Shown: piece by piece, positions 1 through 64,000 of the stretch | Position numbering within the stretch: position 1 is the first letter of the stretch | Layout: every line of letters begins with the position of its first letter | Source of the DNA: Myxococcota bacterium | Lineage (GTDB): Bacteria > Myxococcota_A > UBA9042 > PHBI01 > JAWLBL01 | NCBI GenBank assembly: GCA_041687695.1 | Contig: JAWLBL010000022.1 | Coordinates: 1-64,000 of the forward strand | Reading direction: 5' to 3' | Length of the DNA: 64,000 nt | Notes under the pieces: generated by a model | Databases searched by the model: none | What the model was told of the DNA's origin: nothing | Seen by the model: the letters and a program-made list of their open reading frames with translations, nothing else | Program-made: the position numbers and the translations under genes

Positions 1-135
1 CTGCATGATGCCGGCGACGCTCCGTCCTCGCCCGGTCCCATCACTCAGCCGGCCCGAACCGAGCCCCCGACCCATCGACTAGCCTGCTCGGTAACAGCAT
101 GGCCCAGACCTGTCAACCGAGCCAGGAGGTGATCG

Positions 136-1077
136 ATGGGACGACGACACCCCCCTCGCGCTCTGGCGGCAGGAGCCCTCGCCCTCTTCGGCCTGCTCGC
201 CCTCAGCGCTCACGCTTCCGAGCCCTCGCTGCCCGACTACCCCCTACGGCCGACCGGTTCTACGGACCCCTCGTCCGGCAGCCTGGCCTTTCAGGTGTGG
301 CGACTGGGCTCCAGCGACCCGTCCGAGTCGCGTGACGCTGCGGCCCGCCTCTTCTGGTTGGGTGAGGCCTCGCGTCCCGTGCTCGAGTCGGCCCTGGATC
401 ACGGAACCGCGACCCAGGCCGAAAGGGCCCAACGGGTCCTCGCGTGGCTCGACCGCGCGGCCGGTCTCGCATCAGCCCGATTCGACCGTCAACTGTCCAC
501 CTACTTCCATAGAACACAGGCCGTTCCCGATGACCTCGCGCCCTTCGGCTTTTGCGCGAAGGAGCCTATGTGGCCGTCGCCATACAGATGGTATCGGCAG
601 CAAACCTGCGGCCCAACGCCGGACCTGGAGCTCATCGCCGAGCCCGAGGTCCTCGTGCCCTTCAAAGGCCGCCATCGCGGTCTTCGTGTGCGGCTCATCA
701 ACTACGGAGCCGAACTCCAGGGCTTCGAATCCCAAGATGGCATGCTCTTCGTCCACGCCGAGGCCCGGGACGCCTCGGGCGAGTGGCACGCGATCGAGTT
801 TCGCGAGCCAAGCTTCTGCGGCAACAGCTACTACCCGGTGTGGCTGCTTCCCGGTCATGCGTGGGAGTTTGCGGCGCCGCGTTATGAGGGCCCTCTGCGC
901 TCGCGGCTGCGCTTCGTGCTTCCCCTCCCGGGCTCCGCACCCGTCTACTCGAACGAGATTGAGGTCGGGCTCCACCCCAAGCAGTTCGAGCGTGCTCCCA
1001 ACCGGCGTCGTCGCTCGCTCGAGGCCGTGCTGAAGCAGAACTCGACCGAGCCCCCGCCGTCCCGGAGGCGCAGGTAG
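136..1077 (+). CDS. Hypothetical exported protein
   Basis: 313-aa ORF with signal-peptide-like N-terminus (ALAAGALALFGLLALSAHA); globular C-terminal half (SFCGNSYY); no family recognised. Confidence 0.7.
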   Translation: MGRRHPPRALAAGALALFGLLALSAHASEPSLPDYPLRPTGSTDPSSGSLAFQVWRLGSSDPSESRDAAARLFWLGEASRPVLESALDHGTATQAERAQRVLAWLDRAAGLASARFDRQLSTYFHRTQAVPDDLAPFGFCAKEPMWPSPYRWYRQQTCGPTPDLELIAEPEVLVPFKGRHRGLRVRLINYGAELQGFESQDGMLFVHAEARDASGEWHAIEFREPSFCGNSYYPVWLLPGHAWEFAAPRYEGPLRSRLRFVLPLPGSAPVYSNEIEVGLHPKQFERAPNRRRRSLEAVLKQNSTEPPPSRRRR

Positions 1078-1282
1078 AGCAATCGTCCGTCACCCGGCTC
1101 CCGCGTCGGGGTATGAGCTCTCCCGCACGCAGTCGCACCGGCGCACTCGCCGCGCGGCCCGTGCGATGCATGTGAGATCCCAACCAAGCCCGAACCTGCT
1201 ATGAGCTTCGCACCGGCCCGACCGAGCCCGCGCGCTGCCAGCGTGCCGCGCCCCCCCACGCCCCCAAGCCCGGACGCTTCCC

Positions 1283-2386
1283 ATGCTCCATCGCCTCATC
1301 GCCCTCGCGTTGCTGCTGCTCACCGCCCCCGCCGCCCTCGCCAACGACGGCACCTGGGGCGGCACCGGCTCGGATCTGGTCCCGCTCGAGGAGAAGCGCA
1401 TCCGCATGGCCCGCGAGGACATCCTCATCGAGTACGTCCCGGTGAAGAAGTACGGCCCACGCTGGCTCATCACCGCCAACTACGAGTTCCACAACCCGAC
1501 CGACGCGTCGGTCACGGTCGTCATGGGCTTCCCCGAGCGCTTCTGCGACGGCGAGAGCGACTGCGGCAGCCCCGACAACCACCACACCTTCTTCGACATG
1601 AAGACCACCGTCGACGGCAAGCCCGCCCCGGTCCGCATCGGCAACGTCTCGCGCGAGGCCCACGACTGGGCCCCCGAGCTGGGGCGCGTCCACCTCTTCG
1701 ACGTGACCATCGCCCCCGGAGCGACCACCAAGGTGGTCCACACCTACCACCACGGCTACGCCGGCTCGTCGATGGGCGACTCGTCGCTGTACTACATCAC
1801 CAAGACCGGCTCCTTGTGGAACGGGCCCATCGACCACGCTCGCTTCACCATCCGCTTCCCCTACCGGCCCTGGGGGCTGGTCTACCCCAAGACCTACAAC
1901 CTCAAGTCCTACGCCACGCGCGGCCGCGCCGGAAAGCTCTCGACCGAGCTCGTCTTCGAGCAGGAGCGCTGGACCCCCACCCAGGACCTCTACCTGTCCT
2001 TCGGCTCGCCCATGACCCTGGGCTCCGACTGCCCTCAGATCCACCCGGCCATGCTCGGTGAGGCGCTCGAGACGCCCTCGCTGGCCGCCGCCCGCGAGCA
2101 CTTCGGTCAGCTCGACGACGACGCCCTGCGCCGCTGCCGCAATCTGCCCTACGCCGTCCACGGCTATGCCTTCAAGGACAAGGAACTCCAGAAGTTCTTC
2201 TATCGGCCCGGTCTCGCCGTCAGCGGCCTGTTCGACAGCACCGGCGAGCCCAAGGAGCACCTCTATCTGCCGTTCTACCCCAACCCCAGCTTCGAGCCGG
2301 GCCAGCTCGGCAAGGACGAGCACGCCTACATCAAGCTCGTCCAGCTCCTAGAGGCCGAGCGCAAGAAGGCCAGTCGATCCAAATGA
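1283..2386 (+). CDS. Exported DUF4424-like protein with C-terminal YARHG-like domain
   Basis: Signal peptide ending ALA-NDG; IRMAREDILI start typical of DUF4424; LRRCRNLPYAVHGYAFKDKELQKFF matches YARHG pattern; strong GC3 bias. Confidence 0.75.
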   Translation: MLHRLIALALLLLTAPAALANDGTWGGTGSDLVPLEEKRIRMAREDILIEYVPVKKYGPRWLITANYEFHNPTDASVTVVMGFPERFCDGESDCGSPDNHHTFFDMKTTVDGKPAPVRIGNVSREAHDWAPELGRVHLFDVTIAPGATTKVVHTYHHGYAGSSMGDSSLYYITKTGSLWNGPIDHARFTIRFPYRPWGLVYPKTYNLKSYATRGRAGKLSTELVFEQERWTPTQDLYLSFGSPMTLGSDCPQIHPAMLGEALETPSLAAAREHFGQLDDDALRRCRNLPYAVHGYAFKDKELQKFFYRPGLAVSGLFDSTGEPKEHLYLPFYPNPSFEPGQLGKDEHAYIKLVQLLEAERKKASRSK

Positions 2387-2400
2387 GTTCACCGCGCGGG

Positions 2401-4326
2401 TCAAGCGGCCCGTTGCAGCCTCCGCCGTCCGACGACCTCGACGAGGGACGCCCCACCTTGCGTCCCGATGCGCCACGAGGTGCGGCCGGCGGTCCCTTCG
2501 GCCGCGATGCGCCCACCATGCAGCAGCTCGAGGTGGCAGGTCACGCACAACGCAATGACGTTGTCGGCCTCGTCGCTGCCGCCCTGCGACCGAAACACCA
2601 GGTGGTGAGGCGTGACGTCCCGCCGCGAACACACCGGGTTGCTGCACTGCCAGCGGTCACGTCGGTAGATCTCCCGATACCGGACCTCCTCATCCAGCGT
2701 GTGCCCCCAGGCCTTCCACACTGACGCGACCAGGAAGGCGATGAAGCTGGCTCCCACGCCCGTCCGTCGCCACTCGCGCCTGACCCGCTGCCAGAACTCG
2801 GCGACGTCGGCGCGCAGCCGGAGTCGCACGGTCACCGTCCCGGCCCCGCTCCGCAGCACCAGGCGTTCATCGTCCTGAGATGCGGACATCTGGATCGTCT
2901 GCGGCGTCGAGTCGCCGTCATCCTGGCCAGGGGCGTCCGCGTCCTTGGTTGGAGCGGGCGTGCCGTCCGACTCCGAGGAGTCCCGAGCGATCTCGGGCTC
3001 CGTCCCCCTCATCGGGCCACCGGCCAGCGCCCAGGCCTCGATGGCTTGGAACTCCGCCATCAACGCGTCGCTGGGCGGCGTCGGCGCTCGCTGCTCGATG
3101 ACGGCCAGGGTCTCCACCGCGTCGACCTCCTCGCGCAAGTGCTTGACCGTCCGCTCGGTCGCCCGCGTGACCCAGGCGGCCTCGGTCCCGGCGCCCGCGA
3201 CCCGTCCCAGCAACAGCGCCGCCTCGAACCCGATGGTCCCTGCCTGCAGGGCCGCCCCCACCTCGGGCAACCGCTCGGCCCGGCGGGCCAGGGTCACTCT
3301 CGCCTTCAGCCCCGAGACCGACATCCCGACCCGTTCGCGCACGTACTGCGCCTCGCTCGCGTACCCCAGCCGCCCCCACCCGCGCGCCGCCAGAAAGCGC
3401 GCAGCGACTTCGCCCAGCGCCAGGTCTCGCCGCGCCAGCTCCGCGCACCCGGCGCGGATCACCTCGTCCAGCTCACGCTCGCCTTGTGGCAATGACTCGT
3501 CGTCCTCGTCGAGCACCGGGACCTCGACCGTCTGCATCAACTCCTCGCAGTAGGCCTCCAACTCGGCGCGCTGGGCAGCGGCAGCCTCCTGGTCGACCTC
3601 GTCCCACCTGCGCGCCGCGCCATCCTCGGAGACCGCCTCGCCCGTCAGCGCCAGGATGAGCGTGGCCGCCTCGGCGAGCATCGCGTCGACCACCTCGTCG
3701 TTGGCGGACGTCCGCGCGATCGCCCGGACCAGCCGCCGCGTCACGTCGAACATCCACGCCTCGTCCCGCGACATCGTGATCTGCAAGGTGACGCGCTCGT
3801 CTTCGGCATCGTCAGCCGTCTCCGAGGTCGCCACCGTGGCCGTCGCTCCCCCTCCGCCCTCCTTCACCATGACGCGCAGCTGCCGAACCGTCCTCGACCG
3901 CGCCAGCTCGAGCCACTCGGCCTCCGTCTCTTCGGTCGCGATTCGCCCGACTACCTCGGCCGCGCTCCACGAGATCTCGCCCCGCCTCAGCGCCTCGCGC
4001 ACCCTCGGCAACCGCGCCATCTGTCGCGCCACGACGCGCTCGCGCGCCGCCCACGCTCCGGTCCGCTCGCACCGCTCCAGCACGTACGCGCTGAAGCTGG
4101 GGAATCCCAACCGCAAGTGCCCGCCGCTGCTTCCGAGCGCCTCCAGGGCCTCGGCCACTCTCAGCCGAGCCGCCCCGACCCGCCGCCCCAACCGCACCAG
4201 AGACACGTCCATCTCGAGCAGCTGCCGCAGGCTGACCACCTCGCGCGAAGGCACCTCTCCCCGCGCCCGCGCCTCGGCCTCTTGCTTCGCACGCCACCGA
4301 GCCCATCCCGACTTCCGTTGCGTCAT
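2401..4326 (-). CDS. DUF222-like HNH endonuclease (HNH-1)
   Basis: C-terminal RDRWQC..C..HH....SQGGSD..DN...LC..CH HNH motif; two internal helical repeats (LGFPSFSAYVLER.. and LGYASEAQYVRER..). Confidence 0.85.
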   Translation of the reverse strand: MTQRKSGWARWRAKQEAEARARGEVPSREVVSLRQLLEMDVSLVRLGRRVGAARLRVAEALEALGSSGGHLRLGFPSFSAYVLERCERTGAWAARERVVARQMARLPRVREALRRGEISWSAAEVVGRIATEETEAEWLELARSRTVRQLRVMVKEGGGGATATVATSETADDAEDERVTLQITMSRDEAWMFDVTRRLVRAIARTSANDEVVDAMLAEAATLILALTGEAVSEDGAARRWDEVDQEAAAAQRAELEAYCEELMQTVEVPVLDEDDESLPQGERELDEVIRAGCAELARRDLALGEVAARFLAARGWGRLGYASEAQYVRERVGMSVSGLKARVTLARRAERLPEVGAALQAGTIGFEAALLLGRVAGAGTEAAWVTRATERTVKHLREEVDAVETLAVIEQRAPTPPSDALMAEFQAIEAWALAGGPMRGTEPEIARDSSESDGTPAPTKDADAPGQDDGDSTPQTIQMSASQDDERLVLRSGAGTVTVRLRLRADVAEFWQRVRREWRRTGVGASFIAFLVASVWKAWGHTLDEEVRYREIYRRDRWQCSNPVCSRRDVTPHHLVFRSQGGSDEADNVIALCVTCHLELLHGGRIAAEGTAGRTSWRIGTQGGASLVEVVGRRRLQRAA

Positions 4327-4352
4327 GGTCCGCTTCTCCCGTTGGACCGGCG

Positions 4353-4382
4353 ACTATGCTGCACGGGTGTTCAGTTGGTCAA
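4353..4382 (-). promoter_or_regulatory. Putative sigma70-like promoter of HNH-1
   Basis: Minus strand TTGACC-N18-CATAGT about 27 bp upstream of the ATG, preceded by an A-tract. Confidence 0.45.
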
Positions 4383-4495
4383 GAGCTTTTTTGGGGGGAA
4401 GCTCTCCATCCTCGTGGCTCAGGCGTGGGAGGGCCGCGCCCTGGGTCTCATCCCGGGTGAGTGGGCCGTGCCTTCCGCCGGGGAGCGGAGCACGC

Positions 4496-5150
4496 ATCCA
4501 GATGTCCGAATCCAGGGTCGCGATAGGCCAGGCATTGGCGCTTCAGTCCTCGACGTGTCCATCCGGATGTCCGAATCCCAGGTCGCGATAGGCTAGGGGT
4601 CGGTGGTCAGTTCTCGACGCGTCCATCCAGATGTCCGAATCCCAGGTCGCGTTCGCCAGTAGGCGTTGGCGCTCACAGTCCTTCACGCGTTCATCCTGAT
4701 GTCCGAATCCCAGGTCGCGTTCGAGCAGGCGTCGGCGCCAACAGTCCTGTCCTTCACGCGTTGATCCAGATGTCCGAATCCCAGGTCGCAATAGGCCAGG
4801 CGTCGGCGCTCAGTCCTTCACCCCGTCAATCCAGATGTCCGAATCCCAGGTCGCGATAGGCTAGGGGTCGGTGGTCAGTTCTCGACGCGTCCATCCAGAT
4901 GTCCGATTCCCAGGTCGCGATAGGCCAGGCGCCGGCGTTTCAGTCCTTCACGCGTCGATCCAGATGTCCATATCCCATGTCGCGATAGGCCAGGGGGCGG
5001 CGGTCAGTTCATGACGCGTTCATCCAGATGTCCGAATCTCAGGTCGCGATTGGCCAGGCGTTGGCGCTCAGTCCTTCACGCGTTCATCCAGAGGTCCGAA
5101 TCCGCAGTCGCGTTCAGCCACGCATCGGGGCTTCAGCCCTTCACGCCGTG
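4496..5150 (+). repeat. Tandem array of 10 units of 64-71 bp with conserved 27-nt core ATCCAGATGTCCGAATCCCAGGTCGCG
   Basis: Unit starts at 4496, 4561, 4625, 4693, 4764, 4829, 4893, 4958, 5022, 5086; linkers more variable but mutually homologous. Confidence 0.95.
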
Positions 5151-5308
5151 GCCCGTGACGATGAGACGGACTGCTCGCTGCCGCCGCATCCTGGCTCTAC
5201 GCCATCCACGGCCCCTCGAGGGAGGCCAACTCGGCCGCGACCAGGGCGACCAACTCTCGCTCGTTCAGTTCCTGCAGCGCGACCCGAAGCCGTCCCGCAA
5301 GGCCGGCT

Positions 5309-5394
5309 GACCCGCCAGCCTGCCCGGTCCAGACCCGCCAGCCTGCCCGGTCCAGACCCGCCAGCCTGCCCGGTTCCAGACCCGCCAGCCTGCC
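5309..5394 (+). repeat. 23-bp tandem repeat GACCCGCCAGCCTGCCCGGTCCA, three copies plus a partial fourth
   Basis: Directly visible; third copy has a 1-nt insertion. Confidence 0.9.
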
Positions 5395-5635
5395 GTATCG
5401 AACCGAGCCAGCGGAGGGACGCGAGCTTGCTCGCCCTTTCGCGCCGTGGCTCGCGGCCGGCCTCTACGCGATGCTGACGGGTCTGCTCGAAGGGGAGGCT
5501 ATTGAAGCATGCTGAATATGCCAGTCACGTGCGGCGAGCCGCGCGATTTCGGCCCGGTTGACGCCGTGTGCTCCAGTCCACGTCATTCGCTCGGAGGATA
5601 CGAGCTCGCTCGTGGCACCGTTCGCGCTGGCCCTC

Positions 5636-5977
5636 TCAGGGGGAGGCAAAGGGCGCTTCGGGAACTTCGGGCGCGGGGACTTCGGCCTCCGTGAGAGGGA
5701 TGGTGACGGAGCAAATGCAAACCTCCGTAGCGGCCTCGAAGCTGCATAACCAATCGTAAGGCGAGTCTCCGACGTCGGCGCAGCAGTCGGCGTCGTCGGC
5801 CACCGTGCAGTGATCCGGACAGATCTGATCGGCGACGCCATGGCAGGCCGCGATGCGCGCGGTGCCCGGCTCGATGTCTTCGAGACAGCCGGCCGGGAGC
5901 AGGGCGGCGAGCGCGAGGGCGGCGCCGAGGACTTGGCTTCGAAGCAGCGTTGCCCCTGCGTGGTTTGATAGCGACAC
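5636..5977 (-). CDS. Small Cys-rich lipoprotein
   Basis: GTG at 5977 with AGGAGG 6 nt upstream; lipobox LPAGC; CHGVADQICPDHCTVADDADCC resembles the protein at 13327-13779. Confidence 0.7.
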   Translation of the reverse strand: MSLSNHAGATLLRSQVLGAALALAALLPAGCLEDIEPGTARIAACHGVADQICPDHCTVADDADCCADVGDSPYDWLCSFEAATEVCICSVTIPLTEAEVPAPEVPEAPFASP

Positions 5978-6165
5978 GACCAGCCTCCTGGATCTTCGGG
6001 TCAGGAGGCCAGCATGCGCCGTTGGCGGGGCAAGGGCAAGGGCGATCGCCGACGCGCACGAGCTCGCTCGTGCTGAGCACCGCGCAGTCTGCTGCGTCCA
6101 AGCCGCTGGACGGCCCACGCTCGCGCGGGCTCACTTGGACCGCGCCGCCCGCGGCCCAACTGGGG

Positions 6166-6534
6166 CTATGGCTCGGAACGATCGCTTCCGTCCGAGCCGG
6201 GGGCCGACCCGGGTCTCCCTTCCATCCCGGTCGGATCGGCCATCAGCAACTCCTCGTGCAACATGAAGAGGTCGTCCATGTCCAACTGTTGCTCGCCCAG
6301 CATGTACAAGACCGAAAAGGCGGCTTCGTAGGACGCGCTCCGCACGAGGAGTGACAGGTCGCGACGCGAGGCGCCCAACGCCAGCAGTCTCTTGACGACT
6401 TCCCCTTCGTCCGAGAAGGAGCCGTTCGGTTCCAACTCCGACGCGCGGATGGAATTGTCGATCCAGTGCTCCGCCATCGCGGAGTTGATGACCTCATCCC
6501 AAACGAGCCTCAGAAACTGCTCTCTTCTCGTCAT
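6166..6534 (-). CDS. Hypothetical protein (acidic, helical)
   Basis: 122-aa ORF with RBS-like AGGAG upstream and protein-like composition; lower GC than neighbours. Confidence 0.65.
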   Translation of the reverse strand: MTRREQFLRLVWDEVINSAMAEHWIDNSIRASELEPNGSFSDEGEVVKRLLALGASRRDLSLLVRSASYEAAFSVLYMLGEQQLDMDDLFMLHEELLMADPTGMEGRPGSAPGSDGSDRSEP

Positions 6535-6572
6535 TGCAGCACGCTCTCCTGCGCTCCCGATCGGCTCTCCGA

Positions 6573-6656
6573 CGCGTGCGCGCCGACGCCCAGGAACTCA
6601 GCGCCCGCGGCGGACAACTCGGAGAACGGATCTCTGAAGTCTCGGTTGATGCCCGT
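6573..6656 (-). pseudogene. N-terminal remnant of a nucleotidyltransferase (toxin-antitoxin type)
   Basis: Reads (T)GINRDFRDPFSELSAAGAEFLGVGAHA, like the MNxDFxDxxxxLxxxxxEYLxVGxHA start of such NTases; start codon is ACG and the similarity stops after GAHA. Confidence 0.55.
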
Positions 6657-6822
6657 CGCCGCCTCGGAACGCGTCCTGCTCGCCAACCGTCTCCCAGGCT
6701 GCGGCGAAGATGGCTTCGGGACCGCAGCGGAGCCAGAACTCGCGGTCGAAGGCCCCGTCGTCCGGCTCCCCCCGGCGGAGGACCCGCGACATGGTGACTC
6801 GGCGCTCGCGACCCGTTTCCAT
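6598..6822 (-). CDS. Small protein of the type found upstream of TA nucleotidyltransferases
   Basis: 74 aa METGRERR...DREFW...PRLQRSVLRVVRR; overlaps the NTase remnant. Confidence 0.55.
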   Translation of the reverse strand: METGRERRVTMSRVLRRGEPDDGAFDREFWLRCGPEAIFAAAWETVGEQDAFRGGDGHQPRLQRSVLRVVRRGR

Positions 6823-7104
6823 GCACCCAAACTTGACCGACGTGGCAGTCGCGGTCACGGCGCGGCTCGGTGTCCTCAGGCGATAGGCCGACTGGCCATA
6901 CCCGGGGCTACGGTCGAAGCTCGATGTCACCGCTCGCGGCGCGCCGCGGAACGGCCCGCTATCCGGCGCGCCGCGGAGGGCGTTGACACGGAGGGGGAGG
7001 GCGGCGAGGGTTCGGCCATGGCAAACGCGTTCCGAGCGGTTCGAGGAGAGCAGGGCCGGCGGGTCGAGCTCGGGCGTCAGGCGAACCTTTCCGGCTCGAA
7101 GTTC

Positions 7105-7938
7105 GTGCTGCAAGCGCTCGGTGCGGACCTGACCCGGTTCCTCTTGGCCGCCACCTTCGTCGCGCTGACGGCGTGCGGGCAACCGGGCGGGACGCGATCA
7201 CCGGCGCAGGCCCCATTCCCGGAACCCCCGCCGGTCGCGCCGGCCGTGGCCGTCCTGCCTTCGCCCATCGCCATCGCGTGTGAGGCCGGGGATGACCGCG
7301 CTTGCTTGACTCTAGACAGGGCTGCGGGCGGGGACCCGGTCAGCGCGGTGCGTGAGGCGTTGCGGCGCCCGGGCGAGGCCGAGCCGACGGACGAGACGCT
7401 CCGCGATCGATGCAACGCCAAGGATGGCGCGGCCTGTTCGGCGCTCGCGCAGCGTCTGGCGGGCGCTACACCGCCGGACGAGCCGCGCGCACGGGGGCTC
7501 ACGAGGCTGGCGTGCGCGTACGGGTACTGGACGGCCTGCAACGACCTCGTCGCGCACTACGACGACCCGCTCGGGCACAAGGTCGGCCGGCAGGGCTTCG
7601 AGCGCGCCTGCGCCAGGGGCGATGGAGCCGGCTGCTACAACGCCGCCCTCCGGTATCTGCCAGGGCTCCAGGGGCTCGATGCGGACATCGAGCTGGGGAC
7701 GGGGCTGCTGAACCGGTCGTGCGAGCTCGGCTACGGGACCGGGTGCTACACGCTGGCCCATCGCCAGATCATGGCGAGTCCGCCGATGGCGCCCGAGGCG
7801 TTCGTGGCGTTGATGCGGCGCGCCTGTGAAGGGGGCTCGCCCGATGCCTGCAGCGAGCTGAAGACGCCGCGGGGTGAGCTCGAGGAGGCCTGCGAGGCCG
7901 GGGACCCGGTGGCCTGCGCGCTGCTGGGTGCGCGCTGA
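7105..7938 (+). CDS. Sel1-like repeat (Cys-rich, HcpA-type) lipoprotein; start uncertain
   Basis: Lipobox LTAC; repeated ACxxGxxxGC/AC units. Confidence 0.75.
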   Translation: MLQALGADLTRFLLAATFVALTACGQPGGTRSPAQAPFPEPPPVAPAVAVLPSPIAIACEAGDDRACLTLDRAAGGDPVSAVREALRRPGEAEPTDETLRDRCNAKDGAACSALAQRLAGATPPDEPRARGLTRLACAYGYWTACNDLVAHYDDPLGHKVGRQGFERACARGDGAGCYNAALRYLPGLQGLDADIELGTGLLNRSCELGYGTGCYTLAHRQIMASPPMAPEAFVALMRRACEGGSPDACSELKTPRGELEEACEAGDPVACALLGAR

Positions 7939-7963
7939 CGGCGCGGATCCAGCCAGCGCGAGG

Positions 7964-8593
<630 letters not shown>

Positions 8594-8688
8594 CGGCGGG
8601 CTCCGGGTAGGTGACCGCTCGAAGGTAGCCGTGCAGGAACGCTCGGGACAGGTTCGACTTCGGGACCTGGGCGTGCAAGGATGCACGC

Positions 8689-9570
8689 ATGGCCTGGGAC
8701 GACCTGCGGTACGTGCTCGCGCTGCGGCGGGCGGGGAACCTGACCGGCGCGGCGCGTGAGCTGGCCGTGGCGCGCACGACCGTGGGCCGGCGGCTCCGCG
8801 AGGTCGAGCAGCGGCTGGGGGTGCGGCTGTTCGACCGCACCCCCGAGGGCCTGGTCCCGACGGCCGCCGGGGCCGAGCTGGCCGAGGCCGCCGAGGGCAT
8901 CGAGGGCGAGGTGCTGACGGCGGAGGGGCGCCTGCTGGGGCGCGACGCCGAGCTTCAGGGCGGCCTGCGCGTGTCCACGCTTGACTTCGTGTTTGGCGGC
9001 TTCGCCGAGGTCTTCGCCTCGTTCCTCGAGCGCTACCCGCGCGTCGACCTGACGGTGTGCGCCTCGACCGAGCAGGTCTCGCTGGCGCGGCGCGAGGCCG
9101 ACGTGGCGCTGCGCCTGGCCAACGAGCCCGGCGGCGATCTGGTCGGCCGGCGCCTCGTCCGCTTGCAGTTCGAGGTGTATGCGGCGCGTTCGCTGGCCGA
9201 GCGGGTCGGGCTGGAGACGCCGCTGTCGGAGTGGCCGTGGCTCGACGCCGACGAGCGCAGCGGCAACCGTTGGCTCGAGACCTGGCGCGCGTCGCACGCG
9301 CCCGGAGCGCGCGTAGCGTTTCGGACGCCCGACTACGGCGTGATGCGTCGCGCGCTGGGGCAGGGGATGGGCGTGCACTTCCTGCCGTGCTTCGACGGCG
9401 ACGCCGACCCGACGCTGGTCTCGCTGGGCCACCGCCTGACCGAGCCGGTGCGGCATCTGTGGGTGCTGACGTTGCCCGACCTGCGCCACAACCGGCGCAT
9501 CCGCGCCTTCATGGACCACTGCTACGAGGCCTTCGAGCCGTATCGGCAGGCTGCGCTCGTCGGGGAGTGA
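8689..9570 (+). CDS. LysR family transcriptional regulator
   Basis: WDDLRYVLAL..GNLTGAAREL..TVGRRL..LGVRLFDR HTH; EADVALR. Confidence 0.95.
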   Translation: MAWDDLRYVLALRRAGNLTGAARELAVARTTVGRRLREVEQRLGVRLFDRTPEGLVPTAAGAELAEAAEGIEGEVLTAEGRLLGRDAELQGGLRVSTLDFVFGGFAEVFASFLERYPRVDLTVCASTEQVSLARREADVALRLANEPGGDLVGRRLVRLQFEVYAARSLAERVGLETPLSEWPWLDADERSGNRWLETWRASHAPGARVAFRTPDYGVMRRALGQGMGVHFLPCFDGDADPTLVSLGHRLTEPVRHLWVLTLPDLRHNRRIRAFMDHCYEAFEPYRQAALVGE

Positions 9571-9591
9571 GCGCAGGGAGGGCCGATGTCG

Positions 9592-9728
9592 GGCTGGCTG
9601 GAAGCCGACGGCCCCGGGCAGCCGACGCGAGGGCAGGATGCCGATCGGGCCGGCTGGAAGCCGGCGATCCCAGGACCCGGCGCAGGCACGGTCACTGCCT
9701 CGGGCCGGCTGGAAGAAGGCGATCCCGG
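9592..9728. repeat. Cluster of 3 REP elements (GGCCGGCTGGAAGCCGGCGATCCCAG type)
   Basis: Exact copy at 9648-9673, degenerate copies at ~9592 and ~9703; same sequence flanks the RAYT at 43.7-44.7 kb. Confidence 0.85.
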
Positions 9729-9778
9729 ATAGTGGACGCGCCCGACCGGCAGGGCCGAGCGCGCCCACCTCGGGTTGG

Positions 9779-12091
9779 TTACTCGAGCACTTCGGCCGTC
9801 AGGGTGAAGGCCGAGGTCGAGAAGGGGTGGAAGCCCTCGACCAGGAGGGTCAGGGTCTGGCCAGCGGTGACGGTGACCTCGACCTGCTCGGTCTCGTAGA
9901 CGCTCGAGCAGCCGAGCTCGGCCATGGCGTCGGGGGCGCCGCAGGTGTCGAAGACGGCCAGGACCAGATCGGCGTCGAAGCTGGAGGGCGTCAGGGTGAA
10001 GCGCACGGTGCCCGCCTCGGTGGCCGTCCAGGTGAACAGGCGGTCGGGGCCGCTGCCCAGGACGCTGCCCGCGCAGCCCGCCGCGAAGAGCGAGGGCGCG
10101 CCCGTGTTGTCGCCCTCGACGGAGTCGGTCAGCTGGGCGGCCTGGCCGCAGTAGTAGTCGTACTCGATGGCCAGGCAGTCGCCCGCGCAGCCGTCGCCCG
10201 ACGTCTCGTTGCCGTCGTCGCAGACCTCGAGGCCGGCGATGACGCCGTCGCCGCAGTCCTCGGGCTGGAACTCGACGTTCAGCACGAAGTCGCCCTCCTC
10301 GAGCACCGTGGCGGCCGAGACCACGACGGTCACCGCCTGGGCGTCGTCGGTCACCTGGTAGACCAGCTCGCCGGTGCCCCAGGCCTCGTTGGTGGCGCAG
10401 GCCAGCTCGCTCCCGGGGTCTTCGCAGTCCGAGCGGGCGGACATGACGTGGGTGGTCGGCGAGTCGACCGTCAGGCGCAGGCGGCCGCGGCTGGGCGGGG
10501 CGAAGCGGTAGACCCGGGCGCGCGCCTGGCCGAACTGGCAGCTCGCCTGGAAGCCGTCCCAGGCGCCGGCCGTGGTGCCGTTCGTCGCGCCGACCTCGAG
10601 CAGCGGCGCGTCGTCGCAGATGACGTCGTATTCGACCATCTGGCAGTCTCCGCTGCAGCCGTCGCCCGAGTCGGTGTTGCCGTCGTCGCACGTCTCGTCG
10701 ATCTCGCCCAGCTCACCGTCCCCGCAGACCGGGACGGGCTTGCAGACGCCCAGGCCGCTGGTGAAGCGGAGGGCGCAGAACTCGCCCTCCTCGCAGCCGA
10801 GGTCGCCGAAGCAGGCCTCCTCGCACAGCATCGGGAAGGTTGGGTCGTACGCGAAGCAGATGCCGCGGAAGGCTCCGTCCTCGGCCGCGCAGCCCTGGGC
10901 CAGCGTCGCCGCGTCGCCGCACTCCTCGCCGAAGGCCACGTCGACGCCCGACTCGAACGGGGCGCAGCGGCCGAGCACCGTGCAGGCCTCGCCCTCGGGG
11001 CAGCCGGGGGCGGCGTCGAAGAACGCGCAGGTCTGGGTGCAGACCTGGGTGTCCTCGGGGCAGGTCGCGCCGGGGGCGCACGAGGTCGAGATGTCCTTGG
11101 GCGTGCAGGCCTCGCCCACGGCGGTGTCACCCGTGCGCATGCAGACGCCGAAGCTCGGGTCGACGCCCAGCTGCAGGCAGAGCTGGCCGTCGGGGCAGGC
11201 GCCCGAGGTGGCCGGGTCGCAGTCGGCGTAGCAGGCGCCCTCGCTCATCGTGCCGTACTGGACGGTGCACACGGGGAAGTCCTCGCTGCAGCCCTCGAAC
11301 TCGCCGCACTCGTGGGGGCCGCAGGTGGCGGTCTCGGGCGAGCAGACCTCGAGCATCGGGTTGCCGCAGTCCTCGGCCGACAGGCAGGGGCGGCCGGGGG
11401 TGGGCGAGGTGTCGAAGGTGAGCGCCGGCACGCGCGCGCACCGGCCGCCGATCATCAGGGTCGTCGCGCCGGTCTCGTCGATCGTGGCCTCGCGCAGCAC
11501 GAGGTCCGTGGTGCTGCCGGCGAAGACGGGCGAGAGCGGGTCGTCGACCTTGGTCAGCGTGATGGCGCCCTCGGTCGCGATGAACACGCTGGAGATGGGT
11601 GAGAAGCCGTCCCAGTCGACCGGCAGCCAGAGGCAGTGCTGGCAGGTGGCCAGGTTGTCGTTGGGAGCGACGCCGAGTTCGAACGTGCCAGGCTCGAGGG
11701 CGTCGAGCCCGAAGGTGGTCGAGTCGTACAGCTCGAGGATGAGCGCCTCGGGCAGCTCGCCGTCGAGGTTGGGCTGGGCGGCGTAGCGGACGCCGGTCAG
11801 CTGGCCGAAGAGGTTGGCCTGGAAGTCCTGGGCTCCGAGGGTCAGGTCGACGCAGTCCTCGGGAGGCGAGGTGTCGGTGTCGTCGCCGCCGTCCGGCTCG
11901 GCGTCCGGCTGTGTGTCCGGCTCGGCGTCCGGTTCGGCGTCCGGTTCGGCGTCCGGTTCGGCATCCGGCTGCTCGGTGTCGGTGACGTCGGTGTCGGGCG
12001 TGTTGGAGGGCGTCGTGCCGTCGTCGCCGCAGGCGGCGAGCAGCAAGGCGAGGGTCCCGGAGAGGACCAGCGGGAGGACGAGGCGGTTCAT
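9779..12091 (-). CDS. Large Cys-rich lipoprotein with Myxococcus cysteine-rich (DUF4215-like) repeats
   Basis: Lipobox LAAC; DAEP-rich linker; two CGDG..E.CDDGN..SGDGC..DC repeats. Confidence 0.85.
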   Translation of the reverse strand: MNRLVLPLVLSGTLALLLAACGDDGTTPSNTPDTDVTDTEQPDAEPDAEPDAEPDAEPDTQPDAEPDGGDDTDTSPPEDCVDLTLGAQDFQANLFGQLTGVRYAAQPNLDGELPEALILELYDSTTFGLDALEPGTFELGVAPNDNLATCQHCLWLPVDWDGFSPISSVFIATEGAITLTKVDDPLSPVFAGSTTDLVLREATIDETGATTLMIGGRCARVPALTFDTSPTPGRPCLSAEDCGNPMLEVCSPETATCGPHECGEFEGCSEDFPVCTVQYGTMSEGACYADCDPATSGACPDGQLCLQLGVDPSFGVCMRTGDTAVGEACTPKDISTSCAPGATCPEDTQVCTQTCAFFDAAPGCPEGEACTVLGRCAPFESGVDVAFGEECGDAATLAQGCAAEDGAFRGICFAYDPTFPMLCEEACFGDLGCEEGEFCALRFTSGLGVCKPVPVCGDGELGEIDETCDDGNTDSGDGCSGDCQMVEYDVICDDAPLLEVGATNGTTAGAWDGFQASCQFGQARARVYRFAPPSRGRLRLTVDSPTTHVMSARSDCEDPGSELACATNEAWGTGELVYQVTDDAQAVTVVVSAATVLEEGDFVLNVEFQPEDCGDGVIAGLEVCDDGNETSGDGCAGDCLAIEYDYYCGQAAQLTDSVEGDNTGAPSLFAAGCAGSVLGSGPDRLFTWTATEAGTVRFTLTPSSFDADLVLAVFDTCGAPDAMAELGCSSVYETEQVEVTVTAGQTLTLLVEGFHPFSTSAFTLTAEVLE

Positions 12092-12454
12092 AAACCTCTG
12101 AGGGGGAAGGCGAGTAGGTTCACCCCGGGGCCAGGGCCGGTGCTTCGTCATCGGACGCCCTGCCGCGGGGAGTGGGGAGGAAATGCACAGTGTAGAGAAC
12201 CTGCGCGACACGCGCGCGGCCGGGCCGGTCGAGGATCCGGTCACCGAAAGGGCGCCAAGGCCAGGCGCGTTGCGGCGCCGGACGTGGCGCAGACCCCGCT
12301 GTGCGAACGCCGTGCCAGCTCCGAGTCGGCGGCAGCCGGCGGACGCAGCGACGCCGAGTCTGCAGGGCTCCGGCGACCGGACTGCACGAGCTCGCTCGGG
12401 CTCCGACCTCTGGAAGCCGCCGGCACCGGCGCCTTCGCCCGGGTCAGGCGCGTG

Positions 12455-13330
12455 TCAGGGGCGAGGGGACGCGGCAGCGTGGCGGTCGCGCCAGGCCGCG
12501 GAGGCGTCGAGGCCCAGGCTGTGTAGACGCGGGACGATGACGTGGTCGCGGACGTCGTCGAAGGTCTGGCGGGCGGCGGCGCCGTCGGTGAAGCCGAGGG
12601 CGCGAGCCTGCTCGAGGACGTCGGCCGGCGGCGGCGGGCCGGCGGTGAGCGTGAGCAGCTCGGCCTCGTAGGCGGCGAAGGCGACCGAGAGGTAGCGGTG
12701 GGTGCGGGCCAGGGCCGGGGCGTCGAGGCGGGGCAGGAGCAGGGTCAGCACCTCCCAGCCGAGGCGGGCGTGGAGGGTCTCGTCGCCGAGGAGCTGGCGG
12801 TTGATGGCGGCGATGAAGGGCTCCGCGATCTGCTGGCGCTGGCGGGCGAGGAGGCCGACGGCGACGGTCTCGGACAGACAGCCGATGAACAGGGCGTTGC
12901 GGAGGGCGGCCTCGAGCGGCGGGGCGGCGGCGTGGGCGGGCAGCAATGGCGGGCGGGGCGGGGCCGGGGCCTGGGGCTGGCCGCCCAGGTGGACGACGGC
13001 GCGGGCGCACAGGTCGCCGTGGTGCAGCTCGTCCATGGCGGCGCGCAGGCAGGTGAGGTGGACGCCCACGGGCAGGCCCGCCGCCATGAGCTGCGGGGCG
13101 AGCGCGGCGAAGAGGGCGGCCGAGTCGTGCTCGCGCACCATCTTGTGGCGCCAGTTCTCGCGGGCGAGCGCCACGGCGGCGGGCGCGAAGTCGGCCGACA
13201 GCGGGGCGGGCGCCCGGTCGGGGATCGGCGCGCCGCGGCGCAGCAGGCGCGAGACGATGGCGTCGCGCTCGTGGGCGAAGGGGCCGTCGGCGCCCGGCGT
13301 CAGGTCGAGGACGCGGGGGGCGTCGGTCAA
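12455..13330 (-). CDS. Ferritin-like domain (diiron) protein
   Basis: WRHKMVREHDS, DELHH, CLSET, DETLHARLGW motifs; TTG start overlaps the upstream stop (TTGA). Confidence 0.8.
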   Translation of the reverse strand: MTDAPRVLDLTPGADGPFAHERDAIVSRLLRRGAPIPDRAPAPLSADFAPAAVALARENWRHKMVREHDSAALFAALAPQLMAAGLPVGVHLTCLRAAMDELHHGDLCARAVVHLGGQPQAPAPPRPPLLPAHAAAPPLEAALRNALFIGCLSETVAVGLLARQRQQIAEPFIAAINRQLLGDETLHARLGWEVLTLLLPRLDAPALARTHRYLSVAFAAYEAELLTLTAGPPPPADVLEQARALGFTDGAAARQTFDDVRDHVIVPRLHSLGLDASAAWRDRHAAASPRP

Positions 13331-13779
13331 ATCAGGGCCTCTTCGGGCAGCTCGGGCGGGGCGAGCGGGCCCTCGACCGCGCACGAGCAGCCCCAGGCCG
13401 GCACCCAGACGCAGTCGATGGCGTCGGGGAACTCGTTGGTCGCGTTGCAGCAGTCGGCGTCGTCGTCCTTGGTGCAGGCCGGCGGGCAGACGTTGTCCGG
13501 GATGCCGCTGCACACCGGGCCGGCGTCGACCTCGAGCGCGTCCGGGGTGGCGTCGGCGGTGTCGGCGACGTCGGGCGGCGGGGTGTGGGTGTCGGACGCG
13601 GTCGTGTCGACGACCGCGTCCCCCACGGCGTCCTCCTGGGACGCGTCGCCCGTCGTGTCGCCGCTCTCGACGTCGCCGCGCTTGGCGTCCAGGCACCCGG
13701 CCAGGGTCACCGCGGCGACGGCGGCCGCGGCGCGGAGGCCGCGTGCTCTCAGGAACGATTCACGACTGCGGATGCTCAT
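13327..13779 (-). CDS. Cys-rich lipoprotein ending CSCAVEGPLAPPELP
   Basis: Lipobox LAGC, acidic linker, 8-Cys C-terminal domain. Confidence 0.8.
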   Translation of the reverse strand: MSIRSRESFLRARGLRAAAAVAAVTLAGCLDAKRGDVESGDTTGDASQEDAVGDAVVDTTASDTHTPPPDVADTADATPDALEVDAGPVCSGIPDNVCPPACTKDDDADCCNATNEFPDAIDCVWVPAWGCSCAVEGPLAPPELPEEALI

Positions 13780-13863
13780 GGGGGCTCTCTCGGTGGGTGA
13801 CGACCGTCCAGCATGCCGGGGCGGGGCGGCGCATTCAAGGACCGCGCCGCCCCGCGGGGAGCT

Positions 13864-16800
13864 TCACTCGATGCGGACGTCGTCGACGAGGATCACCGTA
13901 TCGTAGATGGAGTCGCCCGTGTCCGAGGCAAAGATGCGCAAGGTGAAGGGGCCCTGGCCGGCGAGGGCGGAGACGTCGTGGGTCGTCGTGATCCAGGGCG
14001 TCTCGAAGACGCCGCCGACGTCGAACTTCGCGGCGCTGGGCGTCAGGCCCTGGTGGAAGCGGCCACAGTTGCAGGGGTAGGTGCCCTCGCAGCTGGTGCC
14101 GGTGTCGTCGAGGGAGCAGGCGGAGGTGCCGACGCAGGCCAGGTCGCAGGCCGTCGGGTTCGGGCACGCGCCGCACGAGCCATCGGTGGGCCCGCACAAG
14201 TCGTCCACCTTCACCTCGACGACCACGACCTGCTCGCCCTCCGGGTCGTTCAGGGCGACGTGGAACTTGTCCTGGAAGGACGACCCACAGAACTCCTTGA
14301 ACTCCTCGGAGAGAAACTTCCAGGTCAGGGTCAGGGTGGTCACGTCTTCGGGGATGCAGACGTCCTGTTCGAGCGAGCCGCTCTGGACGGTCAGGCCGAG
14401 CCCGGTGGAGACCAAGCCCATGAAGCCGCCCTCGGGCGGCGACGAGCCGGAGAGCCCCGAGACGACCCGCGAGTCGCCTTCGGTGCGCCAGGCGTCGGTG
14501 CGGCCCGACTCGAAGCCGCCGTTGATGAGACCGGGATAGGACAGGTCGAGGTCGGTCGCTGCGAGGGAGCGCCACTTGCTGGCCGGGTGCGCGGGGTCGG
14601 CGCCGCCGGTGTGGGCGTCGAGCAGCGGGACGCCCGACAGGAGCGCCTCGAACAGGGCGACGACGCGGTCGCGGGCCCAGGCGCTGTCGACGTAATCGGA
14701 GAAGCCGGTGACGGCGGCGGCACCTCGGGCGATGAGCGCCGAGGCGAGGGTGCCGTTGTGGAAGGTGCGGCAGGCGCCCAGGTTGATCAGGCTGTTCGGC
14801 AGGCCGGCCTCGGCGTAGTGCTCGAAGAAGGCCGGCGTCATGGCAAAGCCGCGGTTGGTCAGCACGACGCGGCCGAGCCGCAGGTCGGCCTGGGTCCGGT
14901 CTTCGCAGTAGCCCGAAGCGCTGCCGCCCCCGCTGCCCAATACGGTCACGCAACGCGTTTTCGACGGACAGCCGCCGGTCGGATCGGCGGCGGTGACGGT
15001 GCAGGACTTGGGAGCCGTCTGGAGGGCATCGCAGGCGATGGGCTCGCCCGACCACAGGACCTCTTGCGCGCCCTGGTGGCGCCAGCCGAGGGCGGCTTTC
15101 GCCTGGGGCATCAGGTCGCCGAAGAGCGCCTCGCCGTGGGTGCTGATCGAGACGACGCCGTATCGGGACAGGGCGCGGAAGCGCTCGAGGGTCGCCATGG
15201 GCCCCCAGAGCACGTCGCCGGCCTCGACGCTGTAATGCGGGCACTGGCTGTTCGAGAGCGCTTCCGCGACTGCGGGGCCGTCGTCGGTGCCCTCGAATTG
15301 GCTCAGGAACGGGGCGAGGACGAGCGCGTCGCGGGCGCCGACCACTGGTTGCGCCTCGATCGCCGCCGGCGCGAAGCCGGGCGAGGCCGGCAGGGAGTCT
15401 GCGCCCGAGCCACCGCGGAGACCAGTCGGCGCGAGCAGGACGGCGCCGAGGATGCCGTCGTCGAAGCGCACCCACAGCGAGTGGCCGGGCCCCTCGGCCA
15501 ACCCGGCCTGCGCGACGGACGGATGTTGCTCGAGCGCCGCGAGGATGGAGTCGACGTCCTGGCCCGAGGCGGCCAGCCCCTGGGCTTCGGTCAGCGCCGC
15601 CTTGCGGCTTTGGCAGGTCAGCGGGTTGAAGCGCTCGAGGCAGGGAACGAACACGGGCTCGGACCAGGCGGCGAACGGCTCGGGCTCGGTCACCGCCAAG
15701 CGAGCGCGGTACCACTGGCCCTGGCCGGCGCAGGTCACGGAGGTCTTGTGCGAGAGGATGCGGTCTCCGGCGACCTCGTCACCGTAGGCCGAGGTTGCAC
15801 CGCTATCGACCATCGGGCCCAGGTCGATCGACCCGCCGTCCGGGGCGAGCTCGACGAGGGTGATCCCAGTGGGCTGGAGAGCGTCCACGGACGGGACCTC
15901 GAGCGTCGCGATCAGCTGCGTGGGCTCCGACTTCCAGAGGAAACCGGGGCGTACGCGCAGGGTGAGGTTCGGCGGCAGGCCGGGGTTGTAGGTGATGGTG
16001 ACGGTGTCGGTGGTCACCACGTCGCCCTGGGTCGCCGTGACGGTGACCACGTTGTCTCCGGAGGCGAGGGCGATGGGCTCGCTGTGCCAGAAGGTCTTGG
16101 GCGTGATGTCGCCCTCGTCGCCACCTTCGATGTGCCAAGCGAGCGAGTCGGCCTGGCCGAAGAGGAGACCGGACAGGACGACCTCGGGCTGGCCGACCGT
16201 GGCGGAGGGGCGGCCCTGGCCGGGCGCCGTGATGCGGACGAGGAGGCCGGCGGCCGGGTAGCCGTCTTCCAGGTTCTCTTTCTCGAAGCAGGCGCCGGCG
16301 ACGCAGACCTTGTCTGCCGCGACGCAGTCGACGGTGTCGAGGACCGTCAGCCCGTCCTCGCTGCAGGTCACCGCCGAGTCGCCCTGGCAGTGGGCGCCGG
16401 GGGGGCAGACCCACTGGACGCAGGCGGCGCCGTCCGCCGACGGGGCGCAGGACTCGCCGTCGAGGCAGGCCGTCGTCTCGAAGCCGGCCCCGTTTTCGAT
16501 GCAAGTGGCGAGATCCGACCCGCTGCACTTCATCTGGCCGGGAACGCACACGTCGACGAGGCAGGCGAGCGGGGCCCCGGGAGCGGGTTCAGCGCAGTGG
16601 TAGGCCGGCGGGCAGTCCGGGTCGGCGGTGCACTGCGAGCAAATGCCCTTGGATTTGTCACAGAGCTGACCCTGAGGCGTGCAATCTTTGTCCGAATCGC
16701 ACGGCGTCGCGGGGTAGCACGTGCCAGAGGCGCACATCGCACCTTCGCTGCAGTCGGCGTCGGCCTCGCAGTCGGCGCAGCGGCCGTCGGCGCAGACCTG

Positions 16801-17283
16801 GAGGCCGGGGCAGTCGAGCGAGTTGACGCAGGCCTGGTGCGGGACGCATTGCTGGGCGATGCAGTCGGCCGGGTCGGGGCAGTCGCTGGCCTGGAGGCAG
16901 GCGACGCACAGGCCCAGCGCGGCGGCGCAGAGGGGCTGGCCCGGCGTCGAGGCGCAGTCGGCGTCGGATGCGCAGGCCACCGGCGGCGAGTCGATGTCGG
17001 GCGCGTCGTCGCTGGTGTCGGGCGCGTCGTCGCTGGCGTCGAGCGCGTCGTCGCTGGCGTCGAGCGCGTCGTCGCTGGCGTCGAGCGCGTCGTCGCTGGC
17101 GTCGGTCGCGTCGTCACTTGCGTCGTCGGAGACCTCGCCACCGGCCCCGTCGGGATCGTCCGCCACCTCGAGGGCGACGTCGACGAGCCCGCCTACGCCT
17201 TGGGAGGGCGAGTCACAAGCGGCGAGGGCGAGCGCCGCGAGGGCGAAGAGGGTGAGCGGCCGTCGCGAGCCGAGTGTCATCAT
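13864..17283 (-). CDS. Large Cys-rich surface lipoprotein
   Basis: Lipobox LAAC; DASDDAL repeats; C..D.DC repeats; C-terminal NGGFE..W.. beta domain. Confidence 0.8.
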   Translation of the reverse strand: MMTLGSRRPLTLFALAALALAACDSPSQGVGGLVDVALEVADDPDGAGGEVSDDASDDATDASDDALDASDDALDASDDALDASDDAPDTSDDAPDIDSPPVACASDADCASTPGQPLCAAALGLCVACLQASDCPDPADCIAQQCVPHQACVNSLDCPGLQVCADGRCADCEADADCSEGAMCASGTCYPATPCDSDKDCTPQGQLCDKSKGICSQCTADPDCPPAYHCAEPAPGAPLACLVDVCVPGQMKCSGSDLATCIENGAGFETTACLDGESCAPSADGAACVQWVCPPGAHCQGDSAVTCSEDGLTVLDTVDCVAADKVCVAGACFEKENLEDGYPAAGLLVRITAPGQGRPSATVGQPEVVLSGLLFGQADSLAWHIEGGDEGDITPKTFWHSEPIALASGDNVVTVTATQGDVVTTDTVTITYNPGLPPNLTLRVRPGFLWKSEPTQLIATLEVPSVDALQPTGITLVELAPDGGSIDLGPMVDSGATSAYGDEVAGDRILSHKTSVTCAGQGQWYRARLAVTEPEPFAAWSEPVFVPCLERFNPLTCQSRKAALTEAQGLAASGQDVDSILAALEQHPSVAQAGLAEGPGHSLWVRFDDGILGAVLLAPTGLRGGSGADSLPASPGFAPAAIEAQPVVGARDALVLAPFLSQFEGTDDGPAVAEALSNSQCPHYSVEAGDVLWGPMATLERFRALSRYGVVSISTHGEALFGDLMPQAKAALGWRHQGAQEVLWSGEPIACDALQTAPKSCTVTAADPTGGCPSKTRCVTVLGSGGGSASGYCEDRTQADLRLGRVVLTNRGFAMTPAFFEHYAEAGLPNSLINLGACRTFHNGTLASALIARGAAAVTGFSDYVDSAWARDRVVALFEALLSGVPLLDAHTGGADPAHPASKWRSLAATDLDLSYPGLINGGFESGRTDAWRTEGDSRVVSGLSGSSPPEGGFMGLVSTGLGLTVQSGSLEQDVCIPEDVTTLTLTWKFLSEEFKEFCGSSFQDKFHVALNDPEGEQVVVVEVKVDDLCGPTDGSCGACPNPTACDLACVGTSACSLDDTGTSCEGTYPCNCGRFHQGLTPSAAKFDVGGVFETPWITTTHDVSALAGQGPFTLRIFASDTGDSIYDTVILVDDVRIE

Positions 17284-17409
17284 GGTCCGAGCCCTCGAGA
17301 GTGCGGGGAGACGCGGACCGACGTAGGCCGCGTGGGGGCGGACCCTAGCTCGGCGGGCGCGTGGGCGGCAACGCCTTCCGCCGGACTTGGTTACCCGGAC
17401 GCGGCCGGG

Positions 17410-18597
17410 TCAGGCGAAGCGGACCGAGTAGATGGGCGGCAGGTTGTTGGCGACGGTCAGCCAGGTCTCGCCGCGGTCTTCGCTGACGTAGAGGTTGCCG
17501 GTGGTGCTGCCGAAGGCCAGCGTGTCGCCCTGGTTGTGCAGGGCGTGGCGGTAGACGACATCGTAGGCGTTTTGCTGGGGCAGACCGTTGCGCAGCTGTT
17601 GCCAGGTCTGGCCGCCGTCGGTGGTGCGAGCGACGAAGAGGGCGCCGTCGATGGTGGTGCGCTGGAAGTCGCTCTTGCCGGGCAGTAGCCAGGCGGTGCG
17701 GCCGTCGTGCGGGTCGACGGCGACCGGGAAGCCGAAGTGGACGCCCTGGGCGGGGGCGCTGACGCGGGTCCAGGTGGCGGCGCCGTCGGCGCTGTAGAAG
17801 ACGCCCGCGTGGTTCTGCTGCCAGACGTGGTCGGGGTCGGACGGGCAGTGCTCGATGGCGTGCGGGTCGTGGCCCCACTCGGCGGCCGGGTCGGGCAGGT
17901 AGTCGTTGAGCATGCCCTTGTTGCGGCCGCGCCAGGAGCGGCCGCCGTCGGTGGTCTCGAGGACGCCGGCGGTCGAGACGGCGACCAGGACGCGGTCGGG
18001 GTCGCGCGGGTCGACCAGGATGGAGTGGATGCCGGGGGCGAAGACGCCGCCCTCGGAGGCCGGGGTGCCGAACCAGTCGGTGGCGCCCGTGCCGTCGCCC
18101 GCGAAGAGGTCGCCGCCACGGGACTCGTGGTTCCACAGGGGGCGGTTGAGTTCGAAGGTCTCGCCGCCGTCCTCGCTGACGAACAGCCCGCCCGGGATGG
18201 TGCCGATCCAGATGCGCCCGCCGCCGAAGGCCGCGCACCAGAGCTTGAGCAGGGTCGCGTCGCGGAACTTCAGGGCGGACTCGGGGGTGGCGCCGGTCTC
18301 GTCGGGCATGGGCGTGTCGAGGTAGCGGGCGCCCTCGGGGTACTTGACCTGCGGGGCGTCCGCCCAGGTCTGGCCGCCGTCGGTCGAGCGCGACAGCTTG
18401 GCGCCCCAGTGGCCGTGGCCGAGCAGGGCCCAGAGGGTGCCGGTCGCGGGGTCTCGGGCGACGAAGTTGACGCCGGCGCCGGCGTGGCCCGACAGGCGGG
18501 GCGTCCAGCCGCCGGCGGTGCGGTCGATGAGGAAGGTCCCTTTGCGGGTGCCGACGAGGATGCGCTGCGACTGCGACTGCGACTGCGACTGCGACAT
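17410..18597 (-). CDS. BNR/Asp-box beta-propeller (sialidase-like) protein
   Basis: Repeated S.DGG.TW Asp boxes; ILVGTRKG start; LPPIYSVRFA end. Confidence 0.9.
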   Translation of the reverse strand: MSQSQSQSQSQRILVGTRKGTFLIDRTAGGWTPRLSGHAGAGVNFVARDPATGTLWALLGHGHWGAKLSRSTDGGQTWADAPQVKYPEGARYLDTPMPDETGATPESALKFRDATLLKLWCAAFGGGRIWIGTIPGGLFVSEDGGETFELNRPLWNHESRGGDLFAGDGTGATDWFGTPASEGGVFAPGIHSILVDPRDPDRVLVAVSTAGVLETTDGGRSWRGRNKGMLNDYLPDPAAEWGHDPHAIEHCPSDPDHVWQQNHAGVFYSADGAATWTRVSAPAQGVHFGFPVAVDPHDGRTAWLLPGKSDFQRTTIDGALFVARTTDGGQTWQQLRNGLPQQNAYDVVYRHALHNQGDTLAFGSTTGNLYVSEDRGETWLTVANNLPPIYSVRFA

Positions 18598-18604
18598 GGG
18601 GGGG

Positions 18605-18883
18605 TCAGCCTCCGCTGAGGGCCTGCAGGATGAAGACCTTGGCGTCCGGGGCCACCGGGTCGGTCAGCCGCGTCCGGTCGACGACCCGATCCTGGCCGAT
18701 GAAGACGTTGACGTGCGGGCGCAGGCGGCCGCGCTCGTCGCACAGGTAGAAGGCGAGGCCCGGGGCGAGGGCGTCGAGCGCGCCGATGATCTCGGCGACG
18801 GTCGCGCCCGGCACGTCGAGGTCCGTCCCGGCGAGGGCCGGGAAGAAGTGGTGCAGGTGGCGCGTGAGCTCGACTCTGGGCAT
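18605..18883 (-). CDS. MoaD/ThiS family ubiquitin-like protein
   Basis: GATVAEII..L, RPHVNVFI, C-terminal ALSGG. Confidence 0.9.
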   Translation of the reverse strand: MPRVELTRHLHHFFPALAGTDLDVPGATVAEIIGALDALAPGLAFYLCDERGRLRPHVNVFIGQDRVVDRTRLTDPVAPDAKVFILQALSGG

Positions 18884-18958
18884 GGGGCGGGATGATAGCG
18901 GAGGGTGCGGAGGTGACAAGGGGGGCCCCGGAGCGAGCGCGCGCGCGACCGACGCCAC

Positions 18959-21900
18959 CTACTTCTTCTTGTCCTTGTCCTTCTTGCTGGACTCGCTGTT
19001 CACCTTGTCGAGGAGCTTGGCCAGCGTGAACAGGCACGAGGTGATGTACAGCGCGTCGATCTTGATCTTGCGCAAGGCGGGATGGGCTTCGCCGTGCTTG
19101 GCGAGGATGCGCTGCCACTCGGCGGCGGCGGCCTGGGCGATGTCGATCGCGCCCTGCAGCTTCGTCCAGTTGCTGCTCATCATCGCGGTGGGGTCGTCGT
19201 TGGTCACGAGGATGCGCGCGATGTCGATGCAGTAGGCGGCGGCCGCGTGGCTGCGATCCTGGGGATCGTCCATCGCTTCGATGAGCGAGATGAGCGTGTC
19301 CTCGTACATGTTCAGGCGCGGCAGCGCGCTCAGCTGGCCCAGGACGCCGCGGCCGATGGTCAGGTGATCGGCCTGCTGCTTGGCGAGCTTCGGGTCGGCG
19401 ACGATGGTGCGCGTCTTGCCCCCGTGCTTGCCGGTCTGCTTGCTCTTGGCGTCCTTCGCCTCGGCCTCCAGCTCCTCGGGGGTGAGGGTCGAGCTGTCGA
19501 GCGAGTGGACGCCCACCTCGTGCGCCAGCAGCCCGACGGTCTGTCCCACCGAGAACGCCTCGACCTGGTAGTCGTCGAGGTTCACGGTGACGCGGTTTCC
19601 GTCGCTGGTCGTGCAGGCGATGTCATTGGTCACGGTGGGCCGAAGCCGGATGCGGATGACCAGCGGCGGCTGCCGCTCGGCGATGAAGCGCGAGCCCAGG
19701 ATCGCCTTCGCGACGCCCCGGGTCCAGGCGTCGAGCTTCTTGGACCGGCCCAGGACGTTGCCTGTCGCCTGGAACTCGATGCGGGTCCCGGCCTCGTTCT
19801 TGTCGAAGTAGTAGGTCTCGAACTCGCCACCGCGGACGATTCCCTGGCGCCCCTCGAGGATGAGGCGGACCGTCGCGAGCTGAAGCTGGGCGCTCTCGTT
19901 GCCGTCCGCGTGCTTGTCGAAGTGGCCGGCCAGCTCGATCAGTTCGTCGGTCTGCATCCCGTCGTAGATGTCGTAGAGGCCGCTCTGGTCGATCTCCTCG
20001 CGCGACTTGTCGATCTTGGGCTTGTCGCGGCGCAGCATGAGGTCGTAGACGCCCGCAAGCTCCTTGTTGTCGTCGACGCGCTTGAGGACCTCGTAGGCGT
20101 CCCAGTCGCTGCCGCCCTTCTTCAGGAACTCGCGCGTGAGGCGCTCGCGCTCCTTGATCTCGGGCAGCTCGAGCTTCTTGGAGCGGCTGAAGATGAGCTC
20201 GGAGAGGATGTCCTCGTGCAGGGTCCAGGCGGAGTCGAACGAGGTGCGCTCGTCGTCGCTGTCTTGATCGGCGTCCAGCACATAGGTGTAGAGCGTGGCG
20301 AGCGCGTACGACGGCGCCGAGTGCCCGCCCATGCGGTGCGAGCCGACGTCCACCTGCCGCGTGCGAGGGCTCATCACGCCCTCCTCGCCCGACTTGCCCT
20401 TGCCCATGTCGTCGGACTCGACCCAGCCGCCGTGGCCGTCGCGCATGACCGCCACGTAGTGGCCGCCCTCGTGGTGCGAGAAGGTGTTGCGGACGATGAA
20501 GGCCTGGAGCCGGTACCGGGGGCCGGGTCGACGCGTGCCGGTCACCGACGCTGGGAGCCGGAAGACCTCGGGCATGTCGATGTGGTCGCGGCCGCTCTGG
20601 CGGAGCATGCCGATGGAGAGCACCTCCGGGAACGAGGTGGCGCGGCGGGTCCTCTCGTGAGGGTTGGCGATGCCTACGCCGTCGCGCCGTTCGCGGGTCA
20701 CGAAGTAGGACTCGAGCGCCTCCTCGAGCGTCGCGTGGCCGACGGCGGTGAGCTGCAGGACCGTCTCCTGCATGCGGTTGTACTGCGGAGCCTGGAGCGG
20801 GTCGTCGTACACCACGGCTTCGCTCGTCTCGAGCAGCCGATCACCGGGCATGATGCGCTGCAAGATCGCCATCAGGACCTGGCTGGCGTCCTGCTGCTGC
20901 GTGACCCCGCCGACCAGCAGGCCCAGGGAGTCGAGCACGCCCAGCAGGTGGCGGACCTGCTTGGCCGGAACCGTCTCGTTGCCGCGCAGGGTCTGCAGCA
21001 TCGGGCCGATGGTGACCTGGAGCAGGCGCGCCTCGCTGCCCTCCTGCGTACGGTTGACGAGCGGATCGAACATCCGCCGGTACGCGGGTACGGCGGCGAT
21101 GAGGTTCAGCAGACTGGCCGCGTAGCAGCTGTTCTGGACGTGCTCGACGCCGCCCCCCGAGCGCGCCTCGACCTCGACCGCGTCGCCGTTTTCGAGCATC
21201 GGCAGCGCGCGGTCGAAGGTGAAGGTGCTCGTCGCGAGCGTGAGGAACAGATCGCGGATCTGCGGCGCCGACTTCGGAAGCGGCTCGGACTCGGGCATGA
21301 GCTTGAGCCCGAGCAGGACGGTTGCGAAGACGCTCGGGTCGATGCTCAGGACCTGGACGAGCGGCTCGTCGCGGTGGCGCAGGACCAGGGCCCGTACATC
21401 GTGCTCGCCCTTTCGTTCGAGCTGGCCCTTGAGCCACATGAGGTACTTCTGAACGCGCGCGGGGAGCTGCGCGAAGATGCTGCTCAGCAGCCGTAGGTTC
21501 TGCTGGTAGTGACTCAGCAGGACCAACGCCTGCTGTTGCGAGGGCACCTCGTCGCCGTCCTCGCCCTCTTCCTTGTTCCCGAGGCCGTGTCCCCCCTTGC
21601 GCTGGACCGCAGGCGTGCCCGCACCCGACGCGGCAGGCTGCGGCGCGAAGGTGTCGAGGAGGGCCTCGGCCGACTCGCCGCTGACCACCCGGTCCGCGAC
21701 CGCGTCGGCGTTGCGTTCGTAGTCGTCGCCCGAACGTCCGAGCCCCCCTTCGAGCTGGACCCCGGCGCGCTGCTGGACGACGTGTGCCGCCTCGTGCGCC
21801 GCAGTGTGCAGGCTCGGCGCCGATTGAAAAGCCACCTTGTTGCCCGTCGCGTAGGCCTCGGCGCCGAGCGCGCTGGCCGCGCTGGCCGCCGCGCCGCCGG

Positions 21901-22198
21901 TGTGCGCCTCGATGCCGCTGACGTCGTGTCGACCGAAGCTACGTTGGATGCGATCGGCGTGGGGCAGGGGTCCCGCGCCGCCGGAGGTCCCCTGCGCCGC
22001 AACTTCCGTGGGCGCGGCCGGCTGCAGCGAGCGCTCGGCGGCGCCCCCGGGGGTCAACGCTGCGCGCCCCTCGTCATAGCTCATCGCCTGCAGCGACTTG
22101 CGGAAGACGCCCAGCCGGTCGCCCGACGAGACGGCCGCAGCCGGCTCATCGCGCGTCGTTTGGTCCCGTCGCGCGTCCGATTCCACTCGCTGAGTCAT
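18959..22198 (-). CDS. DUF4157 (eCIS core) protein with USP/peptidase C19-like domain
   Basis: DUF4157 motif [21 protein letters not shown] Cys box NSCY, QQDA, His box GGHYVA..WVESDD. Confidence 0.85.
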
Positions 22199-22336
22199 GT
22201 GGCGCCCCGCCCGTTGGTCGCAATCGCATCGCAGGAGAGGCGGCGAGGCTACCAGCGTGCGGCGCGTAACGCCATGACACCGGATGACACGATCCGGCGA
22301 TGCGCGGGCGAAGGGATCTGCGCGCGGGAGCGGGCC

Positions 22337-23161
22337 TCACAGGCCCAGGTGCAGGCCGCCGCCGAAGGAGGCGAGCATGTAAAAGCCCGTCTCGCCGGGG
22401 AAGTAGCCGATCTCCAGGCGGCCCGACAGCCCGGCGCGCTTGCCGAAGATGGACTCGGCCCACAGGCGCGCGCCGAAGCGGCCGGCGTCGTCGGGCTCGG
22501 CGTCGAAGGACTGCACCACGTCGAACAGGACGTCGAGGCCGGCGTTCATCCAGCGGTAGTTGAAGAAGCTGGCCTTGTAGCCCTCGACGTCGAGCGAGTA
22601 GCCGGCCGAGTTGAGGACCGACAGGCCGGCGTAGGCGGTGAGGTGCGTCGAGCGGCCCTCGAAGCGGTCGCCGTCGACCTCGTACTCGGTCGGGTTGTCG
22701 CGCAGGATGAGGCCGGCGCCGAGGCCGCGGCTGTTTCGGTTGGCGACGGGGATCTTGACCGACTTGGTGTGGATCATGTCGCCCGAGCGGGTGGACTCGA
22801 GGGTGACCGACTCGTGCTCGAGGTCGACGGTGGTGCGGTGGAAGCCGGCGCCGGCCTCGAGGCGCACCGGGGCGTGCGAGGAGGCGACGCCGAAGAGCAG
22901 CGGCGTCACCAGATGGGCGCGGACCATCAGCGCGTCGCCAAGTTCGAAGACGCCCTGCAGGCTGGTGACGAAGCCGGCGTCCGGGTCCGAGAGCTGATAG
23001 CCGAGGACGTTGAACGAGATGTGCAGGTTCCCGTAGTCGATCTGCTGGTCGGTGATGCGGACGTTGACCTTCTCGGACGTCGTCTCCTGCGCCGCGGCGG
23101 AGGCCGGAGCGAGGGCGAGCGAGAGCGCGAGCGCGGTGCGGGCGAGGGGGCGGGACGGCAT
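22337..23161 (-). CDS. Exported protein, probable outer-membrane beta-barrel
   Basis: Signal peptide AAA-QE; alternating beta-strand pattern ending GGGLHLGL. Confidence 0.65.
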   Translation of the reverse strand: MPSRPLARTALALSLALAPASAAAQETTSEKVNVRITDQQIDYGNLHISFNVLGYQLSDPDAGFVTSLQGVFELGDALMVRAHLVTPLLFGVASSHAPVRLEAGAGFHRTTVDLEHESVTLESTRSGDMIHTKSVKIPVANRNSRGLGAGLILRDNPTEYEVDGDRFEGRSTHLTAYAGLSVLNSAGYSLDVEGYKASFFNYRWMNAGLDVLFDVVQSFDAEPDDAGRFGARLWAESIFGKRAGLSGRLEIGYFPGETGFYMLASFGGGLHLGL

Positions 23162-23310
23162 GGACGGACCTCGTGCGGGCGGAGCCGCGGACCGGGGAGA
23201 CCGCGGGCGGTCGAGGCCTGTCGGGCGCGACCGCGGGGCCGATTGTGATCGGCGCGCGCGCGCGCGGGGATGCTCATCCTGCGGTGCTCATGGGAAATGA
23301 GCAGATGTGC

Positions 23311-23772
23311 TCAGTCGCCCGGGTCGAAGGTCGTGAGCGCCGCCTCGAGGGCGGGGCGCACCTTGCTGAAGCGCTCGTAGGGGCCGGCGGCCTCGACCAG
23401 GACGACGCGGTCGCCGACCACGAAGACGGTCTCGGACAGGACCCAGTCCTCGGCGCCGTGGGGCAGCAGGAAGTCCAGGCGGCAGCCGGGGAGGCGCCGC
23501 TGGGTCTCGAAGCACTGCTCGTGCTCGAACACGTAGCCGCGGGCGGTGAGGTGCCGCTTCATCGCGTCGACCCAGAAGGGCAGGGTGGCGACCGGCTCGT
23601 TGTCGACCTCGCGGGCTTTGAGCAGCACGCCGTCGGCGGTGATCATCTTGAAGTCCGAGCCGTCCTCGTACTTCTTGAAGCCCTCGGGGACGGCCATCTG
23701 GTAGGTGGGGCCGCAGGCGACGAGGGCGGCGGCGGCGGCCGGGGCGAAGAGGGACCGGAGGAGGCGCCGCAT
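23311..23772 (-). CDS. Hypothetical lipoprotein
   Basis: Lipobox LVAC; homologous to the C-terminal domain of 24428-25654. Confidence 0.8.
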   Translation of the reverse strand: MRRLLRSLFAPAAAAALVACGPTYQMAVPEGFKKYEDGSDFKMITADGVLLKAREVDNEPVATLPFWVDAMKRHLTARGYVFEHEQCFETQRRLPGCRLDFLLPHGAEDWVLSETVFVVGDRVVLVEAAGPYERFSKVRPALEAALTTFDPGD

Positions 23773-24431
23773 CAGAAGTCCCTCAGGAAGCGGTCGAGGT
23801 CGACCGTGTTGAGCCAGCCGAAGGGCGAGCGGACGTAGGTGATCTTGTCCTGCCGCTGGAAGTTGAACTGCACGGTGACCACGGCCCAGCGGGCGCGCTC
23901 GCGGGCGACGCGCAGGCGGCCTCGGACGTGCTCGAGCTCGGCGACGAGGGCGGTCATCTGGCGCTCGATCTGCAGCGTGGCCTGCACGTTCGAGTCGTCG
24001 ATGAACCGGCGCAGGCGCTCGAAGATCTCGGTCTTGCTGCGGAGCTGGGCCTCGAGCTGGGCGATCTCGTCGGTCACGTCGACGCGCTCGAGCCCCTTGT
24101 CGATGACGTGGCCGCGCGCGGCGATTCGCTGCATCACGGCGTCGAGCTGGCCTGGCGGCACCTTGAGGTGGACCCGATCGTCGGTCATCAGGGTCGGGAA
24201 GCCGCCGAGGGCCTTGGCGTCCTCTACGATGGCCTGCCGCGAGGCGACCGGGTGGGCGACCTTGATGAAGATGCGCGCCATGAGCGCGGTCTGGCGGCCG
24301 TCGGTGGCGCCTTCGGCGAGGTCGGTGACGTCGGCGGCGGGCTCGGCCGGCCGGGCGTTGGAGGGGAGCGACTCGGCGAGCGCCGGTGAGGTCGTGAGCA
24401 GCAGGGCGGAGAGGATGGCGCGTCGCATCAC
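23772..24431 (-). CDS. DUF4349-like exported protein
   Basis: LGG......LKVP, DVTDEIAQLEAQL coiled coil. Confidence 0.75.
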   Translation of the reverse strand: MMRRAILSALLLTTSPALAESLPSNARPAEPAADVTDLAEGATDGRQTALMARIFIKVAHPVASRQAIVEDAKALGGFPTLMTDDRVHLKVPPGQLDAVMQRIAARGHVIDKGLERVDVTDEIAQLEAQLRSKTEIFERLRRFIDDSNVQATLQIERQMTALVAELEHVRGRLRVARERARWAVVTVQFNFQRQDKITYVRSPFGWLNTVDLDRFLRDF

Positions 24432-25654
24432 TGCACCCGGAAGGTCGAGAGGGACTGGACGACCGCGTCGCGGTGCTTGGTGAAGGCGTCCTCGGTCGGG
24501 AAGAAGCCCTCGACGACGAAGAGATCCTCGCCGGCCGCGTGGACGGCCACGAGGTAGACCCGCGGGGCGACGTCCTTGTTGCGGAAGAAGCGGTAGGTGA
24601 GCGCGCCGGCCTGGCCCTGGGCGACGGTCTCCTCCTCGCGGCCGTCCATCTCGAACTGGACCGCGGCCATCCAGAAGGCGGCGTCGCCGCGCGGCTCGTT
24701 GTCGACGCGGGCGGCGCGCAGCATCGAGGTGTCGGCCGACTGGGCGCGGAAGACGTCGTCGTCGTCGAAGAGGACGAAGCCGGCGGGGACCTTCATGGTC
24801 AGGTCGTCCTTGCCGTCGTCGAGGGTGACGCGGTGGGGGCGCAGGTCGCGCACCCAGGAAAAGGGCGAGCGCGGGAGGTTCCTGGCCGAGGTCTCGACGA
24901 TGGGCTCGAGCTCGAGGGTGATGGTGAAGTAGTCGACCAGGTTCTGCAGCGAGGCCAGGGTCGAGGTGAGGCTCTCGATGAGCTCCGACTGGCGCTTGAT
25001 CTCCTGCAGGATGCGCAGGCGCTCCTCGGAGTCCTTGGTCTGCTCGAGCAGGGCCAGCAGGCGGTCGCGGGCATTCCTGGCGACCTCGAGGCGGGCGGAG
25101 AGGTCGGTGAACTGGGCCGTGACGTCGAGGGCCTCGACGCGGCGGCCGAGCACGTCGCCGAGCTGGGCGAAGCGGGCCAGGACCGAGTCGAAGTCGGTGG
25201 CCGGGATGCGGACCACGACCGCGCGGGCGGACATCGAGGCGATGTAGCCGCCGGCCTGCTGGGTCAGCTCGGTGATGGCGTCGATGGCGCCGAGCAGGCG
25301 CTTGACCCGCAGGCGCAGGTAGCCGACGTAGACGACCATCGCCTCCATGGGGGCGGAGGGCTTGTCGGCCTTGGGTGTCGAGGGCGCCTGTTGTCTGGGC
25401 TGGGGCGACTGCGATGGCTTGGCGGCTTTGGACGGCGACGACGGGCGGCGCGCCGAGGTCGAGGCGACCTGCGGGCGGGCGTAGTCGTCGGCGACCGCTT
25501 CGCCCTCGAAGTCGTAGTGACGCGCGCCGGGCGCCGGCGCCGGCTCCTGGCGGTAGCTGCCGTCGCTGTGTTCGTAGGGCTTCGCGGCGCCGCAGGCGCT
25601 GACGAGCAACGCCAGCGCGGCGGCGAGCGGGGTGAGGACGCGGGGGTGACGCAT
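24428..25654 (-). CDS. DUF4349 domain lipoprotein
   Basis: RBS GGAGG; lipobox VSAC; GGYI..VRIPA..F, DVTAQFTDL.ARL. Confidence 0.8.
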   Translation of the reverse strand: MRHPRVLTPLAAALALLVSACGAAKPYEHSDGSYRQEPAPAPGARHYDFEGEAVADDYARPQVASTSARRPSSPSKAAKPSQSPQPRQQAPSTPKADKPSAPMEAMVVYVGYLRLRVKRLLGAIDAITELTQQAGGYIASMSARAVVVRIPATDFDSVLARFAQLGDVLGRRVEALDVTAQFTDLSARLEVARNARDRLLALLEQTKDSEERLRILQEIKRQSELIESLTSTLASLQNLVDYFTITLELEPIVETSARNLPRSPFSWVRDLRPHRVTLDDGKDDLTMKVPAGFVLFDDDDVFRAQSADTSMLRAARVDNEPRGDAAFWMAAVQFEMDGREEETVAQGQAGALTYRFFRNKDVAPRVYLVAVHAAGEDLFVVEGFFPTEDAFTKHRDAVVQSLSTFRVQ

Positions 25655-25737
25655 GGGCGGGCCTCCTGAAGGCCCGCGTAGGGTAGCGGGGACCGGAGGC
25701 GGTGTCACCGGGGGGCTGTAGCCGCGCCCAGGCCGCT

Positions 25738-26042
25738 CGTGAGATTCGCCACGCGTGTAGCCTCCGCTTCGGCCGGCCTCAAGGGCTTTCTCCCCCTTGG
25801 CCGGCCTGGTCGGCCGGCCAATTCCTCGCGGACGCGAAAGCCCTTGACCCCGGCCTTCGCTGCGGCTGGGGGGCCAATAGCGGGCCGGAAGGGGACCTTC
25901 CGGGCCGCTGGCGCGTCCCGGCTGGGCCGAGATGCGGGCTGCATGGGTTGGGCGCGCCTCTCGGCGTCGCGGGAACTAATGGCTCAGGTATTTAGTCGTC
26001 CCGGGACGACGCTGAAGCCGCCGGTCGTCGTCCCGGGACGAC
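25738..26042 (+). repeat. Left long imperfect inverted repeat of the HNH-2 element
   Basis: Aligns with the reverse complement of 27454-27765; carries GTCGTCCCGGGACGAC at 25995 and 26027. Confidence 0.9.
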
Positions 26043-26049
26043 AGGTGTT

Positions 26050-27216
26050 TCACAGCGCCAACTGCCCGGTGGGGCAAGGCGAGTTCGTCGATGTCTTTCC
26101 GGCTCGTCGCTTGCGTTCGATGAAGGCGGCTCCCAGCTCCTGTCGGGCGATGAGCTGGTTGTGGGCCTGACAGACCAGGCTGAGGTTGTCGGCCGAGTGA
26201 GCCCCTCCCACCGCGAAGGGCTCGTGATGATGGAACTCGAGCCGCCTCCGCTCCCGACAGCGCCCCGCCGGGCCCTGGTAGCTACAGCGCAACCCGTCCC
26301 GCTCGACCATCGCCCGCTTCACCTCGGCCGGGATGGCCCGGCTGCGGTCCGTTGGTTCGAGGGGTCCCTCCGCGACGGCGTCACCCTGCTCGTCCTGGCG
26401 CTCCTGCTCGCTCACTTCAACGGCGGCCTTGGCCGGCCCCTCGGCCTTCGGAACCGCCGCGGCCTTCCTGGCCTTCGGCTTGCGTCCGACCCCGAACCGC
26501 TGCTTCTTCTTGGCGAACAGAAAGGCGTCCAGGGCCATCTCGAACAGCCGCTCATAATCCCCAGCGGCGACCTGGTGACCGGCCAACGCCATGGCCTCCT
26601 CGAGCTTGCCGGCCACCCGCGCGTCGACGGTGATCTGGACCTTGAACCGCGTCTCCGACAGCGGCTCGACCGTGTGGCGAGGCCTTGGCGCCCTCAGCTC
26701 GACTCCGTCGTCCCGGGACGACGCGACCGACTCGCTCTCCTTCGGCGCGATCGTTCGCCCCACGCGTCGCACCGGCACTTTCGCGACCCGCGCCGGCACA
26801 TCCGGCCGAGGCGACCATTTGGCCACCAGCAGCTGCAGTTCCTGGCGGGTCTTCCCCGCGGCCTCCGTCAGCCGCTCCTCGGCATTGTCCTCAGCCAGAT
26901 GCTGCCGCAACGCCCTGAGTCCGCTGAGGCTCAATCGACCATCAGCCAGCATCTCCAAGCCAATCGGGTGCTTTCGAACGACCTCGACGACCTTGGTGTA
27001 CGTCCAGGCTTGGTCCTCCGACAGTCCCCACCGCGCCATGCACCAGTCGGCCAGCGTCGACGCCCCGTCGGTCAAGTGAAGGTCCCGCCGCGCGACCTCG
27101 ACCAGGCAGGCCACCAGGTTCGCCGTCGCCCTCCGATGCACCCCGACCAGCCGGTCGGCCGTGGCCTTCAGGTTCCCATCGGACAGCTTCGCCAGACAAG
27201 CCGTTCGCTCGCTCAT
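26050..27216 (-). CDS. DUF222-like HNH endonuclease (HNH-2)
   Basis: RBS GAGGAG; SRAIPAEVKRAMVERDG.RC...C...LEFHH..P...GG.....NL...C..HN. Confidence 0.85.
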   Translation of the reverse strand: MSERTACLAKLSDGNLKATADRLVGVHRRATANLVACLVEVARRDLHLTDGASTLADWCMARWGLSEDQAWTYTKVVEVVRKHPIGLEMLADGRLSLSGLRALRQHLAEDNAEERLTEAAGKTRQELQLLVAKWSPRPDVPARVAKVPVRRVGRTIAPKESESVASSRDDGVELRAPRPRHTVEPLSETRFKVQITVDARVAGKLEEAMALAGHQVAAGDYERLFEMALDAFLFAKKKQRFGVGRKPKARKAAAVPKAEGPAKAAVEVSEQERQDEQGDAVAEGPLEPTDRSRAIPAEVKRAMVERDGLRCSYQGPAGRCRERRRLEFHHHEPFAVGGAHSADNLSLVCQAHNQLIARQELGAAFIERKRRAGKTSTNSPCPTGQLAL

Positions 27217-27453
27217 CGCGGACACTCCTCGTCTTCGTGAGCGCGAAGCATACCACAGGGGTTCCGCGCCCTTCGGAGCACCCCCTGGACGGCCGTTCAG
27301 GCTCTCCGGACACCCTGCGAGGACCCTCACCCCCGATCAGTGCCACCACGAGCCCGCCAGGGGCCTCCACGGGCCCGTCCTCGCCCGACCCTCGGTCGCT
27401 CCCGAAACCCGCCCTCAGACTGTCAACCTCTTTTTCGACTCTCTGCCGTCTCC

Positions 27454-27765
27454 GTCGTCCCGGGACGACGGCCCGCGCCTGCAGCGTCGTCCCGGGTAAC
27501 TACCTATGCGTTTAATTCCAGCGCGCCTCAGACCCGCGCCCACCTGCCGCTTCCAGCCACCTTGCCCCGACCGGGACGCGCCAGCGGCCCGGAAGGCCCC
27601 CTTCCGGACGGGGGCTGCGCCCCCGAGCCCCGCTTTGTGCAGCCGCAGCGAAGGCCGGGGTCAAGGGCTTTCTCGTCCGCGAGGAATTGGCCGACCGCAG
27701 GGCGGCCAAGGGGGAGAAAGCCCTTGAGGCGGCCTGCGCTGCGGCTACCCACGTGACGACTCCCG
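27454..27765 (-). repeat. Right long imperfect inverted repeat of the HNH-2 element
   Basis: Inverted copy of 25738-26042; palindrome at 27454 and degenerate copy at 27486. Confidence 0.9.
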
Positions 27766-27844
27766 TAGACATCCGCGCCGCGAAACACCCGCCAGTCCCG
27801 CCCACTGACGGTCGGCGGAGGTTCGAGCACACCGAACCCAGCCC

Positions 27845-28651
27845 TCACACCAGATTCAACGCCCGCAGCTGCGGAAGCAGCTTCCCCTCGAGGGTCTGCT
27901 GGTAGACCAGGGCCTGACGCTCGGGGGAGTACAGGCCCAGGGCGACGCGGTCCTCGTCGGGCCAGGCGTCGAGGTGGCGGCGGTCGGCGGGGATGCGGGC
28001 CAGGACGGGCTCCAGGCCCTGGCGCAGCGGGGCCAGCGCGTCGTGGGCGATCTGGCGCCAGACCGACAGGCTGGAGATGGGGAAGCGCTGGAGCGAGCGC
28101 TTGATGTACTCCCAGCCGAAGGACTCGTGCGCCTCCTCGTCGGCGACGGTGGCGTCGAGGACCTTGCGGACGACGGGCTGCTGGCAGCGCTGCTGGAGAT
28201 CGGTGATGAAGCCGACCGAGAGGGTCTCGTTGACCGCCAGCATCGAGATGGCCGTGGCCAGCGCACGCTCGGGCGGCGAGGCCTGCAGGAACGCCTTCTT
28301 CTCGGGGATCTCGGGCGGCTCGGGCAGCGCGGGTGCGCCGCCGAGGGCCTGCAGGAGGTCGGCGCACAGCGCCATGTGGCGCACCTCGTCCGCGATGAGG
28401 TCGACCACGCCCGCGTAGACCTCGAGCGGGTCGCCCGCGGCGAGGACCTCGCCCATGAACCGGTTCATGATCTGGATGGAGCGGAACTCGGTCGAGAACC
28501 GCTGATGCCAGACGGCCCGCGCCTCGGCGACCAGCGACTCGGGGAAGGCGGCGACGTCCAGCTGGCCGTAGTCGATGTCGACCTGCATCAGCTCGCGGTG
28601 GAGGTCGCGGAAGACGCCGCCGGTGCGCTTGAGGATCCGCGGCGCGGTCAC
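27845..28651 (-). CDS. Ferritin-like domain (diiron) protein
   Basis: WHQRFSTEFRS, DEVRH, AVNET, DEEAHESFGW; GTG start overlaps the upstream stop (GTGA). Confidence 0.85.
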   Translation of the reverse strand: MTAPRILKRTGGVFRDLHRELMQVDIDYGQLDVAAFPESLVAEARAVWHQRFSTEFRSIQIMNRFMGEVLAAGDPLEVYAGVVDLIADEVRHMALCADLLQALGGAPALPEPPEIPEKKAFLQASPPERALATAISMLAVNETLSVGFITDLQQRCQQPVVRKVLDATVADEEAHESFGWEYIKRSLQRFPISSLSVWRQIAHDALAPLRQGLEPVLARIPADRRHLDAWPDEDRVALGLYSPERQALVYQQTLEGKLLPQLRALNLV

Positions 28652-29931
28652 TGCTCGGCCTTGCACGTCTGGCCGGCGGGGGCGCAGGTGCCGTCGCCGC
28701 AGTCCGTGAAGGGCAGGTAGTTGCAGACCATGCCCTCGGGGCAGCAGGTCGTGGTGATCTGGCCGTTGTCGCAGATGGGGTCCCACGAGCCGCCGGGGCA
28801 CTCGTCCTTGGGGTCGGCGGGGCACTCGAAGTAGCTGCAGGTGTCGCCACCGCAGTACTGGAGGTTCATTCCGTAGTTGCAGGCCATGCCTTCAGGGCAG
28901 CACAACCAGGTGAGCTTGCCGTTGCCGCAACCCTCCTCCCACGTGCCGTCGCAAGTCTCCTCCCCGGGGCACTCCTCGGGCATGTTCACGCAGGTGCCGT
29001 CACCGCAGTCCTGCGCCAACATGCCGAAGTTGCAGACCGCCCCCTCGGGGCAGCACGCCGGCTGCCAGTGGCCGTCGGTGCAGATCTCGCCCCAGTAGCC
29101 GTCGCACTCGTCGTCCTTGGGGCACTCGTCGGGGTAGCTGACGCAGGTGCCGTCACCGCAGTCGACCAGGGTCATGCCGTAGTTGCAGGCCATGCCCTCG
29201 GGGCAGCACATCGGGGTCACCTGGCCGTCGACGCAGGCGTTCTCCCAGGTGCCGTCGCACTCGTCGTCCTTGGGGCACTCGTCGGGGTAGCTGACGCAGG
29301 TGCCGTCGCCGCAGAGCTGCAGCCCCATCCCGTAGTTGCAGGCCATGCCCTCGGGGCAGCACAGCTCGACCGGCTGACCGTCGACGCAGCCCGTCTCCCA
29401 ATAGCCGCTGCACTCGTCGACGTCGCCCGGCACGTCGTGCGAGACGTCGGGGCCCACGTCGCCCGGCTCGCTCGTGTCCTGCTGGACGTCCGGGACCGCC
29501 ACGTCGGCCGCGTCCCACGCGTCGGCGTCGCCCTCGACCACGTCCTCAGCGTCGCAGGTCTCGGGGTAGTTCTTGCAGCTCCCGTCGTCGCACCACTGCA
29601 CGCCCATGCCGTAGTTGCAGATCATCCCGCCCGGACAGCACACCTGGACGGCCTGCCCGTCCTCGCAGGCGGTCTCCCAGTTGCCGTCGCACTCGCCGAC
29701 GTCGGCGCCCGCGTCGCCCGTCGTGTCGCCCTCGACCGCGTCCTTCTTGGTCTCGACGTCAGTGACCTGGGCGTCCTGCTTGGGCTCGGCCGGGGCCGAC
29801 TCGCAGGCCTGCAGGAACAGCGCGACGGCGACGACGAGCGTGCCCACCAGGGCGCCGAGGCCCGAGCCGCCGACGCAGCCGGCGAGCAGCAGCGACAGAC
29901 CGATCATTCCGAGGACGCCGTACACACGCAT
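28648..29931 (-). CDS. Cys-rich repeat lipoprotein with six CCPxGxxCN[YF] units
   Basis: RBS AGGAG; LLAGC and FLQAC lipobox-like sites; six ~50-aa 8-Cys repeats. Confidence 0.85.
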   Translation of the reverse strand: MRVYGVLGMIGLSLLLAGCVGGSGLGALVGTLVVAVALFLQACESAPAEPKQDAQVTDVETKKDAVEGDTTGDAGADVGECDGNWETACEDGQAVQVCCPGGMICNYGMGVQWCDDGSCKNYPETCDAEDVVEGDADAWDAADVAVPDVQQDTSEPGDVGPDVSHDVPGDVDECSGYWETGCVDGQPVELCCPEGMACNYGMGLQLCGDGTCVSYPDECPKDDECDGTWENACVDGQVTPMCCPEGMACNYGMTLVDCGDGTCVSYPDECPKDDECDGYWGEICTDGHWQPACCPEGAVCNFGMLAQDCGDGTCVNMPEECPGEETCDGTWEEGCGNGKLTWLCCPEGMACNYGMNLQYCGGDTCSYFECPADPKDECPGGSWDPICDNGQITTTCCPEGMVCNYLPFTDCGDGTCAPAGQTCKAEQ

Positions 29932-30083
29932 CGCGCTTCTCCTGACCGGGACGCGCTGCAGTGTGCCGACGGAGGTCCGCGGGGTCAATCGGGGGCGCGT
30001 GGCGCGTGGGGGTCAGGCCTCGCCACGTTCCGTCTTGCCTAGAGCCAAGTGGAAAGTGGCGAGGCCTGCCCCCCCAAGACGGG

Positions 30084-30476
30084 CTACTTGAACGACCGGA
30101 CCTTCTGGACGAGGGCCTGCACGACGGCGGGCTTGTCCTTGAGGTCGGGGTTGGGGGGCATCAGCGCGGACAGGCCCACGGCGGGGCCGCCCTCGACGAT
30201 GATCTTGGCCAGGTGGTCGTCGGTGACCTTGGCCTGCCAGTCGGCGTCCGAGAAGGAGCGCGGCTTGGGGTCGAGCGAGGCCGCGGCGGCCCCGTCACCC
30301 TTGCCGCCCGTGCCGTGGCAGGACGCGCAGAGGGTGGTCCACTTGGAGTCGGCCTCGGCCTGGGCCTTGGGGTCGATCTGGACCTTGGCCGCTTCGCCGC
30401 CGCCCTCTTCCTTCTTGCTGCAGCCGGGCGCGAGCAGGGGTACGGCCAGCAGGCTGGCCAGGATGAGTCTACGCAT
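30084..30476 (-). CDS. Monoheme c-type cytochrome lipoprotein
   Basis: Lipobox APGC; CASCH; distal MP. Confidence 0.9.
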   Translation of the reverse strand: MRRLILASLLAVPLLAPGCSKKEEGGGEAAKVQIDPKAQAEADSKWTTLCASCHGTGGKGDGAAAASLDPKPRSFSDADWQAKVTDDHLAKIIVEGGPAVGLSALMPPNPDLKDKPAVVQALVQKVRSFK

Positions 30477-30506
30477 GGGGCCTCCTTGGGAGGGGACGCT
30501 TGGGGG

Positions 30507-33022
<2,516 letters not shown>

Positions 33023-33026
<4 letters not shown>

Positions 33027-33763
33027 CGGTGGTGCGGGCCTTCGGGCGCCGGGGTCGGGGCGTCCTGGCAGCAGGCGGGCTTGGCGGGGGAGCCGTCCAG
33101 CGAGGGCATGGGCATGCGGCCGGTCAGGGCCAGGACCCCGACGGCCAGCATGGCGATCGCCAGAGCGCGCGGGGCGTAGGGGCCCAGGAGGCGGCTGAGG
33201 CCGCCGGCGGCGAGGCCGGTCGCGGCGAGGATGGGGACCGTGCCCAGCCAGAAGGCGCCCATGGTGGCGGCGCCCCAGACGGGGCTGGCGGAGGCGCCGG
33301 CGATGGCGACGAAGCCCCAGAGCCAGCCGCAGGGGAGCAGGGCCGACAGCAGGCCGACGGCGAAGGTGCCGGTGGCGTCCTTGCGGCGGTAGAGGGCGCC
33401 CAGCGCGCGGCGCAGGCGGGGGGCCAGGGCGCGCGAGGGGGCGGTGGGCGACAGGCGCAGGCGGCGGGTCAGGCCCAGCGCGGACAGGGCCATCAGGATG
33501 AGGACGACGCCCATGAGGACGGCGGCGGCGCGCTGCACACCCAGAAAGGCTTCGGCGGCGCCGTCGATCGCCTGTCCGGCGGCGCCGGCGAGCAGGCCCA
33601 GGGTCAAATAGCTGAGGAGGCGGCCGCCGTTGTAGGCGGCGAGGGGCAGCAGCAGGCCGGCGCCGCGACGCGGTCCGCCGCAGGCGAGGACGAAGGGCCC
33701 GCACATGCCGGCGCAGTGCACCGAGCCGAGCAGGCTCATGGTGAGGACGGCGACGAGGGTCAC
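33023..33763 (-). CDS. DsbD_2 / TauE-SafE-like membrane protein of cbb3 clusters
   Basis: GSVHCAGMCGP, YN.GR..SY, LLPCG, FWLGT.P. Confidence 0.9.
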
Positions 33764-33984
33764 GGGGACTCCGGGGTGGGCGCCGCGGCGGGGGCGGCGG
33801 CGTCCGGGGCGGGCTCGGCGGGCGCGGCGCTGGGGATGGGCGGGCGCTCGACCATCACCGGCGGGTTGCGCTGGGCGATGATCAGCATGGTCACGTTGGC
33901 GACGACCACCGTGAGCAGGAGCGCCACGATGCCGAGCGGCCAGGGGTTGAAGCGGGGTTTGTCGGCGTTGTGCTGATGGGTCAT
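33760..33984 (-). CDS. Short FixH/CcoH-like membrane protein
   Basis: PWPLGIV single transmembrane helix, directly after ccoG. Confidence 0.6.
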   Translation of the reverse strand: MTHQHNADKPRFNPWPLGIVALLLTVVVANVTMLIIAQRNPPVMVERPPIPSAAPAEPAPDAAAPAAAPTPESP

Positions 33985-35360
33985 GGGGCCCCCGTGGGCG
34001 GCGAGACGAACTGGAAGTCGAGGACCTGGGCCCAGCCGGCGTCGTCGGCGACGCGGACCTTGAACGGGGACTGGCCGTCGGGGTCGCGCGGATCGGGCTG
34101 CAGGATGAAGACCGGGGCGCGCTCGACGGCGCCGCCCGCGACCGGGTAGGGCGAGATGGGCATGACGAGCTGGGCGCTGGCGGGTTCGAGCAGCTCGACG
34201 GTGAAGGCGCGGGTGTCGTCGCTCTTGTTGGCGACGCGCAGCATCAGCGCGTTCTGGACGCGGCCGTCCTGGAGGGTGGTGTAGGGCTCGCCACCGGCGC
34301 GGGTCAGGCGCACCTCGACGTCCTGGCGGGCGCTGATGGTCAGGGCGGCGGCCACGACCACGACGCCGAGGGCGAAGGCGTAGGCGAGGACGCGCGGGCG
34401 CAGGATGCGGGTCTTCTGGCCCTCGAGGGCGTTGAGCGACGTGTAGCCGATGAGGCCACGCGGGCGGCCGAGCTTGTCCATGACGCTGTCGCAGGCGTCG
34501 ATGCAGGCGGCGCAGTTGACGCACTCCATCTGCGCGCCCTTGCGGATGTCGATGCCGGTCGGGCAGACCTGCACGCACAGGGTGCAGTCGACGCAGTCGC
34601 CGACGCCCTCGGCGCTCTTCTTGCCGCGCGGCTCGCCCCGGCGCGCGTCGTAGCCGATGGTCAGGCTGTTGGGGTCCATCAGGACCGACTGGAAGCGGCC
34701 GTAGGGGCAGACGACGACGCAGGTCTGCTCTCGGAACCAGGCGAAGTCGAAGAAGAGCAGCCCGGTGATGAGCAGGAAGGTCAGGGTCCCTGCCGGGTGG
34801 CTGGTGGGCGAGAACTGCGCCTCGAGGACCCCGTCGCGACCCAGGAAGTAGGCCGTGAAGGTGGTCGCGATGGCGCCCGCGACGACCAGGAAGGCGCCCC
34901 ACACGGCGCCCTGGCGCGCCACCTTGCCGGCGGTCCAGGGCGCGGCGTCGAAGCGGCGGCGGGCCTGGGGCTTGCCCAGGACGAGCCGCTCGATGGGGCG
35001 GATGACCGACTCGAGGAAGACGGTCTGGGGGCAGGCCCAGCCGCACCAGACGCGGCCGGCGACGGCCGTGAAGAGGAAGACCGAGAAGATGAGCAGGCCG
35101 AAGGCGAACAGGCCGTAGAAGCCGTCGGTCGCGAAGAGCTGCAGGCCGAAGAAGTAGGCGCGGCGGGCCGGGATGTCGAAGCGGATGGCCGGGTGGCCGG
35201 CGATGTCGACCCAGGGCGCGGCCAGCAGGATGACGACCAGGGCCCAGTGCACGGCCGTGCGGGCCTTCATGAAGCGGCCGAGGATCCAGCTGGGGTAGAG
35301 TTTGACCTTGCGGCCGCCCTCTCCGATGGTGCTGACCGTGTCGTTTTCCGCGAGGGGCAT
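33981..35360 (-). CDS. ccoG: Cytochrome c oxidase accessory protein CcoG/FixG
   Basis: GRVWCGWACPQT, CPYGRFQS, CVDCTLCVQVCPTGIDIR, CVNCAACIDAC. Confidence 0.95.
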   Translation of the reverse strand: MPLAENDTVSTIGEGGRKVKLYPSWILGRFMKARTAVHWALVVILLAAPWVDIAGHPAIRFDIPARRAYFFGLQLFATDGFYGLFAFGLLIFSVFLFTAVAGRVWCGWACPQTVFLESVIRPIERLVLGKPQARRRFDAAPWTAGKVARQGAVWGAFLVVAGAIATTFTAYFLGRDGVLEAQFSPTSHPAGTLTFLLITGLLFFDFAWFREQTCVVVCPYGRFQSVLMDPNSLTIGYDARRGEPRGKKSAEGVGDCVDCTLCVQVCPTGIDIRKGAQMECVNCAACIDACDSVMDKLGRPRGLIGYTSLNALEGQKTRILRPRVLAYAFALGVVVVAAALTISARQDVEVRLTRAGGEPYTTLQDGRVQNALMLRVANKSDDTRAFTVELLEPASAQLVMPISPYPVAGGAVERAPVFILQPDPRDPDGQSPFKVRVADDAGWAQVLDFQFVSPPTGAP

Positions 35361-35540
35361 CCGTGAGCTCCCGGGGCGCCGCCTCCGGTGGGGCGCCTCC
35401 GTGGGAGCGTCAGGGCAAGAGTCGGGCCAACTCGCGCAGGGGGGCCGGGGCCGCGGCCGCGCTGGGGATCGGGCGCCCCGCCGCGCGGCGCGCGGAGGCG
35501 CTGGCGCGGGTGGGTGTGTGATAACCCACGCCGCGCTGTG

Positions 35541-36416
35541 TCAGAGGGCGCGGCTCCACACGTTCATGTCCTCGAGGCCGTCGCCGATGCGACACGAGCG
35601 GGTCATGACGCCGCGGTGGACGAAGCCGAGGCGCTTGAAGGCCAGGTTGACGCCGGGGACGCGGGCGCGCGCGAGGGTGAAGGCGGTCGGGTAGCCGAGG
35701 GCGCGCAGATCGTCCATGAGGTCCGCGAGGACGGCCTGCATGAGGCCGCGGCCGCGGTGGCTGGGGCGGGTGGCGCAGTCGGTCAGCTCGGCGGTGCGGG
35801 CCTCGGGGACGAGGTCGGCCGAGGCGCAGGCGACGACCTCGCCCGCGTCGACGACGCAGCGGAAGGGCGTGCCCTCGGCGATGGCCTGGGCGAGGTAGGC
35901 GGGGTCGTCGCTGGGGGTCGGGTACTCGGCGAAGGTGTCGCCGATGAGGCGGGCGAGGCGCGGGGCGTCGGCGCGTGCGGCGCGGCGGGTGCGGGGGAGG
36001 TTGGGGCGCACGCCGGTCGCCTTGCGCGCCACGATGGCCGAGGAGCGGGCGACCTCCTTGGGGTTGGCGAGGTGGGCGCGGGCGGGGTCGAGGGCGGCGC
36101 CCATGACGACGCAGTCGTGCTGGCCGGCGTAGAAGCCGGGCATGCGGGCCTCGGTGGTGAGGCCGGCGGCCTCGAGGCCGGCCTGGAGGCGGGCGCGGGC
36201 GAGGACGACGACGCGGCCGCGGCCGCGGGCGCGGGCGGTGGCGAGCAGGGCCTGGCCGAGGGCGTGGCCGTCGGTGGTGGCGGGGTGGTCGCAGCGGACG
36301 CGGTCGGAGTAGGCGTCGTCGAGGGCGACGATCGAGGCGGCGTCGGGGAGGGCGAGGGCAACGCGGCGCGGCTTGGCGGGTGCGAGGGGGAGCGCGGGGG
36401 ACGGATCGAGGACCAT
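35541..36416 (-). CDS. GNAT acetyltransferase, beta-lysine N-acetyltransferase (AblB)-like
   Basis: F..YP.P..DP.Y, AELTDCAT.P.HRGRGLM, TLARA..G.N..F, LEDMNVW. Confidence 0.8.
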   Translation of the reverse strand: MVLDPSPALPLAPAKPRRVALALPDAASIVALDDAYSDRVRCDHPATTDGHALGQALLATARARGRGRVVVLARARLQAGLEAAGLTTEARMPGFYAGQHDCVVMGAALDPARAHLANPKEVARSSAIVARKATGVRPNLPRTRRAARADAPRLARLIGDTFAEYPTPSDDPAYLAQAIAEGTPFRCVVDAGEVVACASADLVPEARTAELTDCATRPSHRGRGLMQAVLADLMDDLRALGYPTAFTLARARVPGVNLAFKRLGFVHRGVMTRSCRIGDGLEDMNVWSRAL

Positions 36417-36770
36417 GGGGGCTCCGGGCGGCAAAGCGGGCGAGCCCGGCGGCGCCGTGCGGCGCGGTCGGGCGGTCGGAGGCGGTGCGTGGGACCCGAT
36501 GGGTCTCGCCCGTGGGCGGCGCTGTCGGCCGCGGCGAGGTCGGGGGGCCCACGCGGATGTGAGGCTGCTCGTGCCCTAAAGGGTCGGGGAGGGGGTGTCA
36601 AGGACGCAGGTCGGTGAGGGCGGGGTGTCAAGGAGGTGGTCAGGGGGATGGCGAGCGGGTCGACGATAGGGACAGGCGGGGGGGCGGGGAGCGCCAGGCG
36701 CGGCGCGGAGGCGGGCGCGGGAACGCGGCTTGCAGGGCGGAGGGACAGGCGCGAACGGTGGAGGTGGGTG

Positions 36771-37310
36771 ATGCGTGTCGGGTGGCTGGTCGGGTGCTTG
36801 GCGGTGCTTGCGAGCGGGTGCGACGGCGACGACGGGGAGGGGCCGCCGGTCGACGAGGTCGAGGTCGTGTCCGCAGGGAGCTGCGAGGTGGAGGCGGGCG
36901 AGGCCGTGGCGTTCGAGACCGTGCTGAGCGCGCGCTACGGGTGCGCGCCGCCGGCGGCGCCGACCTCAGAGGTGATCACGACCGAGGCGCGCTGGGTGGA
37001 GTGGCGCGACGAGGCCGACGGGTGCCTGGACGAGGGCGTCGAGCTCGGCGAGGTCGACTTCGCGACGTCGACGGTGCTGGTCGCGGGCGCTGGGGCGTTC
37101 GCGACCAGCGGGTTCACGGTGCACGACGTGAGCGTGGCCGCGGGGCCGGGGGGCGCGCACCTCGAGGCGGTGTTCACGGACCCCTACGGGGCCTGCGAGA
37201 CGCAGCCGGGGATGGCCGAGGCGTGGGTGGTGGCGGTCGCCGTGGCGACGGCCGACGCCGGGGCGCCGACCGTGTGCCGGAGGACGCGGCGTGTGTGCGG
37301 CTCGGAGTGA
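36771..37310 (+). CDS. Lipoprotein, PrcB C-terminal-like
   Basis: Lipobox ASGC; EVDFATSTVLVAGAG...SGFTV resembles PrcB_C. Confidence 0.6.
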   Translation: MRVGWLVGCLAVLASGCDGDDGEGPPVDEVEVVSAGSCEVEAGEAVAFETVLSARYGCAPPAAPTSEVITTEARWVEWRDEADGCLDEGVELGEVDFATSTVLVAGAGAFATSGFTVHDVSVAAGPGGAHLEAVFTDPYGACETQPGMAEAWVVAVAVATADAGAPTVCRRTRRVCGSE

Positions 37311-38894
37311 TCAGCCGGCCGGGGTGAAGGTCAGCGGGGCGTCGGGGCCGAGGGGCAGGCCGAGCAGGACCCAGGCCACCAGCATGACGGTCCAGGCGAG
37401 CATGAAGGCGACCGAGTAGGGGACCATGGCGGCGATGAGGGTGCCGAGGCCGGCCTTGCGGTCGTACTTCTGGGCGAAGGCGATGATGATGGGGAAGTAG
37501 GGCAGCAGCGGCGTGATGATGTTGGTGATGGAGTCGCCGATGCGGTAGGCGACCTGGACCGACTCGGGGGAGTAGCCCATCAGCATCAGCATCGGGACGA
37601 AGACGGGCGCCATGATGGCCCACTTGGCCGAGGCGCTGCCGATGAACAGGTTGAGGATGGACGAGACGAGGATGAAGCCGATGAGCAGGGCGATGCCGGT
37701 GAGGCCGGTCGCCTGCAGGGCCTCGGCGCCGTTGACGGCGAAGATGAGGCCCAGGTTGGACCAGCCGAACCAGGCGACGAACTGGGCGGCGACGAAGGCG
37801 AGGACGATGTAGGCGCCCATGGTGGCCATGGTGTCGCCGGTCATCGTCTCGACGGCCTTGTCGCTGCGGATGGTGCCCGCGACCATGCCGTAGGCGAGGC
37901 CGGGCAGCAGGAAGACGATCATGATGAGGGGGACGAGGCTCTTGTAGAAGGGCTCGGGGCCGCCGTCGTCGCCGCGGAGGACGCCGTCCGTGGGGACGGC
38001 CAGCAGGGCGACCAGGCCGAGGGACAGGAGGAAGGTCGCGGCGGCGGCCCACAGGCCCTTGCGCTCGGCGGGGGTCAGAGGGGCCGTGGCGTCGGAGGTG
38101 GCGGCGTCGGTCGTGTCCGTGTCGGGGGCGTCGGGGTCGGGGCGCCAGGGGCCGAGGCGGGGCTCGACGATGCGGGTGGTGACGAAGGCGCCGACGAAGG
38201 TGACGAGGAAGACCGAGGCGACCATGAAGTAGTAGTTGGCGGTCGGGGCGACCAGGTAGTCGGGGGCGACGACCTGGGCGGCCGACTGGGTGAAGCCGGC
38301 GAGCAGCGGGTCGAGGGAGGTGAGGAGGAGGTTGGCGCTGAAGCCGCCGGAGACGCCCGCGAAGGCGGCGGCGAGGCCGGCCAGCGGGTGGCGGCCGACG
38401 CCCGCGAAGATGACGGCGCCGAGCGGGGTGAGGACGACGTAGCCGGCGTCGGCGGCCATGCTGCTCATGACGCCGGCGAAGACGAGGGTGGCCGTGAGGG
38501 CGACCTTGGGGACGGCGCCGACCAGCTGCTTCAGGGCGGCGGCGACCAGGCCGCTGCGCTCGGCGACGCCGATGCCGATCATGGCGACGAGGACGGTGCC
38601 GAGGGGCGGGAAGGCGGTGAAGTTGCCGACGGCCTCGGTGAACATGCGGCGCAGGCCGGCGGCGTCGAGGAGGTTGACCGCCTCGATGGTCTTGCCGGTG
38701 CCCGGGTGGACGACCGACAGCTCGAGGAGCGAGGCGACCCAGGAGGCGATGGCGACGACGCCGCAGAAGATGGCGAAGAGGGTCAGCGGGGCCGGCAGGC
38801 GGTTGCCGACGCGCTCGACGCGATCGAGCAGGCGCATCAGCCGTGAGGACGGCTGCGGCGTCGCGGGTGAGGGCGCGGACGGGGAGGCGGACAT
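37311..38894 (-). CDS. abgT: AbgT family transporter
   Basis: ERVGNRLP.P, NFTAFPPLG, GVSGGFSAN, GSASAKWA, YRIGDS.TN. Confidence 0.92.
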   Translation of the reverse strand: MSASPSAPSPATPQPSSRLMRLLDRVERVGNRLPAPLTLFAIFCGVVAIASWVASLLELSVVHPGTGKTIEAVNLLDAAGLRRMFTEAVGNFTAFPPLGTVLVAMIGIGVAERSGLVAAALKQLVGAVPKVALTATLVFAGVMSSMAADAGYVVLTPLGAVIFAGVGRHPLAGLAAAFAGVSGGFSANLLLTSLDPLLAGFTQSAAQVVAPDYLVAPTANYYFMVASVFLVTFVGAFVTTRIVEPRLGPWRPDPDAPDTDTTDAATSDATAPLTPAERKGLWAAAATFLLSLGLVALLAVPTDGVLRGDDGGPEPFYKSLVPLIMIVFLLPGLAYGMVAGTIRSDKAVETMTGDTMATMGAYIVLAFVAAQFVAWFGWSNLGLIFAVNGAEALQATGLTGIALLIGFILVSSILNLFIGSASAKWAIMAPVFVPMLMLMGYSPESVQVAYRIGDSITNIITPLLPYFPIIIAFAQKYDRKAGLGTLIAAMVPYSVAFMLAWTVMLVAWVLLGLPLGPDAPLTFTPAG

Positions 38895-38970
38895 GGGGGC
38901 TCCTGGGCGAAAACGCTCGGGAGCTTAGCCCCATGGGGCGGGGCGGCCAAGTGGACGCGGGGAGGCGGCC

Positions 38971-41031
38971 TCAGACCCAGTTGTCGGGGACGGCGGCGGG
39001 GTCGAGGTCGCGCAGGATGCCGACGAGCAGCGTGTAGGCCGGGTCGTCGGCCGCGCCCGGGTAAGCGGCGATCTGGGCCAGGGCGGCGTCGCGGGTCAGG
39101 GCGTCGAACCGGGGCATCGTCGCGTCGACGCGCTTGTACGCGGCCTCGAGGGCGGGGCCGTGGGTCGCCATGAAGTGCTTGGTCAGCGTCGGCCAGTAGC
39201 GCAGGTACAGCGTGCGCTTCATGGCCAGCTCGTACTTGGCCAGCTCGCCGCCCAGGCGATGGCCGAAGTTGCCGGTCAGGGCCTGCAGCTGCGTGTAGAG
39301 CGTGTCCAGCTCGGGCTTGACGATCTTGCCCTGGTCGTAGGCGGCGTAGAAGTGGGCGAGGCCCGAGTCGACCGTGGCCTTGAGCGTGGCGAAGTCCTGC
39401 TGGGCCTCGGGCGAGGCGGTCTCGTAGGACTCGGCGCCGTCGGGCGCCTTGGTCCACACGGCGATGTTCTGGTCGCGCTTGCCGGACTGACCGGCGATCT
39501 GCTCGCGCTTGCCCTGGAGCTTTTCGGGGTCGAGGTCGCCGCGGGTCACGTCGACCCAGCCGCCGATGTGCTCGAGCGCGCCCGTCGCCGCCGAAGGCGA
39601 GTAGCCGACGTAGGCCCAGATGCTCTTCACGTTGGGGAAGATGGCCTTGTACTGGTCGAGCTTGCGGCTCTGGCCGGTGTTGCAGGCCGACAGCATGAGG
39701 TCCTCGACCTGGCCGACCGCCATCGGGAAGATCTTGCCGAGGTCCTGCAGGTGATCGAACGACAGCGAGCCGTTGTCGTCGCCCCAGATGGACCAGCCGC
39801 CGCTGTGACCCGACAGGACGACGCGCTTGATGAGGCGTTGGCCGGTCTCGGCCTCGTTGAGCACCTGCGCGAGCTGCGCCACCTCGTCCATCGCCGAGGC
39901 GCCGGCCCGCTTGATGAAGGCCTCGAGCAGCGCCGAGCGCTCGGGCGACAGGTTCGGGATGGAAGCCAGCCAGGCGGTCAGGCCCTCGTCGGTCTGGAGG
40001 TCGACCGTCTGGCCGCCCACCTTGGCCGTGTCCTGCTTGGTCGCGCCGACGACCGAGGTCACCTTGGCCGAGCCGGCCTTGGACTCGAGCGTCTTCTTCT
40101 CGAGGTGCTTGGACGACGGGTTCAACCCCACGTACAGGATGTCGTCGCTCTTGACGTTGGCTTCGAGGCCCGCGCCGCCGGGCGATTGGCTGAGCCACTG
40201 CAACGTGATGTTGCCGACCTTGCCGTCGGCGTCGAGGCCCTTGGCGGCCTGCCAGGCGGCGATCTTCTCGACCAGCTCCGCGCCCAGCGACGCGCCGCTG
40301 GCGCCGACCACCGCGGCGATCTGGGCCCAGATCTCGGCCGAGTGGCGGCGGGACTCGTTGTAGCGCACCGCCGAAGCCACCTGCGCCGAGGTCAGCGTCC
40401 CGGGCGCCGCCGTGGCCCCGTCGTTGCGCATCTGGACCGCGCCGCCGGCGCCCCCCACGTCCGACGCCCCGACCTGCGCGTCGAGCAGATCCTGCGCCGA
40501 CTGCCCCGACACGACCCGCTGGGCCACCGCGTCGGCGTGCTGCTCGTAGCGGTCGCCCTCGGCGCCGACGCCGCCCGGGACGCTGACGCCCGCGCGCTGC
40601 TGCACGACGTGCGCCGCCTCGTGGGCCGCCGTGAACAGATCCGGCGCGCCCGCAAAGGCGATGGTGTCGCCGGTGGCGTAGGCCTGCGCGCCCATCGCGT
40701 CCGCCGCCTGGGCCGCCTGCGCGCCCGTGTGCGCCTGTACGCCGCTGACGTCGTGCGCGCCGAAGGCCTGCTGGATGCGGTCGAGGTGCGGGAGCGCGCC
40801 ACCCGAGCCCGCGACGCCCTGTCGCGCCAGCGCGGCCGTCGCCTCGGGCCCGGCCTTGGCGCCGGCCGCCGCCCGCATCATGACGGGCTGGTGAGCCGGA
40901 GACAGCGCGCGCACCTGCTCGGCGTAGGGCTTCCCGGCCAGATCACGCCGCGCGGCTCGATCGGGACGGGCCGCGCCGGGGGCGGCGTCCTCGAGGCGCT
41001 GCGGGTCACGCACGTCGGTCACTTTCGGCAT
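38971..41031 (-). CDS. DUF4157 protein with peptidoglycan-binding-like and caspase-fold-like domains
   Basis: [40 protein letters not shown] and DLMLSACNT His/Cys pair. Confidence 0.75.
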
Positions 41032-41150
41032 TCGCGCACTCTAACGCGCGCGCATGTGCGTCCGCAACGGGTTCGTCGCATGAGCGTCCGCATCCGGGTT
41101 CGTGAAGTGCCTGGTGGCGGCGCGGGTCCGGGCCGGCTAGGATGCGGCCG

Positions 41151-41789
41151 ATGCGACTGTCGATCCTCGCCTTGGCGCTCGTGCTGCTGACCACCGCCCC
41201 CGTCCGCGCCGAGCCGCCGCCCGCCGCCCCCGATCCCGCGCCCAAGCCGCCGCCCGTGACGGTGCAGCTGGAAGTGACGCAGCCGCTGAGCCTGGTCGAG
41301 TGGGTCGCGCCCGGCCAGAAGACCGGGTCCGTCTCGCTCGACGGCGAGGTGCGCGTGCGCATCGCCAATCCCGGCACGACGCCGGTGCCGATCCAGTGGC
41401 TCGAGGTGCACGGGCTGGTCTTCGTCGACGCCGCGTCCGGCCGCGAGCACGTCGTCGTGCACCCGTGCCAGTGCGTCAAGGACGCGACCGGTCCCCTCGA
41501 GGCCACGCGCGTCGTGCCGCCCGGCGGCGAGCAGGTCCTGACGCTGGACGAGTGGGGCTGCAGCTCGACCTGGACGCCCCCGCCACCGGGTCGGTATGCC
41601 GTGCGTTATCGTGTGTCATCTCCGCAGGGGGCCGCGCGCCGCCCGGAGGATCGCTCGCGCCCGCCCAACGAGCTGGTGCAGGCCTGTCGTGCGCGCCTGG
41701 CCGCGCCCGAGACGTGGGCGGCCGCGGCGATCTCGGCGCCGGTCGAGGTGACGCTGCGCAAGCCCAAGCGCCAGCGAATCTCCGAGTAG
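41151..41789 (+). CDS. Hypothetical exported protein
   Basis: Signal peptide MRLSILALALVLLTTAPVRA; four Cys. Confidence 0.7.
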   Translation: MRLSILALALVLLTTAPVRAEPPPAAPDPAPKPPPVTVQLEVTQPLSLVEWVAPGQKTGSVSLDGEVRVRIANPGTTPVPIQWLEVHGLVFVDAASGREHVVVHPCQCVKDATGPLEATRVVPPGGEQVLTLDEWGCSSTWTPPPPGRYAVRYRVSSPQGAARRPEDRSRPPNELVQACRARLAAPETWAAAAISAPVEVTLRKPKRQRISE

Positions 41790-41839
41790 CGCCCGACTCG
41801 GCTCGACGTGATCGGGCGGACGAGGCAACATCCGGCGCC

Positions 41840-43273
41840 ATGACGGTGAACACATCCGTAGCGTCGGCGGCCGACCGCCGGGGTGTCTGGGGCGAGGTGG
41901 CGCAGGCGGTGCCCGAGCGGGGCGCGCTGGCCGACGCGATGGTGCGCGAGCTGCACGAAGGGCTGACGCTGCTGGGGTCGTTGCCGCCGGCGGTGACGTT
42001 CTTCGGCGGAGCGCGCGTGCGGGCGGGCGACCCGGCCTACGCGGCGGCCGAGCGCATGGGCGAGCTGCTGGCCGCGCGCGACGTGCCGCCGCGGACCGGG
42101 GCGGGGCCGGGCATCATGTCGGCGGTCCCCGAGGGCTTCCGCCGGGCGCGGGCGGCGGCGGGCGACGGGGCCGCGGCGCGGGCGGCGGGCGAGGGTGGGC
42201 CGCCCGAGGGGCCGCAGGGGACCGGGCAGCTGCTGACGCAGGGGTTCAACATCGTGCTGCCGTTCGAGCAGATGGTGAACCCCGCCATCGACGTGTCGCT
42301 CGAGCTGGCGCACTTCCCGACGCGCAAGCTGATGCTGTACGCGAACTGCCTGGGGCTGGTCATCTTCCCGGGCGGGTTCGGGACCCTGGACGAGCTGCTC
42401 GAGGTGTGGCGGCTGGCGCACGCGGGGCGGCTGACGTACCCGTTCGTCCTGTACGGGCGCGAGTTCTGGGGGCCGCTGGGCGAGGGGCTGACCCGGGCGG
42501 CCGAGGCGGTGCCGGCGGCGGGGATCCCGCGCGAGGCGTTCGACCGCCTGCTGCTCACGGACGACGCCGAGCAGGCGATCGCGCATCTGCTCGCGAGCGA
42601 CGCGCCGACCCACGGCGGGCTGGGCGAGCCGCTCGAGGGCCTGGGCCAGCGCATCGCGCACGAGCTGGTCGAGGGGCTGGGGTTCCTCGAGAGCCTGACG
42701 CCGGCGGTCACCGTGCTGGGCGGCTCGCGCCTCGAGGAGGACGCGGCCTGCCTGGGGGCGGCGCGCGAGCTGGCGCGGCTGCTGGCGCGCGAGGGCGTCC
42801 CGACCCGCACCGGCGGCCCCGGCGGGCTGTCGGTGGCGCTGGCGCGAGGCGGCCACCTGGGATCGGCCTATCTGCCGCAGCAGGCCTTCGGCATGCGCCG
42901 CGAGGACGCGCGCAACCTGTACGGCGCCGACCGCGTGCACCTGGTCAACGACCGCCTGACCCACAAGGTGCTGCTGACCGAGAACGCGCGCGCCGTCGTC
43001 GCGCTGCCCGGCGGCCTCGGCACCCTGGACGAGCTGTTCAGCGTCCTGTGTCAGATGCAGACCGGCAAGATCGCCCTGCGGCCGGTCGTGCTGGTCGGCA
43101 CCACCTTCTGGGCGCCGCTGTGGGACGCCCTGCGCGCGACCATGCTGGATGGCCCGCGCCAGACCATCGGCCCGCACGATCTGGCCCTGGTCACGATGAC
43201 CGACGACCCGGCCGAGGCCGCCCGCCTCTGCCTGACCCCGCCCGCGCCGCGTCCGCCCCGAACGTCTCGGTGA
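41840..43273 (+). CDS. LOG family protein with two tandem domains
   Basis: FPGGFGTLDEL and LPGGLGTLDEL; two P.VT..GG.R segments. Confidence 0.85.
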   Translation: MTVNTSVASAADRRGVWGEVAQAVPERGALADAMVRELHEGLTLLGSLPPAVTFFGGARVRAGDPAYAAAERMGELLAARDVPPRTGAGPGIMSAVPEGFRRARAAAGDGAAARAAGEGGPPEGPQGTGQLLTQGFNIVLPFEQMVNPAIDVSLELAHFPTRKLMLYANCLGLVIFPGGFGTLDELLEVWRLAHAGRLTYPFVLYGREFWGPLGEGLTRAAEAVPAAGIPREAFDRLLLTDDAEQAIAHLLASDAPTHGGLGEPLEGLGQRIAHELVEGLGFLESLTPAVTVLGGSRLEEDAACLGAARELARLLAREGVPTRTGGPGGLSVALARGGHLGSAYLPQQAFGMRREDARNLYGADRVHLVNDRLTHKVLLTENARAVVALPGGLGTLDELFSVLCQMQTGKIALRPVVLVGTTFWAPLWDALRATMLDGPRQTIGPHDLALVTMTDDPAEAARLCLTPPAPRPPRTSR

Positions 43274-43307
43274 CGCTCGCCGCGTCCTTCGCCTCGAGGA
43301 GCCCCTC

Positions 43308-43679
43308 ATGGACAAGCCCAAGCCCGGCACCATCGGCTGGCACGACCTGACCGTCCCCAACGCCGACGAGGTCCGCGACTTCTACGCCAAGGTCGCCAAC
43401 TGGACCTTCGAGGGCCTGAGCATGGGCGACTACGAGGACTACGTCATGAAGACGGACGGCGGCGACGTCGTGGGCGGCGTCTGTCACCGCCGCGGTCCCA
43501 ACGCCGACCTGCCGCCCATCTGGATGATGTACATCGTCGTCGAGGACATGGAGGCCAGCCTGAGGGCCGTCCGCGAGGGCGGCGGCGAGGTCCTGCGCGA
43601 CACCCGCAACGGCCCCGCCGGCATGGTCGTCATCAAGGACCCCGCCGGCGCCGTCTGCGCCCTGTACCAGGCCGAGTAG
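43308..43679 (+). CDS. VOC/glyoxalase family protein
   Basis: GTIGWHDLTV..FYAKV..W, WMMYIVV, IKDPAGA. Confidence 0.9.
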   Translation: MDKPKPGTIGWHDLTVPNADEVRDFYAKVANWTFEGLSMGDYEDYVMKTDGGDVVGGVCHRRGPNADLPPIWMMYIVVEDMEASLRAVREGGGEVLRDTRNGPAGMVVIKDPAGAVCALYQAE

Positions 43680-43707
43680 CGTCCGTCCTGGCCGGGAGCC
43701 CGGCGAC

Positions 43708-43733
43708 CTGGGATCGCCGGCTTCCAGCCGGCC
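43708..43733 (-). repeat. REP element upstream of the RAYT, inverted relative to the downstream array
   Basis: CTGGGATCGCCGGCTTCCAGCCGGCC. Confidence 0.85.
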
Positions 43734-43740
43734 GAGTCCG

Positions 43741-44328
43741 CACAAGGCTTGGTTCTCGCGCGACTACCTGCCGCACCTCGACGTTCCGGGTCTCGTCCAA
43801 TCCATCACGTTCCGACTCGCTGATTCACTGCCCCGCGCCTTGGTTCGACAGCTCGAGTCGAAGCTGAGCCATGTGCCCCCGGATGAGCGAGCCCGTGAAC
43901 AACAGGACCGCCTTCAAGCGCTTCTGGATCGCGGCTACGGTGAGTGCCATCTCAGCGACGCTCGCGTCGCGTCCGTCGTCGAGGACGCGCTGCTCCACTT
44001 CGACGGCCGACGCTACCGGCTCATGGCCTGGTGCATCATGCCGAACCACGTGCATGCGGTGATGGAAAGGATGCAAGGTCATGCGCTGCATGCGGTGGTG
44101 CACTCGTGGAAGTCGTTCACCGCGACCGCGGCGAACCGGCTGCTGGGGCGGTCGGGGCCGTTCTGGATGCGCGAGTACCACGACCGGTATGTCCGGGATC
44201 TCGGGCATCTGGAGGCGGTCAAACGCTACGTCGAGGACAATCCGGTCGCTGCGGGGCTGGTGTCGGAGTCCTGGGAGTGGAGGTGGAGCAGCGCTTGGAG
44301 GGGCCGCTCGAAGGAGCGGTCAGACTGA
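43741..44328 (+). mobile_element. REP-associated tyrosine transposase (RAYT, Y1/IS200 superfamily); start uncertain
   Basis: WFSRDYLPH..ITFRLADSLP, CIMPNHVH (HUH), WKSFTA, FW.REY.DR..R, YVEDNP..AGL, W.WSS. Confidence 0.9.
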
Positions 44329-44343
44329 ATCCGTCCAAGAGGA

Positions 44344-44730
44344 GGGCGGGGTTGCTGGCCGGCTGGAAGCCGGCGATCCCAGGGGGCCGGACGCGGGGAT
44401 GGGCGGGGTTGCTGGCCGGCTGGAAGCCGGCGATCCCAGGGGGCCGGACGCGGGGATGGGCGGGGTTGCTGGCCGGCTGGAAGCCGGCGATCCCAGGGAG
44501 GCCGGACGCGGGGACGGGCGGGGTTGCTGGCCGGATGGAAGCCGGCGATTCCAGGGAGGCCGGACGCGGGGATGGGCGGAGCTGCTGGCCGGCTGGAAGC
44601 CGGCGATCCCAGGGAGGCCGGACGCGGGGTTGGACGGGGTTGCAGGCCGGCTGGAAGCCGGCGATCCCAGGGAGGCCGGACGCGGAGAGGGGCGGAGCTG
44701 CAGGCCGGCTGGGAGGCGGCGCTGCCAGGG
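44344..44730 (+). repeat. Tandem REP array, six 57-58-bp units plus one degenerate unit
   Basis: Each unit contains GGCCGGCTGGAAGCCGGCGATCCCAG or a near copy. Confidence 0.95.
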
Positions 44731-44924
44731 GGGGCGGTGGGATGCCGCCGGTGGGAGGGGCCGGACGTGGGGCGCGGTTATGGGGGCGGTGGCTTGCCGC
44801 AGTGTCGGGGGCGAAGTAGAGCTGGCGCACTTCGAGACCGAGAGGTGAGCAATGGGCGCGGGGCGGTCCCGGGACCCGGGCGCCTCGGTGCGTGCGCGGC
44901 GGGGCCGCGGGGCAGGAGCAGTTC

Positions 44925-45773
44925 ATGCAGGCCGAACGGACGGTGCTGGTGACGGGCGCGACCGGGCAGCAGGGCGGCGCGGTGGCGCGGGCGTTGGTTG
45001 GACAGGGGCTGGCGCTGCGGGCGCTGACGCGGCACCCCGAGTCGGACAAGGCGAGGGCGCTGGCGGCGCAGGGCATCGAGGTCGTGCGGGGCGACATGGA
45101 TGACGCGGCGTCGCTGCGGCAGGCCCTGCAGGGGGTGTGGGGCATCTTCGCCGTCCAGAACACCTGGGAGGCCGGCGTCGAGCGCGAGGAGGAGCAGGGC
45201 AAGCGCCTGGCCGTGGTCGCGCGCGAGGCGGGCGTCGAGCACTTCGTGTACTCGTCGGTCGGCTCGGCCGAGCGGGACACCGGCATCCCGCACTTCGACA
45301 ACAAGCACCGGGTCGAGCAGAAGCTCCGCGCGCTGGGCTTCGCGTCGCACGTCATCCTCAGGCCCGTGTTCTTCATGGAGAACCTGGTCTCGCCTTGGTT
45401 TCTGAACGGCGACCAGCTGGTCTCGGCGCTGGACCCGGTGACCCGGGTGCAGATGGTCGCGGTCCAGGACATCGGCCGGATCGGCGCGCAGGCGTTCTTG
45501 CAGGCCGACGCGATGAACCGCGCCGAGATCGAGCTGGCCGGCGACGCCGCGACGATGCCCGAGGCGGCCGCCGTGCTGTCGCGGGCGCTCGGCCGCAAGA
45601 TCGAGTACGCGCGGATCCCGATGGACGCGATCCGTAAGAACAGCGAGGACTTCGCGCTGATGCTCGAGTGGTTCGAGCGGGACGGCTACGCGGCCGACAT
45701 CGGGGCGCTCGATCGGCGCTTCGGGCCGATGACGCGCCTGACGGAGTGGGCGCGCGGGCTGCCGCGCGCCTGA
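44925..45773 (+). CDS. NmrA-like NAD(P)-binding protein
   Basis: VTGATGQQGG, HFVYSSV, PHFDNK, LRPVFFMEN. Confidence 0.92.
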   Translation: MQAERTVLVTGATGQQGGAVARALVGQGLALRALTRHPESDKARALAAQGIEVVRGDMDDAASLRQALQGVWGIFAVQNTWEAGVEREEEQGKRLAVVAREAGVEHFVYSSVGSAERDTGIPHFDNKHRVEQKLRALGFASHVILRPVFFMENLVSPWFLNGDQLVSALDPVTRVQMVAVQDIGRIGAQAFLQADAMNRAEIELAGDAATMPEAAAVLSRALGRKIEYARIPMDAIRKNSEDFALMLEWFERDGYAADIGALDRRFGPMTRLTEWARGLPRA

Positions 45774-45808
45774 GGGGCGGCTCACCGGTCGACCGCGGCC
45801 GCGGGCGC

Positions 45809-47287
45809 TCAGGCGAGCGGCGCCCCGGCCGCGGCCAGGCAGGCGGCGAGGCGGCCGACGTGGGCGGGGAGCTCGGAGGCGGGCGTGGCGGCGAAGCCCA
45901 GGATCAGGCCGGGCCGGACGTGCGCGGGCGCTGCGTAGTAGGTCGACAGCGGGGCGGGGGCGAGGCCCGCCTTGGCGGCGCGTCGGACGAGGGCGAGGTC
46001 GTCGACGCCGGGCGGCAGGTAGACGACCTGGTTGACGCCGGCGTCGCTGGGGGCGAGCGGGTGGTCTGGGAGGTGGGCGGCGAGGGCGGCGTGGAGGGCG
46101 CCGCGCCGCTCGGTGTACAGGGCGCGGAGGCGGCGGAGGTGGGCCTCGTAGTGGCCCTCGGCCATGAAGTCGGCGAGGGCGGCCTGGGCGACGGAGGAGG
46201 GGTGGGTGTCGGCCAGCCGGCGGGCGGCCAGGAAGGCGTCGAGCAGCCGGTCGGGGACGACCAGATAACCCAGGCGCAGGGAGGCGAAGGTCGCGCGGGA
46301 GAAGGTGCCGGCGTACAGGGTGCGGCCGTCGGGGTCGAGGCTCTGGAGCGAGGCCAGCGGGCGGCCGGCGTAGCGGAAGTCGGCGTCGTAGTCGTCCTCG
46401 AGCAGCCAGGCGTCGCGGCGGCGGGCCCAGTCGAGCAGGGCCAGGCGGCGATCGAGCGGCAGGGTCATGCCGAGCGGGAACTGGTGCGAGGGCGTCACGC
46501 AGGCGAGGCGGGCGTCTTCCGGGACGGCGCCGGCGGCTGCGAGGTCGAAGCCGTGGGCGTCGACCGGGATGGGCAGCGGGCGGGCGCCGGCGAAGGCGAG
46601 GGCGTCGTGCAGGCCGTGGTAGCCGGGGTCCTCGACGAGGGCGACGTCGCCAGGGTCGAGCAGGACGCGAGCGACGAGGTCGAGCGCTTGCTGGGAGCCC
46701 GAGACGATGAGGACCTGGTCGGGCGTGGCGCGGACGGCGCGGGTGGACGCGAGGAAGGCGGCGACCTGCGCGCGCAGGGCCGGGAGGCCGGCGGGCGGCA
46801 GCGCGGAGGTCAGGGCGCGCCCCGGGCGGCGCCAGCGTTGGCCGATGAGGCGGCCCCACAGGTGGAACGGGAAGGCGTCGACGGCGAGGGCGCCGGGGGC
46901 GAGCGGGCCCTGGGCGCGGTGCGGGCGGACGGGGAGGCTGGTCAGCCAGGCGGCGCGCTGGCTCAGGCGCGGGGCGGCGGCGACGGGGGCGGGCTCGCGC
47001 GGGCCGAGCAGGGCCTGCGGCAGCTCGGCGACGCGGGTGGCCGAGCCGGACGTGGCGACGAGGTACCCTTCGGCGGTCAGCTGGTCGTAGGCGGCGAGCA
47101 CCGTGTTGCGCGACACGCCCAGGGCGGCCGCGAGGGCGCGCGTCGAAGGGACGGCGGTGTCGGGGGCGAGGCGGCCGGCGAGCACGGCCTCGCGCAGCTG
47201 CGCGACGAGCTGGCGCTGGAGCGGCTCGTGGGAGCTGCGGTCGAGGGACGGGAGCGAGACGGGGAGGGGCGGTCTGCGGCGTGACAT
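45809..47287 (-). CDS. MocR/GabR family PLP-dependent transcriptional regulator
   Basis: GntR HTH PSTRALA..LGVSRNTV; TPSHQFPLG; EDDYD. Confidence 0.93.
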   Translation of the reverse strand: MSRRRPPLPVSLPSLDRSSHEPLQRQLVAQLREAVLAGRLAPDTAVPSTRALAAALGVSRNTVLAAYDQLTAEGYLVATSGSATRVAELPQALLGPREPAPVAAAPRLSQRAAWLTSLPVRPHRAQGPLAPGALAVDAFPFHLWGRLIGQRWRRPGRALTSALPPAGLPALRAQVAAFLASTRAVRATPDQVLIVSGSQQALDLVARVLLDPGDVALVEDPGYHGLHDALAFAGARPLPIPVDAHGFDLAAAGAVPEDARLACVTPSHQFPLGMTLPLDRRLALLDWARRRDAWLLEDDYDADFRYAGRPLASLQSLDPDGRTLYAGTFSRATFASLRLGYLVVPDRLLDAFLAARRLADTHPSSVAQAALADFMAEGHYEAHLRRLRALYTERRGALHAALAAHLPDHPLAPSDAGVNQVVYLPPGVDDLALVRRAAKAGLAPAPLSTYYAAPAHVRPGLILGFAATPASELPAHVGRLAACLAAAGAPLA

Positions 47288-47382
47288 GGACGGGTCATAC
47301 TGGATCCATCGATTCGCCGAAAGTGGCGCTTTCGTTGGGTCCGGTCGGCGGCGACGATGGGGGCTCGCGAAGGAGGCGAGCC

Positions 47383-48015
47383 ATGAACGGGACCCCACCG
47401 AGCCCAAGAGCCACCGTGCGGCGCGTGCCGCAGCGGGCCGACTACGACTTCGAGGCCATCGCGGCCATCCTGGACGAGGCCTGGGTGGCCCACGTGGGGA
47501 TGGCGGCGGACGGGCAGCCCTTCGTGCTGCCGATGGCCTGCTGGCGCGAGGGCGACCGCCTGCTGCTGCACGGCGCCACCTCGAGCCGCTTGATGCGGCA
47601 CCTGGCGAGCGGCGCGCCGATGTGCGTGGCGGTGACCCTGCTCGACGGGCTGGTGCTGGCGCGCTCGGCGTTCCATCACTCGATGAACTACCGCTCGGTG
47701 GTCGTCCTCGGGCGCGCCGAGCCGCTGGAGGGCGCCGCGAAGGCCGCGGCGCTCGACGCCTTCGTGGAGCGGGTCGAGCCGGGGCGGTCGGGGCGCGTGC
47801 GCCGATCGAGCGCGCAGGAGCTGAAGGCGACGATGGTGCTGGCGGTGCCGCTCGCCGAGGCGTCGGCCAAGGTCCGGACGGGCGGACCCAAGGACGACGC
47901 CGAAGACCTGGGCCGGCCGGTCTGGGCCGGGGTCGTGCCCATCCGCGAGGTGCGCGGTGAGCCGGTGGAGGACGAGCCCAAGGAGCGGCCGGGCGCGGGC
48001 GGGCTGGCGCGATGA
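47383..48015 (+). CDS. Pyridoxamine 5'-phosphate oxidase-like flavin-binding protein
   Basis: RBS AGGAGG; DGLVLARSAFHHSMNYRSVV; WAGVVP. Confidence 0.9.
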   Translation: MNGTPPSPRATVRRVPQRADYDFEAIAAILDEAWVAHVGMAADGQPFVLPMACWREGDRLLLHGATSSRLMRHLASGAPMCVAVTLLDGLVLARSAFHHSMNYRSVVVLGRAEPLEGAAKAAALDAFVERVEPGRSGRVRRSSAQELKATMVLAVPLAEASAKVRTGGPKDDAEDLGRPVWAGVVPIREVRGEPVEDEPKERPGAGGLAR

Positions 48016-48018
48016 GGC

Positions 48019-48053
48019 GAGCCGGCGTCCCGTGGTCGGCGGGACGCCGGCTC
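48019..48053. terminator. Perfect 14-bp hairpin between convergent genes
   Basis: GAGCCGGCGTCCCG-N7-CGGGACGCCGGCTC; no U-tract. Confidence 0.55.
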
Positions 48054-48060
48054 TCACCGG

Positions 48061-48636
48061 TCAGGGCGCGGCGGCGGTGACGCGCTCGCCCTGGGGGGCC
48101 TTGGGGTTGGCCGGGGTCGTGCCCTGCAGGGTCACGACGTAGGCCGAGACGGCCTGGACTTCGGCCGGCTTGAGCTGGTCCTTCCAGGCGAGCATGCCCT
48201 TGTCGGGGACGCCGACGTTCACGATGTGCAGGACCTCGGCCACCGAGCCGTCGCCGTGCAGCCAGAACTCGTCGGTCAGGTTGGGGCCGACCAGGCCGCC
48301 GCCGTCGGGGCCGTGGCAGTTGGCGCAGCGCGAGTCGTACAGGCCCTTGCCCTCGGCGACCACCGCCGCGTCCTGGGTCAGGGCCTGCAGCTCCTCGGGC
48401 GACAGCTTCGGCGCCTCCTTGGCCGGGCCGTAGGCCGCCATCTCCTTGGCGTACTCGTCCTGCGGCAGGTCGCCCGGCCCCCAGTGCATGTAGGGGATGT
48501 AGACGACGGTCCAGGCGATGGTCAGGTAGAACAGCCAGACCCACCACCGGGGCAGGGGGTTGTCGTACTCGGCGATGCCGTCGAAGACGTGCTCACGGAC
48601 CTCGTCGGTCACCTGGTGCTTGGTCGCGTCAGCCAT
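48061..48636 (-). CDS. ccoP: cbb3 oxidase subunit III (monoheme)
   Basis: H.FDGI.EYDNPLP.WW; CANCHG; GPNLTD.FW.HG. Confidence 0.92.
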   Translation of the reverse strand: MADATKHQVTDEVREHVFDGIAEYDNPLPRWWVWLFYLTIAWTVVYIPYMHWGPGDLPQDEYAKEMAAYGPAKEAPKLSPEELQALTQDAAVVAEGKGLYDSRCANCHGPDGGGLVGPNLTDEFWLHGDGSVAEVLHIVNVGVPDKGMLAWKDQLKPAEVQAVSAYVVTLQGTTPANPKAPQGERVTAAAP

Positions 48637-48856
48637 GGTTGCACTCCTTACCGGACGAGGGGGCCTCCGGGCCGGGGCGGCCCGTGGCGTCGTCGAACAC
48701 GAGGCGGCTCCGGTCGGCGTAGATCTCGCGGGCGCCCCGCCGGCAGATCCACAGGACCGCCCCGGCGAACATGGCGACGAACAGGACCACGGTGACCAGC
48801 GGGAAGAGCAGCAGATCGGTGCGGCTCAGGGTCTCACTCATCATCGATGCGAGCAT
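48629..48856 (-). CDS. ccoQ: cbb3 oxidase small subunit CcoQ-like
   Basis: Single transmembrane helix between ccoNO and ccoP. Confidence 0.7.
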   Translation of the reverse strand: MLASMMSETLSRTDLLLFPLVTVVLFVAMFAGAVLWICRRGAREIYADRSRLVFDDATGRPGPEAPSSGKECNHG

Positions 48857-48868
48857 GGTGACCTCCCT

Positions 48869-51118
48869 CTACTCGAGGCTCGCGTGGGTGTCGGCCGCCT
48901 TGCCGGGCGCGGCCGGATCGGCCGGGGTCGGCTCCTTGCCGATGTCCGTCCCGAGGCGCTGCAGGTAGGCGATGAGCGCCACGATCTTCTTGTCCGACAC
49001 GTCGGGCAGGCCCTGCGCCTTCAAGCCCTCGGCGATCTTCAGGGCCTGGCCCCACGCGAGGGTCTCGGCGTCCGCGATCTCCTGGTCGGAGTAGGGCGCG
49101 CCCAGCGTGCGCAGCGCGGTCATCTTCGACTGGAGGAGATCGAGGTCCAGCCCGTCCTCGAAGAGCCACGGGTAGGACGGCATGATGGACCCCGCCGACA
49201 TGCTGCGGGGATCGAGCATGTGGTGGTAGTGCCAGGAGTCCGAGTATTTGCCACCGACGCGGTGCAGATCCGGGCCGATTCGGCGCGAACCCCACTGGAA
49301 GGGGCGGTCGTAGATGAACTCGCCGGCCTCGGAGGGGCGGCCGAAGCGCAGGGTCTCGTCGCGGAAGGGGCGGACCATCTGCGAGTGGCAGGTGTAGCAG
49401 CCCTCGGCGACGTAGATGTCGCGGCCCTCGAGCTCGAGCGGCGTGTACGGTTTGACCGAGGCGATGGTCGGCACGTTCTTCTCGATGAGCATGCTCGGGA
49501 TGATCTCGAAGGCGCCGCCGATGGCCACCGCGATGGTGGTGTAGACCGTGAAGCGGATGGGCCGGCGCTCGAGGAGGTCGTGCCAGAAGCCCTTGGCCGT
49601 GGCCGGGGGCAGGTCGACGCCGGCGACGGCGGTGGCCGGCAGGGGACGGGCCTCGGGCAGCAGCGGCGGGGCGCTGGCCTGCTCGTCGCGCATGTCGCCC
49701 TTGCCGCCGGCCGTCTTGACCAGGTTGACGATCATCAGGATGACGCCCGTGAGGTACAGCGCCCCGCCGACCGCGCGGACCCAGTACATCGGGATGATGG
49801 CGGCGACGGTCTCCTCCCAGTTGCGGTAGACCAGGGCGCCGTCGGCGTCGAGCTCCTTGAGCATCAGGCCCTGGGTGACGCCCGCGACCCACATCGACAG
49901 GGTGTACAGGCCGATGCCGGTCAGGCCGAACCAGAAGTGGGTGGAGGCCAGCTTGGTCGAGTACAGCTTGGTGCGATAAAGGCGCGGGAACAGCCAGTAG
50001 ATCATGCCGAAGGCGAAGAAGCCGTTCCAGCCGAGGACGCCCGAGTGCACGTGGCCGATGGTCCAGTCGGTGTAGTGCGACAGCGCGTTGACCGACTTGA
50101 TGCTGAGCAGCGGGCCCTCGAAGGTGGCCATGCCGTAGAAGGTGATGGCGACCACGAAGAACTTCACGACCGGGTCGGTGCGCAGCTTGTCCCAGGCGCC
50201 GCGCAGGGTCAGCAGGCCGTTGATCATGCCACCCCAGCTGGGGGCGACGAGCATGACCGAGAAGACCATGCCGAGGGTCTGCGCCCAGTCGGGCAGCGCG
50301 GTGTAGAGCAGGTGGTGCGGGCCGGCCCAGATGTACAGGAAGATGAGCGACCAGAAGTGCACGATGGACAGGCGATAGCTGTACACCGGGCGCCCGGCGG
50401 CCTTGGGCATGAAGTAGTACATCAGGCCCAGGATGGGGGTCGTCAGGAAGAAGGCGACGGCGTTGTGGCCGTACCACCACTGGACCAGCGCGTCCTGAAC
50501 GCCCGCGTAGGCCGAGTAGCTCTTGAACCAGTCGACCGGCAGGGCCAGCGAGTTGACGATGTGCAGCAGCGCGACCGTGACGATGGACGCGATGTAGAAC
50601 CACAGGGCCACGTACAGGTGGCGCTCGCGGCGCTTGGCGATGGTGCCGAAGAAGTTGACCGCGAAGACGACCCAGATGGCGGCGATGGCCAGATCGATGG
50701 GCCACTCGAGCTCGGCATATTCCTTACTGGAGGTGATGCCGAACGGCAGCGTCAGCGCGGCCGAGACGATGATGGCCTGCCAGCCCCAGAAGTGGATCCT
50801 CGACAGCTTGTCGCTGTACATGCGCGCCTTGAGCAGGCGCTGCGTCGAGTAGTACATGCCGGCGAACATGCTGTTGCCGACGAAGGCGAAGATGGCCGCG
50901 TTCGTGTGCAGCGGACGCAGGCGGCCGAAGGTGATCCAGGGCAGATCGAAGTTGAGCTTGTGCGCCGCCAGCTCGAGCGCGAGCCACAGGCCCGCGAGCA
51001 TGGCGACGGCGCCCCACACGACGGTGGCGATGAGGAAGTGCCTCACCGTCTTGTCGTCGTAGTGGAAGGTCTCGAGCTGTTCCTGTCGGGTCACGACAGG
51101 TTCGGCGGCGGGTTTCAT
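48869..51118 (-). CDS. ccoN: Fused cbb3 oxidase subunit I/II (CcoN-CcoO)
   Basis: [28 protein letters not shown]-terminal [21 protein letters not shown]. Confidence 0.97.
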
Positions 51119-51336
51119 CGTGAGCGCTCCTGGGGGTGCCGGGGACGGGAGGGGAGGGGACGGGAAGCGGTAGGTGCGCCGAGCCGCGGGTCGGCGTCGG
51201 CGTCGTCGAAGAGGATCCGGACCGGGGGCGTGTCGAGGTCGTCCATCTGGCCGCTGCGCAGCGCCCAGCGGAACGCGGCGATGGCCGCCGCCGTGACGAG
51301 CACGGACAGCGGGACGAGGAAGAAGAGCGCTTCCAT
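51115..51336 (-). CDS. ccoS: cbb3 oxidase maturation protein CcoS
   Basis: LVPLS..F.WA..SGQ.DDLD.P..RILFDD. Confidence 0.9.
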
Positions 51337-51338
51337 GG

Positions 51339-52745
51339 TCAGACGGTCCTCGAGAAGGTCGGGCGGGCGGCGGGGCGCTCGCGCAGGTGACGGTCGAAGG
51401 CCATGGCGACCACCCGGACGAACAGCTTGCCGATGGGCGTGACCGTGAGGCCCTCGGGGGTGCGCGTGACCAGGCCGTCGGCCTCGAGGGGCGCGAGCTG
51501 GGCCAGCTCGGGGGCGAAGTCGCGCGCGAGGGACAGGCCGAAGCGGGCCACGAGGTCGGCCTCGCGGACCCGGAAGTTGCACATCAGCTCGGCGATGACG
51601 AAGCGGCGCGCCTCGTCGTCGGCCGACCGGACGAAGCCGCGCTCGACGGGCAGGCGGCCGGCGTCGATGGCCTTGTAGTAGTCCTTGAGATCCTTGGCGT
51701 TCTGGAAGAAGCCGCCGCCGACGTCGCCGATGCTGGTCAGGCCCAGGCCGACCGTCTCGAGCTCGCCGAACTCGCCGGCGACGGCGGCGGGCCGGACCGT
51801 GTAGCCCTGGAAGTTGCGGTACAGCGTGCCCTCGCGCTGGGCGATGGCGATCTCGTCGTCGGGCCGCGCGAAGTGGTCCATGCCGATGCCGACGTAGCCG
51901 GCCTCGAGGAAGGCCTCGCGCGAGTCGCGGAAGATGCCGAGCTTCTCGTCGCCCTGCGGCAGGGTCGCCGGGTCGATGGCCTCCTGCTGGCGGCGCAGCC
52001 AGGGGACGTGGGCGAAGCTGTAGAGGGCGACGCGGTCGGGCTGGAGGGCCAGCGTCTCACGGACCGTTTGCGCGAAGCCGCGTCGCGTCTGGTGGGGCAG
52101 CCCGTAGATGAGGTCGACGTTGACGCTGTCGAACTCGGCCTCGCGGGCGGCCTCGACCAGCGCGCGCACCATGGCGACCGGCTGGATGCGCCGGACGGCC
52201 TCCTGCACGCGCGGATCGAAGTCCTGGATGCCCATGGACAGGCGGGTGAACCCGAGGGCGCGCAGGGCGCGGACCTGCTCGGGCGTGCCGTGGCGGGGGT
52301 CTATCTCGATGGCCACCTCGGCGCCCGGCTCGAAGGTGAACCGGCGGCGCAGGGCGTCCATCAGCTGGGTGAGCTGGTCGATGCCGTAGTAGTTGGGCGT
52401 GCCGCCGCCGAGGTGCAGCTGGGCGAGCCGCGTGCGCTCGCCGAGGCGGTCGGCGACGAGATCGACCTCGCGCAGCAGGCGGCGCAGGTAGGCCTCGAGC
52501 TTGCCCGCGCTGCGCGTGATGATGACGTTGCAGCCGCAGTAGGTGCACAGGCTCTCGCAAAAGGGCATGTGGACGTACAGGCTGATGGGCGACGCGCGGC
52601 GGCTGGCGCGGTCGAGGGCGGCCTCGTAGTCGGCCGCGGCGACGGGGCCGAAGCGGTCCGCGGTCGGGTAGCTGGTGTACCGCGGGCCGGGGCGGTCGTG
52701 GCGCGCCACCAGGAGGGGGTTGGGTTCCAGGGATATCGCCGACAT
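51339..52745 (-). CDS. hemN: Oxygen-independent coproporphyrinogen III oxidase
   Basis: [36 protein letters not shown]. Confidence 0.96.
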
Positions 52746-52943
52746 TCGGACCTCCGGGGGGCCCGAAGCAGCGGGGTGGCCCTCCCGAGCCGCAGCCTGG
52801 GCAAGAAGCGGGCCAAGGCGCGGAGGTCGGCCTGGATGGCGGCTTTGGCGCGATCGACGGCCGGAGAGGGACCGGGAGATGCGTCAAGGGTGTGCCATGT
52901 CGCACAGGGCGTCGTGCGGGGTGACACCCGGGGTGGGGCGAGG

Positions 52944-53774
52944 TCAGCGGGGGCGGGCGCGGCGGGCGCGTTCGACGACGTAGAGCAGGCGGGCGGCGAA
53001 GAGGACGGCGTCGGTGTTGTCCTCGGCGACGGTGTCCGAGACCGAGGAGGAGCGCAGGTGGCGCGTGCGGTCGCGCAGGCGCTGCGTCGGCACGGGCGGG
53101 ACGCGACCGGCGGCGCGCTCGAGGGCGGCGTCGACGCGGGCGCCGGGGCAGGCGGCCTCGAGGCGGGCGAGCAGGGCGAGGTAGTTGGTCTGGGCGGAGA
53201 CGACGCGCGCGTCGCCGAGGCCTTCGTAGTCGAGGGCGTCGCGGGACAGGCGGACGCACAGGTCGGGCCCGACGGACCAGAGCAGCGCGAAGGCTTCGTC
53301 TTCCGTGGTGCGGTCGACCTCGCGCGTGGTCTTGGACTTGGACATCGGGACGCCCATGGCGAGGGCGCCCAGGCGGACCTTCTTGCGGGTGGTCTCGGTG
53401 GTGGTCTCGCTGGCGTGCAGGGCGCGGGCGCGGCAGATGAGGCCGACGCGGGCGAGCGGGACGGCGGTGGCGGCGCCGCGGCGGTCGAGGAGCTCGAGGT
53501 GATCGGGGGCGAAGCGGAAGGCGCGGGCGTCGAGGACCGGGGGGACGTGGTCGAGGACGGCGTCGTCGAAGGCCCAGGCTTCGAGGCCGGCCTGGGTGAG
53601 CGTGGCCGCGACGGCGTGGGCCTGGGCGGGGGTGTCGCGCCAGGCGGCGATGAAGGGCAGGCCGCGGAGCAGGACCTGGCGGTGCTCGTAGGCGCCGCCG
53701 CCGACGGTGTCGGCGAGGGCGGCCGACGCGGCGGCGGGATCGGCTTGGCCGGGGGCGACGAGGACGAAGTGCAC
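52944..53774 (-). CDS. Hypothetical protein
   Basis: 276-aa ORF, GTG start with GGAGG upstream, strong GC3 bias. Confidence 0.7.
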   Translation of the reverse strand: MHFVLVAPGQADPAAASAALADTVGGGAYEHRQVLLRGLPFIAAWRDTPAQAHAVAATLTQAGLEAWAFDDAVLDHVPPVLDARAFRFAPDHLELLDRRGAATAVPLARVGLICRARALHASETTTETTRKKVRLGALAMGVPMSKSKTTREVDRTTEDEAFALLWSVGPDLCVRLSRDALDYEGLGDARVVSAQTNYLALLARLEAACPGARVDAALERAAGRVPPVPTQRLRDRTRHLRSSSVSDTVAEDNTDAVLFAARLLYVVERARRARPR

Positions 53775-53945
53775 GGCGGGGCCTCCGGCGCGAGCCTAAC
53801 ACGGGCAGAGGCGTTCGGCGGTTTCGTGCGGTGACGCCAGCCCGCTTTCGGCTCGCGAGCAGGCGTGCTAGCGTGCGGGATACCGATGAGGGGAGCGGGA
53901 AGCGTGCGGCCGGCGCCGGCCGGGCGGCGCCCGGAGGAGGGGGAG

Positions 53946-55076
53946 ATGTACGAGGCACAGGTCCGTAAGAGCCCGGTCACCGACGCCGCCGAGGCGGCCG
54001 CGCCCGCGGCGATGAAGGGTGGGGCGCGCGCGCAGCTCGCCGGCAAGTCCTACGCCGAACAGGCGGCGGCGCTCTCTCCGACGTCGCGGAACGCGCCGGC
54101 CGCGACGCCGGCGCCGCAGAACGCGCCGGTGCAGCTCAAGAAGAAGAAGAAAAAGAAGAAGAAGCAGCAGCAGCGCCGCCCGCAGACGAACCAGCGGCCG
54201 CAGCAGAACCAGGATCCGGTCAAGGCGACGACCCCGGTCGAGGAGCCGAAGCTCGAGGAGCCCAAGGTCGAGGAGCCGGTCGAGCTCGAGGACCCGGCCC
54301 TGCGCGAGAAGCACCGCGACGGCTCGGTCGAGTACCAGCGGTACACCGGAGACCTGTTCGTCAACGGCGTGTCGCCCGAGGACGTCATCCAGGGCTCGAT
54401 CGCCGACTGCTACCTCATCGCGGCGCTGTGCGCGGTCGCCAGCTCCAACCCCGATCTCATCACGAGCGGCGTCAAGCCGGCCGGCGTGGGCGCGTGGGAG
54501 GTGCGCTTCTTCGAGCGGCAGGCGAACCGGACCTTCAAGGAGGTCTGGATCAAGGTGGACGCCGATCTGCCGACGCTCAAGGGCCGCACCGCGCCGGCCT
54601 ACGCGCGGTCGGGCGACAAGAACGACAAGGGCCTCGAGCTGTGGCCCGCCGTCTTCGAGAAGGCCTACGCCGTCTGGAAGCAGGGCTACGACAAGATGGG
54701 CGAGGGCGGCTCGTCGAAGGGCGCGCTCGAGGCGCTGACCGGCAAGTCGGTCGACACGATGACCACCGAGTGGACGCCCGCCGACACGATCTGGGCCAAG
54801 CTCGAGAAGGCGTCCAAGGACGGCAAGCTCGGCAAGGCGGCCTCGGCCGGCACCCACGGCAAGGACCGGCAGGATCTGTACGAGGGCAAGCGCCTGTACG
54901 CCTGGCACGCCTACACCGTCATGGGCATCGAGTCGGCCGGCGGCGAGCGCTTCGTCATCCTGCGCAACCCGTGGGGCCAGTCGGAGCCCGGCGCGGACGG
55001 CAAGGACGACGGCATCTTCAAGCTGACGCTCGAAGAGTTCATGAAGTACTACCAGAACCTGAACCTCGAGCTCTGA
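53946..55076 (+). CDS. Calpain-like (peptidase C2) cysteine protease
   Basis: QGSIADCYL.AAL, LWPAVFEKAYA, HAYTV, LRNPWG. Confidence 0.9.
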   Translation: MYEAQVRKSPVTDAAEAAAPAAMKGGARAQLAGKSYAEQAAALSPTSRNAPAATPAPQNAPVQLKKKKKKKKKQQQRRPQTNQRPQQNQDPVKATTPVEEPKLEEPKVEEPVELEDPALREKHRDGSVEYQRYTGDLFVNGVSPEDVIQGSIADCYLIAALCAVASSNPDLITSGVKPAGVGAWEVRFFERQANRTFKEVWIKVDADLPTLKGRTAPAYARSGDKNDKGLELWPAVFEKAYAVWKQGYDKMGEGGSSKGALEALTGKSVDTMTTEWTPADTIWAKLEKASKDGKLGKAASAGTHGKDRQDLYEGKRLYAWHAYTVMGIESAGGERFVILRNPWGQSEPGADGKDDGIFKLTLEEFMKYYQNLNLEL

Positions 55077-55110
55077 CGCCCCTCGCCGCGTGGGCCGACG
55101 ACGGCGGGCG

Positions 55111-56160
55111 CTACTCGAAGGCGCCTGCCGTCGCGGCGCGCGGGCGGGCGGCGCCGGCGAGGTCGGTCGCGACGCGGCCCGGACCCGGTGGCTCGGCGAG
55201 GCCGCGGGCCGGCGAGTCGGGCGCGGGCCGGTAGGGCTCGGGGGCGTCGGCGCCGACGAAGTCCGGGGCGCCGTGGCGGTTGGTCGGGTGGCGCGGGGCC
55301 GCGCCGGCGGGGCCGTCGAGCAGGCTGCGCACCACCTCGACGCGCGCCGCGGGGTGTTGGGTGGCCGCGTGGACCAGCGGGCCCCCGGCGTGGGACAGCA
55401 GGCTGTCCTTGACGACCAGCGTCGGGGCCCGCGTGGTCGTGCCCGTGACGCGGAAGAGGGCGTCGCCGCGGTTGTCGGCCAGGGTGGAGGCCACGACGCG
55501 CAGCTCGGCGCCGTCCGAGACGTTCACGACCGCGCCGGTGGCGGCGGCGTTGCCCGTGACGAGGCAGGTGTCCAGGGTCACGCGCGCGGTGCCGTCGGCG
55601 ATGATGGCCGCGCCTCCGCGCTCGGCCTCTCCGCCCGTGATGCGGCAGCGCTCGAAGCGCACCTCGCCGTCATCGGCGTACAGGCCCCCGCCGCCCGCGG
55701 CCCCGCCGCGACCGCCCTCGAGGACGCACCCGACCAGCGTCACGCGGGTCGGCCCTGCGACGCGCAACGCGCCGCCGGCCTCGCCGTCGACCCCGCCCCG
55801 CAGCGCCAGCCCTTCGAGCCGCACGTCGGCGTCGGCCGTCAGCATCACCGTCGGCCCGCGCCCGCCCGCGTCGAGGACCACGGGGCCGCCCGGCAGCGCC
55901 CTGAGCGTCGCCGATCGCGGCACCTGGATGGGCGCCCGATACTCGCCGGGCTCGAAGCACAGCACCCCCGCTTCGGGCAGGCCCAAAATGGCCGCGCGCA
56001 GGTCGTCGCCGGGGCCGATGGTTCGCGTGCACTCGCTCATCGCCGCTCCCTTGCCGTCCGGTGGCGTCGCGGCCGCCCTGGGCGTCGGCGTCCCGCCGAT
56101 CACCGCCCACCCCAACAGCGCCCCCCCGAGGAGGACACCACGCCGCGTCGCTCCGCGCAT
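55111..56160 (-). CDS. Right-handed beta-helix (pectin-lyase-like) protein, possible Tat substrate
   Basis: TRRGVL signal; GG.GGA repeats; DL.G..R...TAGAFE end. Confidence 0.7.
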   Translation of the reverse strand: MRGATRRGVLLGGALLGWAVIGGTPTPRAAATPPDGKGAAMSECTRTIGPGDDLRAAILGLPEAGVLCFEPGEYRAPIQVPRSATLRALPGGPVVLDAGGRGPTVMLTADADVRLEGLALRGGVDGEAGGALRVAGPTRVTLVGCVLEGGRGGAAGGGGLYADDGEVRFERCRITGGEAERGGAAIIADGTARVTLDTCLVTGNAAATGAVVNVSDGAELRVVASTLADNRGDALFRVTGTTTRAPTLVVKDSLLSHAGGPLVHAATQHPAARVEVVRSLLDGPAGAAPRHPTNRHGAPDFVGADAPEPYRPAPDSPARGLAEPPGPGRVATDLAGAARPRAATAGAFE

Positions 56161-56251
56161 CCATCCACCGCTGTACCGCCGCCCCTCGAGGCCGTCAAGC
56201 GGACGCGGCGACGGCGAGGAACGCGCGCGGGACCGACGCGGTTGAAAAGAC

Positions 56252-56578
56252 ATGCAACACACCACCGACACCGACCCCGAGCTGGCGGAGCTCGAGCGGC
56301 GCCTGGAGCGCCGCGCGGCCGCCTTCCAGACCTTCCTGCGCGTGCGTGCGGTCGTCGGGCTCGTGCTGATGGTCGCCGGCGCGGCGGGGCTGACGCTCTC
56401 GCTGATGGCCGTCGGCTTTCTGGCCTTCGACGTGAGCCTGCCCGGCGTGAGCGACGCGGTCGCCGCCCTGGGCGCCGTCGCGGCCGTGGTCCTGCCCGCG
56501 CTCGGAGGCCTGGTCGCCTGGCGACTGGGTCGGTTCTATTGGCGGGGCCGCAACGCCTCGCTCACCGACGAGCCCTGA
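56252..56578 (+). CDS. Small membrane protein
   Basis: Two hydrophobic segments. Confidence 0.6.
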   Translation: MQHTTDTDPELAELERRLERRAAAFQTFLRVRAVVGLVLMVAGAAGLTLSLMAVGFLAFDVSLPGVSDAVAALGAVAAVVLPALGGLVAWRLGRFYWRGRNASLTDEP

Positions 56579-56626
56579 GCGCGCCCTAGCGCTTCGTCGT
56601 CACGCACTGACCGGAGAGACAGAGCG

Positions 56627-57067
56627 ATGCACGTCCCCAACTCCGTCACCACCGCTGGCCTGACCGTGCTGCGCGTCGGCGCCGGCCTCTTGTTCATGCA
56701 GCACGGCGCCCAGAAGCTGTTCGGCTGGCTGGGCGGCGACCAGGTCGACGCCATCGTGTCGTTGATGGGCCTGGCCGGGATCCTGGAGTTCTTCGGCGGG
56801 ATGCTGATCGTCGTCGGCCTGCTGACGCGGCCCGTGGGCCTGGTGCTGGCCGCCGAGATGGTGGTGGCCTACTTCATGGCTCACGCGCCGCAGGGACCCT
56901 GGCCCATCAACAATGGCGGCGAGAAGGTGTTGCTCTTCGCCCTCATCTTCCTGTTCTTGGCGACTCGCGGAGCTGGCGCCGTCAGCGTCGACGCGCTGTT
57001 CCGGCGCCGCCATCGCCCCGGCGAGGCGACCAGGACGAGGGCCTGGCGGCCCATCGAAGAGACCTGA
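56627..57067 (+). CDS. DoxX family protein
   Basis: HGAQKLFGW, LEFFGG.L...GL.TRP, G.G..SVD. Confidence 0.9.
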   Translation: MHVPNSVTTAGLTVLRVGAGLLFMQHGAQKLFGWLGGDQVDAIVSLMGLAGILEFFGGMLIVVGLLTRPVGLVLAAEMVVAYFMAHAPQGPWPINNGGEKVLLFALIFLFLATRGAGAVSVDALFRRRHRPGEATRTRAWRPIEET

Positions 57068-57119
57068 CGCAGCGCGGGAGCCCACGGCGCGTGACGCGTC
57101 GCGGGCCCCGGCGCGCGTG

Positions 57120-60100
57120 TCAGCGGGACCGGAGGAACGTGAAGGTCACCAGCTTGTCGATCTCGCCCTCGATGAGGCTGGTCGACACGACGCTGGCGTT
57201 GCCGTCGGTCGGCTGCCAACCGTTCGGGTCCCAGTAGCCGTACACCTCGAGCGTGTCACTGGTCGAGACGGACACGGAGGGGGGCACCGAGATCTGGATC
57301 GGCGCCGCGGCGGGGACGCCGCTGCCCAGGCCGGAGAAGTTGACGTCGTAGATGACGCGGGTCTTGCGGTCGATCGGGCCCGTGGCCGTGCCGCGGGTGA
57401 TGGTCGTCGTGAACGTGCTGTCGAAGGTCTCGGCGCGCACCTCGATCTGGAGGCCGTCGACGAAGTTCAGCGTCGTGGCGCCCGGGCCGAAGGTCGCCAG
57501 GTACGGGTAGCTCAGGTTGCTCAAGGTGCACTCGCGGGTCAGGGTGTCGGTCGACATGATGGAGCCGCCTCGGCCACGTAGGCCGCCGAGCGCCTCCGAG
57601 GCTGCGCGCGCAGCGTCTACTGCGTCGCGGTCGAGGAGGCGCGGGAATGAAGGGAGTTGTTCCGTCGGTGAGGTCGCCGCGGGCGAGAGCGCCCGAGCCG
57701 CGTCATGGTTGCCTATCTTCTCGAAGATCACAACCGCCGCCGCGGCGTGTCGGGCCGCCCGCGTCTCGTCGCCCCGGGCCCGCAGCGCCGTCGACAAGGC
57801 TGCATGGCACTGCGCCAGGCGATCGTTGACCACGCCGAGGTCGAGCGCGATCTCGAGCGCCCGGCGCAGCAGCTGCTCCCCCCCGGCCGCGTCTCCGGCC
57901 GCGGTGGCGGCCTCGCCCTGCGTCACCAGGGCCGAGCACATGTCCTCGACGCTGCCGAGCTCCTCGGCCAGCCTCGACGCGAACGCAGCCGACTCCAGCG
58001 CTTCGTCGTGCCGGCCCATCTTGGCCGCGACGTCGGCCATGTTCATCATCGCGCGCTGCAGGCCGCGCCGATCGGCGACGCGCTCGAAGACCGCGACGGA
58101 CCGGCGCGCAAAGGCCTCGGCCTCTTCGGGACGCCCACGCCGCAACTCGAGCGCGCTCCCCAGCCGCAGCGCGTGACCCAGCCCGCGCCGGTGGCCCGCG
58201 GCCTCGAGCACGGTGATGCACTCGCCGAGGTGCTTCGCCGACGCTTGGAAGGATCCCGAGGTGAGGAGCCAGGCGGCCCTCTGGTACAGGCACCGGCCCA
58301 ACGCGACCGGGTCTCCGAGCCGCCGACGGATGCGCTCCTCGGCCTCGAGCAGCTCGATGCTGGCCGCATGCTCGGTGCGCCAGAACATCAGCTGGGCCAG
58401 GCCGCCGAGCGCGTCCGCCTCGAGGGCGCCGTCGTCATGGGCGCGCGCCAGCTCGAGCGCGCCCCGGAAGAGGGCCTCGGCGTCGTCGTAGCGCCCGCGC
58501 TTGAAGTGGATGTGCCCCGCCTTGGTGCGCACGTGACCGGCCTTGGCGGCGTTGTCGATCGCGCTCCACCCCAGCGCCGCCCGGGCGTAGGCGTCGGCCG
58601 CCGCGGCGTCGTCGCCACGCGCGTCCGCCACGTCACCGCGCAGCTCGAGCGAGCACGGATCGTCCGGCACCCGGCCCAGCGCGTCGATGGCCTCGTCCAG
58701 ACGCCCGGCCGGCAGCAGCGCGCTCGCGAGCCCGCACCAGATGGTGCGCCGCAGCGGGTCGGGCGCGTCCGTCCGATCCAGCAGCGCCGCCGCCCGCTGC
58801 CACAGCTCGATCGCCTCGGCCGCCTCGTGCCTTCGCGCCGCCAGCCCGGCGGCTCGGGCGAGGTGCGGGAGGGCGCGCGCAGGGACCCCCGCGGCTTGCC
58901 AGTGTCGGCCGATCGCCTCGGCGTGCGCGTCCAGCGCGTCACCGTAGAAGGCCTCGAGCGCCTCGGCCGCCCAGCGGTGCAGCGACGGCCCGTCGGGGGC
59001 CGCGGCCGCGTGGGCCAGCAGCACCTCCTGGACGAACCCGTGCTCGAACTGCACGACGTCCTCGTCCCAGTTCTCGAGGTCGCGCAGCCAACCGCCGTCG
59101 ACCAGGCGATCGAGGCGCGCGTCGAGGGTGTCGGCCAGGGCGTGGGCGCCCTCGAGGGTCAGCATCCGGGTCAAGAGATCCACCGGGATGCGCACCCCCA
59201 ACAGCGCCGCGCGCAGGATCACCTGAAACGCGGCGTCGCCGTCGCGCTCGGCCTTGAGCCGCTCGAGGCGTCGGCCCATCAGGGCCGTCAGGGGCTCGGG
59301 CAGCGCGCCCCGGTGGGTCAGGCGCCACGAGCCGGCCGCCCGCTCGATGGCCCCCTCGGCCGCCATGTGCCGCACGAGCTGCAGCATGTGGAGCGGGTTC
59401 CCTCCGGCGCGTTGCAGGACGTAGCGGACGGCGGCGTCGTCCACCCCCGGCAACGCCGCGCGGACGAGGGCCGCGCTGTCCTCGGGCGTCATCTCGGTGA
59501 CACGGACGACCTGCTGACGCGCGGCCAGGATGTTCGCGAGCCGGGCCGACAGCCCGACGCCGTCGACCGGGCCCCGGGCCCCGTGGGGCTCACGCGGCCC
59601 GGGGCCCAGCGTCTGGGCGCTCGTGCGCACGACCAGGCACAGCATCACGGGCCATGGCGTGTCGGCCAGCGCCCAGGCCAGGTGCTCGACGAGCGTAGGA
59701 TCCGCCAGGGCCTCCTCGCGGAGGTCATCGACGATCGCGAGGGTCGGCCCCGAGCCCATCGCGGCCATCAGCGCGCGCGCCTGCGCGTCGTAGACCAGGG
59801 CCCTGCGTTCGGCCTCGGACAGGCCCGCCCCGAGCGCGGCGGCCTCGCTGGGCGAGGGGCGGTCGTTGGTGCGGGCGCGGCCGCCGGACAGGGCCTGGAC
59901 CACGTCGCGCAGGGCGACCAGGAGGCCGGCGTTGCCCGCGGGGGCCAAGGTCACTGCGACGCGCGCCATGTTCCGGCGGGCCTGGTTGACGAGCCACTCG
60001 ACCAGCTTGGTCTTGCCGACGCCGCCCGAACCTTCGAGGACCAGCAGCGCGCCGCCGGCGCCGCTCAGGGCCTGCTCGGTGAAGCGGCCGAGCGCTTCGC

Positions 60101-61214
60101 GCAGCTTGGGGCGGCCGACGAGGGGCGGCCGGAAGAGGGCGGCCTTGGCGACCTGGGTGTCGAGATGCGGCTCGATGGGCGGCTGGGGCGCGAGGGGGCC
60201 GGCCGGCGACTCGAGGATCGGGGCCTCTGGGGTGCCGTGGGCCCAGGCGGCGAGGCGAGTGGCCACCTGGCCTGCGGTGGGCGGGCGCTTGGCGGGGTCC
60301 TTGGCCAGCAGCTCGAGGCACAGGGCCTCGAGGTCGGGGGGGATGGCGCCGGCTGGCTGAAAGTGGCTCGGCGGCGGCGGCGGGCGATGGAGGTGCTCGA
60401 CGAGGATGCCCAGCGGGGTGTCGGCGCGGAAGGGCGGTCGGCCCGTCAGCAGCTCGTAGAGGATGACCCCCAGCGCGTAGAGGTCGGAGCGGGCGTCGGC
60501 CGGGGCGCCCTGCACCTGCTCGGGGCTCATGTAGCCGGGCGTGCCGAGGACGGCGCCGGTCTGCGTCACGCTGTCGGAGGCGTGGGCCTCGAGCGGCTTG
60601 GCCAGCCCGAAGTCCACGACCTTGGTGCGCTCGTAGCCGGCGTCGTCGCGGATGACGAGGATGTTCGCCGGCTTGAGATCGCGGTGGACGATGCCGCTGG
60701 CGTGGGCGGCGGACAGGGCGTCGGCGACCTGCGCGGCGAGGTGGGCGGCGCGGGCGGGGGCGAGCGGCGCCTCGTGATCGATGACGCGGGTGAGCGGGTC
60801 GCCGTGGAGGATCTCCATGGCGATGTAGAGGGTGCCGTTCTGGGTCTGGCCCGAGTCGAGGATGGTCACGACGCCTGGGTGCGAGACGGCGGCGGCGGTG
60901 CGGGCCTCGCGAAGGAAGCGCTTGAGCTCGGCCGGATCGCGGGTGGCCGAGGGGGCGATGAACTTGAGGGCGACCGGGCGCTCGAGCGAGCGCTGGCGGG
61001 CGGCGAAGACCACGCCCATGCCGCCCTGGCCCAGAGGGCGCTCGAGGATGTAGCGGCCGTCCACCGTGTCGCCGGGGGCCAGGCCGCGCGGCAGCCGGAA
61101 CAGGGGGGCGTCGTCCTGCGGACACCGGGCGCTGACCCGCGGATCGGCGGGCGGGGTGACGTCGCGAACCTCTCGCTCGCAGGTCGGGCAGTACAGGACG
61201 GCGGCTTCGTTCAA
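57120..61214 (-). CDS. Ser/Thr protein kinase with AAA ATPase and TPR domains plus extra C-terminal domain
   Basis: [32 protein letters not shown]; Walker [17 protein letters not shown]-like helices. Confidence 0.9.
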
Positions 61215-61299
61215 CGGCGGCGCCTCGGCGGTTCGGGCGCGAATGTGCCCGAAGGCGGCCCCGGTGGCAACCGCCGCCCGGGGCCGGGCCCCGCTCTCG

Positions 61300-63219
61300 T
61301 TAGTTCATGCCGCCCGGGAACCCGTAGCTCATCGCGCCGTTGTAGCCGTAGACGACGAGGCCGAACGGCTGATCGCCGGCCAGCTTGTGCACCCCCGCCT
61401 TCAGCTCGAGGTAGCCGTACTCCCAGCCGCCCGCGCCGAAGGTCTGGAAGAGCGAGGCCGGGACCGGGCCGCCGGCGGAGGAGACGGTCGCGCCGACCGG
61501 CTTGATGATGGTGACCCAGTTGGTGTCATAGCCCGGGGGGATGGTCAGGGCGTAGAAGTCGCGGTAGCGCTGGGTCGGGACGGCCAGGATCAGGCTGGGA
61601 TCGCCGGTGCCCTGGGTGGTGCCCTCGGAGCCGATGAGGTACTGGCCCACCTGGATCTTGCCCGTGGCCTGGATCTCGAACGACTGGTCGGAGTAGACCT
61701 CGACCCAGTCGCCGCGCTTTTGCAGCGTGACGTTGTTCACGCCCGGCTGCGGCGGGTTGGTCGTGACGGTCACGTTGGCTTCGGCCGCCTGGATGCGCCA
61801 CAGGTCGGGGTCGTTGCCACGGGGCTTTGACTTCACGGCCAGGTAGCTCTGGTCGAGGACGTGCAGCGGGAACATCTGCTCCTCGAGGTGATCGAGGTAG
61901 CCGCTGGCCTCGCTGTTGGTCGGGTTTGCGATGGCCGCCGACTCATGGCCGGCGAAGACGGCGACCGGCTTCTTGGCGCTGACCGTCGACCCCGTCAGGT
62001 CGCAGGTCTCGAACAGGGTCGCGGGCTCGCACTCGACGTTGAGGATCTCGCCCTTGTTGATGGTCACCGTCTGGATCGCGCCCTTCTGCATCGCCGCCAC
62101 CTTGTCGCCGGCGGCGACGCGGCCGGTGACCTGGAACGTCACCTCGGTGTCGTCGTGGACGCCGACCACGGTGAAGAAGCCGTTGACGTTCTCCATCGCG
62201 GGCATGCCGGGGATGGGGAACTGGATGAGGCCGCGCGGGTCGGTGGGCCAGCTGAGGATGACGTAGTCGCTGCCGAGGAAGCTCTCGGGGAGCAGCAGCG
62301 AGGCGTCGTTCGACCAGATGGCCTTCCAGGGGTTGAACTGGTGGACCAGGATGGGGCGGCTGGACTTGAAGCGGATGCCCTTGTGCGACACGCCGGTGCC
62401 CTCGGTGTTGAGGACGGGCATCATGAAGACCTTGCTCTCGCCGGCCTTGACCGTGTTGTCGGTGCTCTGGATGGTGACGCCGGGCGGCGGCTCCCAGGTG
62501 ATGGTCGCGTCCATCTCGTTGGGGTTCGAGATGACCAGGGCGTGCGGGAGATCCTCGGGGTTGGTCGGCGTGATGGTCGGGTCCGGCCAGTTCGGCAGGT
62601 CGACCGTCCAGTACGAGCAGCCGACGTAGGAGCCGAACTTGGGGTCGGCGAAGCAGGCGCCGGTGCACTTGCCGGAGGTGCAGTACTCGTTCTCGGGGCA
62701 GGGGACCGGGTCGGAGAAGCCGCTGCCGTCGGGCAGGCAGGACTTCACGGCGGCCAGCCCCTCGCAGAAGGTGGTCCCGGCCTGGCAGAGGACCGGCTTG
62801 CAGGCGCCGTCCAGGCACTGGTGCGACGAAGGGCAGGGCTTGGGCACGAAGGCGGTGCCGGTGGCGTCGCAGGTCATGACCGCGGCGTTGCCGTAGCAGG
62901 CTTCGGTCTCGCCGGCGGTGCAGCCGCCCGGCGCCGGGGCGACGCACCAGCCGTCGACGCAGGTCGCGGGGGCCGCGCAGTCGCCGCAGCCGGCGGCGCC
63001 GTCCGGCAGCGGGGCGTCGGCGGTCGGGGCGTCGGCGGTCGGGGCGTCGTCCGAGGTCTTGGCGTCGGTGTCGCCGAAGCTGGTCTCGGCGCCGACGTCG
63101 ATGGGGACGCCGACGCCGCCCTGGTTGGGGTCGCTGCAGGCGCCCCATGACAGGGCGGCGGCGGCCAGGAGGGCGGCCAGAGGGGGGGTGGGGGCGGCGA
63201 TGTGGATCGTGCGGCGCAT
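61300..63219 (-). CDS. IgGFc-binding-protein-type lipoprotein
   Basis: Lipobox WGAC; SYVGC.YW.VDL, SNDASLLLP, DHLEEQMFP, GDPS, SYGFPGG. Confidence 0.88.
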   Translation of the reverse strand: MRRTIHIAAPTPPLAALLAAAALSWGACSDPNQGGVGVPIDVGAETSFGDTDAKTSDDAPTADAPTADAPLPDGAAGCGDCAAPATCVDGWCVAPAPGGCTAGETEACYGNAAVMTCDATGTAFVPKPCPSSHQCLDGACKPVLCQAGTTFCEGLAAVKSCLPDGSGFSDPVPCPENEYCTSGKCTGACFADPKFGSYVGCSYWTVDLPNWPDPTITPTNPEDLPHALVISNPNEMDATITWEPPPGVTIQSTDNTVKAGESKVFMMPVLNTEGTGVSHKGIRFKSSRPILVHQFNPWKAIWSNDASLLLPESFLGSDYVILSWPTDPRGLIQFPIPGMPAMENVNGFFTVVGVHDDTEVTFQVTGRVAAGDKVAAMQKGAIQTVTINKGEILNVECEPATLFETCDLTGSTVSAKKPVAVFAGHESAAIANPTNSEASGYLDHLEEQMFPLHVLDQSYLAVKSKPRGNDPDLWRIQAAEANVTVTTNPPQPGVNNVTLQKRGDWVEVYSDQSFEIQATGKIQVGQYLIGSEGTTQGTGDPSLILAVPTQRYRDFYALTIPPGYDTNWVTIIKPVGATVSSAGGPVPASLFQTFGAGGWEYGYLELKAGVHKLAGDQPFGLVVYGYNGAMSYGFPGGMN

Positions 63220-63387
63220 GGCGAGTGTCTAGCGGCTCTCGCGGCGAGAGTCCAGACGCGACGAGGGCGCGAGCGTCACCACGGGAAACAGGCAGGACGT
63301 CGGGGCGCGCCAGAGGCGGGTCGGCGCGTGCGAATCCGCCACGGGTGGGGTACAAGCCTGGGCCGCACCCTGTCCGGAGTCACGCGC

Positions 63388-64000
63388 ATGCTGAAGCCCT
63401 TCTCGAAGTCAGGCGCCGCCTTCGTCGTGCTCGCCGCGATCGGAGTCGTCTCGGCCGGGGCCTGCGAAGACGCCGGCGGGTCGAACGAGACGTCCGCGCC
63501 CTCGCCGACGCCCGCCGAGGCCTTCTGTCGGGCTCACTTCAGCGCCGCCTGCGAGCGGCTGTTTCGCTGCGACCCCGACGCCGCGGCCCTCATCCCGCAG
63601 GCCGCCACCGCCGCGGCCTGCGCGCAGGCGCACCACGAGCGCGTCTGCGATCGCCTGTCGGCCGACATCGCCGCCGGCGCGGTGCGCGTGGACCTCACCG
63701 GCGCGGACGCCTGCAACGACGACCTCGCGACCGCCAGCTGCGGGACGGCCGCCGAGGAGGTGCGACGGTTCTTAGAGGCCGGCAAGCTCGACGCGTGCCC
63801 GGACGTGCTGGGGGGCGATCGGGCGAAGGGGGCCAGCTGCACGGCGGCGTGGCATTGTCGCGAGCCGTCCAGCAACTGCGTGGCCGTGGCGTCCGGCGCC
63901 GGCGAGTGCACCGGAGCGCTGTCGGGGGACGCGTTCGAGATCGCCTGCTCGGCGACGAGCGCAGGCGCGGGCGCGTGCCCCGGGCTGGTGTGCCTGGGGC
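63388..64000 (+). CDS. Cys-rich lipoprotein, runs off the window end
   Basis: ATG at 63388 (GGAG upstream): MLKPFSKSGAAFVVLAAIGVVSAGAC..., FC....AAC....C; open to 64000. Confidence 0.7.
   Translation, partial: MLKPFSKSGAAFVVLAAIGVVSAGACEDAGGSNETSAPSPTPAEAFCRAHFSAACERLFRCDPDAAALIPQAATAAACAQAHHERVCDRLSADIAAGAVRVDLTGADACNDDLATASCGTAAEEVRRFLEAGKLDACPDVLGGDRAKGASCTAAWHCREPSSNCVAVASGAGECTGALSGDAFEIACSATSAGAGACPGLVCLG

Follow-up and report, generated by a model that had tools for sequence, protein, structure and literature searches.

What does a tandem array of ten similar units do directly upstream of a predicted nuclease gene, when the best-conserved part of each unit recurs, inverted, inside the gene itself? 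The question is raised by the window analyzed here, a stretch of 64,000 nucleotides from one contig of a Myxococcota bacterium (source genome G000). The array (4496..5150, plus strand), delimited by repeat finding and alignment, is non-coding, and each unit is composed of a 27-nt core, ATCCAGATGTCCGAATCCCAGGTCGCG, and a linker of 37-44 nt, the linkers falling into two alternating types. Tandem Repeats Finder placed it at 4495-5146 with a period of 64, 10.0 copies and 79% matches, and a repeat search gave 10 copies with spacings of 65, 64, 68, 71, 65, 64, 65, 64 and 64 nt, so the ten units of 64-71 nt that an earlier note on this DNA had described just upstream of the HNH gene are real. A distance of 169 nt separates the ATG of that gene (4326) from the first core, which begins upstream of it at 4496. 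Within the gene, 25-27 nt of the core recur once, at codons I478-D485 (IQMSASQD; 2871..2895, minus strand), in inverted orientation relative to the array and with agreement at 23/25 positions to unit 9 and at 22/25 to the consensus units.

This inverted copy, also claimed in the earlier note, is not a random match: a 27-mer search allowing up to 3 mismatches returned 9 matches in the window versus 0 in 100 shuffles. With a 25-mer and up to 3 mismatches, a scan of the whole 7.97-Mb genome recovered nine array units and the one copy in the coding sequence (CDS), and nothing with a reversed control; the genome-wide scan that the note had proposed thus finds the core at this locus only. Elsewhere among 401 genomes of the phylum there was one 3-mismatch match, antisense in a pyruvate:ferredoxin-oxidoreductase-like ORF, which is taken as chance. 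A scan of metagenome contigs with exact 20-mers gave 4 isolated matches, none of them in an array or with an HNH gene, a scan of genome contigs for the array gave 3 single matches in other phyla, and a gapped-pattern search at the level of the order found in-CDS repeats only.

The best-conserved block of the array is the stretch that it has in common with the CDS. Mismatch cells amount to 14/270 in the core versus 76/480 in the linker, and the core ranks first in conservation among 75 circular windows of 27 columns; units 2 and 6 share the same linker and are distinguished solely by core position 5. Similarity between CDS and array is confined to the core, as the 40-nt flanks score like shuffles, and homology of the unit linkers to the CDS flanks was rejected on these grounds. 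By reading of its sequence, the core is weakly palindromic. No coding signal was detected in the array: a relic coding repeat with a 21-aa unit was rejected, with no third-position excess (0.216, 0.196, 0.166) and with stops in units 2, 6 and 8, as was a vestige of another HNH gene next to the array, for which six-frame HMM searches of 4300-6600 gave best E-values of 0.11 (full protein) and 0.18 (C-terminal part).

The layout, a ~27-nt element alternating with ~37-nt stretches beside an HNH gene, superficially resembles a CRISPR-like or guide-RNA array serving an RNA-guided HNH nuclease of the Cas9, IscB or TIGR-Tas type, an explanation that is effectively refuted. The intervening sequences are not unrelated spacers but mutually homologous linkers, identical in units 2 and 6, and on this point the earlier note was right to set the array apart from a classical CRISPR. 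There is no repeat hairpin and no RuvC or Nop domain, and the NCBIfam guided_IscB model scored 33.3 bits against a cut-off of 175, over the HNH stretch only. An Rfam search of 2000-6500 with E-values up to 1 returned no HEARO RNA or other RNA family, and Pfam identified no cas genes among 15 ORFs of window positions 1-24 kb, the contig ending 2.4 kb to the left of the gene. PADLOC gave HNH-level matches only and no defence-system membership.

The gene itself (2401..4326, minus strand) encodes a DUF222-HNH (REP13E12-type) protein of 641 aa with Pfam matches to DUF222 (33.1 bits, cut-off 24.4) and HNH (26.7 bits, cut-off 21.4), and has a GC3 of 0.89. Its HNH domain (residues 547-617; 2476..2688, minus strand), recognized by Pfam and by fold matches to the HNH domains of IscB, TagI and McrA (Z 5.7-6.7), retains the zinc-binding cysteines C561, C566, C594 and C597 in columns that are invariant across 57 aligned sequences including the window protein, and likewise H574, H575, N589 and H598; the domain is intact at residue level and is a predicted nuclease. 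In the AlphaFold2 model (whole-model pLDDT 86.7, pTM 0.85), the DNA-binding part is joined to the HNH module by a disordered linker, residues 445-488 (2863..2994, minus strand), with pLDDT below 50. The in-gene copy of the core lies within this low-confidence linker, where, as the earlier note had not observed, it encodes a conserved protein motif, Q-M/I-S.

The DNA-binding part contains two DUF222 modules. The first (residues 28-165; 3832..4245, minus strand), folded alone with a pLDDT of 94.1, has a helix-turn-helix of the ParB/Spo0J/KorB type, its closest fold matches being Spo0J (Z 8.6, rmsd 2.0, 88 aligned residues, 24% identity), ParB-parS (Z 7.7) and KorB (Z 7.1 and 6.6), with the next unrelated match at Z 5.7. 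The second (residues about 283-412; 3091..3480, minus strand) is a sequence repeat of the first, with a Pfam DUF222 match at residues 291-397 and the same helix pattern in the whole model. At the level of the predicted fold only, the first module is a DNA-binding module of the ParB/KorB type. A sequence search of the PDB with this module found no match, a Foldseek search with the whole model found nothing at E-values up to 0.001, the N-terminal CTPase (ParB/Srx) and C-terminal dimerization domains of ParB were absent from the whole-model fold matches, and Pfam detected no ParBc domain in the 641-aa protein; the claim is therefore limited to ParB-like working and does not extend to membership of the ParB family.

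Between array and gene, a sigma-70-like promoter, TTGACC-N18-CATAGT (4353..4382, minus strand), is the sole promoter-like site in 4200-6600 (1 found versus 0.1 expected), the array being located ~110 nt upstream of its -35 element. Its spacer contains an SOS-box-like sequence (4358-4374) that agrees with the Myxococcus xanthus SOS box, taken from PMC9705874, at 16/17 positions. SOS-like boxes lie between the -35 and -10 elements of all four DUF222 genes in G000; three of the 13 near-matches to the SOS box genome-wide lie in promoters of DUF222 genes, and the fourth such gene has a weaker box at the equivalent position. Judged from sequence, the gene is a selfish nuclease gene under predicted DNA-damage (SOS) control.

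The linker motif is family-wide. Among 67 anchored database homologues, Q-[MI]-S was counted manually 82-127 residues before TPHH in 43, and the corresponding DNA motif in the linker-coding sequence comprises 12-25 nt, CC(A/G)GAT(G/A)TCCG with lineage-specific flanks. In-frame motif 17-mers are present in 36/41 loci. The serine codon of the motif is TCC in 59/63 instances from 19 genomes and never AGC or AGT, versus a background of 93/390 serine codons (24%) in DUF222-HNH genes, which argues that the DNA itself is constrained: in the sequences compared, the linker motif is conserved at synonymous positions. Some of the conservation of the CDS copy lies at the level of the protein, because it encodes a conserved peptide motif as well, and this counts against reading it as a DNA site.

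Whether homologues carry flanking arrays that match a motif in their own CDS, as the earlier note had asked, received a divided answer. None of 20 loci in five genomes of the same order (G002, G006, G009, G010, G017) has an array or non-coding flank copies, the one flank match, in locus L065, being a partial gene duplicate, and the paralogue of G000 on contig C16 has no flank copies either; thus, arrays are not required by the family. Across the phylum, in contrast, flank copies of a gene's own variant occur at 10/41 loci, with 35 copies versus 1 for reversed controls. Such copies are found in nearby non-coding DNA in G000 and at least nine other Myxococcota genomes. They take the form of single sites, clusters or tandem arrays and are nearly absent from the rest of these genomes. 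For example, 15/15 exact 14-mers of G325 lie within 8.9 kb around the HNH gene (control 0), 4/5 exact 15-mers of G164 are at the HNH locus, and motif copies adjoin HNH genes in G100 (19/19), G198 (11/11), G194 (10/10), G344 (10/12) and G169 (5/6), with controls at 0. The G325 clusters occupy three intergenic regions between ordinary genes such as uvrC, and their spacers differ among the regions. Flank copies co-vary with the variant in the CDS, occur in both orientations and reach up to 25 kb from the gene. In genus g69, the clusters resemble whole linker repeat units and so could be gene-fragment relics; an HMM search beside them found no other HNH remnant.

The recurrence of gene plus motif cluster in related bacteria suggests that the core motif is probably the DNA site recognized by the DUF222-HNH protein. 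A candidate site linked to the HNH protein, one of the possibilities raised in the earlier note, is now the best-supported reading, and we regard it as an evenly balanced proposition that the array is a parS- or iteron-like cluster of ten cognate DNA sites of the adjacent nuclease. The ParB-like modules would bind the core, and the array, ~110 nt from the -35 element, would act as a high-avidity landing pad that could repress or insulate the SOS promoter, hold the nuclease in cis, or offer sites for HNH nicking, which could also account for the local site duplications. DUF222-HNH/REP13E12 genes are widespread, multi-copy and SOS-induced, and the literature searched described no DNA target or mechanism for them. 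With this locus and its relatives, a concrete candidate comes into view: a 12-27-nt motif in the gene and in neighboring arrays, next to a gene whose product is predicted to contain ParB/KorB-like folded modules; if the reading is correct, the nuclease has a recognition site embedded in its own CDS and amplified beside its own promoter.

Known partition and operator systems offer partial parallels. The predicted fold of the DNA-binding module is common to ParB/Spo0J-parS, KorB-OB and SopB-sopC; moreover, as in parS clusters, KorB operators and sopC, the candidate sites cluster near the gene, here as a tandem array with a conserved core. The centromere of plasmid F, sopC, consists of 12 tandem repeats of 43 bp bound by SopB, and in Bacillus subtilis one parS lies inside spo0J itself, an arrangement similar to the candidate site inside the DUF222-HNH gene. 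Unlike in the ParB systems, the protein combines two tandem HTH modules with an HNH nuclease, a partition ATPase gene and a match to the N-terminal CTPase domain are lacking, and the core of G000 is weakly palindromic, in contrast to a classical parS. This last difference, the restriction of ParB similarity to the fold level and the lack of a CTPase-domain match all weigh against the cognate-site reading, as do the possible origin of the g69 clusters as gene-fragment relics and the bare same-order loci and C16 paralogue.

Two further objections to cognate sites, that repeated copying from the gene would produce co-variation of flank and CDS without any binding, and that any seed is easily amplified in a genome as rich in minisatellites as G000, lead to a neutral explanation. 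Here, a short piece of linker-coding sequence, which is prone to duplication, or else linker sequence from a decayed paralogue, would have been copied into the upstream spacer and amplified by the slippage or unequal exchange that generates the many minisatellites of G000, with no function. At least 51 non-coding tandem arrays in G000 have a period not divisible by 3, and in five of them, including this array, it is 64-65 nt; like these minisatellites (VNTRs), the array is non-coding, head-to-tail and locus-specific, and it belongs to the same period class. Homologues also show in-frame tandem repetition of the motif segment, at periods of 21, 24, 36, 42 and 63 nt. The divergence of the array without codon-position bias, the stops in its units and the lack of arrays in homologues of the same order are all expected of a neutral by-product. 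We nevertheless consider this explanation somewhat unlikely. Conservation is roughly threefold better in the core than in the linkers. The 2-3 positions that distinguish the array cores from the CDS are the same in all of them, so their mutual similarity is not maintained by conversion from the CDS. Of the 51 arrays, this is the sole locus-specific one whose core has a single match in a neighboring CDS; flank matches were seen for 9 others, but these represent dispersed repeat families, paired arrays or continuations of arrays. Furthermore, the array is not flanked by any HNH remnant, the copied piece coincides exactly with the synonymously constrained motif of the family, and the pattern recurs in several genera, filling three separate intergenic regions in G325.

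Alternatively, the motif could be a crossover or initiation site of site-specific or nuclease-initiated recombination, which we judge quite unlikely. Exchange between the CDS site and the inverted array would flip the promoter together with the N-terminal 477 codons and so act as an on/off switch, while direct copies such as those in g69 would delimit cassettes or segments that can be excised. The inverted orientation of the array copies relative to the CDS site would suit the former; in g69 all copies share one orientation and clusters are separated by gene-containing intervals of 1.5-5 kb, which would suit the latter. However, Pfam identified no recombinase in 15 ORFs of window positions 1-24 kb or in 25 ORFs of the 20-kb G100 site region, the assembly contains no alternative arrangement, and the intergenic region has no second copy. 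The intervals within the array are 37-44 nt and carry no cargo genes; given this and the lack of a recombinase in the ORFs scanned, an integron-like cassette array was also rejected. The G325 clusters sit between housekeeping genes.

A related but separate proposal, which we put forward tentatively and hold to be unlikely, is that DUF222-HNH nucleases recognize and, upon SOS induction, cut the site in their own linker codons, the arrays serving as decoys or recombination partners in a self-targeted, damage-inducible rearrangement module. If true, this would account for the repeated duplication of the motif segment and its surroundings, for the accumulation of site clusters only around DUF222-HNH genes, and for the position of 13E12 genes at inversion breakpoints in Mycobacterium tuberculosis.

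Control by antisense RNA, combining the logic of type I and type III toxin-antitoxin systems, is very unlikely. Transcription across the array in the direction of the gene would yield RNAs with ten anti-cores, which could anneal to the core of the HNH mRNA and so block or destroy the message, whereas transcripts from the SOS promoter would be without anti-cores. The complementarity extends over 25 nt with 2-3 mismatches, one of them becoming a G-U pair, and in 9/10 units the duplex is 15-27 kcal/mol more stable than the shuffle mean, although the best shuffle comes close in several units and beats unit 3. In the stretch from the 122-aa gene upstream to the HNH gene, no terminator-like site was found, and the predicted product is a potentially toxic, SOS-controlled nuclease. 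On the other hand, no promoter-like site was found for the array, and a structured repeat RNA or DNA was rejected after six unit and dimer folds proved no better than shuffles (z -0.48 to +0.95). Elsewhere, flank copies are direct-oriented (g69, G164, G303), downstream of the gene or as far as 25 kb away, and so fit an antisense role poorly. The folds, the lack of an Rfam match and the distant copies in both orientations also speak against the repeat RNAs, guide-like or otherwise, that the earlier note had considered. In type III systems such as ToxIN, a tandem repeat RNA lies upstream of an endoribonuclease gene, and the present array, directly upstream of a potentially toxic nuclease gene, has a similar position. 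Here, however, the enzyme is of the HNH DNA type (DUF222-HNH) and not ToxN/AbiQ, a promoter lies between array and gene, terminator and unit fold signal are lacking, and the core in the array runs opposite to the copy in the gene; a ToxIN-like system was rejected accordingly.

Among known systems, a close parallel is offered by the REP13E12 genes of M. tuberculosis, which belong to another phylum but have the Pfam architecture DUF222 plus HNH in common with the gene described here and are likewise multi-copy. These mycobacterial genes are tied to prophage attachment and to large inversions. That the linker motif corresponds to the phiRv1 attB position is doubtful, as attB lies nearer the 3' end of the mycobacterial gene. 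The literature searched on mycobacterial 13E12 genes contained no gene-internal motif repeated in flanking arrays and no ParB-like fold, and a match for DUF222 with ParB concerned the DUF2220 of MksG instead. According to PMC13157036, 13E12 genes are often inversion breakpoints (8/19 genes), in line with the recombination explanation above. SOS/LexA-type control, predicted here from sequence, is a further likely parallel: PMC3381160 describes six LexA peaks at 13E12 genes, most of these genes being under direct LexA control, and SOS-like boxes are present in all four DUF222 promoters of G000. The two neighbors of the HNH gene, of 122 and 367 aa, were found neither beside homologues nor elsewhere in G000. 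Within Myxococcota, DUF222-HNH proteins reach at most about 45% identity, and the family has 4 matches in G000 and 25 in G006.

The ten-unit tandem array and the inverted core copy described in the earlier note were both recovered, and the tie between core and gene that it had drawn held genome-wide. TRF places the array at 4495-5146 with a period of 64, 10.0 copies and 79% matches, and it starts 169 nt from the ATG of the DUF222-HNH gene (2401-4326, minus strand), on the upstream side. Successive units begin 65, 64, 68, 71, 65, 64, 65, 64 and 64 nt apart, each unit comprising a 27-nt core (ATCCAGATGTCCGAATCCCAGGTCGCG) and a linker of 37-44 nt, and two linker types alternate to give a higher-order period of 129 nt. 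The core is the best-conserved block of the array (rank 1 of 75 windows), with mismatches in 14/270 cells versus 76/480 in the linkers, and this block is the same stretch that is common to array and coding sequence, where it occurs as a single inverted copy at 2871-2895 encoding IQMSASQD (23/25 identical to unit 9, 22/25 to the consensus units). In the 7.97-Mb source genome (G000), the core 25-mer with up to 3 mismatches was found in nine array units and at the site within the gene only, the tenth unit having more than 3 mismatches and hence falling outside this count; the reversed 25-mer gave 0 matches. This confinement and the empty control confirm that the match between array and gene is real and beyond chance. 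One extra 3-mismatch match among 401 genomes of the phylum, antisense within a pyruvate:ferredoxin-oxidoreductase-like ORF, was taken as chance.

The array lies within 1.84 kb lacking coding signal (4327-6165), a stretch bounded by the HNH gene and a 122-aa ORF (6166-6534, minus strand). This ORF matched nothing in Pfam, NCBIfam or PADLOC, and no homologue of it adjoins other HNH genes. A coding array was rejected: 4330-6165 has neither GC3 frame signal nor a long ORF, units 2, 6 and 8 contain stops, and variation is without codon-position bias. A CRISPR array was also rejected because the linkers are homologous to one another, those of units 2 and 6 being identical, as had been noted before and as unit comparison bore out. 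The proposal that the array makes repeat RNAs tied to an HNH nuclease is not supported: no Rfam family matches the array, and its units fold no better than shuffles. The protein scores 33 bits where IscB requires 175 and is not an IscB; a guide-RNA array has practically no probability. No HNH remnant was found flanking the array, and its linkers are unrelated to the sequences flanking the copy in the gene. At 5309-5394, 160 nt past the array, lie 3.7 repeats of a 23-nt unit (GACCCGCCAGCCTGCCCGGTCCA), which has only one other 3-mismatch match in the genome.

The 641-aa protein matches Pfam DUF222 (33.1 bits, cut-off 24.4) and HNH (26.7 bits, cut-off 21.4). In its AlphaFold2 model, built on 57 sequences (pLDDT 86.7, pTM 0.85), two modules resembling each other lie in a helical N-terminal region, which residues 445-488, modelled at low confidence, link to an HNH module at the C terminus. 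This HNH module aligns structurally with those of IscB, TagI and McrA (Z 5.7-6.7), and its catalytic and zinc-binding residues are invariant. Folded alone, the first module (residues 28-165) reached a pLDDT of 94.1, and its four top structural matches were all ParB-family DNA-binding domains, with values of Z 8.6 for Spo0J (rmsd 2.0, 88 aligned, 24% identity), Z 7.7 for ParB bound to parS, and Z 7.1 and 6.6 for KorB; unrelated structures stayed below these, at Z ≤5.7. A sequence-level search of the PDB with this module gave no match.

The sole promoter-like site in 4200-6600, TTGACC-N18-CATAGT (4382-4353, minus strand), holds in its spacer CTGAACACCCGTGCAGC (4358-4374), which fits at 16/17 positions the Myxococcus xanthus SOS box consensus, given as CTRHAMRYBYGTTCAGS in PMC9705874. 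G000 has 13 sites matching this box with ≤1 mismatch, three of which precede DUF222 genes (contigs C22, C16 and C12), and at the remaining DUF222 gene (C40) the box, likewise between -35 and -10, departs by 3 mismatches. At all four genes the sequence between -35 and -10 includes a SOS-box-like GAAC-N4-GT(T/G)CAG (window 4358-4374; C16:54229; C12:174803; C40 about 19300), and GTTCAG abuts the -10 of the lexA gene. These promoters agree with the literature on the M. tuberculosis relatives.

Within the gene, the core codons sit at the end of a linker predicted to be disordered. Q-[MI]-S lies 82-127 residues ahead of TPHH in 43/67 database homologues with this anchor, which are ≤49% identical and of Myxococcota-type sources. 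Genomes of the same order often have the motif segment as 2-5 in-frame repeats (periods 21, 24, 36, 42 and 63 nt). Because the motif is family-wide and so often repeated in frame, the copy in the gene is ancestral and the array core derived. The Ser codon of the motif is TCC in 59/63 in-frame instances from 19 genomes (TCA 2, TCT 1, TCG 1, AGC/AGT 0), against a background of 93/390 Ser codons in these genes; the motif is thus under constraint as DNA too, at synonymous sites. It is also conserved as a peptide motif, which weakens its reading as a site.

At 20 loci (±8 kb) in five same-order genomes, there was no non-coding array with the motif and no multi-copy match between coding sequence and flank. 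Good homologues (E up to 1e-30) occur in 22 of the 401 genomes searched, and 20 further loci were examined. The HNH gene of G325, another Myxococcota genome (7.7 Mb), carries GGACAGATGTCCGG in its linker codons; upstream and inverted are a cluster of five copies (34/61-nt periods) and one of 3-4 copies (53-nt period, 230-470 nt before the start codon), and downstream a lone copy and a direct cluster of five. These groups occupy different intergenic regions, with their own spacers, between ordinary genes (uvrC, TetR regulator), and all 15 exact matches fall within 8.9 kb around the HNH gene (control, 0). At locus L099 (G325:C19, 11205-11985), a lone copy supplies the start codon (ATG) and the codons after it (MSG...) for a TetR-family regulator gene, which lies 2.3 kb downstream from the HNH gene. 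In G164 the gene's own 15-mer occurs three times upstream in direct orientation, with 4/5 exact genome-wide copies at the locus. Five genomes of one genus (g69) have the variant GTCCAGATATCCG (Q-I-S) in 6-19 copies each, of the same orientation within each cluster and almost all adjoining HNH genes (G100, 19/19 over 25 kb; G198, 11/11; G194, 10/10; G344, 10/12; G169, 5/6; controls, 0). At one G100 locus (L101, C6:23000-42900) motif clusters alternate with gene-containing intervals of 1.5-5 kb, and two glycoside hydrolase family 32 copies in these intervals suggest segmental duplication; no recombinase was detected in the region. That the repeats are recombination or inversion sites is improbable: Pfam gave no recombinase among 15 ORFs in window 1-24 kb or among 25 ORFs of the G100 region, although the 13E12 genes of M. 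tuberculosis are attachment sites and inversion breakpoints (PMC3381160, PMC13157036).

The motif is in frame at 36/41 loci. The test proposed earlier, whether homologues have a flanking array matching a motif of their own, was negative at the 20 same-order loci; overall, 10/41 loci have the gene's own 17-mer (≤2 mismatches) in non-HNH flanks, 35 copies in total, one of the ten (L065) being a partial gene duplicate. HNH-homologous DNA contains a further 14 copies, some of them inverted and intragenic (G006 and G203), and reversed controls gave one match. In addition to the linker copy in sense orientation, the HNH genes at L093/L094 (G203) and L056-L067 (G006) have an inverted near-copy of the same 15-17-mer 430-800 nt further upstream, within their own coding sequence. 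Copies are inverted in G000 and of both orientations in G325; those of g69, G164 and G303 are direct. The complementarity that would let a minus-strand transcript pair with the mRNA copy is real, but the orientation in other genomes speaks against antisense control, which we regard as very improbable.

The motif is embedded in the linker codons of these nuclease genes and, in several lineages, has further copies in adjacent non-coding DNA, with scarcely any elsewhere in the genome; its candidate reader is the protein encoded at the locus. Given this confinement, the ParB/KorB-type modules and the conservation of the core, we put at about even chances that the array is a cluster of cognate sites for the DUF222-HNH protein, and the earlier interpretation is supported in this linkage of site and protein, not in its repeat RNAs. 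A protein with such modules would recognise the motif, and the array, with about 110 nt between it and the downstream -35 of the SOS-controlled promoter, might repress or insulate that promoter, keep the nuclease in cis or supply targets for nicking. It may work like parS clusters and KorB operators, or like the tandem centromere sopC. We classify the locus as a selfish SOS gene for a protein in which a predicted ParB-type DNA-binding fold is joined to an HNH nuclease; it has clustered cognate-type sites, one of them within its own coding sequence. The literature searched held no paper connecting DUF222 with a ParB fold or with motif arrays in the gene flanks.

Flank copies are not universal: the G000 paralogue on C16 lacks them, as do many other homologues, and co-variation of flank and coding variants could be explained by repeated copying alone. 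The g69 flank clusters look like whole linker repeat units, and an HMM search beside them found no other HNH remnant. A neutral origin of the array by copying and amplification would suit a genome rich in minisatellites, and the first-pass same-order loci made the array look like a lineage-specific oddity; such an origin is unlikely, however, since the core is the best-conserved block and all array cores differ from the gene at the same 2-3 positions, so that conversion from the gene is not what keeps them alike. G000 has at least 51 arrays with a period that is not a multiple of 3; of the locus-specific ones among them, only the DUF222-HNH array matches a neighbouring coding sequence, at one site. 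The remaining nine that match their flanks represent dispersed repeat families, paired arrays or array continuations. Counting all periods, a sharp peak at 41-44 nt comprises 46 arrays (≥4 copies), of which 21 have a period of 42 nt, itself divisible by 3; a small peak at 64-65 nt comprises five. Such tandem arrays lie, for instance, at C9:43940-44558, C8:161087-161508 and C5:98073-98452. Among 68 sampled arrays (period 40-44 or 63-66 nt), intergenic ones lie between convergent genes in 21 cases versus divergent in 7. Most G000 array units are unique to their own locus and many contain palindromes. A 58-nt, 6.8-copy array at 44344-44737 belongs to a dispersed REP-like family with 144 other matches in 33 contigs, one copy of which (6099-6158) lies just downstream of the 122-aa gene. 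Elsewhere in the window, 18959-22198 (minus strand) encodes a 1079-aa protein with an eCIS core domain and a ubiquitin C-terminal hydrolase (UCH) domain.

Follow-up and report, generated by a model that had tools for sequence, protein, structure and literature searches.

Two HNH genes from an uncultured myxobacterium, each with a short DNA word inside its coding sequence and repeats of that word alongside

Genes, motifs and promoters in the window

The window, by which we mean the whole stretch of 64,000 nt that was analysed (Myxococcota bacterium GCA_041687695.1, JAWLBL010000022.1:1-64000), derives from an uncultured myxobacterium and contains two HNH genes, each with a short DNA word inside its own coding sequence and repeats of that word nearby. 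Gene 1 (2401..4326, minus strand), recognised as an open reading frame and by its translation, encodes a 641-aa DUF222 and HNH protein in which two modules, each made of a helical HTH-like domain, a linker and a strand/helix segment, are followed by the HNH domain. Both Pfam families score above their cut-offs (DUF222, PF02720, 33.1 bits against a gathering cut-off of 24.4; HNH, PF01844, 26.7 bits against 21.4), and the C, H and N residues of the HNH motif are invariant in 17 homologues. The in-gene copy of motif 1, 25 nt long (ATCCAGATGTCCGCATCTCAGGACG, core CCAGATGTCCG; 2871..2895, minus, that is, on the coding strand), encodes IQMSASQD in the second linker, ahead of GTVTVRLRLRADVAEFW. The remaining copies form a non-coding tandem array (4474..5131, plus strand), built of 10 units of 64-71 nt and located 150-800 nt upstream of the gene, with the motif in each unit in the orientation opposite to that of the in-gene copy. 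Single-strand structure is not in excess in this array (z -0.84). Allowing up to three mismatches, the array consensus was matched 10 times in the window, nine times in the array and once in the gene, where shuffled sequences lead one to expect 0.00.

Gene 2 (26050..27219, minus strand, ATG at 27216) encodes a 388-aa protein composed of a ParB/KorB-like helical domain, a linker, a strand-helix-helix segment, a second linker and an HNH domain. Its word is a 16-bp palindrome, GTCGTCCCGGGACGAC (26707..26722), read in frame as SSRDDG. Exact matches occur twice right behind the stop codon (25995..26010 and 26027..26042), and a repeat search located a full copy at 27454 and a partial one at about 27483-27496 upstream of the gene (27454..27496). 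The four exact matches in the window compare with 0.18 expected, and none of 100 shuffles reached four. The HNH domain, at 20.9 bits, falls slightly below the Pfam cut-off of 21.4, yet HNH was matched in all 21 paralogues; H329, H330, N344, C311, C320, C349 and H352 are invariant among them, and structural matches include GVE2 HNH, Cap5 and McrA (Z 5.1-5.6). Pfam DUF222 matched none of the 21 scanned members of the gene 2 group; the N-terminal domains of the two proteins are nevertheless homologous (hhalign E 2e-5, probability 77%). Their motif-bearing linkers are analogous and do not align with each other: that of gene 2 aligns with the first linker of gene 1, which carries its motif in the second. 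For both proteins the best NCBIfam match is the HNH part of IscB; IscB itself was rejected as an assignment, the scores of 33.3 and 30.7 bits covering the HNH part only, against a cut-off of 175, and the RuvC domain being absent.

A first-pass annotation had placed both in-gene copies in low-complexity linkers and noted that the two motifs differ from each other. Both statements are borne out (gene 1, 2871-2895; gene 2, 26707), and the motifs are unrelated. Its further claim that each motif matches only its own flanks applies to both genes inside the window. Genome-wide it holds for motif 1, which at up to five mismatches was matched 12 times (10 in the array, one in the gene and one elsewhere, the last with five mismatches), but fails for the gene 2 palindrome, whose 33 exact copies are almost all located at paralogous HNH loci or at the ends of contigs.

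The gene 2 element is bounded by outer hairpin units. One, starting GTAGCCTCCGC, forms its downstream end (25752..25934, plus; 47 BLAST rows in the genome, with a sharp common edge), and another, recognised from the inverted repeats, lies in inverted orientation at the upstream end (27558..27750, minus). Together with the adjoining motif copies they form terminal inverted repeats (arms 25776-26042 and 27454-27730, 79-97% complementary), of which gene 1 has none. Both end units are present at five loci, and elements of the relative G011 have arms of about 215 nt. The unit at 25752-25934 folds strongly as DNA (z -4.65), and across 33 copies 12 of 50 pairs show changes on both sides with pairing kept.

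Each gene is preceded by a putative promoter. That of gene 1 (4353..4382, minus) consists of TTGACC (4382-4377), a LexA-box-like sequence CTGAACACCCGTGCAG (4374-4359) and CATAGT (4358-4353). In the conserved leader of gene 2 (27247..27426, minus), defined by aligning 21 paralogue leaders, TTGACA (27426-27421) and TATGCT (27252-27247) accompany a GGGG..CCCC hairpin and a near-invariant LexA-box-like CTGAACGGCCGTCCAG (27300-27285, minus), identified from the leader alignment and a genome scan. Compared by eye with the myxobacterial SOS box consensus CTRHAMRYBYGTTCAGS (PMC9705874), the gene 1 box, between -35 and -10, agrees at 15 of 16 positions and the gene 2 leaders at 14 of 16, the box being identical in 19 copies. 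A box with at most one mismatch was found at 4 of 57 homologue loci and not at all in 338 kb of background. With a LexA-like box in each of the two promoters, the genes may be expressed after DNA damage.

Paralogues, relatives and traces of copying

Gene 1 is present in two copies in the genome; gene 2 is one of 22 diverged paralogues (51-81% identity), which lie within repeated elements of 2-3 kb, flanked on one side or both by hairpin end units and motif arrays. Twenty-one are intact, and their median dN/dS of 0.31 indicates purifying selection. The in-gene copy is found in 20 of the 22, in the same linker (CDS nt 448-520), and upstream arrays of 1-31 motif copies end about 268 nt ahead of the start codon; the array end (-268), the in-gene copy (+448) and a further copy, placed at -53 relative to the stop, keep fixed positions among the paralogues. 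The encoded peptide varies with the motif (SSRDDG, PSRGGA, PPPRGG), while the form of the DNA word is kept. Arrays have periods of 24-33 nt, made up of a 20-nt motif and 4-13-nt fillers, with near-identical copies; as the fillers are constant and not unique spacers, a CRISPR array was rejected. The motif class has 361 instances in the genome. No fewer than 261 of them are at most 3.5 kb away from one of the 22 HNH genes, in regions that make up 2.3% of the genome, and the others mostly belong to arrays without a gene or lie at the ends of contigs. Unrelated minisatellites, such as G-rich flanks outside the end units, also adjoin the elements.

In the family of gene 1, the linker holds the motif core CCAGATNTCCG at 16 of 18 loci in one set and 40 of 58 in another. 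Codon usage at these copies is strongly skewed: serine is encoded by TCC in 50 of 52 cases (232 of 1511 elsewhere) and isoleucine by ATA in 25 of 30 (19 of 558 elsewhere), a bias which shows that, across genera, it is the DNA sequence of the motif that is conserved. Flanking copies are less regular. They occur within 1.5-2.5 kb at a minority of gene 1 relatives (5 of 18 loci), and are of the locus's own type at the window locus, L110/L063, L091 and L062; a regular expression matched upstream at 15 of 58 loci, some of these matches being chance-like or contributed by neighbouring paralogues, and flank copies of the VQIS clade fit other loci better than their own. In the wider gene 2 family the in-gene copy is absent from all five G011 loci and sits in a different linker in G034 and G015, no match between linker and flank was found in 18 distant loci, and in the majority of distant loci the copy is missing or elsewhere. 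Both families are patchily distributed (22 of 301 genomes for each) and multi-copy in relatives. The first-pass interpretation is supported in part: the association of gene and motif is far above chance and recurs in relatives (linker copy in 20/22, 16/18 and 40/58); a conserved in-gene position does not extend to the wider gene 2 family.

As to mobility, near-identical copies at distant sites have only promoter and ORF in common, and the units recently copied in other genomes have their ends at the promoter and shortly ahead of the stop codon, away from the motif. A gene-less derivative exists. The closest paralogue pair has a dS of 0.16, so that recent spread is not seen in this genome. Searches for target-site duplications, including at copied gene 1-type units, and for empty sites or synteny in relatives found none.

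A putative reader of the motif and competing explanations

We attach about even confidence to the reading that both loci are selfish nuclease cassettes of the REP13E12 type, flanked by putative binding sites for their own protein. The protein would combine a ParB/KorB-like HTH domain and a strand-helix-helix segment with an HNH nuclease, and the motif, repeated upstream (on both sides and in inverted orientation in gene 2) and placed once within the coding sequence, would most likely provide docking sites for the cassette's own protein, as an operator or as centromere-like iterons. The in-gene copy may reside in the linker because a linker can tolerate any peptide that the motif happens to specify. 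By binding, the protein could regulate its own coding DNA or act upon it, and the cassettes would endure, under purifying selection, as selfish DNA in multiple copies. A more far-reaching proposal, which we offer tentatively, is that DUF222-HNH cassettes, REP13E12 included, constitute a distinct selfish class, in which a damage-inducible nuclease with centromere-binder-type domains may mark its own locus through arrays and an in-gene site and, acting in cis by cleavage or gene conversion, may be kept, copied and diversified.

The N-terminal domain of gene 2 is modelled with a pLDDT above 90 in the monomer, and its best structural matches are ParB-parS, KorB-operator and Spo0J. The top four VIA rows (Z 7.0, 6.4, 6.2 and 6.0, rated middling by the tool) align 91-113 residues of this helical domain at an rmsd of 2.8-5.5, and Foldseek returned the same set at E 0.3 or worse. 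This domain looks at least as good a candidate reader of the motif as the ribbon-helix-helix (RHH)-like segment.

The first-pass annotation had instead taken the strand-helix(-helix) segment to be RHH-like, with protein and motif co-evolving as cognate pairs. In this version the segment would form an RHH dimer that reads the motif and each pair would be private, which we regard as rather doubtful. The segment does have a conserved pattern of strand, helix, G-x-x loop and helix, and its best PDB profile match, 3no7, an 80-aa plasmid protein which we take to be a ribbon-helix-helix centromere binder, spans the strand and both helices, at E 0.43. ParR, ParG and omega, for instance, are RHH proteins that bind tandem iterons. 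All matches to RHH families are weak, however, and none is significant (Pfam RHH_5 matched 4 of 21 members, at E 0.075 for the best), the segment has a pLDDT below 50 in the monomer model, and the same protein offers the better-supported ParB/KorB-like domain. As to co-evolution, motif variants track protein clades, and in-gene and flank motifs have the same right half-site within each of two gene 2 subfamilies. The pairs are not private, though: the gene 2 motif is common to seven paralogues, classes are mixed at C33, C8, C9 and C11, and the gene 1 family keeps a single core motif across genera.

A second alternative, which we judge unlikely, is that the motifs are sites at which the HNH domain nicks or cuts, or at which recombination starts, so that cassettes would be copied, paralogues would undergo gene conversion, N- and C-terminal modules would be swapped at the linker, and arrays would lengthen or shorten. 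The invariance of the catalytic and zinc residues would fit, as would the wide range of array lengths (1 to 31), the hybrid half-site motifs and mixed classes, and the location of the in-gene motif exactly on a module boundary, where it varies from 1 to 5 tandem copies. Some relatives also hold an inverted motif pair about 780 nt apart within the gene, and the outer hairpin units (85-94% alike) resemble one another more than the genes do (median 78% DNA identity), as expected from concerted evolution. Against this, no junction, excision or inversion product came to light, the ends of recently copied units at promoter and stop codon do not coincide with the motif, and cleavage of its own gene by the nuclease would come at a cost.

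It is less probable again that the repeats are passive GC-rich minisatellites or hairpins, arisen by slippage beside a multi-copy gene, with one unit copied into an insertion-tolerant linker and no protein to read them. Variable periods and near-identical copies are what slippage would produce, and there are the unrelated minisatellites beside the elements. Against this reading stand the positions kept at -268, +448 and -53 despite dS well above 0.16, the codon bias at the gene 1 motif that extends across genera, and the confinement of the motif to HNH loci.

Finally, an RNA role for the outer unit, the arrays or both, for example as guide or scaffold in the manner of omega RNA for IscB, is very improbable: strong folding, the paired changes and the IscB-like HNH part would suit it, but Rfam gave no match, the outer unit is situated upstream of the promoter elements that were mapped, with an inverted copy downstream, the same pair pattern results when the two arms of a DNA palindrome undergo gene conversion, and gene 1 has neither an outer unit nor an array with excess structure.

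As putative binding sites for the cassette's own protein, the in-gene and flank motifs make a widespread family of multi-copy nucleases without known function accessible to experiment.

Comparison with known systems

REP13E12, or the '13E12 repeat', of Mycobacterium tuberculosis and other Actinomycetota likewise combines DUF222 with a C-terminal HNH domain in dispersed, multiple copies, as repeats of 1.4-2 kb without known function. Copies of gene 2 (22) and gene 1 (2) are dispersed in the same manner; the present loci belong to Myxococcota, however, and gene 2 falls below the Pfam DUF222 model. REP13E12 is named as a repeat class in PMC10589994. In the literature searched we found no description of flank arrays, an in-gene copy, hairpin ends or a LexA-like box for REP13E12.

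ParB-parS, SopB-sopC, KorB-OB and Noc-NBS are the DNA-binding systems among which the N-terminal domain finds its best structural matches. Their sites are palindromes of 13-16 bp, and sopC is built of tandem units, one palindrome each, beside the gene. The proteins described here differ in having neither an N-terminal CTPase domain nor a partner ATPase, and in the fusion of the domain, at Z 6-7, to a nuclease; motif 1, unlike ParB-type sites, is non-palindromic. RHH iteron binders (ParR-parC, ParG, omega, CopG, Arc) are alike in the strand-helix-helix pattern and in adjoining tandem short repeats, although the segment here is no more than a candidate RHH fold.

REP/REPIN sequences with RAYT likewise place a gene between inverted hairpin-forming repeats. 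The protein here is an HNH protein and not an HUH tyrosine transposase, and its hairpin units stay at gene loci and have not spread by the hundreds. Free-standing HNH homing endonuclease genes of phages are single selfish HNH genes with their own promoter, and the recently copied units in relatives, comprising promoter and ORF only, resemble them; by comparison, the copies in this genome are chromosomal, multiple, old and under selection, and no cognate empty target was found. Lastly, lac O2 in lacZ and gal OI in galE are regulator sites that lie inside an ORF, a few hundred bp past the promoter-proximal ones. The in-gene motifs differ from these in lying within the gene of the putative regulator itself, in a linker where they are conserved across the family.

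Motifs inside and beside two HNH genes

The window (GC 67-77%), contig C22 of a genome of 7.97 Mb in 63 contigs, carries at gene 1 (2401-4326, minus strand) an open reading frame of 641 aa, in which Pfam detects DUF222 at residues 291-397 (33.1 bits, cut-off 24.4) as well as HNH (26.7 bits, cut-off 21.4). Its in-gene word, ATCCAGATGTCCGCATCTCAGGACG, lies at 2871-2895 on the coding strand, encodes IQMSASQD and is situated in an acidic linker preceding GTVTVRLRLRADVAEFW. Each of ten tandem 64-71 nt units at 4474-5131, 150-800 nt upstream of the start codon, is built around this word, there inverted relative to the in-gene copy. At up to five mismatches the whole genome yields 12 matches: ten in the array, one in the gene, and a single instance elsewhere which itself carries five mismatches. 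The sole paralogue found by tblastn, on contig C16 (36% identity), contains the motif twice within the gene and matches it exactly over 16 nt roughly 400 nt upstream. Four to five tandem 23-nt units (CCCGGTCCAGACCCGCCAGCCTG) occupy 5300-5412, between the gene 1 array and the next gene.

Gene 2 (26050-27219, minus strand; likely ATG at 27216, 388 aa) is approached by HNH as its sole Pfam model, at 20.9 bits vs a cut-off of 21.4. The 16-bp palindrome GTCGTCCCGGGACGAC occurs here in four exact copies: at 26707, in frame and encoding SSRDDG; at 25995 and 26027, after the stop codon; and at 27454 upstream, where a partial copy adjoins the full one. Inverted repeats with arms at 25776-26042 and 27454-27730 enclose the locus.

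The first-pass annotation had claimed that both HNH genes bear their own motif within the gene and in its flanks, and this was confirmed. The motif 1 consensus matches ten times in the window at up to three mismatches (nine in the array, one in the gene) against 0.00 expected from shuffles, and the four exact copies of motif 2 compare with 0.18 expected by chance, a count of four being reached in 0 of 100 shuffles. Both loci adjoin ordinary chromosomal genes of unrelated kinds (DUF4349; AurF/DUF455-like; DUF4424/YARHG). Cys-codon-rich 153-nt coding repeats and 21-nt repeats in large ORFs, at 28700-29720 and 16975-17142, are unrelated to the HNH loci.

The gene 2 element family and its motif classes

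A tblastn search placed 22 gene 2 paralogues in the genome (51-81% identity; one N-terminally truncated), and their loci follow a common plan which reads, from upstream to downstream, outer unit, spacer, array, leader and gene, with or without 3' motifs. The outer unit, of about 170 nt and with a sharp start at GGTAGCCTCCGC, lies upstream in 19 of the 22 loci, the remaining three being interrupted by a contig end 306-461 nt away, and is found downstream, inverted, in seven. A spacer of about 110 nt separates it from the upstream array, in which a 20-nt motif recurs with a period of 24-33 nt in 1-31 copies (counted by regular expression); the array stops about 268 nt short of the start codon and is followed by a conserved leader. 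The in-gene motif is present at CDS nt 448-520 in 20 of the 22 loci; the linker copy at C44 is a one-mismatch variant, and C8_246680 has no copy in its linker. Downstream arrays of at least four copies, in inverted orientation, are present at ten loci.

Two subfamilies can be distinguished. Subfamily A has seven members, the window's copy among them, at 71-81% identity to the window's protein, and uses GTCGTCCC followed by GGGACGAC both in the gene and in the flanks. Subfamily B comprises fifteen paralogues (52-57% identity to the same protein), with GTCGTCCC followed by GGGGCGGAAG in the flanks and CCG(T/C)CCC followed by GGGGCGGA in the gene; most of its members carry an extra motif about 53 nt before the stop codon. 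The A and B in-gene copies lie some 25 alignment columns apart within one linker. The encoded linker peptide changes with the DNA motif (SSRDDG, PSRGGA, PPPRGG); since the peptide thus follows the DNA, the constraint acts at the DNA level.

It had also been proposed that protein and motif co-evolve as cognate pairs; against strictly private pairs, two observations can be cited. Firstly, the gene 2 motif is common to whole subfamilies. Secondly, several loci mix the classes: C33 combines a subfamily A protein with upstream right halves which are mostly B-type, C8_246680 pairs a subfamily B protein with an A/A palindrome near its 3' end, and C9 and C11 carry a B-type site closest to the promoter.

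Twenty-one of the paralogues are full-length and open, the His, Asn and Cys residues of their HNH domain do not vary, and dN/dS has a median of 0.31 (range 0.15-0.60 over 210 pairs), with a dS of 0.156 for the closest pair; judged from these sequences, the paralogues appear functional and old. The non-coding outer units are 85-94% identical, against a median gene DNA identity of 78%. Some paralogues contain in-frame 21-nt repeats encoding SVEQAGE-like heptads in the second linker (columns 270-345 of the paralogue alignment; e.g. L018, L017, L010), in anything from no copies to about eight.

Genome-wide, the motif class has 361 instances, 261 of which fall within 3.5 kb of the 22 genes, although this territory makes up just 2.3% of the genome. 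The remaining 100 include 65 which group into eight clusters, at contig ends or in gene-less arrays. One such cluster, C7 201565-202473, retains an array and both end units without the gene. Gene-less clusters of outer units and arrays also occur at C3 293014-295050, C27 85583-86499 and C47 29657-30425, and all may be derivatives, whether non-autonomous or decayed, or else fragments truncated where a contig stops. The outer unit is predicted to form a strong hairpin (single-stranded DNA fold z = -4.65), and across 33 copies 12 of its 50 predicted pairs stay paired despite changes on both sides. In the 150 nt beyond the outer units, the inward-reading strand averages 0.51 G vs 0.22 C; the excess of G over C is above 0.15 at 34 of 41 outer-unit ends, often through a G-tract minisatellite whose unit differs per locus. 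Examples are seen at C4 343054, C6 74791 and C8 248580 and, more weakly, at 25600-25750 and 27750-27900 of the window. These G-rich repeats might be favoured as targets, or might arise as the ends are processed. In a rival reading the motifs would themselves be substrates of recombination or cleavage.

An attempt to locate an empty site found homologues of the right-hand neighbour in 13 of 41 relatives (the source genome counted), with the left-hand neighbour adjacent in none. A look-up of public sequencing runs for 25700-27800 yielded none. A CRISPR-like array was ruled out, the fillers being constant, and the TA adjoining the outermost motif copies was rejected as a target duplication because it is part of a longer inverted repeat.

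The gene 2 family occurs sporadically: 8 of 41 relatives carry it, as do 22 of 301 genomes across the phylum (the source genome being within both counts), and often in multiple copies. The design had been envisaged as family-wide; in the gene 2 family, it is not universal, and the in-gene position proved to be lineage-specific. Elements in the relative G011 are about 2.1 kb long with inverted arms of about 215 nt, and their palindrome, ACAGTCCCCGGGGACTGT, occurs upstream at 5/5 loci, downstream at 4/5 and in the linker at 0/5. In two further relatives, G034 and G015, a palindrome centred on CCCCGGGG occupies the second linker, which separates the strand-helix segment from the HNH domain. Among 18 more distant loci, no exact word of at least 13 nt was common to linker and flanks; at two, one palindrome recurs at the 3' end of the gene and upstream of it, and at another a palindrome recurs in the N-terminal part and at position -262. 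Of 22 loci scanned for repeated perfect palindromes of at least 12 nt, only L185 and the G011 locus L040 had any.

Codon constraint, movement and promoters

Homologues of gene 1 occur in 22 of 301 Myxococcota genomes; scanning genome contigs with an alignment as query recovered 79 loci, and with a single protein none. The core CCAGATNTCCG was found in the linker before the strand-helix segment at 16 of 18 loci and then at 40 of 58 further ones, encoding QMS, VQIS or PEIS in one to five tandem in-frame copies. For a codon tally, linker copies were picked by peptide only, which avoids circularity with the DNA pattern, among the 41 of these loci where an HNH landmark could serve to position the linker; 32 contained the tripeptide. 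Serine was encoded by TCC in 50/52 motif copies vs 232/1511 occurrences elsewhere in the same genes, isoleucine by ATA in 25/30 vs 19/558, and glutamine by CAG in 47/47 vs 503/879. This bias shows DNA-level constraint across genera and counts against a second rival, in which the repeats would be passive minisatellites.

Flank copies are less general in this family (5 of 18 loci). A looser regular expression matched upstream at 15 of 58 loci, several of these matches being chance-like or owned by a neighbouring paralogue. Clear flank copies of the locus's own type number ten in the window and three, all upstream, at L110/L063; L091 has two, which are inverted and spaced 65 nt apart in the manner of the array in the window, and L062 matches exactly over 18 nt. 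For 14 of 32 flank matches the in-gene copy of the same locus was the best or joint-best counterpart (7/8 in the window, 3/3 at L110); in the VQIS clade, flank copies match other loci better than their own. Six relatives (L085, L086, L091, L147, L061, L077) contain a second in-gene GCCAGATGTCCGCC, inverted and placed some 780 nt 5' of the one in the linker, and this inverted pair flanks the second DUF222 repeat.

Two pairs of loci provide evidence that gene 1-type cassettes may move. L083 and L084, at distant sites in one genome, are 99.95% identical over 1827 nt, and L085 and L086, at distant sites in another, are 97% identical over 1768 nt. In both pairs identity extends from just 5' of the -35 element to a few codons before the stop, so that the copied unit is promoter plus ORF, each copy's reading frame being finished by local sequence. 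Neither pair displays inverted ends or a visible duplication around the copied unit; one member of each ends in GGCGCTAGC. A tblastn search of plasmids with gene 1 gave no match at 1e-8.

The 21 aligned gene 2-family leaders have several elements in common: TTGACR near position -215; CTGAACGGCCGTCCAG, which hardly varies; a GGGG..CCCC hairpin with co-varying arms; and then, in order, TATGCT, GGAGG and ATG. In the window this hairpin lies at 27255-27275, between the LexA-like box and TATGCT; at C9 it is paired despite differing arms (GAGG..CCTC). The pattern CTG[AG]AC-N4-GT[CT]CAG has 22 matches in the genome, 19 of them within these leaders, and one of the three others is a perfect CTGAACATGCGTTCAG directly upstream of an ORF. 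The gene 1 promoter reads TTGACC-aa-CTGAACACCCGTGCAG-CATAGT. Compared by eye with the SOS box of M. xanthus, given as CTRHAMRYBYGTTCAGS (PMC9705874), the box of gene 1 agrees at 15/16 positions and that of the gene 2 leaders at 14/16. An SOS-type box with at most one mismatch was present within 400 nt upstream at 4 of 57 gene 1 homologue loci and nowhere in their remaining 337,811 nt. Given these fits and the upstream-only occurrence, it is reasonable to infer that both promoters may be under DNA-damage control. An approximately 86-nt tandem repeat at C9 212400-212600, with no HNH gene close by, combines a perfect, LexA-box-like CTGAACTGATGTTCAG with CAGTCCCGGGACTG palindromes which resemble the G011 element motif.

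Candidate DNA readers and known systems

An AlphaFold model of the gene 2 protein, built on a 21-row alignment, is all-helical at residues 10-130 (pLDDT above 90); pLDDT is about 70 in the HNH domain and below 50 at residues 140-293, which include the strand-helix-helix segment. Foldseek returned nothing for this model at E ≤0.001, and the DNA-binding domains of ParB, Spo0J, Noc, KorB and SopB recur in its list. A fold search independent of Foldseek ranked ParB-parS (6s6h, Z 7.0), KorB (8qa8, Z 6.4), Spo0J (1vz0, Z 6.2) and KorB-operator (1r71, Z 6.0) as its top four, with HNH enzymes next (Z 5.0-5.6). Because Z below 8 is middling for helical domains, a ParB/KorB-like N-terminal domain in the modelled protein is a lead on which the searches agree, short of proof.

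Both proteins have homologous N-domains (hhalign E 2e-5, probability 77%, 134 columns), and gene 1 consists of two modules of helical domain, linker and strand/helix. The motif-bearing linker of gene 2 aligns with the first linker of gene 1, and its strand-helix segment, weakly, with the first of the two in gene 1 (E 0.0099, probability 4%); motif 1 resides in the second linker. The notion that both motifs lie in the same linker thus survives as a kind of place, and fails as an aligned place.

The first-pass annotation took the strand-helix segment to be ribbon-helix-helix-like. Pfam RHH_5 matched 4 of 21 members (best E 0.075), and the best PDB profile match to the segment, through the strand and both helices, was 3no7_A (E 0.43), annotated as a putative plasmid related protein and presumably a ribbon-helix-helix centromere binder; these profile matches point weakly to such a fold. 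NCBIfam and PADLOC matched only the HNH part, through IscB, DpdF and a type IV restriction enzyme model, and identity with IscB was rejected at 33 and 31 bits vs a cut-off of 175.

Few multi-copy genes of unknown function are as common in high-GC bacteria as those for DUF222-HNH proteins, which are known chiefly as the REP13E12 repeats of M. tuberculosis. In searches of the open full-text literature, REP13E12/HNH/DUF222 came up only as the name of a repeat class (PMC10589994), and neither flanking motif arrays nor an in-gene site turned up.

A DNA word placed in the linker of its own gene and beside that gene yields a concrete, cheaply testable hypothesis concerning binding, the reading domain and the timing of expression. 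It is also a clear example of how selection on the DNA can prevail over codon choice within an ORF, and 22 diverged copies with two motif classes in one genome constitute a natural specificity panel. An RNA role of the repeats is the last rival, and Rfam matched nothing relevant.

The anatomy fits a selfish, long-lived nuclease cassette with putative sites beside and inside its own gene, and the DNA-binding part of its protein would recognize those adjoining and internal sites, which may serve as operators, for synapsis or for cleavage. Tandem palindrome arrays adjoining the gene of a helix-turn-helix binder recall sopC/SopB and parS/ParB, ribbon-helix-helix binders are likewise compatible with iteron arrays, and the site inside the ORF recalls lac O2 and gal OI.

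What the first reader, a model, noticed from the sequence alone, without database searches (positions are those of the whole stretch)
12455..29931. Two translationally coupled pairs of Cys-rich lipoprotein and ferritin-like diiron protein
Seen: 13327-13779 is followed by 12455-13330 (TTGA overlap), and 28648-29931 by 27845-28651 (GTGA overlap). Both downstream proteins share W......E..S / DE..H / ET / DE..H...GW, lack a signal peptide, and follow different Cys-rich exported proteins. Known: ferritin-like diiron enzymes perform oxidative chemistry. Inference: a dedicated maturase that modifies the Cys-rich protein before export (RiPP-like), or a metal-handling pair.
Basis: partly seen in the sequence, partly recalled or inferred. 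Interest (0 to 1): 0.7.

Follow-up and report, generated by a model that had tools for sequence, protein, structure and literature searches.

The report
Diiron enzymes paired with cognate lipoproteins
Two gene pairs in this myxobacterial genome belong to a large, unnamed family in which a ferritin-like diiron enzyme is always encoded next to (sometimes fused to) its own kind of exported lipoprotein, which suggests an undescribed way of chemically maturing lipoproteins.

Summary
Both pairs exist at the stated coordinates with TTGA and GTGA stop/start overlaps. The two downstream proteins are homologues (31% identity, E 6e-22) that keep the full E/ExxH/E/ExxH diiron ligand set and have no signal peptide.

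The linkage is strongly conserved. The enzyme family occurs in 161 of 401 sampled Myxococcota genomes and splits into clades, each tied to one partner type.
- The pair-2 clade goes with lipoproteins built of a new 8-Cys "CNYG" repeat (adjacent in 22 of 25 loci).
- The pair-1 clade goes with small lipoproteins whose only invariant feature is a C-terminal GPxxPP motif (19 of 21 loci, then 30 of 37).
- Partner type never crosses clades.
- In one subclade partner and enzyme are fused into one lipobox-bearing protein.

No Pfam or NCBIfam model reaches its cut-off for either enzyme, and none matches either partner type.

My best reading (about 0.45) is a dedicated oxidative maturase acting on its cognate lipoprotein. 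This follows the logic of MNIO-made bufferins and DAG-RiPPs but uses a different iron-enzyme fold. No chemistry or binding was tested: the complex predictor was unavailable. The fused forms raise an unresolved question about which compartment the enzyme works in. "Cys-rich" is not the common denominator, and I found no support for a metal-handling role.

The parts
13327..13779 (-). P0001: 150-aa lipoprotein precursor and partner of the pair-1 enzyme. It has the n-region motif GLRAAA, a lipobox LAGC (Cys29), an acidic linker, an 8-Cys C-terminal region and a GPLAPP tail.
   Evidence: Translation. Tail alignment A3, where G49, P50 and P53 are invariant in 16 of 16 orthologous tails. It is the only significant match to that tail profile in its own genome (E 3.9e-11; one other match at E 0.047).
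13354..13371 (-). GPLAPP: the family-defining C-terminal GPxxPP motif of P0001 (residues 137-142).
   Evidence: Most relatives read CxPWGPPxPP.
12455..13330 (-). P0002: 291-aa ferritin-like diiron protein with a TTG start and no signal peptide. Ligand columns are E67, E101/H104, E154 and E184/H187.
   Evidence: Orthologues at 33-46% identity (A2).
13327..13330 (-). TTGA: overlap of the P0001 stop and the P0002 start.
28648..29931 (-). P0003: 427-aa partner of the pair-2 enzyme, with six tandem 8-Cys CNYG repeats separated by acidic linkers.
   Evidence: These are the only matches to the repeat profile in its own genome (6 of 6 hits in this gene).
29803..29931 (-). N-terminal 43 residues of P0003. 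A signal-like segment ends in LAGC (Cys19), followed by a Gly-rich turn and a second hydrophobic segment ending in LQAC (Cys43).
   Evidence: The same two-segment layout appears in all 20 class-1 partners that I read. It is the only real case among 626 crude lipobox candidates in the genome.
28660..29691 (-). Six CNYG repeat units: 29551-29691, 29272-29412, 29119-29259, 28966-29106, 28819-28953 and 28660-28797.
   Evidence: The AlphaFold model of one unit has pLDDT 95.6 and two beta-hairpins. No PDB match was found.
27845..28651 (-). P0004: 268-aa ferritin-like diiron protein with a GTG start and no signal peptide. Ligands are E55, E89/H92, E142 and E172/H175.
   Evidence: Model pLDDT 95.6. 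Best structural matches are ADO-like proteins, R2lox and PaaA at Z 15.9-16.2.
28648..28651 (-). GTGA: overlap of the P0003 stop and the P0004 start.

Best explanation
Both pairs are members of one large, unnamed Myxococcota module: a soluble ferritin-like diiron-carboxylate oxidase encoded with its own cognate lipoprotein.

Shown here:
- The enzyme keeps a complete diiron site and a catalytic-type fold.
- Each enzyme clade is tied to a single partner family. Pair 1 goes with lipoproteins that have a conserved RxALRAA signal n-region and a C-terminal GPxxPP motif. Pair 2 goes with 8-Cys CNYG-repeat lipoproteins.
- Gene order can change without breaking the linkage.
- In one subclade the two proteins are a single polypeptide.

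Inferred:
- The diiron protein is a dedicated O2-dependent maturase. It installs an oxidative modification on its cognate lipoprotein, at or near the GPxxPP tail in pair 1 and at an unknown site in pair 2.
- In the split systems it would act in the cytoplasm on the precursor, before Sec export and lipidation. This is the route shown for MNIO-modified bufferins and DAG-RiPPs.
- The reaction type (hydroxylation, cross-link or cleavage) is unknown.
For: Enzyme character:
- The E/ExxH/E/ExxH columns are invariant in both clades.
- The model is confident (pLDDT 95.6).
- Best structural matches are ADO-like proteins 5ux2 (Z 16.2, rmsd 2.8, 189 aligned), R2lox 4hr0 (15.9) and PaaA 3pvr (15.9). Ferritin/Dps matches reach only Z 10-11 over about 140-150 residues.

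Linkage, pair-2 clade:
- A CNYG-repeat ORF lies directly upstream in 22 of 25 loci, and 1.8 kb upstream in one more.

Linkage, pair-1 clade:
- A GPxxPP-tail lipoprotein gene is adjacent in 19 of 21 loci. It is upstream in 17, convergent in 1 and downstream in 1.
- It is adjacent in 30 of 37 further loci, in several orientations, with two tandem copies in L073 and L127.

Specificity and co-occurrence:
- Partner type needs only 3 changes on the enzyme tree, the minimum for four states, and never crosses clades.
- The repeat profile hits 16 of 401 genomes, and 15 of these carry a pair-2-clade enzyme.
- In G305 the two genes sit on different contigs, yet both are present.

Fusions:
- 28 of the 150 best cluster representatives are 375 aa or longer.
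- Of these 28, 23 have GPxxPP upstream of the first ExxH and 23 have an N-terminal lipobox (8 read in full).
- Two fused genes were confirmed in genomes, L133 and L136, out of 12 loci examined.

Other:
- Rearranged loci still encode signal-less enzymes with their own start codons.
- Precedent: signal-less iron enzymes modify a conserved C-terminal motif of lipobox precursors in the cytoplasm (PMC13056109, passages).
Against: - No modification, mass shift or binding was tested. The complex predictor was unavailable.
- The fused proteins carry a lipoprotein signal ahead of the enzyme domain. That would send the enzyme across the membrane and is awkward for a purely cytoplasmic mode of action.
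- Other paralogues (L004, L045) place the ferritin-like domain at the end of proteins whose N-termini look like secretion signals.
- No leader-binding (RRE-like) protein, protease or transporter recurs near the module.
- The nearest structural relatives act on fatty acyl chains or small molecules, not on proteins.
- Cys positions in the repeats come and go in pairs, as expected for structural disulfides. If so, the Cys are probably not the target in pair 2, and no other candidate site was identified.
Confidence: 0.45

Rival explanations
1. The two proteins are subunits of one stable complex that works outside the cytoplasm, on the envelope. The GPxxPP tail would be a docking or linker element rather than a substrate. 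The ferritin-like domain would carry out redox or metal chemistry (Fe/Mn oxidation, peroxide handling) while tethered by the lipoprotein.
For: - Natural fusions place a lipoprotein signal in front of partner plus enzyme: 23 of the 28 long representatives, and L133 and L136.
- Distant paralogues have the ferritin-like domain at the C-terminus of proteins whose N-termini look like secretion signals (L004, L045).
- Gene fusions are more typical of complex subunits than of enzyme-substrate pairs (general knowledge).
Against: - The split enzymes have no signal peptide of any kind. This includes loci where the partner lies downstream or on the other strand.
- A twin-arginine motif is not conserved in the partner signals (my reading), so folded co-export by Tat is unsupported.
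Confidence: 0.2
2. The enzyme makes or modifies a lipid or small molecule, as its structural relatives do. The partner lipoprotein would carry, bind or receive that product.
For: - Best fold matches are aldehyde-deformylating oxygenase-like proteins, R2-like ligand-binding oxidase and PaaA.
- The protein atlas lists acyl-ACP desaturase clusters at feature score 0.92.
- Weak profile matches to DesA2 and ADO.
Against: - These matches all tie at Z about 16 and show only the shared catalytic diiron fold.
- Clade-specific partner families, a conserved partner peptide motif and fusions point to protein-protein recognition.
Confidence: 0.12
3. A metal-handling or oxidative-stress pair: the ferritin-like protein detoxifies iron or peroxide in the cytoplasm, and the Cys-rich lipoprotein binds metal outside.
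For: - In this window pair 2 lies just downstream of a cytochrome c, a CcoI/FixI-like P-type ATPase and a CcoG/FixG-like protein.
- LysR-type regulators occur in about 9 related loci and at 8629-9570 in the window.
- There are sub-threshold Rubrerythrin and Ferritin-like Pfam matches.
Against: - The cco-type neighbours are not found in any of the 25 related loci.
- Some pair-1 partners have no Cys in the C-terminal tail examined (L038, L081).
- Cys in the repeats vary in pairs, like disulfides.
- Ferritin/Dps are weaker structural matches.
- The LysR regulator in the window matches only generic models below their cut-offs.
Confidence: 0.1
4. A lipoprotein toxin with a cytoplasmic immunity protein, as in the myxobacterial SitA/SitI cassettes delivered by outer-membrane exchange.
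For: The layout fits: a lipoprotein gene followed by a tightly coupled gene for a signal-less protein, present in several copies per genome. The comparison with SitA/SitI rests on recall and comes from no call.
Against: - The downstream protein keeps an intact diiron site and is 41-65% identical across orders, unlike fast-evolving immunity proteins.
- The partners carry no recognisable toxin domain.
- Fusing a toxin to its immunity protein would be odd.
Confidence: 0.04

Closest known systems
DAG-RiPPs: ChrH-family MNIO enzymes with lipobox-bearing precursors (PMC13056109; abstract and passages read)
   Same: - The precursor has a lipoprotein signal peptide and a short conserved motif at or near the C-terminus (CPxCGxG there, GPxxPP here).
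- The iron-dependent oxidase has no signal peptide and is encoded alongside.
- Some substrates are whole proteins, not just short peptides.
   Different: - The enzyme here has a ferritin-like helical-bundle diiron fold, not the MNIO TIM barrel.
- The conserved motif is Pro-rich and need not contain Cys.
- No modification has been shown.
- Partner-enzyme fusions carry the signal peptide.
Bufferins: BufB/BufC MNIO systems (PMC11626156, search listing and start of abstract; PMC12452194, one passage)
   Same: The precursors are Cys-containing and have Sec signal peptides, and about 16% of Buf2 have lipoprotein signals. They are modified by a signal-less iron enzyme, and duplicated Cys domains occur.
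   Different: - The enzyme superfamily is different.
- No DUF2063-type partner is present.
- No copper or metal context recurs.
- The Cys in the CNYG repeats behave like disulfide pairs.
Catalytic ferritin-like diiron oxygenases: aldehyde-deformylating oxygenase, R2-like ligand-binding oxidase, PaaA, AurF/CmlI
   Same: They share the fold and the six-ligand E/ExxH/E/ExxH site. There are weak sequence matches to AurF, DesA2 and ADO.
   Different: Sequence identity is only 6-17%. All Pfam scores fall below their gathering cut-offs. None of these enzymes is known to be paired with, or fused to, a lipoprotein (recalled).
Myxococcus cysteine-rich acidic repeat (TIGR02232 / DUF4215)
   Same: Short, acidic, Cys-rich repeats in myxobacterial exported proteins. 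One such protein lies directly downstream of pair 1 (9779-12244).
   Different: P0003 does not match this model (nothing at E up to 1). Its 46-residue CNYG unit has a different Cys pattern and no PDB match.

Membership tests
Ferritin-like diiron-carboxylate superfamily | Helical bundle carrying the six metal ligands E, ExxH, E, ExxH | tested here: met
   The ligand columns are invariant in A1 (25 sequences) and A2 (20 sequences). The model is all-helical with pLDDT 95.6. It matches diiron oxygenases at Z 14-16.
AurF family (Pfam PF11583) | Score at or above the Pfam gathering cut-off (29.6 bits) | tested here: not met
   P0004 scores 27.1 bits and P0002 scores 15.6 bits. AurF 2jcd gives only Z 11.3.
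DUF455 (PF04305), Rubrerythrin (PF02915) and Ferritin-like (PF12902) | Score at or above each gathering cut-off | tested here: not met
   P0004 scores 23.3 against a cut-off of 34.3, 15.9 against 22.8, and 19.2 against 22.3. P0002 has no match to any of the three.
Iron-storage ferritin / bacterioferritin / Dps | Compact four-helix subunit of about 150-180 residues that forms a cage with a ferroxidase centre | tested here: inconclusive
   These match at Z 10-11 over about 140-150 residues, below the oxygenases. Oligomeric state is not testable here.
MNIO-type RiPP systems (bufferin, DAG-RiPP) | Modifying enzyme of the MNIO/DUF692 TIM-barrel family | tested here: not met
   No MNIO Pfam match. 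The fold is ferritin-like.
MNIO-type RiPP systems (bufferin, DAG-RiPP) | Precursor with a Sec or lipoprotein signal and a conserved core motif, encoded next to a signal-less enzyme | tested here: met
MNIO-type RiPP systems (bufferin, DAG-RiPP) | Demonstrated post-translational modification of the precursor | not testable with these tools
   This needs mass spectrometry. The complex predictor was unavailable.
Myxococcus cysteine-rich acidic repeat (TIGR02232) | Match to the repeat model | tested here: not met
   NCBIfam finds nothing for P0001 or P0003 at E up to 1.
Bacterial lipoproteins (Lgt/LspA substrates) | Positively charged n-region, hydrophobic core and a lipobox ending in Cys | tested here: met
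   The sequences of P0001, P0003 and about 40 partners were read directly. Actual lipidation is not testable here, and no signal-peptide predictor was available.
Tat-exported proteins | Conserved twin-arginine motif in the signal n-region | tested here: not met
   RR is present in only some partner signals. The conserved core is A-L-R-A-A (my reading).

The most novel reading that the evidence does not exclude
A new class of protein-modifying enzymes. On this reading, ferritin-like diiron oxidases install an oxidative modification on dedicated lipoprotein precursors, for example on the C-terminal GPxxPP motif. That would be a second, independent iron-enzyme route to RiPP-like lipoproteins, including self-contained fused forms. 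In pair 2 it would be coupled to an unprecedented tandem signal/lipobox N-terminus that stages export.
Probability: 0.35. Interest if true: 0.85.

Novelty: new variant of a known kind. Interest (0 to 1): 0.7.

Why it matters
**Scale.** The enzyme family is large and unnamed. It occurs in 161 of 401 sampled Myxococcota genomes, often in several copies. The pair-1 clade profile finds 3982 cluster representatives at E up to 1e-10.

**Chemistry.** If the enzyme does modify its lipoprotein, ferritin-like diiron proteins would join the few iron enzymes known to edit ribosomal proteins. The "signal peptide as leader" logic of bufferins and DAG-RiPPs would then extend beyond the MNIO fold.

**Testable handles.**
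- A six-residue motif (GPxxPP).
- Natural fused and split versions of the same system.
- A confident new 46-residue disulfide-type repeat fold.
- Relatives in records that name cultivable genera (Archangium gephyra; Lujinxingia vulgaris).

**A separate puzzle.** The double hydrophobic segment and double lipobox N-terminus of the pair-2 partners is an unexplained problem for lipoprotein export.

Tried and rejected

Binding is therefore untested.
- Fold searches with the CNYG repeat model found nothing: VIA wide gave 0 chains at Z 2 or more and Foldseek gave 0 at E up to 10. For a 47-residue model this is weak evidence of novelty.
- A search for fused forms of P0004 longer than 470 aa found none. 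The tool itself calls this weak evidence.
- The search of earlier findings by sequence, words and place gave nothing that bears on this finding.

**No other gene is consistently linked**
- Window neighbours of both pairs are not found in the 25 related loci.
- All-against-all clustering of ORFs from the loci found only a LysR regulator, in about 9 loci.

**No named family for the partners**
- Pfam and NCBIfam scans of 14 GPxxPP partners and of P0001/P0003 gave only sub-threshold low-complexity hits.

**Ideas considered and dropped**
- Tat export: the twin arginine is not conserved.
- Programmed frameshifting that would make a fused product from the overlapping genes. No slippery site is visible at either junction, and loci with the partner downstream or on the other strand still have complete signal-less enzymes.
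- The partner as an Fe-S or rubredoxin-like electron donor: some partners have no Cys in the tail examined.
- A cytoplasmic, metal-binding location for the CNYG domain, as a hairpin topology would predict. It is disfavoured by the pairwise Cys pattern but not excluded.

**Literature**
- 'ferritin-like / cysteine-rich / lipoprotein / Myxococc' and 'ferritin-like / RiPP / diiron / precursor peptide' listed no paper on such a system.


Full report
**1. Observation**

The window is 68-77% G+C. Named relatives of its proteins are all Myxococcota or unclassified "bacterium" records.

- P0001 (13327-13779, minus strand) is a 150-aa lipoprotein precursor. It has a lipobox LAGC, an acidic linker and 8 Cys in its last 60 residues.
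- P0002 (12455-13330) starts at a TTG that overlaps the P0001 stop as TTGA.
- P0003 (28648-29931) starts at an ATG preceded by AGGAG. It has 50 Cys.
- P0004 (27845-28651) starts at a GTG that overlaps the P0003 stop as GTGA.

GC3 is 0.95-0.97 for all four. P0002 and P0004 are homologous (31% identity, E 6e-22). P0001 and P0003 are not.

**2. The enzymes**

Pfam gives only sub-threshold matches (AurF, DUF455, Ferritin-like, Rubrerythrin), and NCBIfam gives nothing.

In an alignment of 25 family members the invariant columns include E55, E89, H92, E142, E172 and H175 in P0004 numbering. The equivalent columns are invariant in 20 members of the P0002 clade. This is the classical diiron-carboxylate ligand set.

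The AlphaFold model of P0004 is confident (pLDDT 95.6, pTM 0.91).
- Foldseek finds only diiron oxygenases and oxidases, at E 0.017 or weaker and TM 0.5-0.6.
- VIA-align ranks ADO-like proteins (5ux2, Z 16.2; 6d9f, 16.1), R2lox (4hr0, 15.9) and PaaA (3pvr, 15.9) first, all tied.
- Ferritin, bacterioferritin and Dps reach Z 10-11 over shorter stretches.
- A PDB sequence-profile search gives only weak DesA2, ADO and AurF matches.

So these are catalytic-type ferritin-like diiron proteins of no named family. Neither has a hydrophobic N-terminus.

**3. Distribution**

- P0004 has 125 relatives at E up to 0.001 among 5176 scored candidates. Those with names are called hypothetical, ferritin-like domain-containing, or diiron oxygenase.
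- The family profile hits 161 of 401 sampled Myxococcota genomes, with up to six scored copies per genome.
- The P0002-clade profile finds 8245 cluster representatives at E up to 0.001, 3982 at up to 1e-10 and 229 at up to 1e-30.
- The window's own genome has four copies: the two pairs, a third on contig 48, and a fourth on contig 3.
  - The contig-48 copy lies behind an unrelated lipoprotein, with an ATGA overlap by my reading of the coordinates.
  - The contig-3 copy is fused to the C-terminus of a protein with a secretion-like N-terminus.

**4. Linkage, pair-2 clade**

- Of 25 loci from species-representative genomes, 22 have a Cys-rich repeat ORF (10-46 Cys) directly upstream on the same strand. 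Each ends within a few tens of bases of the enzyme start.
- L024 has one 1.8 kb upstream, behind an OmpA-like gene. L010 and L013 have none adjacent.
- tblastn with P0003 finds 20 of the 25. No other window neighbour recurs.
- In the window's genome the repeat profile matches only P0003 (6 of 6 hits).
- Across the phylum sample it hits 16 of 401 genomes. Fifteen of these are among the 18 genomes whose best enzyme match was 1e-78 or better.
- The exceptions are G199 (one weak repeat hit and no enzyme), G248 (a diverged class-2 partner) and G113 and G137 (other upstream genes).
- In G305 the repeat gene and the enzyme gene are on different contigs.

**5. Linkage, pair-1 clade**

Orthologues of P0002 from the same order and phylum are preceded by small lipoproteins. 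In these the only invariant residues are G, P and P of a C-terminal GPxxPP motif (16 of 16 tails). Most read CxPWGPPxPP.

Two of the 16 tails contain no Cys at all (L038, L081). Their signal n-regions share an R-x-A-L-R-A-A-like motif (my reading).

In the 21-row clade:
- 16 partners were found upstream by script.
- L073 has two tandem copies upstream.
- L076 has a convergent copy and L082 a downstream copy.
- L031 and L079 have none within the DNA held.

I then fetched 40 more family places. They were taken in listed order and are not a random sample.
- 37 are P0002-like. By my reading of the script output, 30 of these have an adjacent GPxxPP-tail gene.
- Most partners are upstream. They are downstream in L106, L109, L113 and L114, and on the other strand in L104, L110 and L117. 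L127 has two copies.
- Seven had none: L094, L096, L099, L101, L108, L111 and L128.
- The three loci that resemble the contig-48 paralogue had none.

Junctions where measured are -4, -1, +2, +4 and +58 nt. Pfam and NCBIfam have no model for 14 such partners.

**6. Specificity**

I built a quick maximum-likelihood tree of 67 distinct enzyme sequences.
- The P0004 clade (37 rows, SH-aLRT 100) holds 29 adjacent CNYG partners, 1 distal, 2 cut by contig ends and 5 with none or another gene.
- The P0002 clade has 21 rows (support 91).
- Partner class needs 3 changes, the minimum for four classes. No locus mixes an enzyme of one clade with a partner of the other.

Caveats: I corrected 12 labels by eye before counting, because the script missed ORFs that overlap the enzyme start. 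Kin are not independent.

**7. Fusions**

- Among the 150 best representatives of the P0002-clade search, 28 are 375 aa or longer.
- Of these 28, 23 have GPxxPP upstream of the first ExxH and 23 have an N-terminal lipobox by a crude test.
- I read eight in full. All run: partner region, WGPPxPP, 3 to about 25 residues, then the enzyme's LDLR-type N-terminus, with no stop. Seven of the eight start with a signal and lipobox.
- Two fused genes were confirmed in genome DNA (L133, and L136 from a 3-contig assembly) out of 12 loci of that subclade. The other ten are split.
- Frameshift errors could create single cases but hardly 23 separate 50%-identity clusters.

Fusion argues for direct functional contact. 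Because the signal peptide precedes the whole protein, it also raises the question of where the enzyme works.

**8. The partners**

*CNYG repeat.* The unit has the consensus xxGxWExCCxDGxIxxCxCPAGxACNYGWxxxCGDGTCxxxxxxCP (43 units). Its model is confident (pLDDT 95.6, two beta-hairpins), with no PDB match.

*Cys pattern.* Two pairs of Cys columns are gained and lost together.
- Columns 7 and 17: both present in 35 units, neither in 8, one alone in 0.
- Columns 0 and 18: both in 11, one alone in 1, neither in 31.
- The single exception is the last repeat of P0003. Its first Cys lies two residues further upstream, outside the stretch I cut.

This is the pattern expected of disulfides, so the domain is probably extracytoplasmic. 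The variants come from only a few lineages, however, so independent events are few.

*N-termini.* All 20 class-1 partners that I read begin the same way: a signal-like segment ending in a lipobox Cys, a Gly-rich turn, and a second hydrophobic segment ending in a second lipobox-like Cys. In class-2 partners the second segment is followed by Arg and AxA, and then by AG(P/A)PxP, which recalls the pair-1 motif. A crude genome-wide scan found this layout in P0003 alone among 626 lipobox candidates. The other 4 hits look like polytopic membrane proteins. I cannot explain this layout.

**9. Mechanism**

*Shown:*
- an intact catalytic-type diiron site;
- clade-specific, reciprocal and rearrangement-tolerant linkage to one partner family each;
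- fusion in one subclade;
- split enzymes that lack signal peptides, even when the partner is downstream or on the other strand.

*Inferred:*
- The enzyme oxidatively modifies its cognate lipoprotein.
- In the split systems this would happen in the cytoplasm before Sec export and lipidation. The DAG-RiPP paper proposes the same for DybH, a signal-less enzyme whose lipobox precursor carries a C-terminal CPxCGxG motif.
- In fused forms the reaction could occur in cis on either side of the membrane, if it needs only O2 and metal.

I put this at about 0.45. The main rival is an envelope complex in which GPxxPP is a docking element (0.2). A lipid or small-molecule product (0.12), a metal or stress pair (0.1) and toxin-immunity (0.04) follow.

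**10. Comparison and novelty**

The logic matches MNIO systems (bufferins, DAG-RiPPs), but the enzyme fold, the motif and the partners differ, and no model or paper names this module. Literature searches listed nothing on it, and the MNIO landscape paper does not mention ferritin. I file it as a new variant of a known kind. It would be more than that if a protein-modifying ferritin-like oxidase were demonstrated.

**11. Limits**

- No binding, expression or chemistry was tested (searches failed).
- No signal-peptide or topology predictor was available.
- Many partner calls rest on my reading of six-frame ORFs in high-GC DNA.
- Supplements of the cited papers were not opened.

Noticed in passing
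window 29803-29931 (-), and loci L005-L025, L060, L063, L064: The partners of the pair-2 clade start with two consecutive hydrophobic segments, each ending in a lipobox-like Cys (LAGC ... LQAC in P0003). Standard topology rules would put the Cys-rich domain in the cytoplasm. The paired Cys pattern suggests it is outside.
   Followed up: partly
L019, L021, L026-L029, L067, L068: Class-2 partners of the pair-2 clade have AG(P/A)PxP directly after the signal region and before the first Cys domain. This recalls the GPxxPP tail of the pair-1 partners and could be a shared recognition or target element.
   Followed up: no
G000 contig 48 (L003: partner about 851-1423, enzyme about 1420-2253) and contig 3 (L004): A third ferritin-like paralogue follows an unrelated lipoprotein that looks PEGA-like, apparently with an ATGA overlap. 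A fourth is the C-terminal domain of a protein whose N-terminus looks like a secretion signal.
   Followed up: partly
P0186-P0263 (representative library); L133 and L136: Natural single-chain fusions in the order lipoprotein signal, partner, WGPPxPP, diiron enzyme. There are 23 of 28 long forms among the 150 best representatives.
   Followed up: yes
window 30084-35540 (-): Directly upstream of pair 2 lie a cytochrome c, a CcoI/FixI-like P-type ATPase with a metal-binding domain, and a CcoG/FixG-like 4Fe-4S protein. This neighbourhood does not recur in related loci.
   Followed up: partly
window 18959-22198 (-): A 1079-aa protein combines an eCIS core domain (PF13699) with a ubiquitin C-terminal hydrolase domain (PF00443).
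   Followed up: no
window 9779-12244 (-): An 821-aa protein with Myxococcus cysteine-rich acidic repeats (TIGR02232/DUF4215) lies directly downstream of pair 1 on the same strand.
   Followed up: no
window 26050-27330 (-): A 426-aa ORF downstream of pair 2 has only a weak match to the IscB RNA-guided endonuclease model (residues 335-409, 30.5 bits against a cut-off of 175).
   Followed up: no
window 8629-9570 (+); L005, L080, L082, L093, L105, L109, L111, L114, L118: LysR-type regulators lie near the module in about 9 related loci, in varying orientation, and 2.9 kb from pair 1 in the window. Only generic LysR models match.
   Followed up: partly
window 23772-25708 (-): Two adjacent DUF4349 proteins.
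   Followed up: no

Follow-up and report, generated by a model that had tools for sequence, protein, structure and literature searches.

The HNH nuclease gene at 26050..27216 (minus strand) of the 64,000-nucleotide stretch of DNA analysed here (the window) belongs to a compact, two-armed member of an HNH cassette family with at least 22 copies in this Myxococcota genome, a MAG of an uncultured bacterium. The element is most likely selfish DNA of a kind that has already been named and never explained. In its best explanation, to which we give a probability of about one half, it is an SOS-linked selfish HNH cassette that would recognise its own palindromes and would spread or homogenise by break-induced copying.

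The window element is bounded by inverted-repeat arms at 25738-26042 and 27454-27765, which are 77% identical over 300 nt (BLAST, left arm versus right). Four collinear arm pairs were resolved by a repeat search: 25776-25808/27698-27730 (33 nt, 97%), 25811-25868/27640-27697 (58 nt, 97%), 25868-25934/27558-27624 (67 nt, 79%) and 26000-26042/27454-27496 (43 nt, 91%). The ~300-bp inverted repeat that the original prediction placed around the HNH gene was therefore borne out, and the gene does lie alone inside the arms, since 26050-27216 is the only long internal ORF with a family match. In both arms, the outer ~165 bp belong to a dispersed repeat, of which the genome contains 43 copies. The left arm, downstream of the gene (25738..25920, plus strand), reads inward and consists of a 165-bp hairpin module core (25756-25920) with an 18-bp outer inverted-repeat extension; its module folds as DNA with -58.5 kcal/mol (z -4.93). 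The right arm, upstream of the gene (27572..27765, minus strand), consists of a module core at 27572-27749 and an outer inverted-repeat extension. This core has a 16-nt insertion in common with the C1_455065 and C26 copies, and its DNA fold reaches -69 kcal/mol (z -6.86).

Exact copies of the palindrome GTCGTCCCGGGACGAC were found at the four predicted positions, 25995, 26027, 26707 (in the CDS) and 27454. Its chance expectation is 0.18 with up to two mismatches, and four copies were reached in 0 of 100 shuffles. The first two (25995..26042, at 25995-26010 and 26027-26042) begin 8 bp past the stop codon, and between them and the left module lies the AT-rich box GAACTAATGGCTCAGGTATTTA (25973..25994, plus strand), a degenerate version of the family box AATTAAAC-N6-8-RTTAGT that was located in an alignment of 39 module flanks. 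The in-CDS palindrome (26707..26722) encodes SSRDD (aa 166-170) in a linker modelled as disordered. Upstream of the conserved leader (27217..27453, minus strand; alignment of 21 leaders), the segment 27454..27496 holds an exact palindrome (27454-27469) and, 32 bp away, the half palindrome GTCGTCCCGGG (27486-27496). The copy at 27486 had been expected as a degenerate palindrome; it is present, but it is the left half, directly abutting a second AT-rich box (27497..27517, minus strand, AATTAAACGCATAGGTAGTTA read inward; same alignment of module flanks). The expected 32-bp spacing holds at both ends of the element. The segment 27454..27496 is the minimal form of an upstream motif array that holds 2-33 copies in the paralogs. 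An Rfam search of 25400-28100 gave zero matches at E<=1, consensus promoter and terminator scans of the element's region gave 0 sites, and a PADLOC defence-system search gave 0 families.

Further genomic copies, for which the original prediction proposed a search, amount to 22 HNH paralogs with 51-81% amino-acid identity, 21 of them full-length, and 43 hairpin modules of at least 80 nt that are 76-95% identical. The cassette has a common order: hairpin module, AT-rich box, CGYCCCGGGRCG array, ~240-bp leader, gene with a linker motif, and inverted motifs. The module lies upstream of the gene in 19 of 19 copies with an assembled upstream side, and an inverted downstream module was found in only 7 of 21 testable copies. 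The ~300-bp inverted repeat at the window thus arises because the module sits upstream and sometimes also downstream, and it is not the general design of the family. Because most copies have one module, the family departs from the classical two-ended model of a transposon. No DDE, serine or tyrosine enzyme family was found in the ORF by Pfam and NCBIfam searches. Upstream arrays read GTCGTCCCGGGGCGGAAG and reach up to 33 sites, and downstream arrays are its reverse complement. The in-CDS motif occupies an equivalent place in 21 of 22 paralogs (+443/446 or +491 to +518). The hairpin module has 52 consensus pairs, 7 of them with compensatory changes.

The repeats are not independent elements common without HNH genes, which was the outcome set against the original prediction. 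The motif array follows 39 of the 40 hairpin modules with an assembled inner side, in a fixed orientation, AT-box words of a fixed set lie inward of 27 of 43 modules (mostly ~90-115 bp in), and an HNH paralog lies no more than 1.5 kb from 26 of the 43 modules. A single true solo module was detected, at C26:96146. The 22 gene copies are in unrelated genomic contexts, and homology stops at the module or shortly past the stop codon. When 4-kb flanks of the 22 loci were compared, no locus pair was homologous beyond the module and the G-rich flank, and in one-armed copies homology mostly ended by ~60 bp past the stop. With its closest paralog (C44), the window element shares homology until 25 bp after the stop codon, shortly beyond the end of the first palindrome. 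Three gene-less two-armed derivatives, also sought from the outset, were found at C7:201565-202473, C27:85545-86550 and C3:293114-294129. The idea of a transposon-like or selfish HNH unit is thus supported in part, by the scattered copies in unrelated contexts, the gene-less forms and the patchy but multicopy distribution. A general two-armed design is not supported, and movement driven by the HNH protein is a proposal.

The 388-aa protein of the window element (P0001) is predicted to form symmetric dimers and to combine three domains, one ParB/KorB-like, one RHH-like and one HNH. In the structure model (pLDDT 84.6), a predicted helical ParB/KorB-like domain (residues 1-134) is followed by a linker predicted to be disordered (135-180; the motif-bearing linker has pLDDT <60), a putative strand-helix-helix, RHH-like domain (181-241), a second modelled linker (242-296) and the HNH domain (297-377). 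Pfam HNH (PF01844) matches P0001 at E 4e-4 with 20.9 bits, just below the 21.4-bit cut-off, and matches 89 of 112 homologs at E<=0.01. Residues D307, C311, C320, H330, C349, H352 and N353 are invariant in a 27-row alignment; in a 112-row alignment C320, H330 and C349 stay invariant and D307, C311, H352 and N353 reach 90% conservation or more. The catalytic His/Asn/His, the zinc cysteines and the fold of HNH nucleases are thus all present in P0001. The HNH domain resembles EcoKMcrA (6ghc_B, Z 7.8, rmsd 3.0, 66 aligned) and OrufIscB (9nvu_P, Z 7.4, rmsd 1.8, 59 aligned). A wide search with VIA-align gave mid-level scores (Z 6.5-6.8) for the N-domain, with the DNA-binding domains of ParB, KorB and Spo0J; these matches, which include ParB 6s6h_B (Z 6.8, rmsd 3.5, 96 aligned), 8qa8_A (Z 6.8, rmsd 3.6, 97 aligned) and 1vz0_A (Z 6.5, rmsd 2.8, 91 aligned), are below the tool's reliable level for helical domains, as is the fold match of the mid-domain (Z 4.7, rmsd 7.5). 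Foldseek against the PDB returned no match at E<=0.001. Residues 1-250 were predicted to form a homodimer with a score of 0.83, compared with 0.00 for the best of three controls. Of 30 proteins with structures solved as one-chain pairs, 20 attained the mark of this scale, as did 1 of 23 solved as single chains. The dimer runs share at least 44% of contacts with partner pLDDT of at least 68. Within subfamilies, dN/dS is 0.13-0.21, indicating purifying selection, and the median dS of 0.41-0.57 shows that the copies are old.

The N-domain co-varies with the arms of the palindrome. The palindrome is GTCGTCCCGGGACGAC in subfamily A and GTCGTCCCGGGGCGG in subfamily B; between the two subfamilies, the N-domain is only ~50% identical, whereas the mid and HNH domains are ~80% identical, and dN/dS is 0.62 in the N-domain versus 0.22 elsewhere. 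Domain swapping at the in-gene palindrome was considered as the source of the divergent N-domain and ruled out, because dS is equal on both sides of it (0.69 versus 0.73). CCGG-centred palindromes with sequences of their own (CAGTCCCCGGGGACTG, TGAACCGGTTCA and CTGGATCCGGATCCAG) surround the gene in other lineages, where a further one, GAACTCCGTCCGGACGGAGTTC, occurs both upstream and within the linker. A classical DUF222-HNH gene in the same window likewise has a private 10-copy upstream array and one linker copy. In Acidobacteriota, an exact common linker/flank motif was found in only 6 of 67 loci. The enrichment there over four control windows is modest, with 28 loci versus 13-17 at 14/16 matches and 4 loci versus 0 at 16/16 matches.

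The leader contains long blocks that are at least 90% conserved among the 21 aligned leaders. Within it lie an extended -10-like element TGGTATGCT (27247-27255), a LexA-box-like palindrome (27285-27300) and a TTGAC box (27420-27428); the LexA-like box is ~32 bp upstream of the -10-like element and does not overlap it. A LexA-box-like site stands ahead of every gene copy. CTGAAC-N4-GTTCAG with at most one mismatch has 30 matches in the genome, of which 20 are in family leaders, 4 are upstream of other DUF222-like HNH genes and one, a perfect copy, is 29 bp before a dnaE2-like gene. In the same genome-wide scan (at most one mismatch), no such box was found upstream of recA. A myxobacterial LexA-box consensus, used as a regular expression, had 0 genome matches, and the palindrome read from the data was used instead. 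This palindrome is a candidate LexA site, an assignment drawn from the one dnaE2-like gene and from general background.

The ends of the element are kept alike across copies. Module identity is ~92% irrespective of gene divergence (correlation 0.20), and module divergence is far below dS. In the module comparison, 88.9% identity was measured between the two window arms (rank 21 of 38). Arms from the same element are mostly not mutual nearest relatives, the module tree is star-like, and identity reaches up to 98.8% between elements with differing genes. The arm pairs of C27, C33 and C7 carry variants private to each element. The best near-identical tract spans ~600 bp at 97-100% (C6_76619 versus C6_93095) and not a whole element. 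The related REP13E12 loci are reported to be among the top gene-conversion hotspots in M. tuberculosis (PMC13061034).

The family occurs in 9 of 107 genomes of the class, three of which have 14, 12 and 9 matches, a patchy but multicopy distribution. A near-identical NCBI assembly also holds a protein with 99% identity, P0002, on a contig of 65,338 bp. A search of GTDB genomes gave 436 family loci with many copies per Acidobacteriota genome; this search used a narrow Acidobacteriota-type alignment, and its loci are biased to that branch. Among 50%-identity clusters, 10,606 representatives match at E<=1e-30. Searches of plasmids and phages by tblastn gave no homolog at E 1e-5. Empty sites and synteny were sought in 40 relatives, of which the closest share only the order, and gave isolated flank matches in different genomes with the module absent. 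No target-site duplication was found; the flanks show further inverted-repeat bases and no direct repeats, and G-rich satellites blur the ends.

In the explanation that we prefer, a LexA-type box in the leader would keep the gene off until DNA is damaged. The dimer would then bind its own CCGG-centred palindromes, whose CGYCCCGGGRCG core is placed in the upstream array, once in the linker codons and, inverted, just past the stop, and would nick or cut DNA there. Repair from other copies would copy the cassette or parts of it into further motif-bearing sites and homogenise its ends, so that movement would be catalysed by the HNH protein. The in-gene site may be an entry point for recombination or replication, in which case spread and homogenisation would proceed by break-induced copying and would not depend on a DDE, HUH, serine or tyrosine enzyme. 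Such copying may have left scars at the outer edges, in the form of the strand-asymmetric G-rich satellites and the partial duplications of the module. A possible, rather speculative extension is that the family represents an unrecognised class of HNH-driven selfish elements, in which a damage-induced dimeric HTH-RHH-HNH protein nicks its own foldback-like arrays and promotes break-induced copying.

Several other explanations were weighed against the selfish cassette. It is unlikely that the copies are non-mobile, autoregulated nuclease genes of an old, host-retained family with a role in DNA damage, with palindromes as operators for looping repression and the module as a terminator or insulator. 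This would account for the purifying selection on all copies, 21 of 22 of which are intact despite a dS of ~0.5, which is unusual for decaying transposons, and for the strongly conserved leader with its promoter-like element and LexA-like box. The N-domain also resembles the repressor KorB, looping repressors have sites upstream plus inside the gene, as is seen here, and neither target duplications nor recent whole-element copies were found. However, a host-retained gene would hardly be expected in unrelated contexts with sharp homology ends, with gene-less two-armed derivatives, or in only 9 of 107 class genomes and multicopy where present. Arrays of up to 33 sites and modules at 92% identity far exceed the needs of an operator, and autoregulation is compatible with selfish spread. 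The invertible switch, in which the 300-bp inverted repeats mediate inversion of the gene segment, is barely credible. The gene is indeed flanked by ~300-bp inverted arms, but these are just 77-89% identical, the second arm is absent from most paralogs, and the promoter-like leader lies within the segment alongside the gene, so that inversion would not switch expression.

The modules might also be independent REP/MITE elements that are moved by, for example, a Y1 (RAYT/IS200-like) transposase and land near arrays, the window arms then being two insertions. We judge this improbable. REP/REPIN elements and their RAYT genes are similar to the present family in that a nuclease-family gene lies between its own palindromic hairpins with compensatory changes. 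RAYT is a Y1 HUH enzyme that is usually single-copy and normally flanked by its own REPs, and its REPINs spread genome-wide. Here, in contrast, the flanked gene encodes an HNH protein and is itself multicopy (22), and the repeats remain associated with it. The genome does contain 10 Y1_Tnp matches above the Pfam cut-off, but each lies on a different contig or at a distance of more than 5 kb from the modules (coordinates compared by eye). The star-like module tree with up to 98.8% identity across elements, the partner arms that are not nearest neighbours, the uncoupling of module identity from gene divergence and the solo module at C26:96146 all agree with independent insertion, whereas the array inside 39 of 40 testable modules in fixed orientation, the AT-box word inward of 27 of 43 and the element-private variants of the C27, C33 and C7 arm pairs do not. 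Very improbable is an RNA-based element, in which module, array or leader RNA would guide the HNH protein as omega RNA guides IscB. IscB/OMEGA systems (IS200/IS605 group) have a similar HNH domain and are multicopy, and the module forms a conserved hairpin (7 pairs with compensatory changes), in which one-sided changes are G-U compatible in 10 cells on the inward-reading strand versus 5 on the other. The NCBIfam IscB match, however, is weak (30.7 bits versus a cut-off of 175) and covers the HNH part only, no RuvC-like fold is among the matches, and no omega RNA or other Rfam family was found at E<=1. The array units (88-98% identical) have no diverse spacers, which also rules out CRISPR- or TIGR-like guide arrays, and the promoter-like element is downstream of module and array. 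The leader was dropped as a candidate structured RNA, its consensus fold being -16 kcal/mol over 249 columns and equal on both strands.

Among named repeats, the selfish cassette is closest to REP13E12, the '13E12 repeat family' of mycobacteria, which are multicopy chromosomal units of ~1.2-1.4 kb without known function and with a single gene for a helical N-domain and a C-terminal HNH domain. REP13E12 and other DUF222/HNH-type repeats have, to our knowledge, stood in repeat lists for 25 years with no mechanism attached. Like them, the present family is a multicopy repeat with one HNH gene, at 22 loci in unrelated contexts. One paper names REP13E12 next to insertion sequences as a class of repeats (PMC10589994), and a 2026 preprint states that REP13E12-type repeats 'lack defined biological function' (PMC13061034). 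In contrast to REP13E12, P0001 has no match to Pfam DUF222 (PF02720) at E<=0.1, and the two belong to different phyla. In a six-frame genome search, 5 of 22 paralogs matched DUF222 at 15-21 bits, below the 24.4-bit cut-off; DUF222 matches 10 of 112 homologs at E<=0.01 and is present in 12% of the members of an Atlas neighbour cluster at rank 8. By its sequence, P0001 is a distant DUF222 relative and not a member by the curated threshold. In the literature searched, the original 1999 description excepted, no hairpin end modules, AT boxes, motif arrays or in-gene site were found for REP13E12.

Partial likeness to three other systems was also found. In ParB-parS and KorB-OB systems, dimers bind palindromes of 13-16 bp, which are often clustered and act at a distance. 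The modelled N-domain is similar in fold to the ParB and KorB DNA-binding domains (Z 6.5-6.8, below the reliable level given above) and a dimer is predicted, but no CTPase/ParB N-terminal domain was detected, an HNH domain is fused, and the cassette has no partner ATPase gene. With free-standing HNH homing endonuclease genes, the cassette would share a selfish HNH gene and spread by break-induced copying, and PHROGs matches are phage HNH endonucleases, in the HNH domain only. Unlike such genes, the cassette does not reside in a conserved host gene or an intron and brings along arrays of its site, with one copy in the CDS; no homologs were found on phages or plasmids. The ends of Drosophila FB, Tn7 and Mu carry tandem short subrepeats as protein-binding sites and are served by DDE-type enzymes with target duplications. 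These foldback or multi-site ends share with the cassette the long inverted ends of short subrepeats and the gene-less derivatives, but neither a DDE-type enzyme nor a target duplication was found here.

This genome displays the cis-anatomy unusually clearly, with private arrays, an in-linker site, end modules, gene-less forms and a putative damage-type operator, and it makes the open REP13E12-type question testable at the bench, by asking which DNA is bound or cut and whether a mini-element is copied. If the speculative extension above is true, the element would be the best-preserved example of that class, from a very large unannotated protein family (the 10,606 clusters above). If the protein is a site-specific dimeric nickase with its specificity in a swappable N-domain, it would be of practical interest. 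Otherwise, the result is still a documented repeat family that breaks assemblies of Myxococcota and Acidobacteriota genomes.

Strand-asymmetric G-rich satellites and partial module duplications were also observed at the outer edges of the elements. The idea that G-rich microsatellites were there beforehand as insertion targets is neither favoured nor disfavoured by the counts: of 201 G-/C-rich tandem arrays, only 13 touch a module, but those 13 are the strongly strand-asymmetric ones.

The HNH gene of the window (26050–27216, minus strand) encodes a 388-aa protein, P0001. The element fills the space between a DUF4349 protein gene, whose 5′ part ends at 25654, and an AurF/DUF455-like gene with its stop at 27845, a weak match under both Pfam cut-offs; both neighbours are likewise on the minus strand. 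The inverted arms of the original prediction were recovered by repeat search as four collinear pairs (25776–26042 versus 27454–27730, 79–97% complementarity), and the whole left arm aligned with 27454–27762 at 77% identity by BLAST. In the 64-kb window, the palindrome GTCGTCCCGGGACGAC has exactly four copies (25995, 26027, 26707 and 27454) against 0.18 expected by chance, and the 32-bp spacing at either end was confirmed. The "degenerate copy" reported at 27486 is present, but it is a half site continuing into an AT-rich box. No difference in GC content was found between the element and its surroundings. A 153/306-bp tandem repeat (28837–29419, 3.8 or 1.9 copies, ~75% matches), whose unit is apparently cysteine-rich, lies in the adjoining minus-strand ORF. 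At 44011–44241, 16 kb off, is a match to Y1_Tnp (IS200/RAYT-like) that exceeds the Pfam cut-off; the genome has 10 of these, and none adjoins a hairpin module.

The rest of the assembly (7.97 Mb in 63 contigs, the window being contig C22) contains many related copies. By tblastn, the genome has 22 full or nearly full paralogs of P0001 with 51–81% identity and two further weak matches to the HNH part only. By blastn with the outer left arm as the query, a module of ~165 bp was found in 43 copies of at least 80 nt (76–95% identity). Several modules are at contig ends, indicating that the repeat breaks the assembly and that the true numbers are higher than 22 genes and 43 modules. When the genes are placed in the same orientation, one anatomy recurs across the cassettes. 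A strand-asymmetric G-rich mini- or microsatellite, whose unit varies by copy and which is absent in the window copy, is followed by the inward-directed hairpin module and, where recognisable, by an AT-rich box ~90–115 bp inward (AATTAAAC-N6-8-RTTAGT), the word of which is present inward of 27 of the 43 modules. Next come an array of 2–33 units with a period of 24–33 bp and the core CGYCCCGGGRCG, a conserved 240-bp leader, the HNH gene and at least one motif in the opposite orientation, starting from the stop codon or just beyond. The upstream module is present in all 19 paralogs with assembled upstream sequence. A downstream array with inverted AT box and inverted module exists in 7 of 21 testable copies (C4_341212, C6_76619, C11_167165, C22, C25, C31 and C33), and the long inverted repeat is a feature of these two-armed copies. 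Three modules abut a contig end; 39 of the remaining 40 are accompanied by one or more motifs within 700 bp inward, and the only solo module is at C26:96146. A literature search found no description of this anatomy, which is not proof of absence.

G-rich satellites were observed at the outer module edge, for example at C6:74699–74781, C6:77990–78068, C4:343071–343306 and C6:299966–300064. All 13 module-adjacent satellite arrays are G-rich on the inward-reading strand with strong strand asymmetry, and each locus has a different unit. Some outer edges (C2_186074, C9_1381 and C3:293014) also carry tandem partial copies of the module's first 30–55 nt.

All 22 loci were compared pairwise with 4-kb flanks. 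Upstream homology between any two loci ends at the module and its G-rich flank. On the downstream side, most one-armed copies lose homology within ~60 bp of the stop; elsewhere it extends to the downstream module. C44, the paralog closest to the window copy (81% amino acid identity), is homologous to it as far as 25 bp beyond the stop, just after the first palindrome. These comparisons indicate that the cassettes are discrete units in unrelated places. Gene-less derivatives were found as three two-armed forms of ~0.9–1.0 kb (C7:201565–202473, C27:85545–86550 and C3:293114–294129), the C3 form with two extra tandem right ends behind it. A private short-hairpin variant is common to both C27 arms, and the C7 and C33 arm pairs each share private variants. 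Some parts of the genes also have near-identical tracts: C6_76619 and C6_93095 are 97–100% identical from −150 to +440 and 65–70% identical directly after the in-gene motif, and an identity dip just 3′ of this motif was observed in all pairs compared.

The module has a consensus of 52 base pairs in an alignment of 31 copies, which form a long stem with an inner hairpin and then a second hairpin. Compensatory double changes were found in seven pairs, such as G-C to C-G (5 sequences) and C-G to A-U (14 sequences). The alignment indicates that the module is a selected hairpin. As single-stranded DNA, the window modules have predicted folds of −58.5 and −69 kcal/mol (z −4.9 and −6.9, respectively). 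One-sided changes are G-U compatible in 10 cells on the inward-reading strand versus 5 on the other, a bias that is compatible with either a DNA or an RNA role and does not decide between them. No Rfam family matches. The first 115 nt of the modules have a mean identity of 92%, against ~75% for the leader, irrespective of the divergence of the adjacent gene (correlation 0.20). Because this uniformity persists despite a between-gene dS of 0.4–0.7, the module would be either very strongly constrained or homogenised. The module tree is star-like, and the nearest neighbour of an arm is usually not its partner; the two arms of the window copy share 88.9% identity (rank 21 of 38).

The palindromes differ between two subfamilies of paralogs. 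In subfamily A, seven paralogs including the window copy, GTCGTCCCGGGACGAC stands on both sides of the gene and within the CDS. The remaining paralogs form subfamily B, with GTCGTCCCGGGGCGG(AAG) upstream and its complement downstream. The N-domains of A and B are ~50% identical, and the middle and HNH domains ~80%. Synonymous divergence is equal in both protein parts (0.69 and 0.73), but dN/dS is 0.62 in the N-domain and 0.22 elsewhere, indicating that the protein sequence of the N-domain evolved rapidly where the arms of the site changed. The dN/dS values of 0.13–0.21 within subfamilies indicate that the genes are kept functional. Other lineages have CCGG-centred palindromes of their own around the homologous gene: CAGTCCCCGGGGACTG on either side of the gene in three of four loci of genome G011, TGAACCGGTTCA in G072 and CTGGATCCGGATCCAG in G022.

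The stretch coding for the first linker holds the motif in 21 of 22 paralogs. In subfamily B the motif is at +443/446 and encodes PSRGG, and in subfamily A it is at +491 to +518 and encodes SSRDD. Since they occupy different alignment columns in the same disordered linker, the in-gene motif seems to be selected as a DNA site rather than as a peptide. Among 67 full loci in Acidobacteriota, 6 carry a palindrome within the equivalent linker region (+462 to +508) that recurs 114–276 bp upstream or 21 bp downstream; GAACTCCGTCCGGACGGAGTTC, whole or in part, is present in four of these six. Linker–flank matches of 16/16 were found at 4 loci versus 0 in four control CDS windows, and matches of 14/16 at 28 loci versus 13–17. 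The Acidobacteriota signal is real, but a minority of loci show it. The window also has a classical DUF222+HNH gene (2401–4326, minus strand, 641 aa, both domains above Pfam cut-offs). Upstream of it are 10 copies of ATCCAGATGTCCG (4496–5098, period ~64–65 bp), and one exact copy on the other strand lies in the CDS between its two domains (2883–2895). Its layout is likewise a private upstream array plus one linker site, which therefore recurs in three separate branches.

The AlphaFold model of P0001 (mean pLDDT 84.6) has five regions: a helical domain (1–134), a disordered linker (135–180), a strand-strand-helix-helix domain (181–241), a second linker (242–296) and the HNH domain (297–377). 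In a wide structural search, residues 25–136 aligned with the DNA-binding domains of ParB, KorB and Spo0J (6s6h_B, Z 6.8, rmsd 3.5, 96 aligned; 8qa8_A, Z 6.8; 1r71_A, Z 6.5; 1vz0_A, Z 6.5), and residues 289–361 with the HNH domains of McrA, phage HNH and IscB (Z 7.4–7.8). A weak match of residues 192–249 (Z 4.7, rmsd 7.5) was to pCXC100 ParB, an RHH centromere-binding protein that was also the third sequence match (E 0.17). As these Z values are under the safe level of the search, the folds are leads, not assignments. A homodimer of residues 1–250 was predicted with a score of 0.83 versus 0.00 for the best of 3 controls, a mark reached by 20 of 30 proteins solved as same-chain pairs, compared with 1 of 23 single-chain structures. 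At least 44% of contacts agreed between runs, with a partner pLDDT of at least 68, and the predicted interface consists of helix 13–44 and residues 188–240. The palindromic sites would fit such a symmetric dimer. HNH and zinc residues are conserved in homolog alignments. Pfam DUF222 has no match in P0001, is sub-threshold in 5 paralogs and is matched by 10 of 112 homologs, indicating that the family is a distant, unannotated DUF222-HNH relative. Many paralogs have in-frame tandem repeats of 21–30 bp in the second disordered linker (~+770 to +870 of the CDS), such as AGTCGGTCGAGCAGGCCGGAG, with a variable copy number of 3–10.

In an alignment of 21 copies, the 240-bp leader is conserved in every one. 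Its elements are a TTGTTGAC box at about −215, the palindrome CTGAACGGCCGTCCAG at about −70 and an extended −10-like TGnTATGCT at about −40, together with a ribosome site of the GGAGG type; no convincing fold of the leader RNA was found. CTGAAC-N4-GTTCAG, which we take to be the myxobacterial LexA-box type, has 30 sites within one mismatch in the genome, 20 of them in cassette leaders. Four precede other DUF222-like HNH genes (C12:174804, C40:19299, C16:54229 and 4359–4374 in the window), one perfect copy is 29 bp before a dnaE2-like polymerase gene (C9:132766), two perfect palindromes precede a PIN-domain gene (C9:212433 and 212519), and three are elsewhere. Two half sites are upstream of lexA (C20:125780–125840), and the recA upstream region has no such site. 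CTGAAC-N4-GTTCAG is probably the SOS box of the organism, and SOS control of the cassettes is likely.

The predicted transposon-like or selfish HNH unit is partly supported: the copies form a selfish-looking, dispersed family of HNH cassettes with their own sites, but the long inverted repeat is only an optional outer layer and movement was not observed. In the best-supported mechanism, expression would be induced by damage, and the dimer would bind CCGG-centred palindromes, as co-variation and modelling suggest. The HNH domain, judging from its conserved residues, may then nick or cut, and repair would copy and homogenise the cassettes. Such copying is suggested by the unrelated contexts, the gene-less derivatives, the uniform modules and the precedent of REP13E12, the mycobacterial DUF222-HNH repeat loci that are among the closest known systems. 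One report places REP13E12 loci among the most frequent gene-conversion sites in M. tuberculosis, with 87 events (PMC13061034). Gene conversion at these related loci would be consistent with break-induced copying of the cassettes, but is not proof of it.

At E≤1e-20, 9 of the 107 genomes searched in the class carry the family; in these it is multicopy and often at contig ends, with 14, 12 and 9 matches in three of them. When GTDB genomes were searched with an alignment of the Acidobacteriota type, 436 loci were found, many per genome; one 4.7-Mb contig has at least 13 and one 6.3-Mb chromosome at least 9. Plasmids and phages gave no homolog match at 1e-5. Of 1.84 billion cluster representatives searched with a profile, 10,606 matched at E≤1e-30. 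P0002 is encoded on a contig of 65,338 bp in another NCBI record and differs from P0001 only in the C-terminal tail, at four residues (367, 369, 374 and 381), indicating that a very close genome exists.
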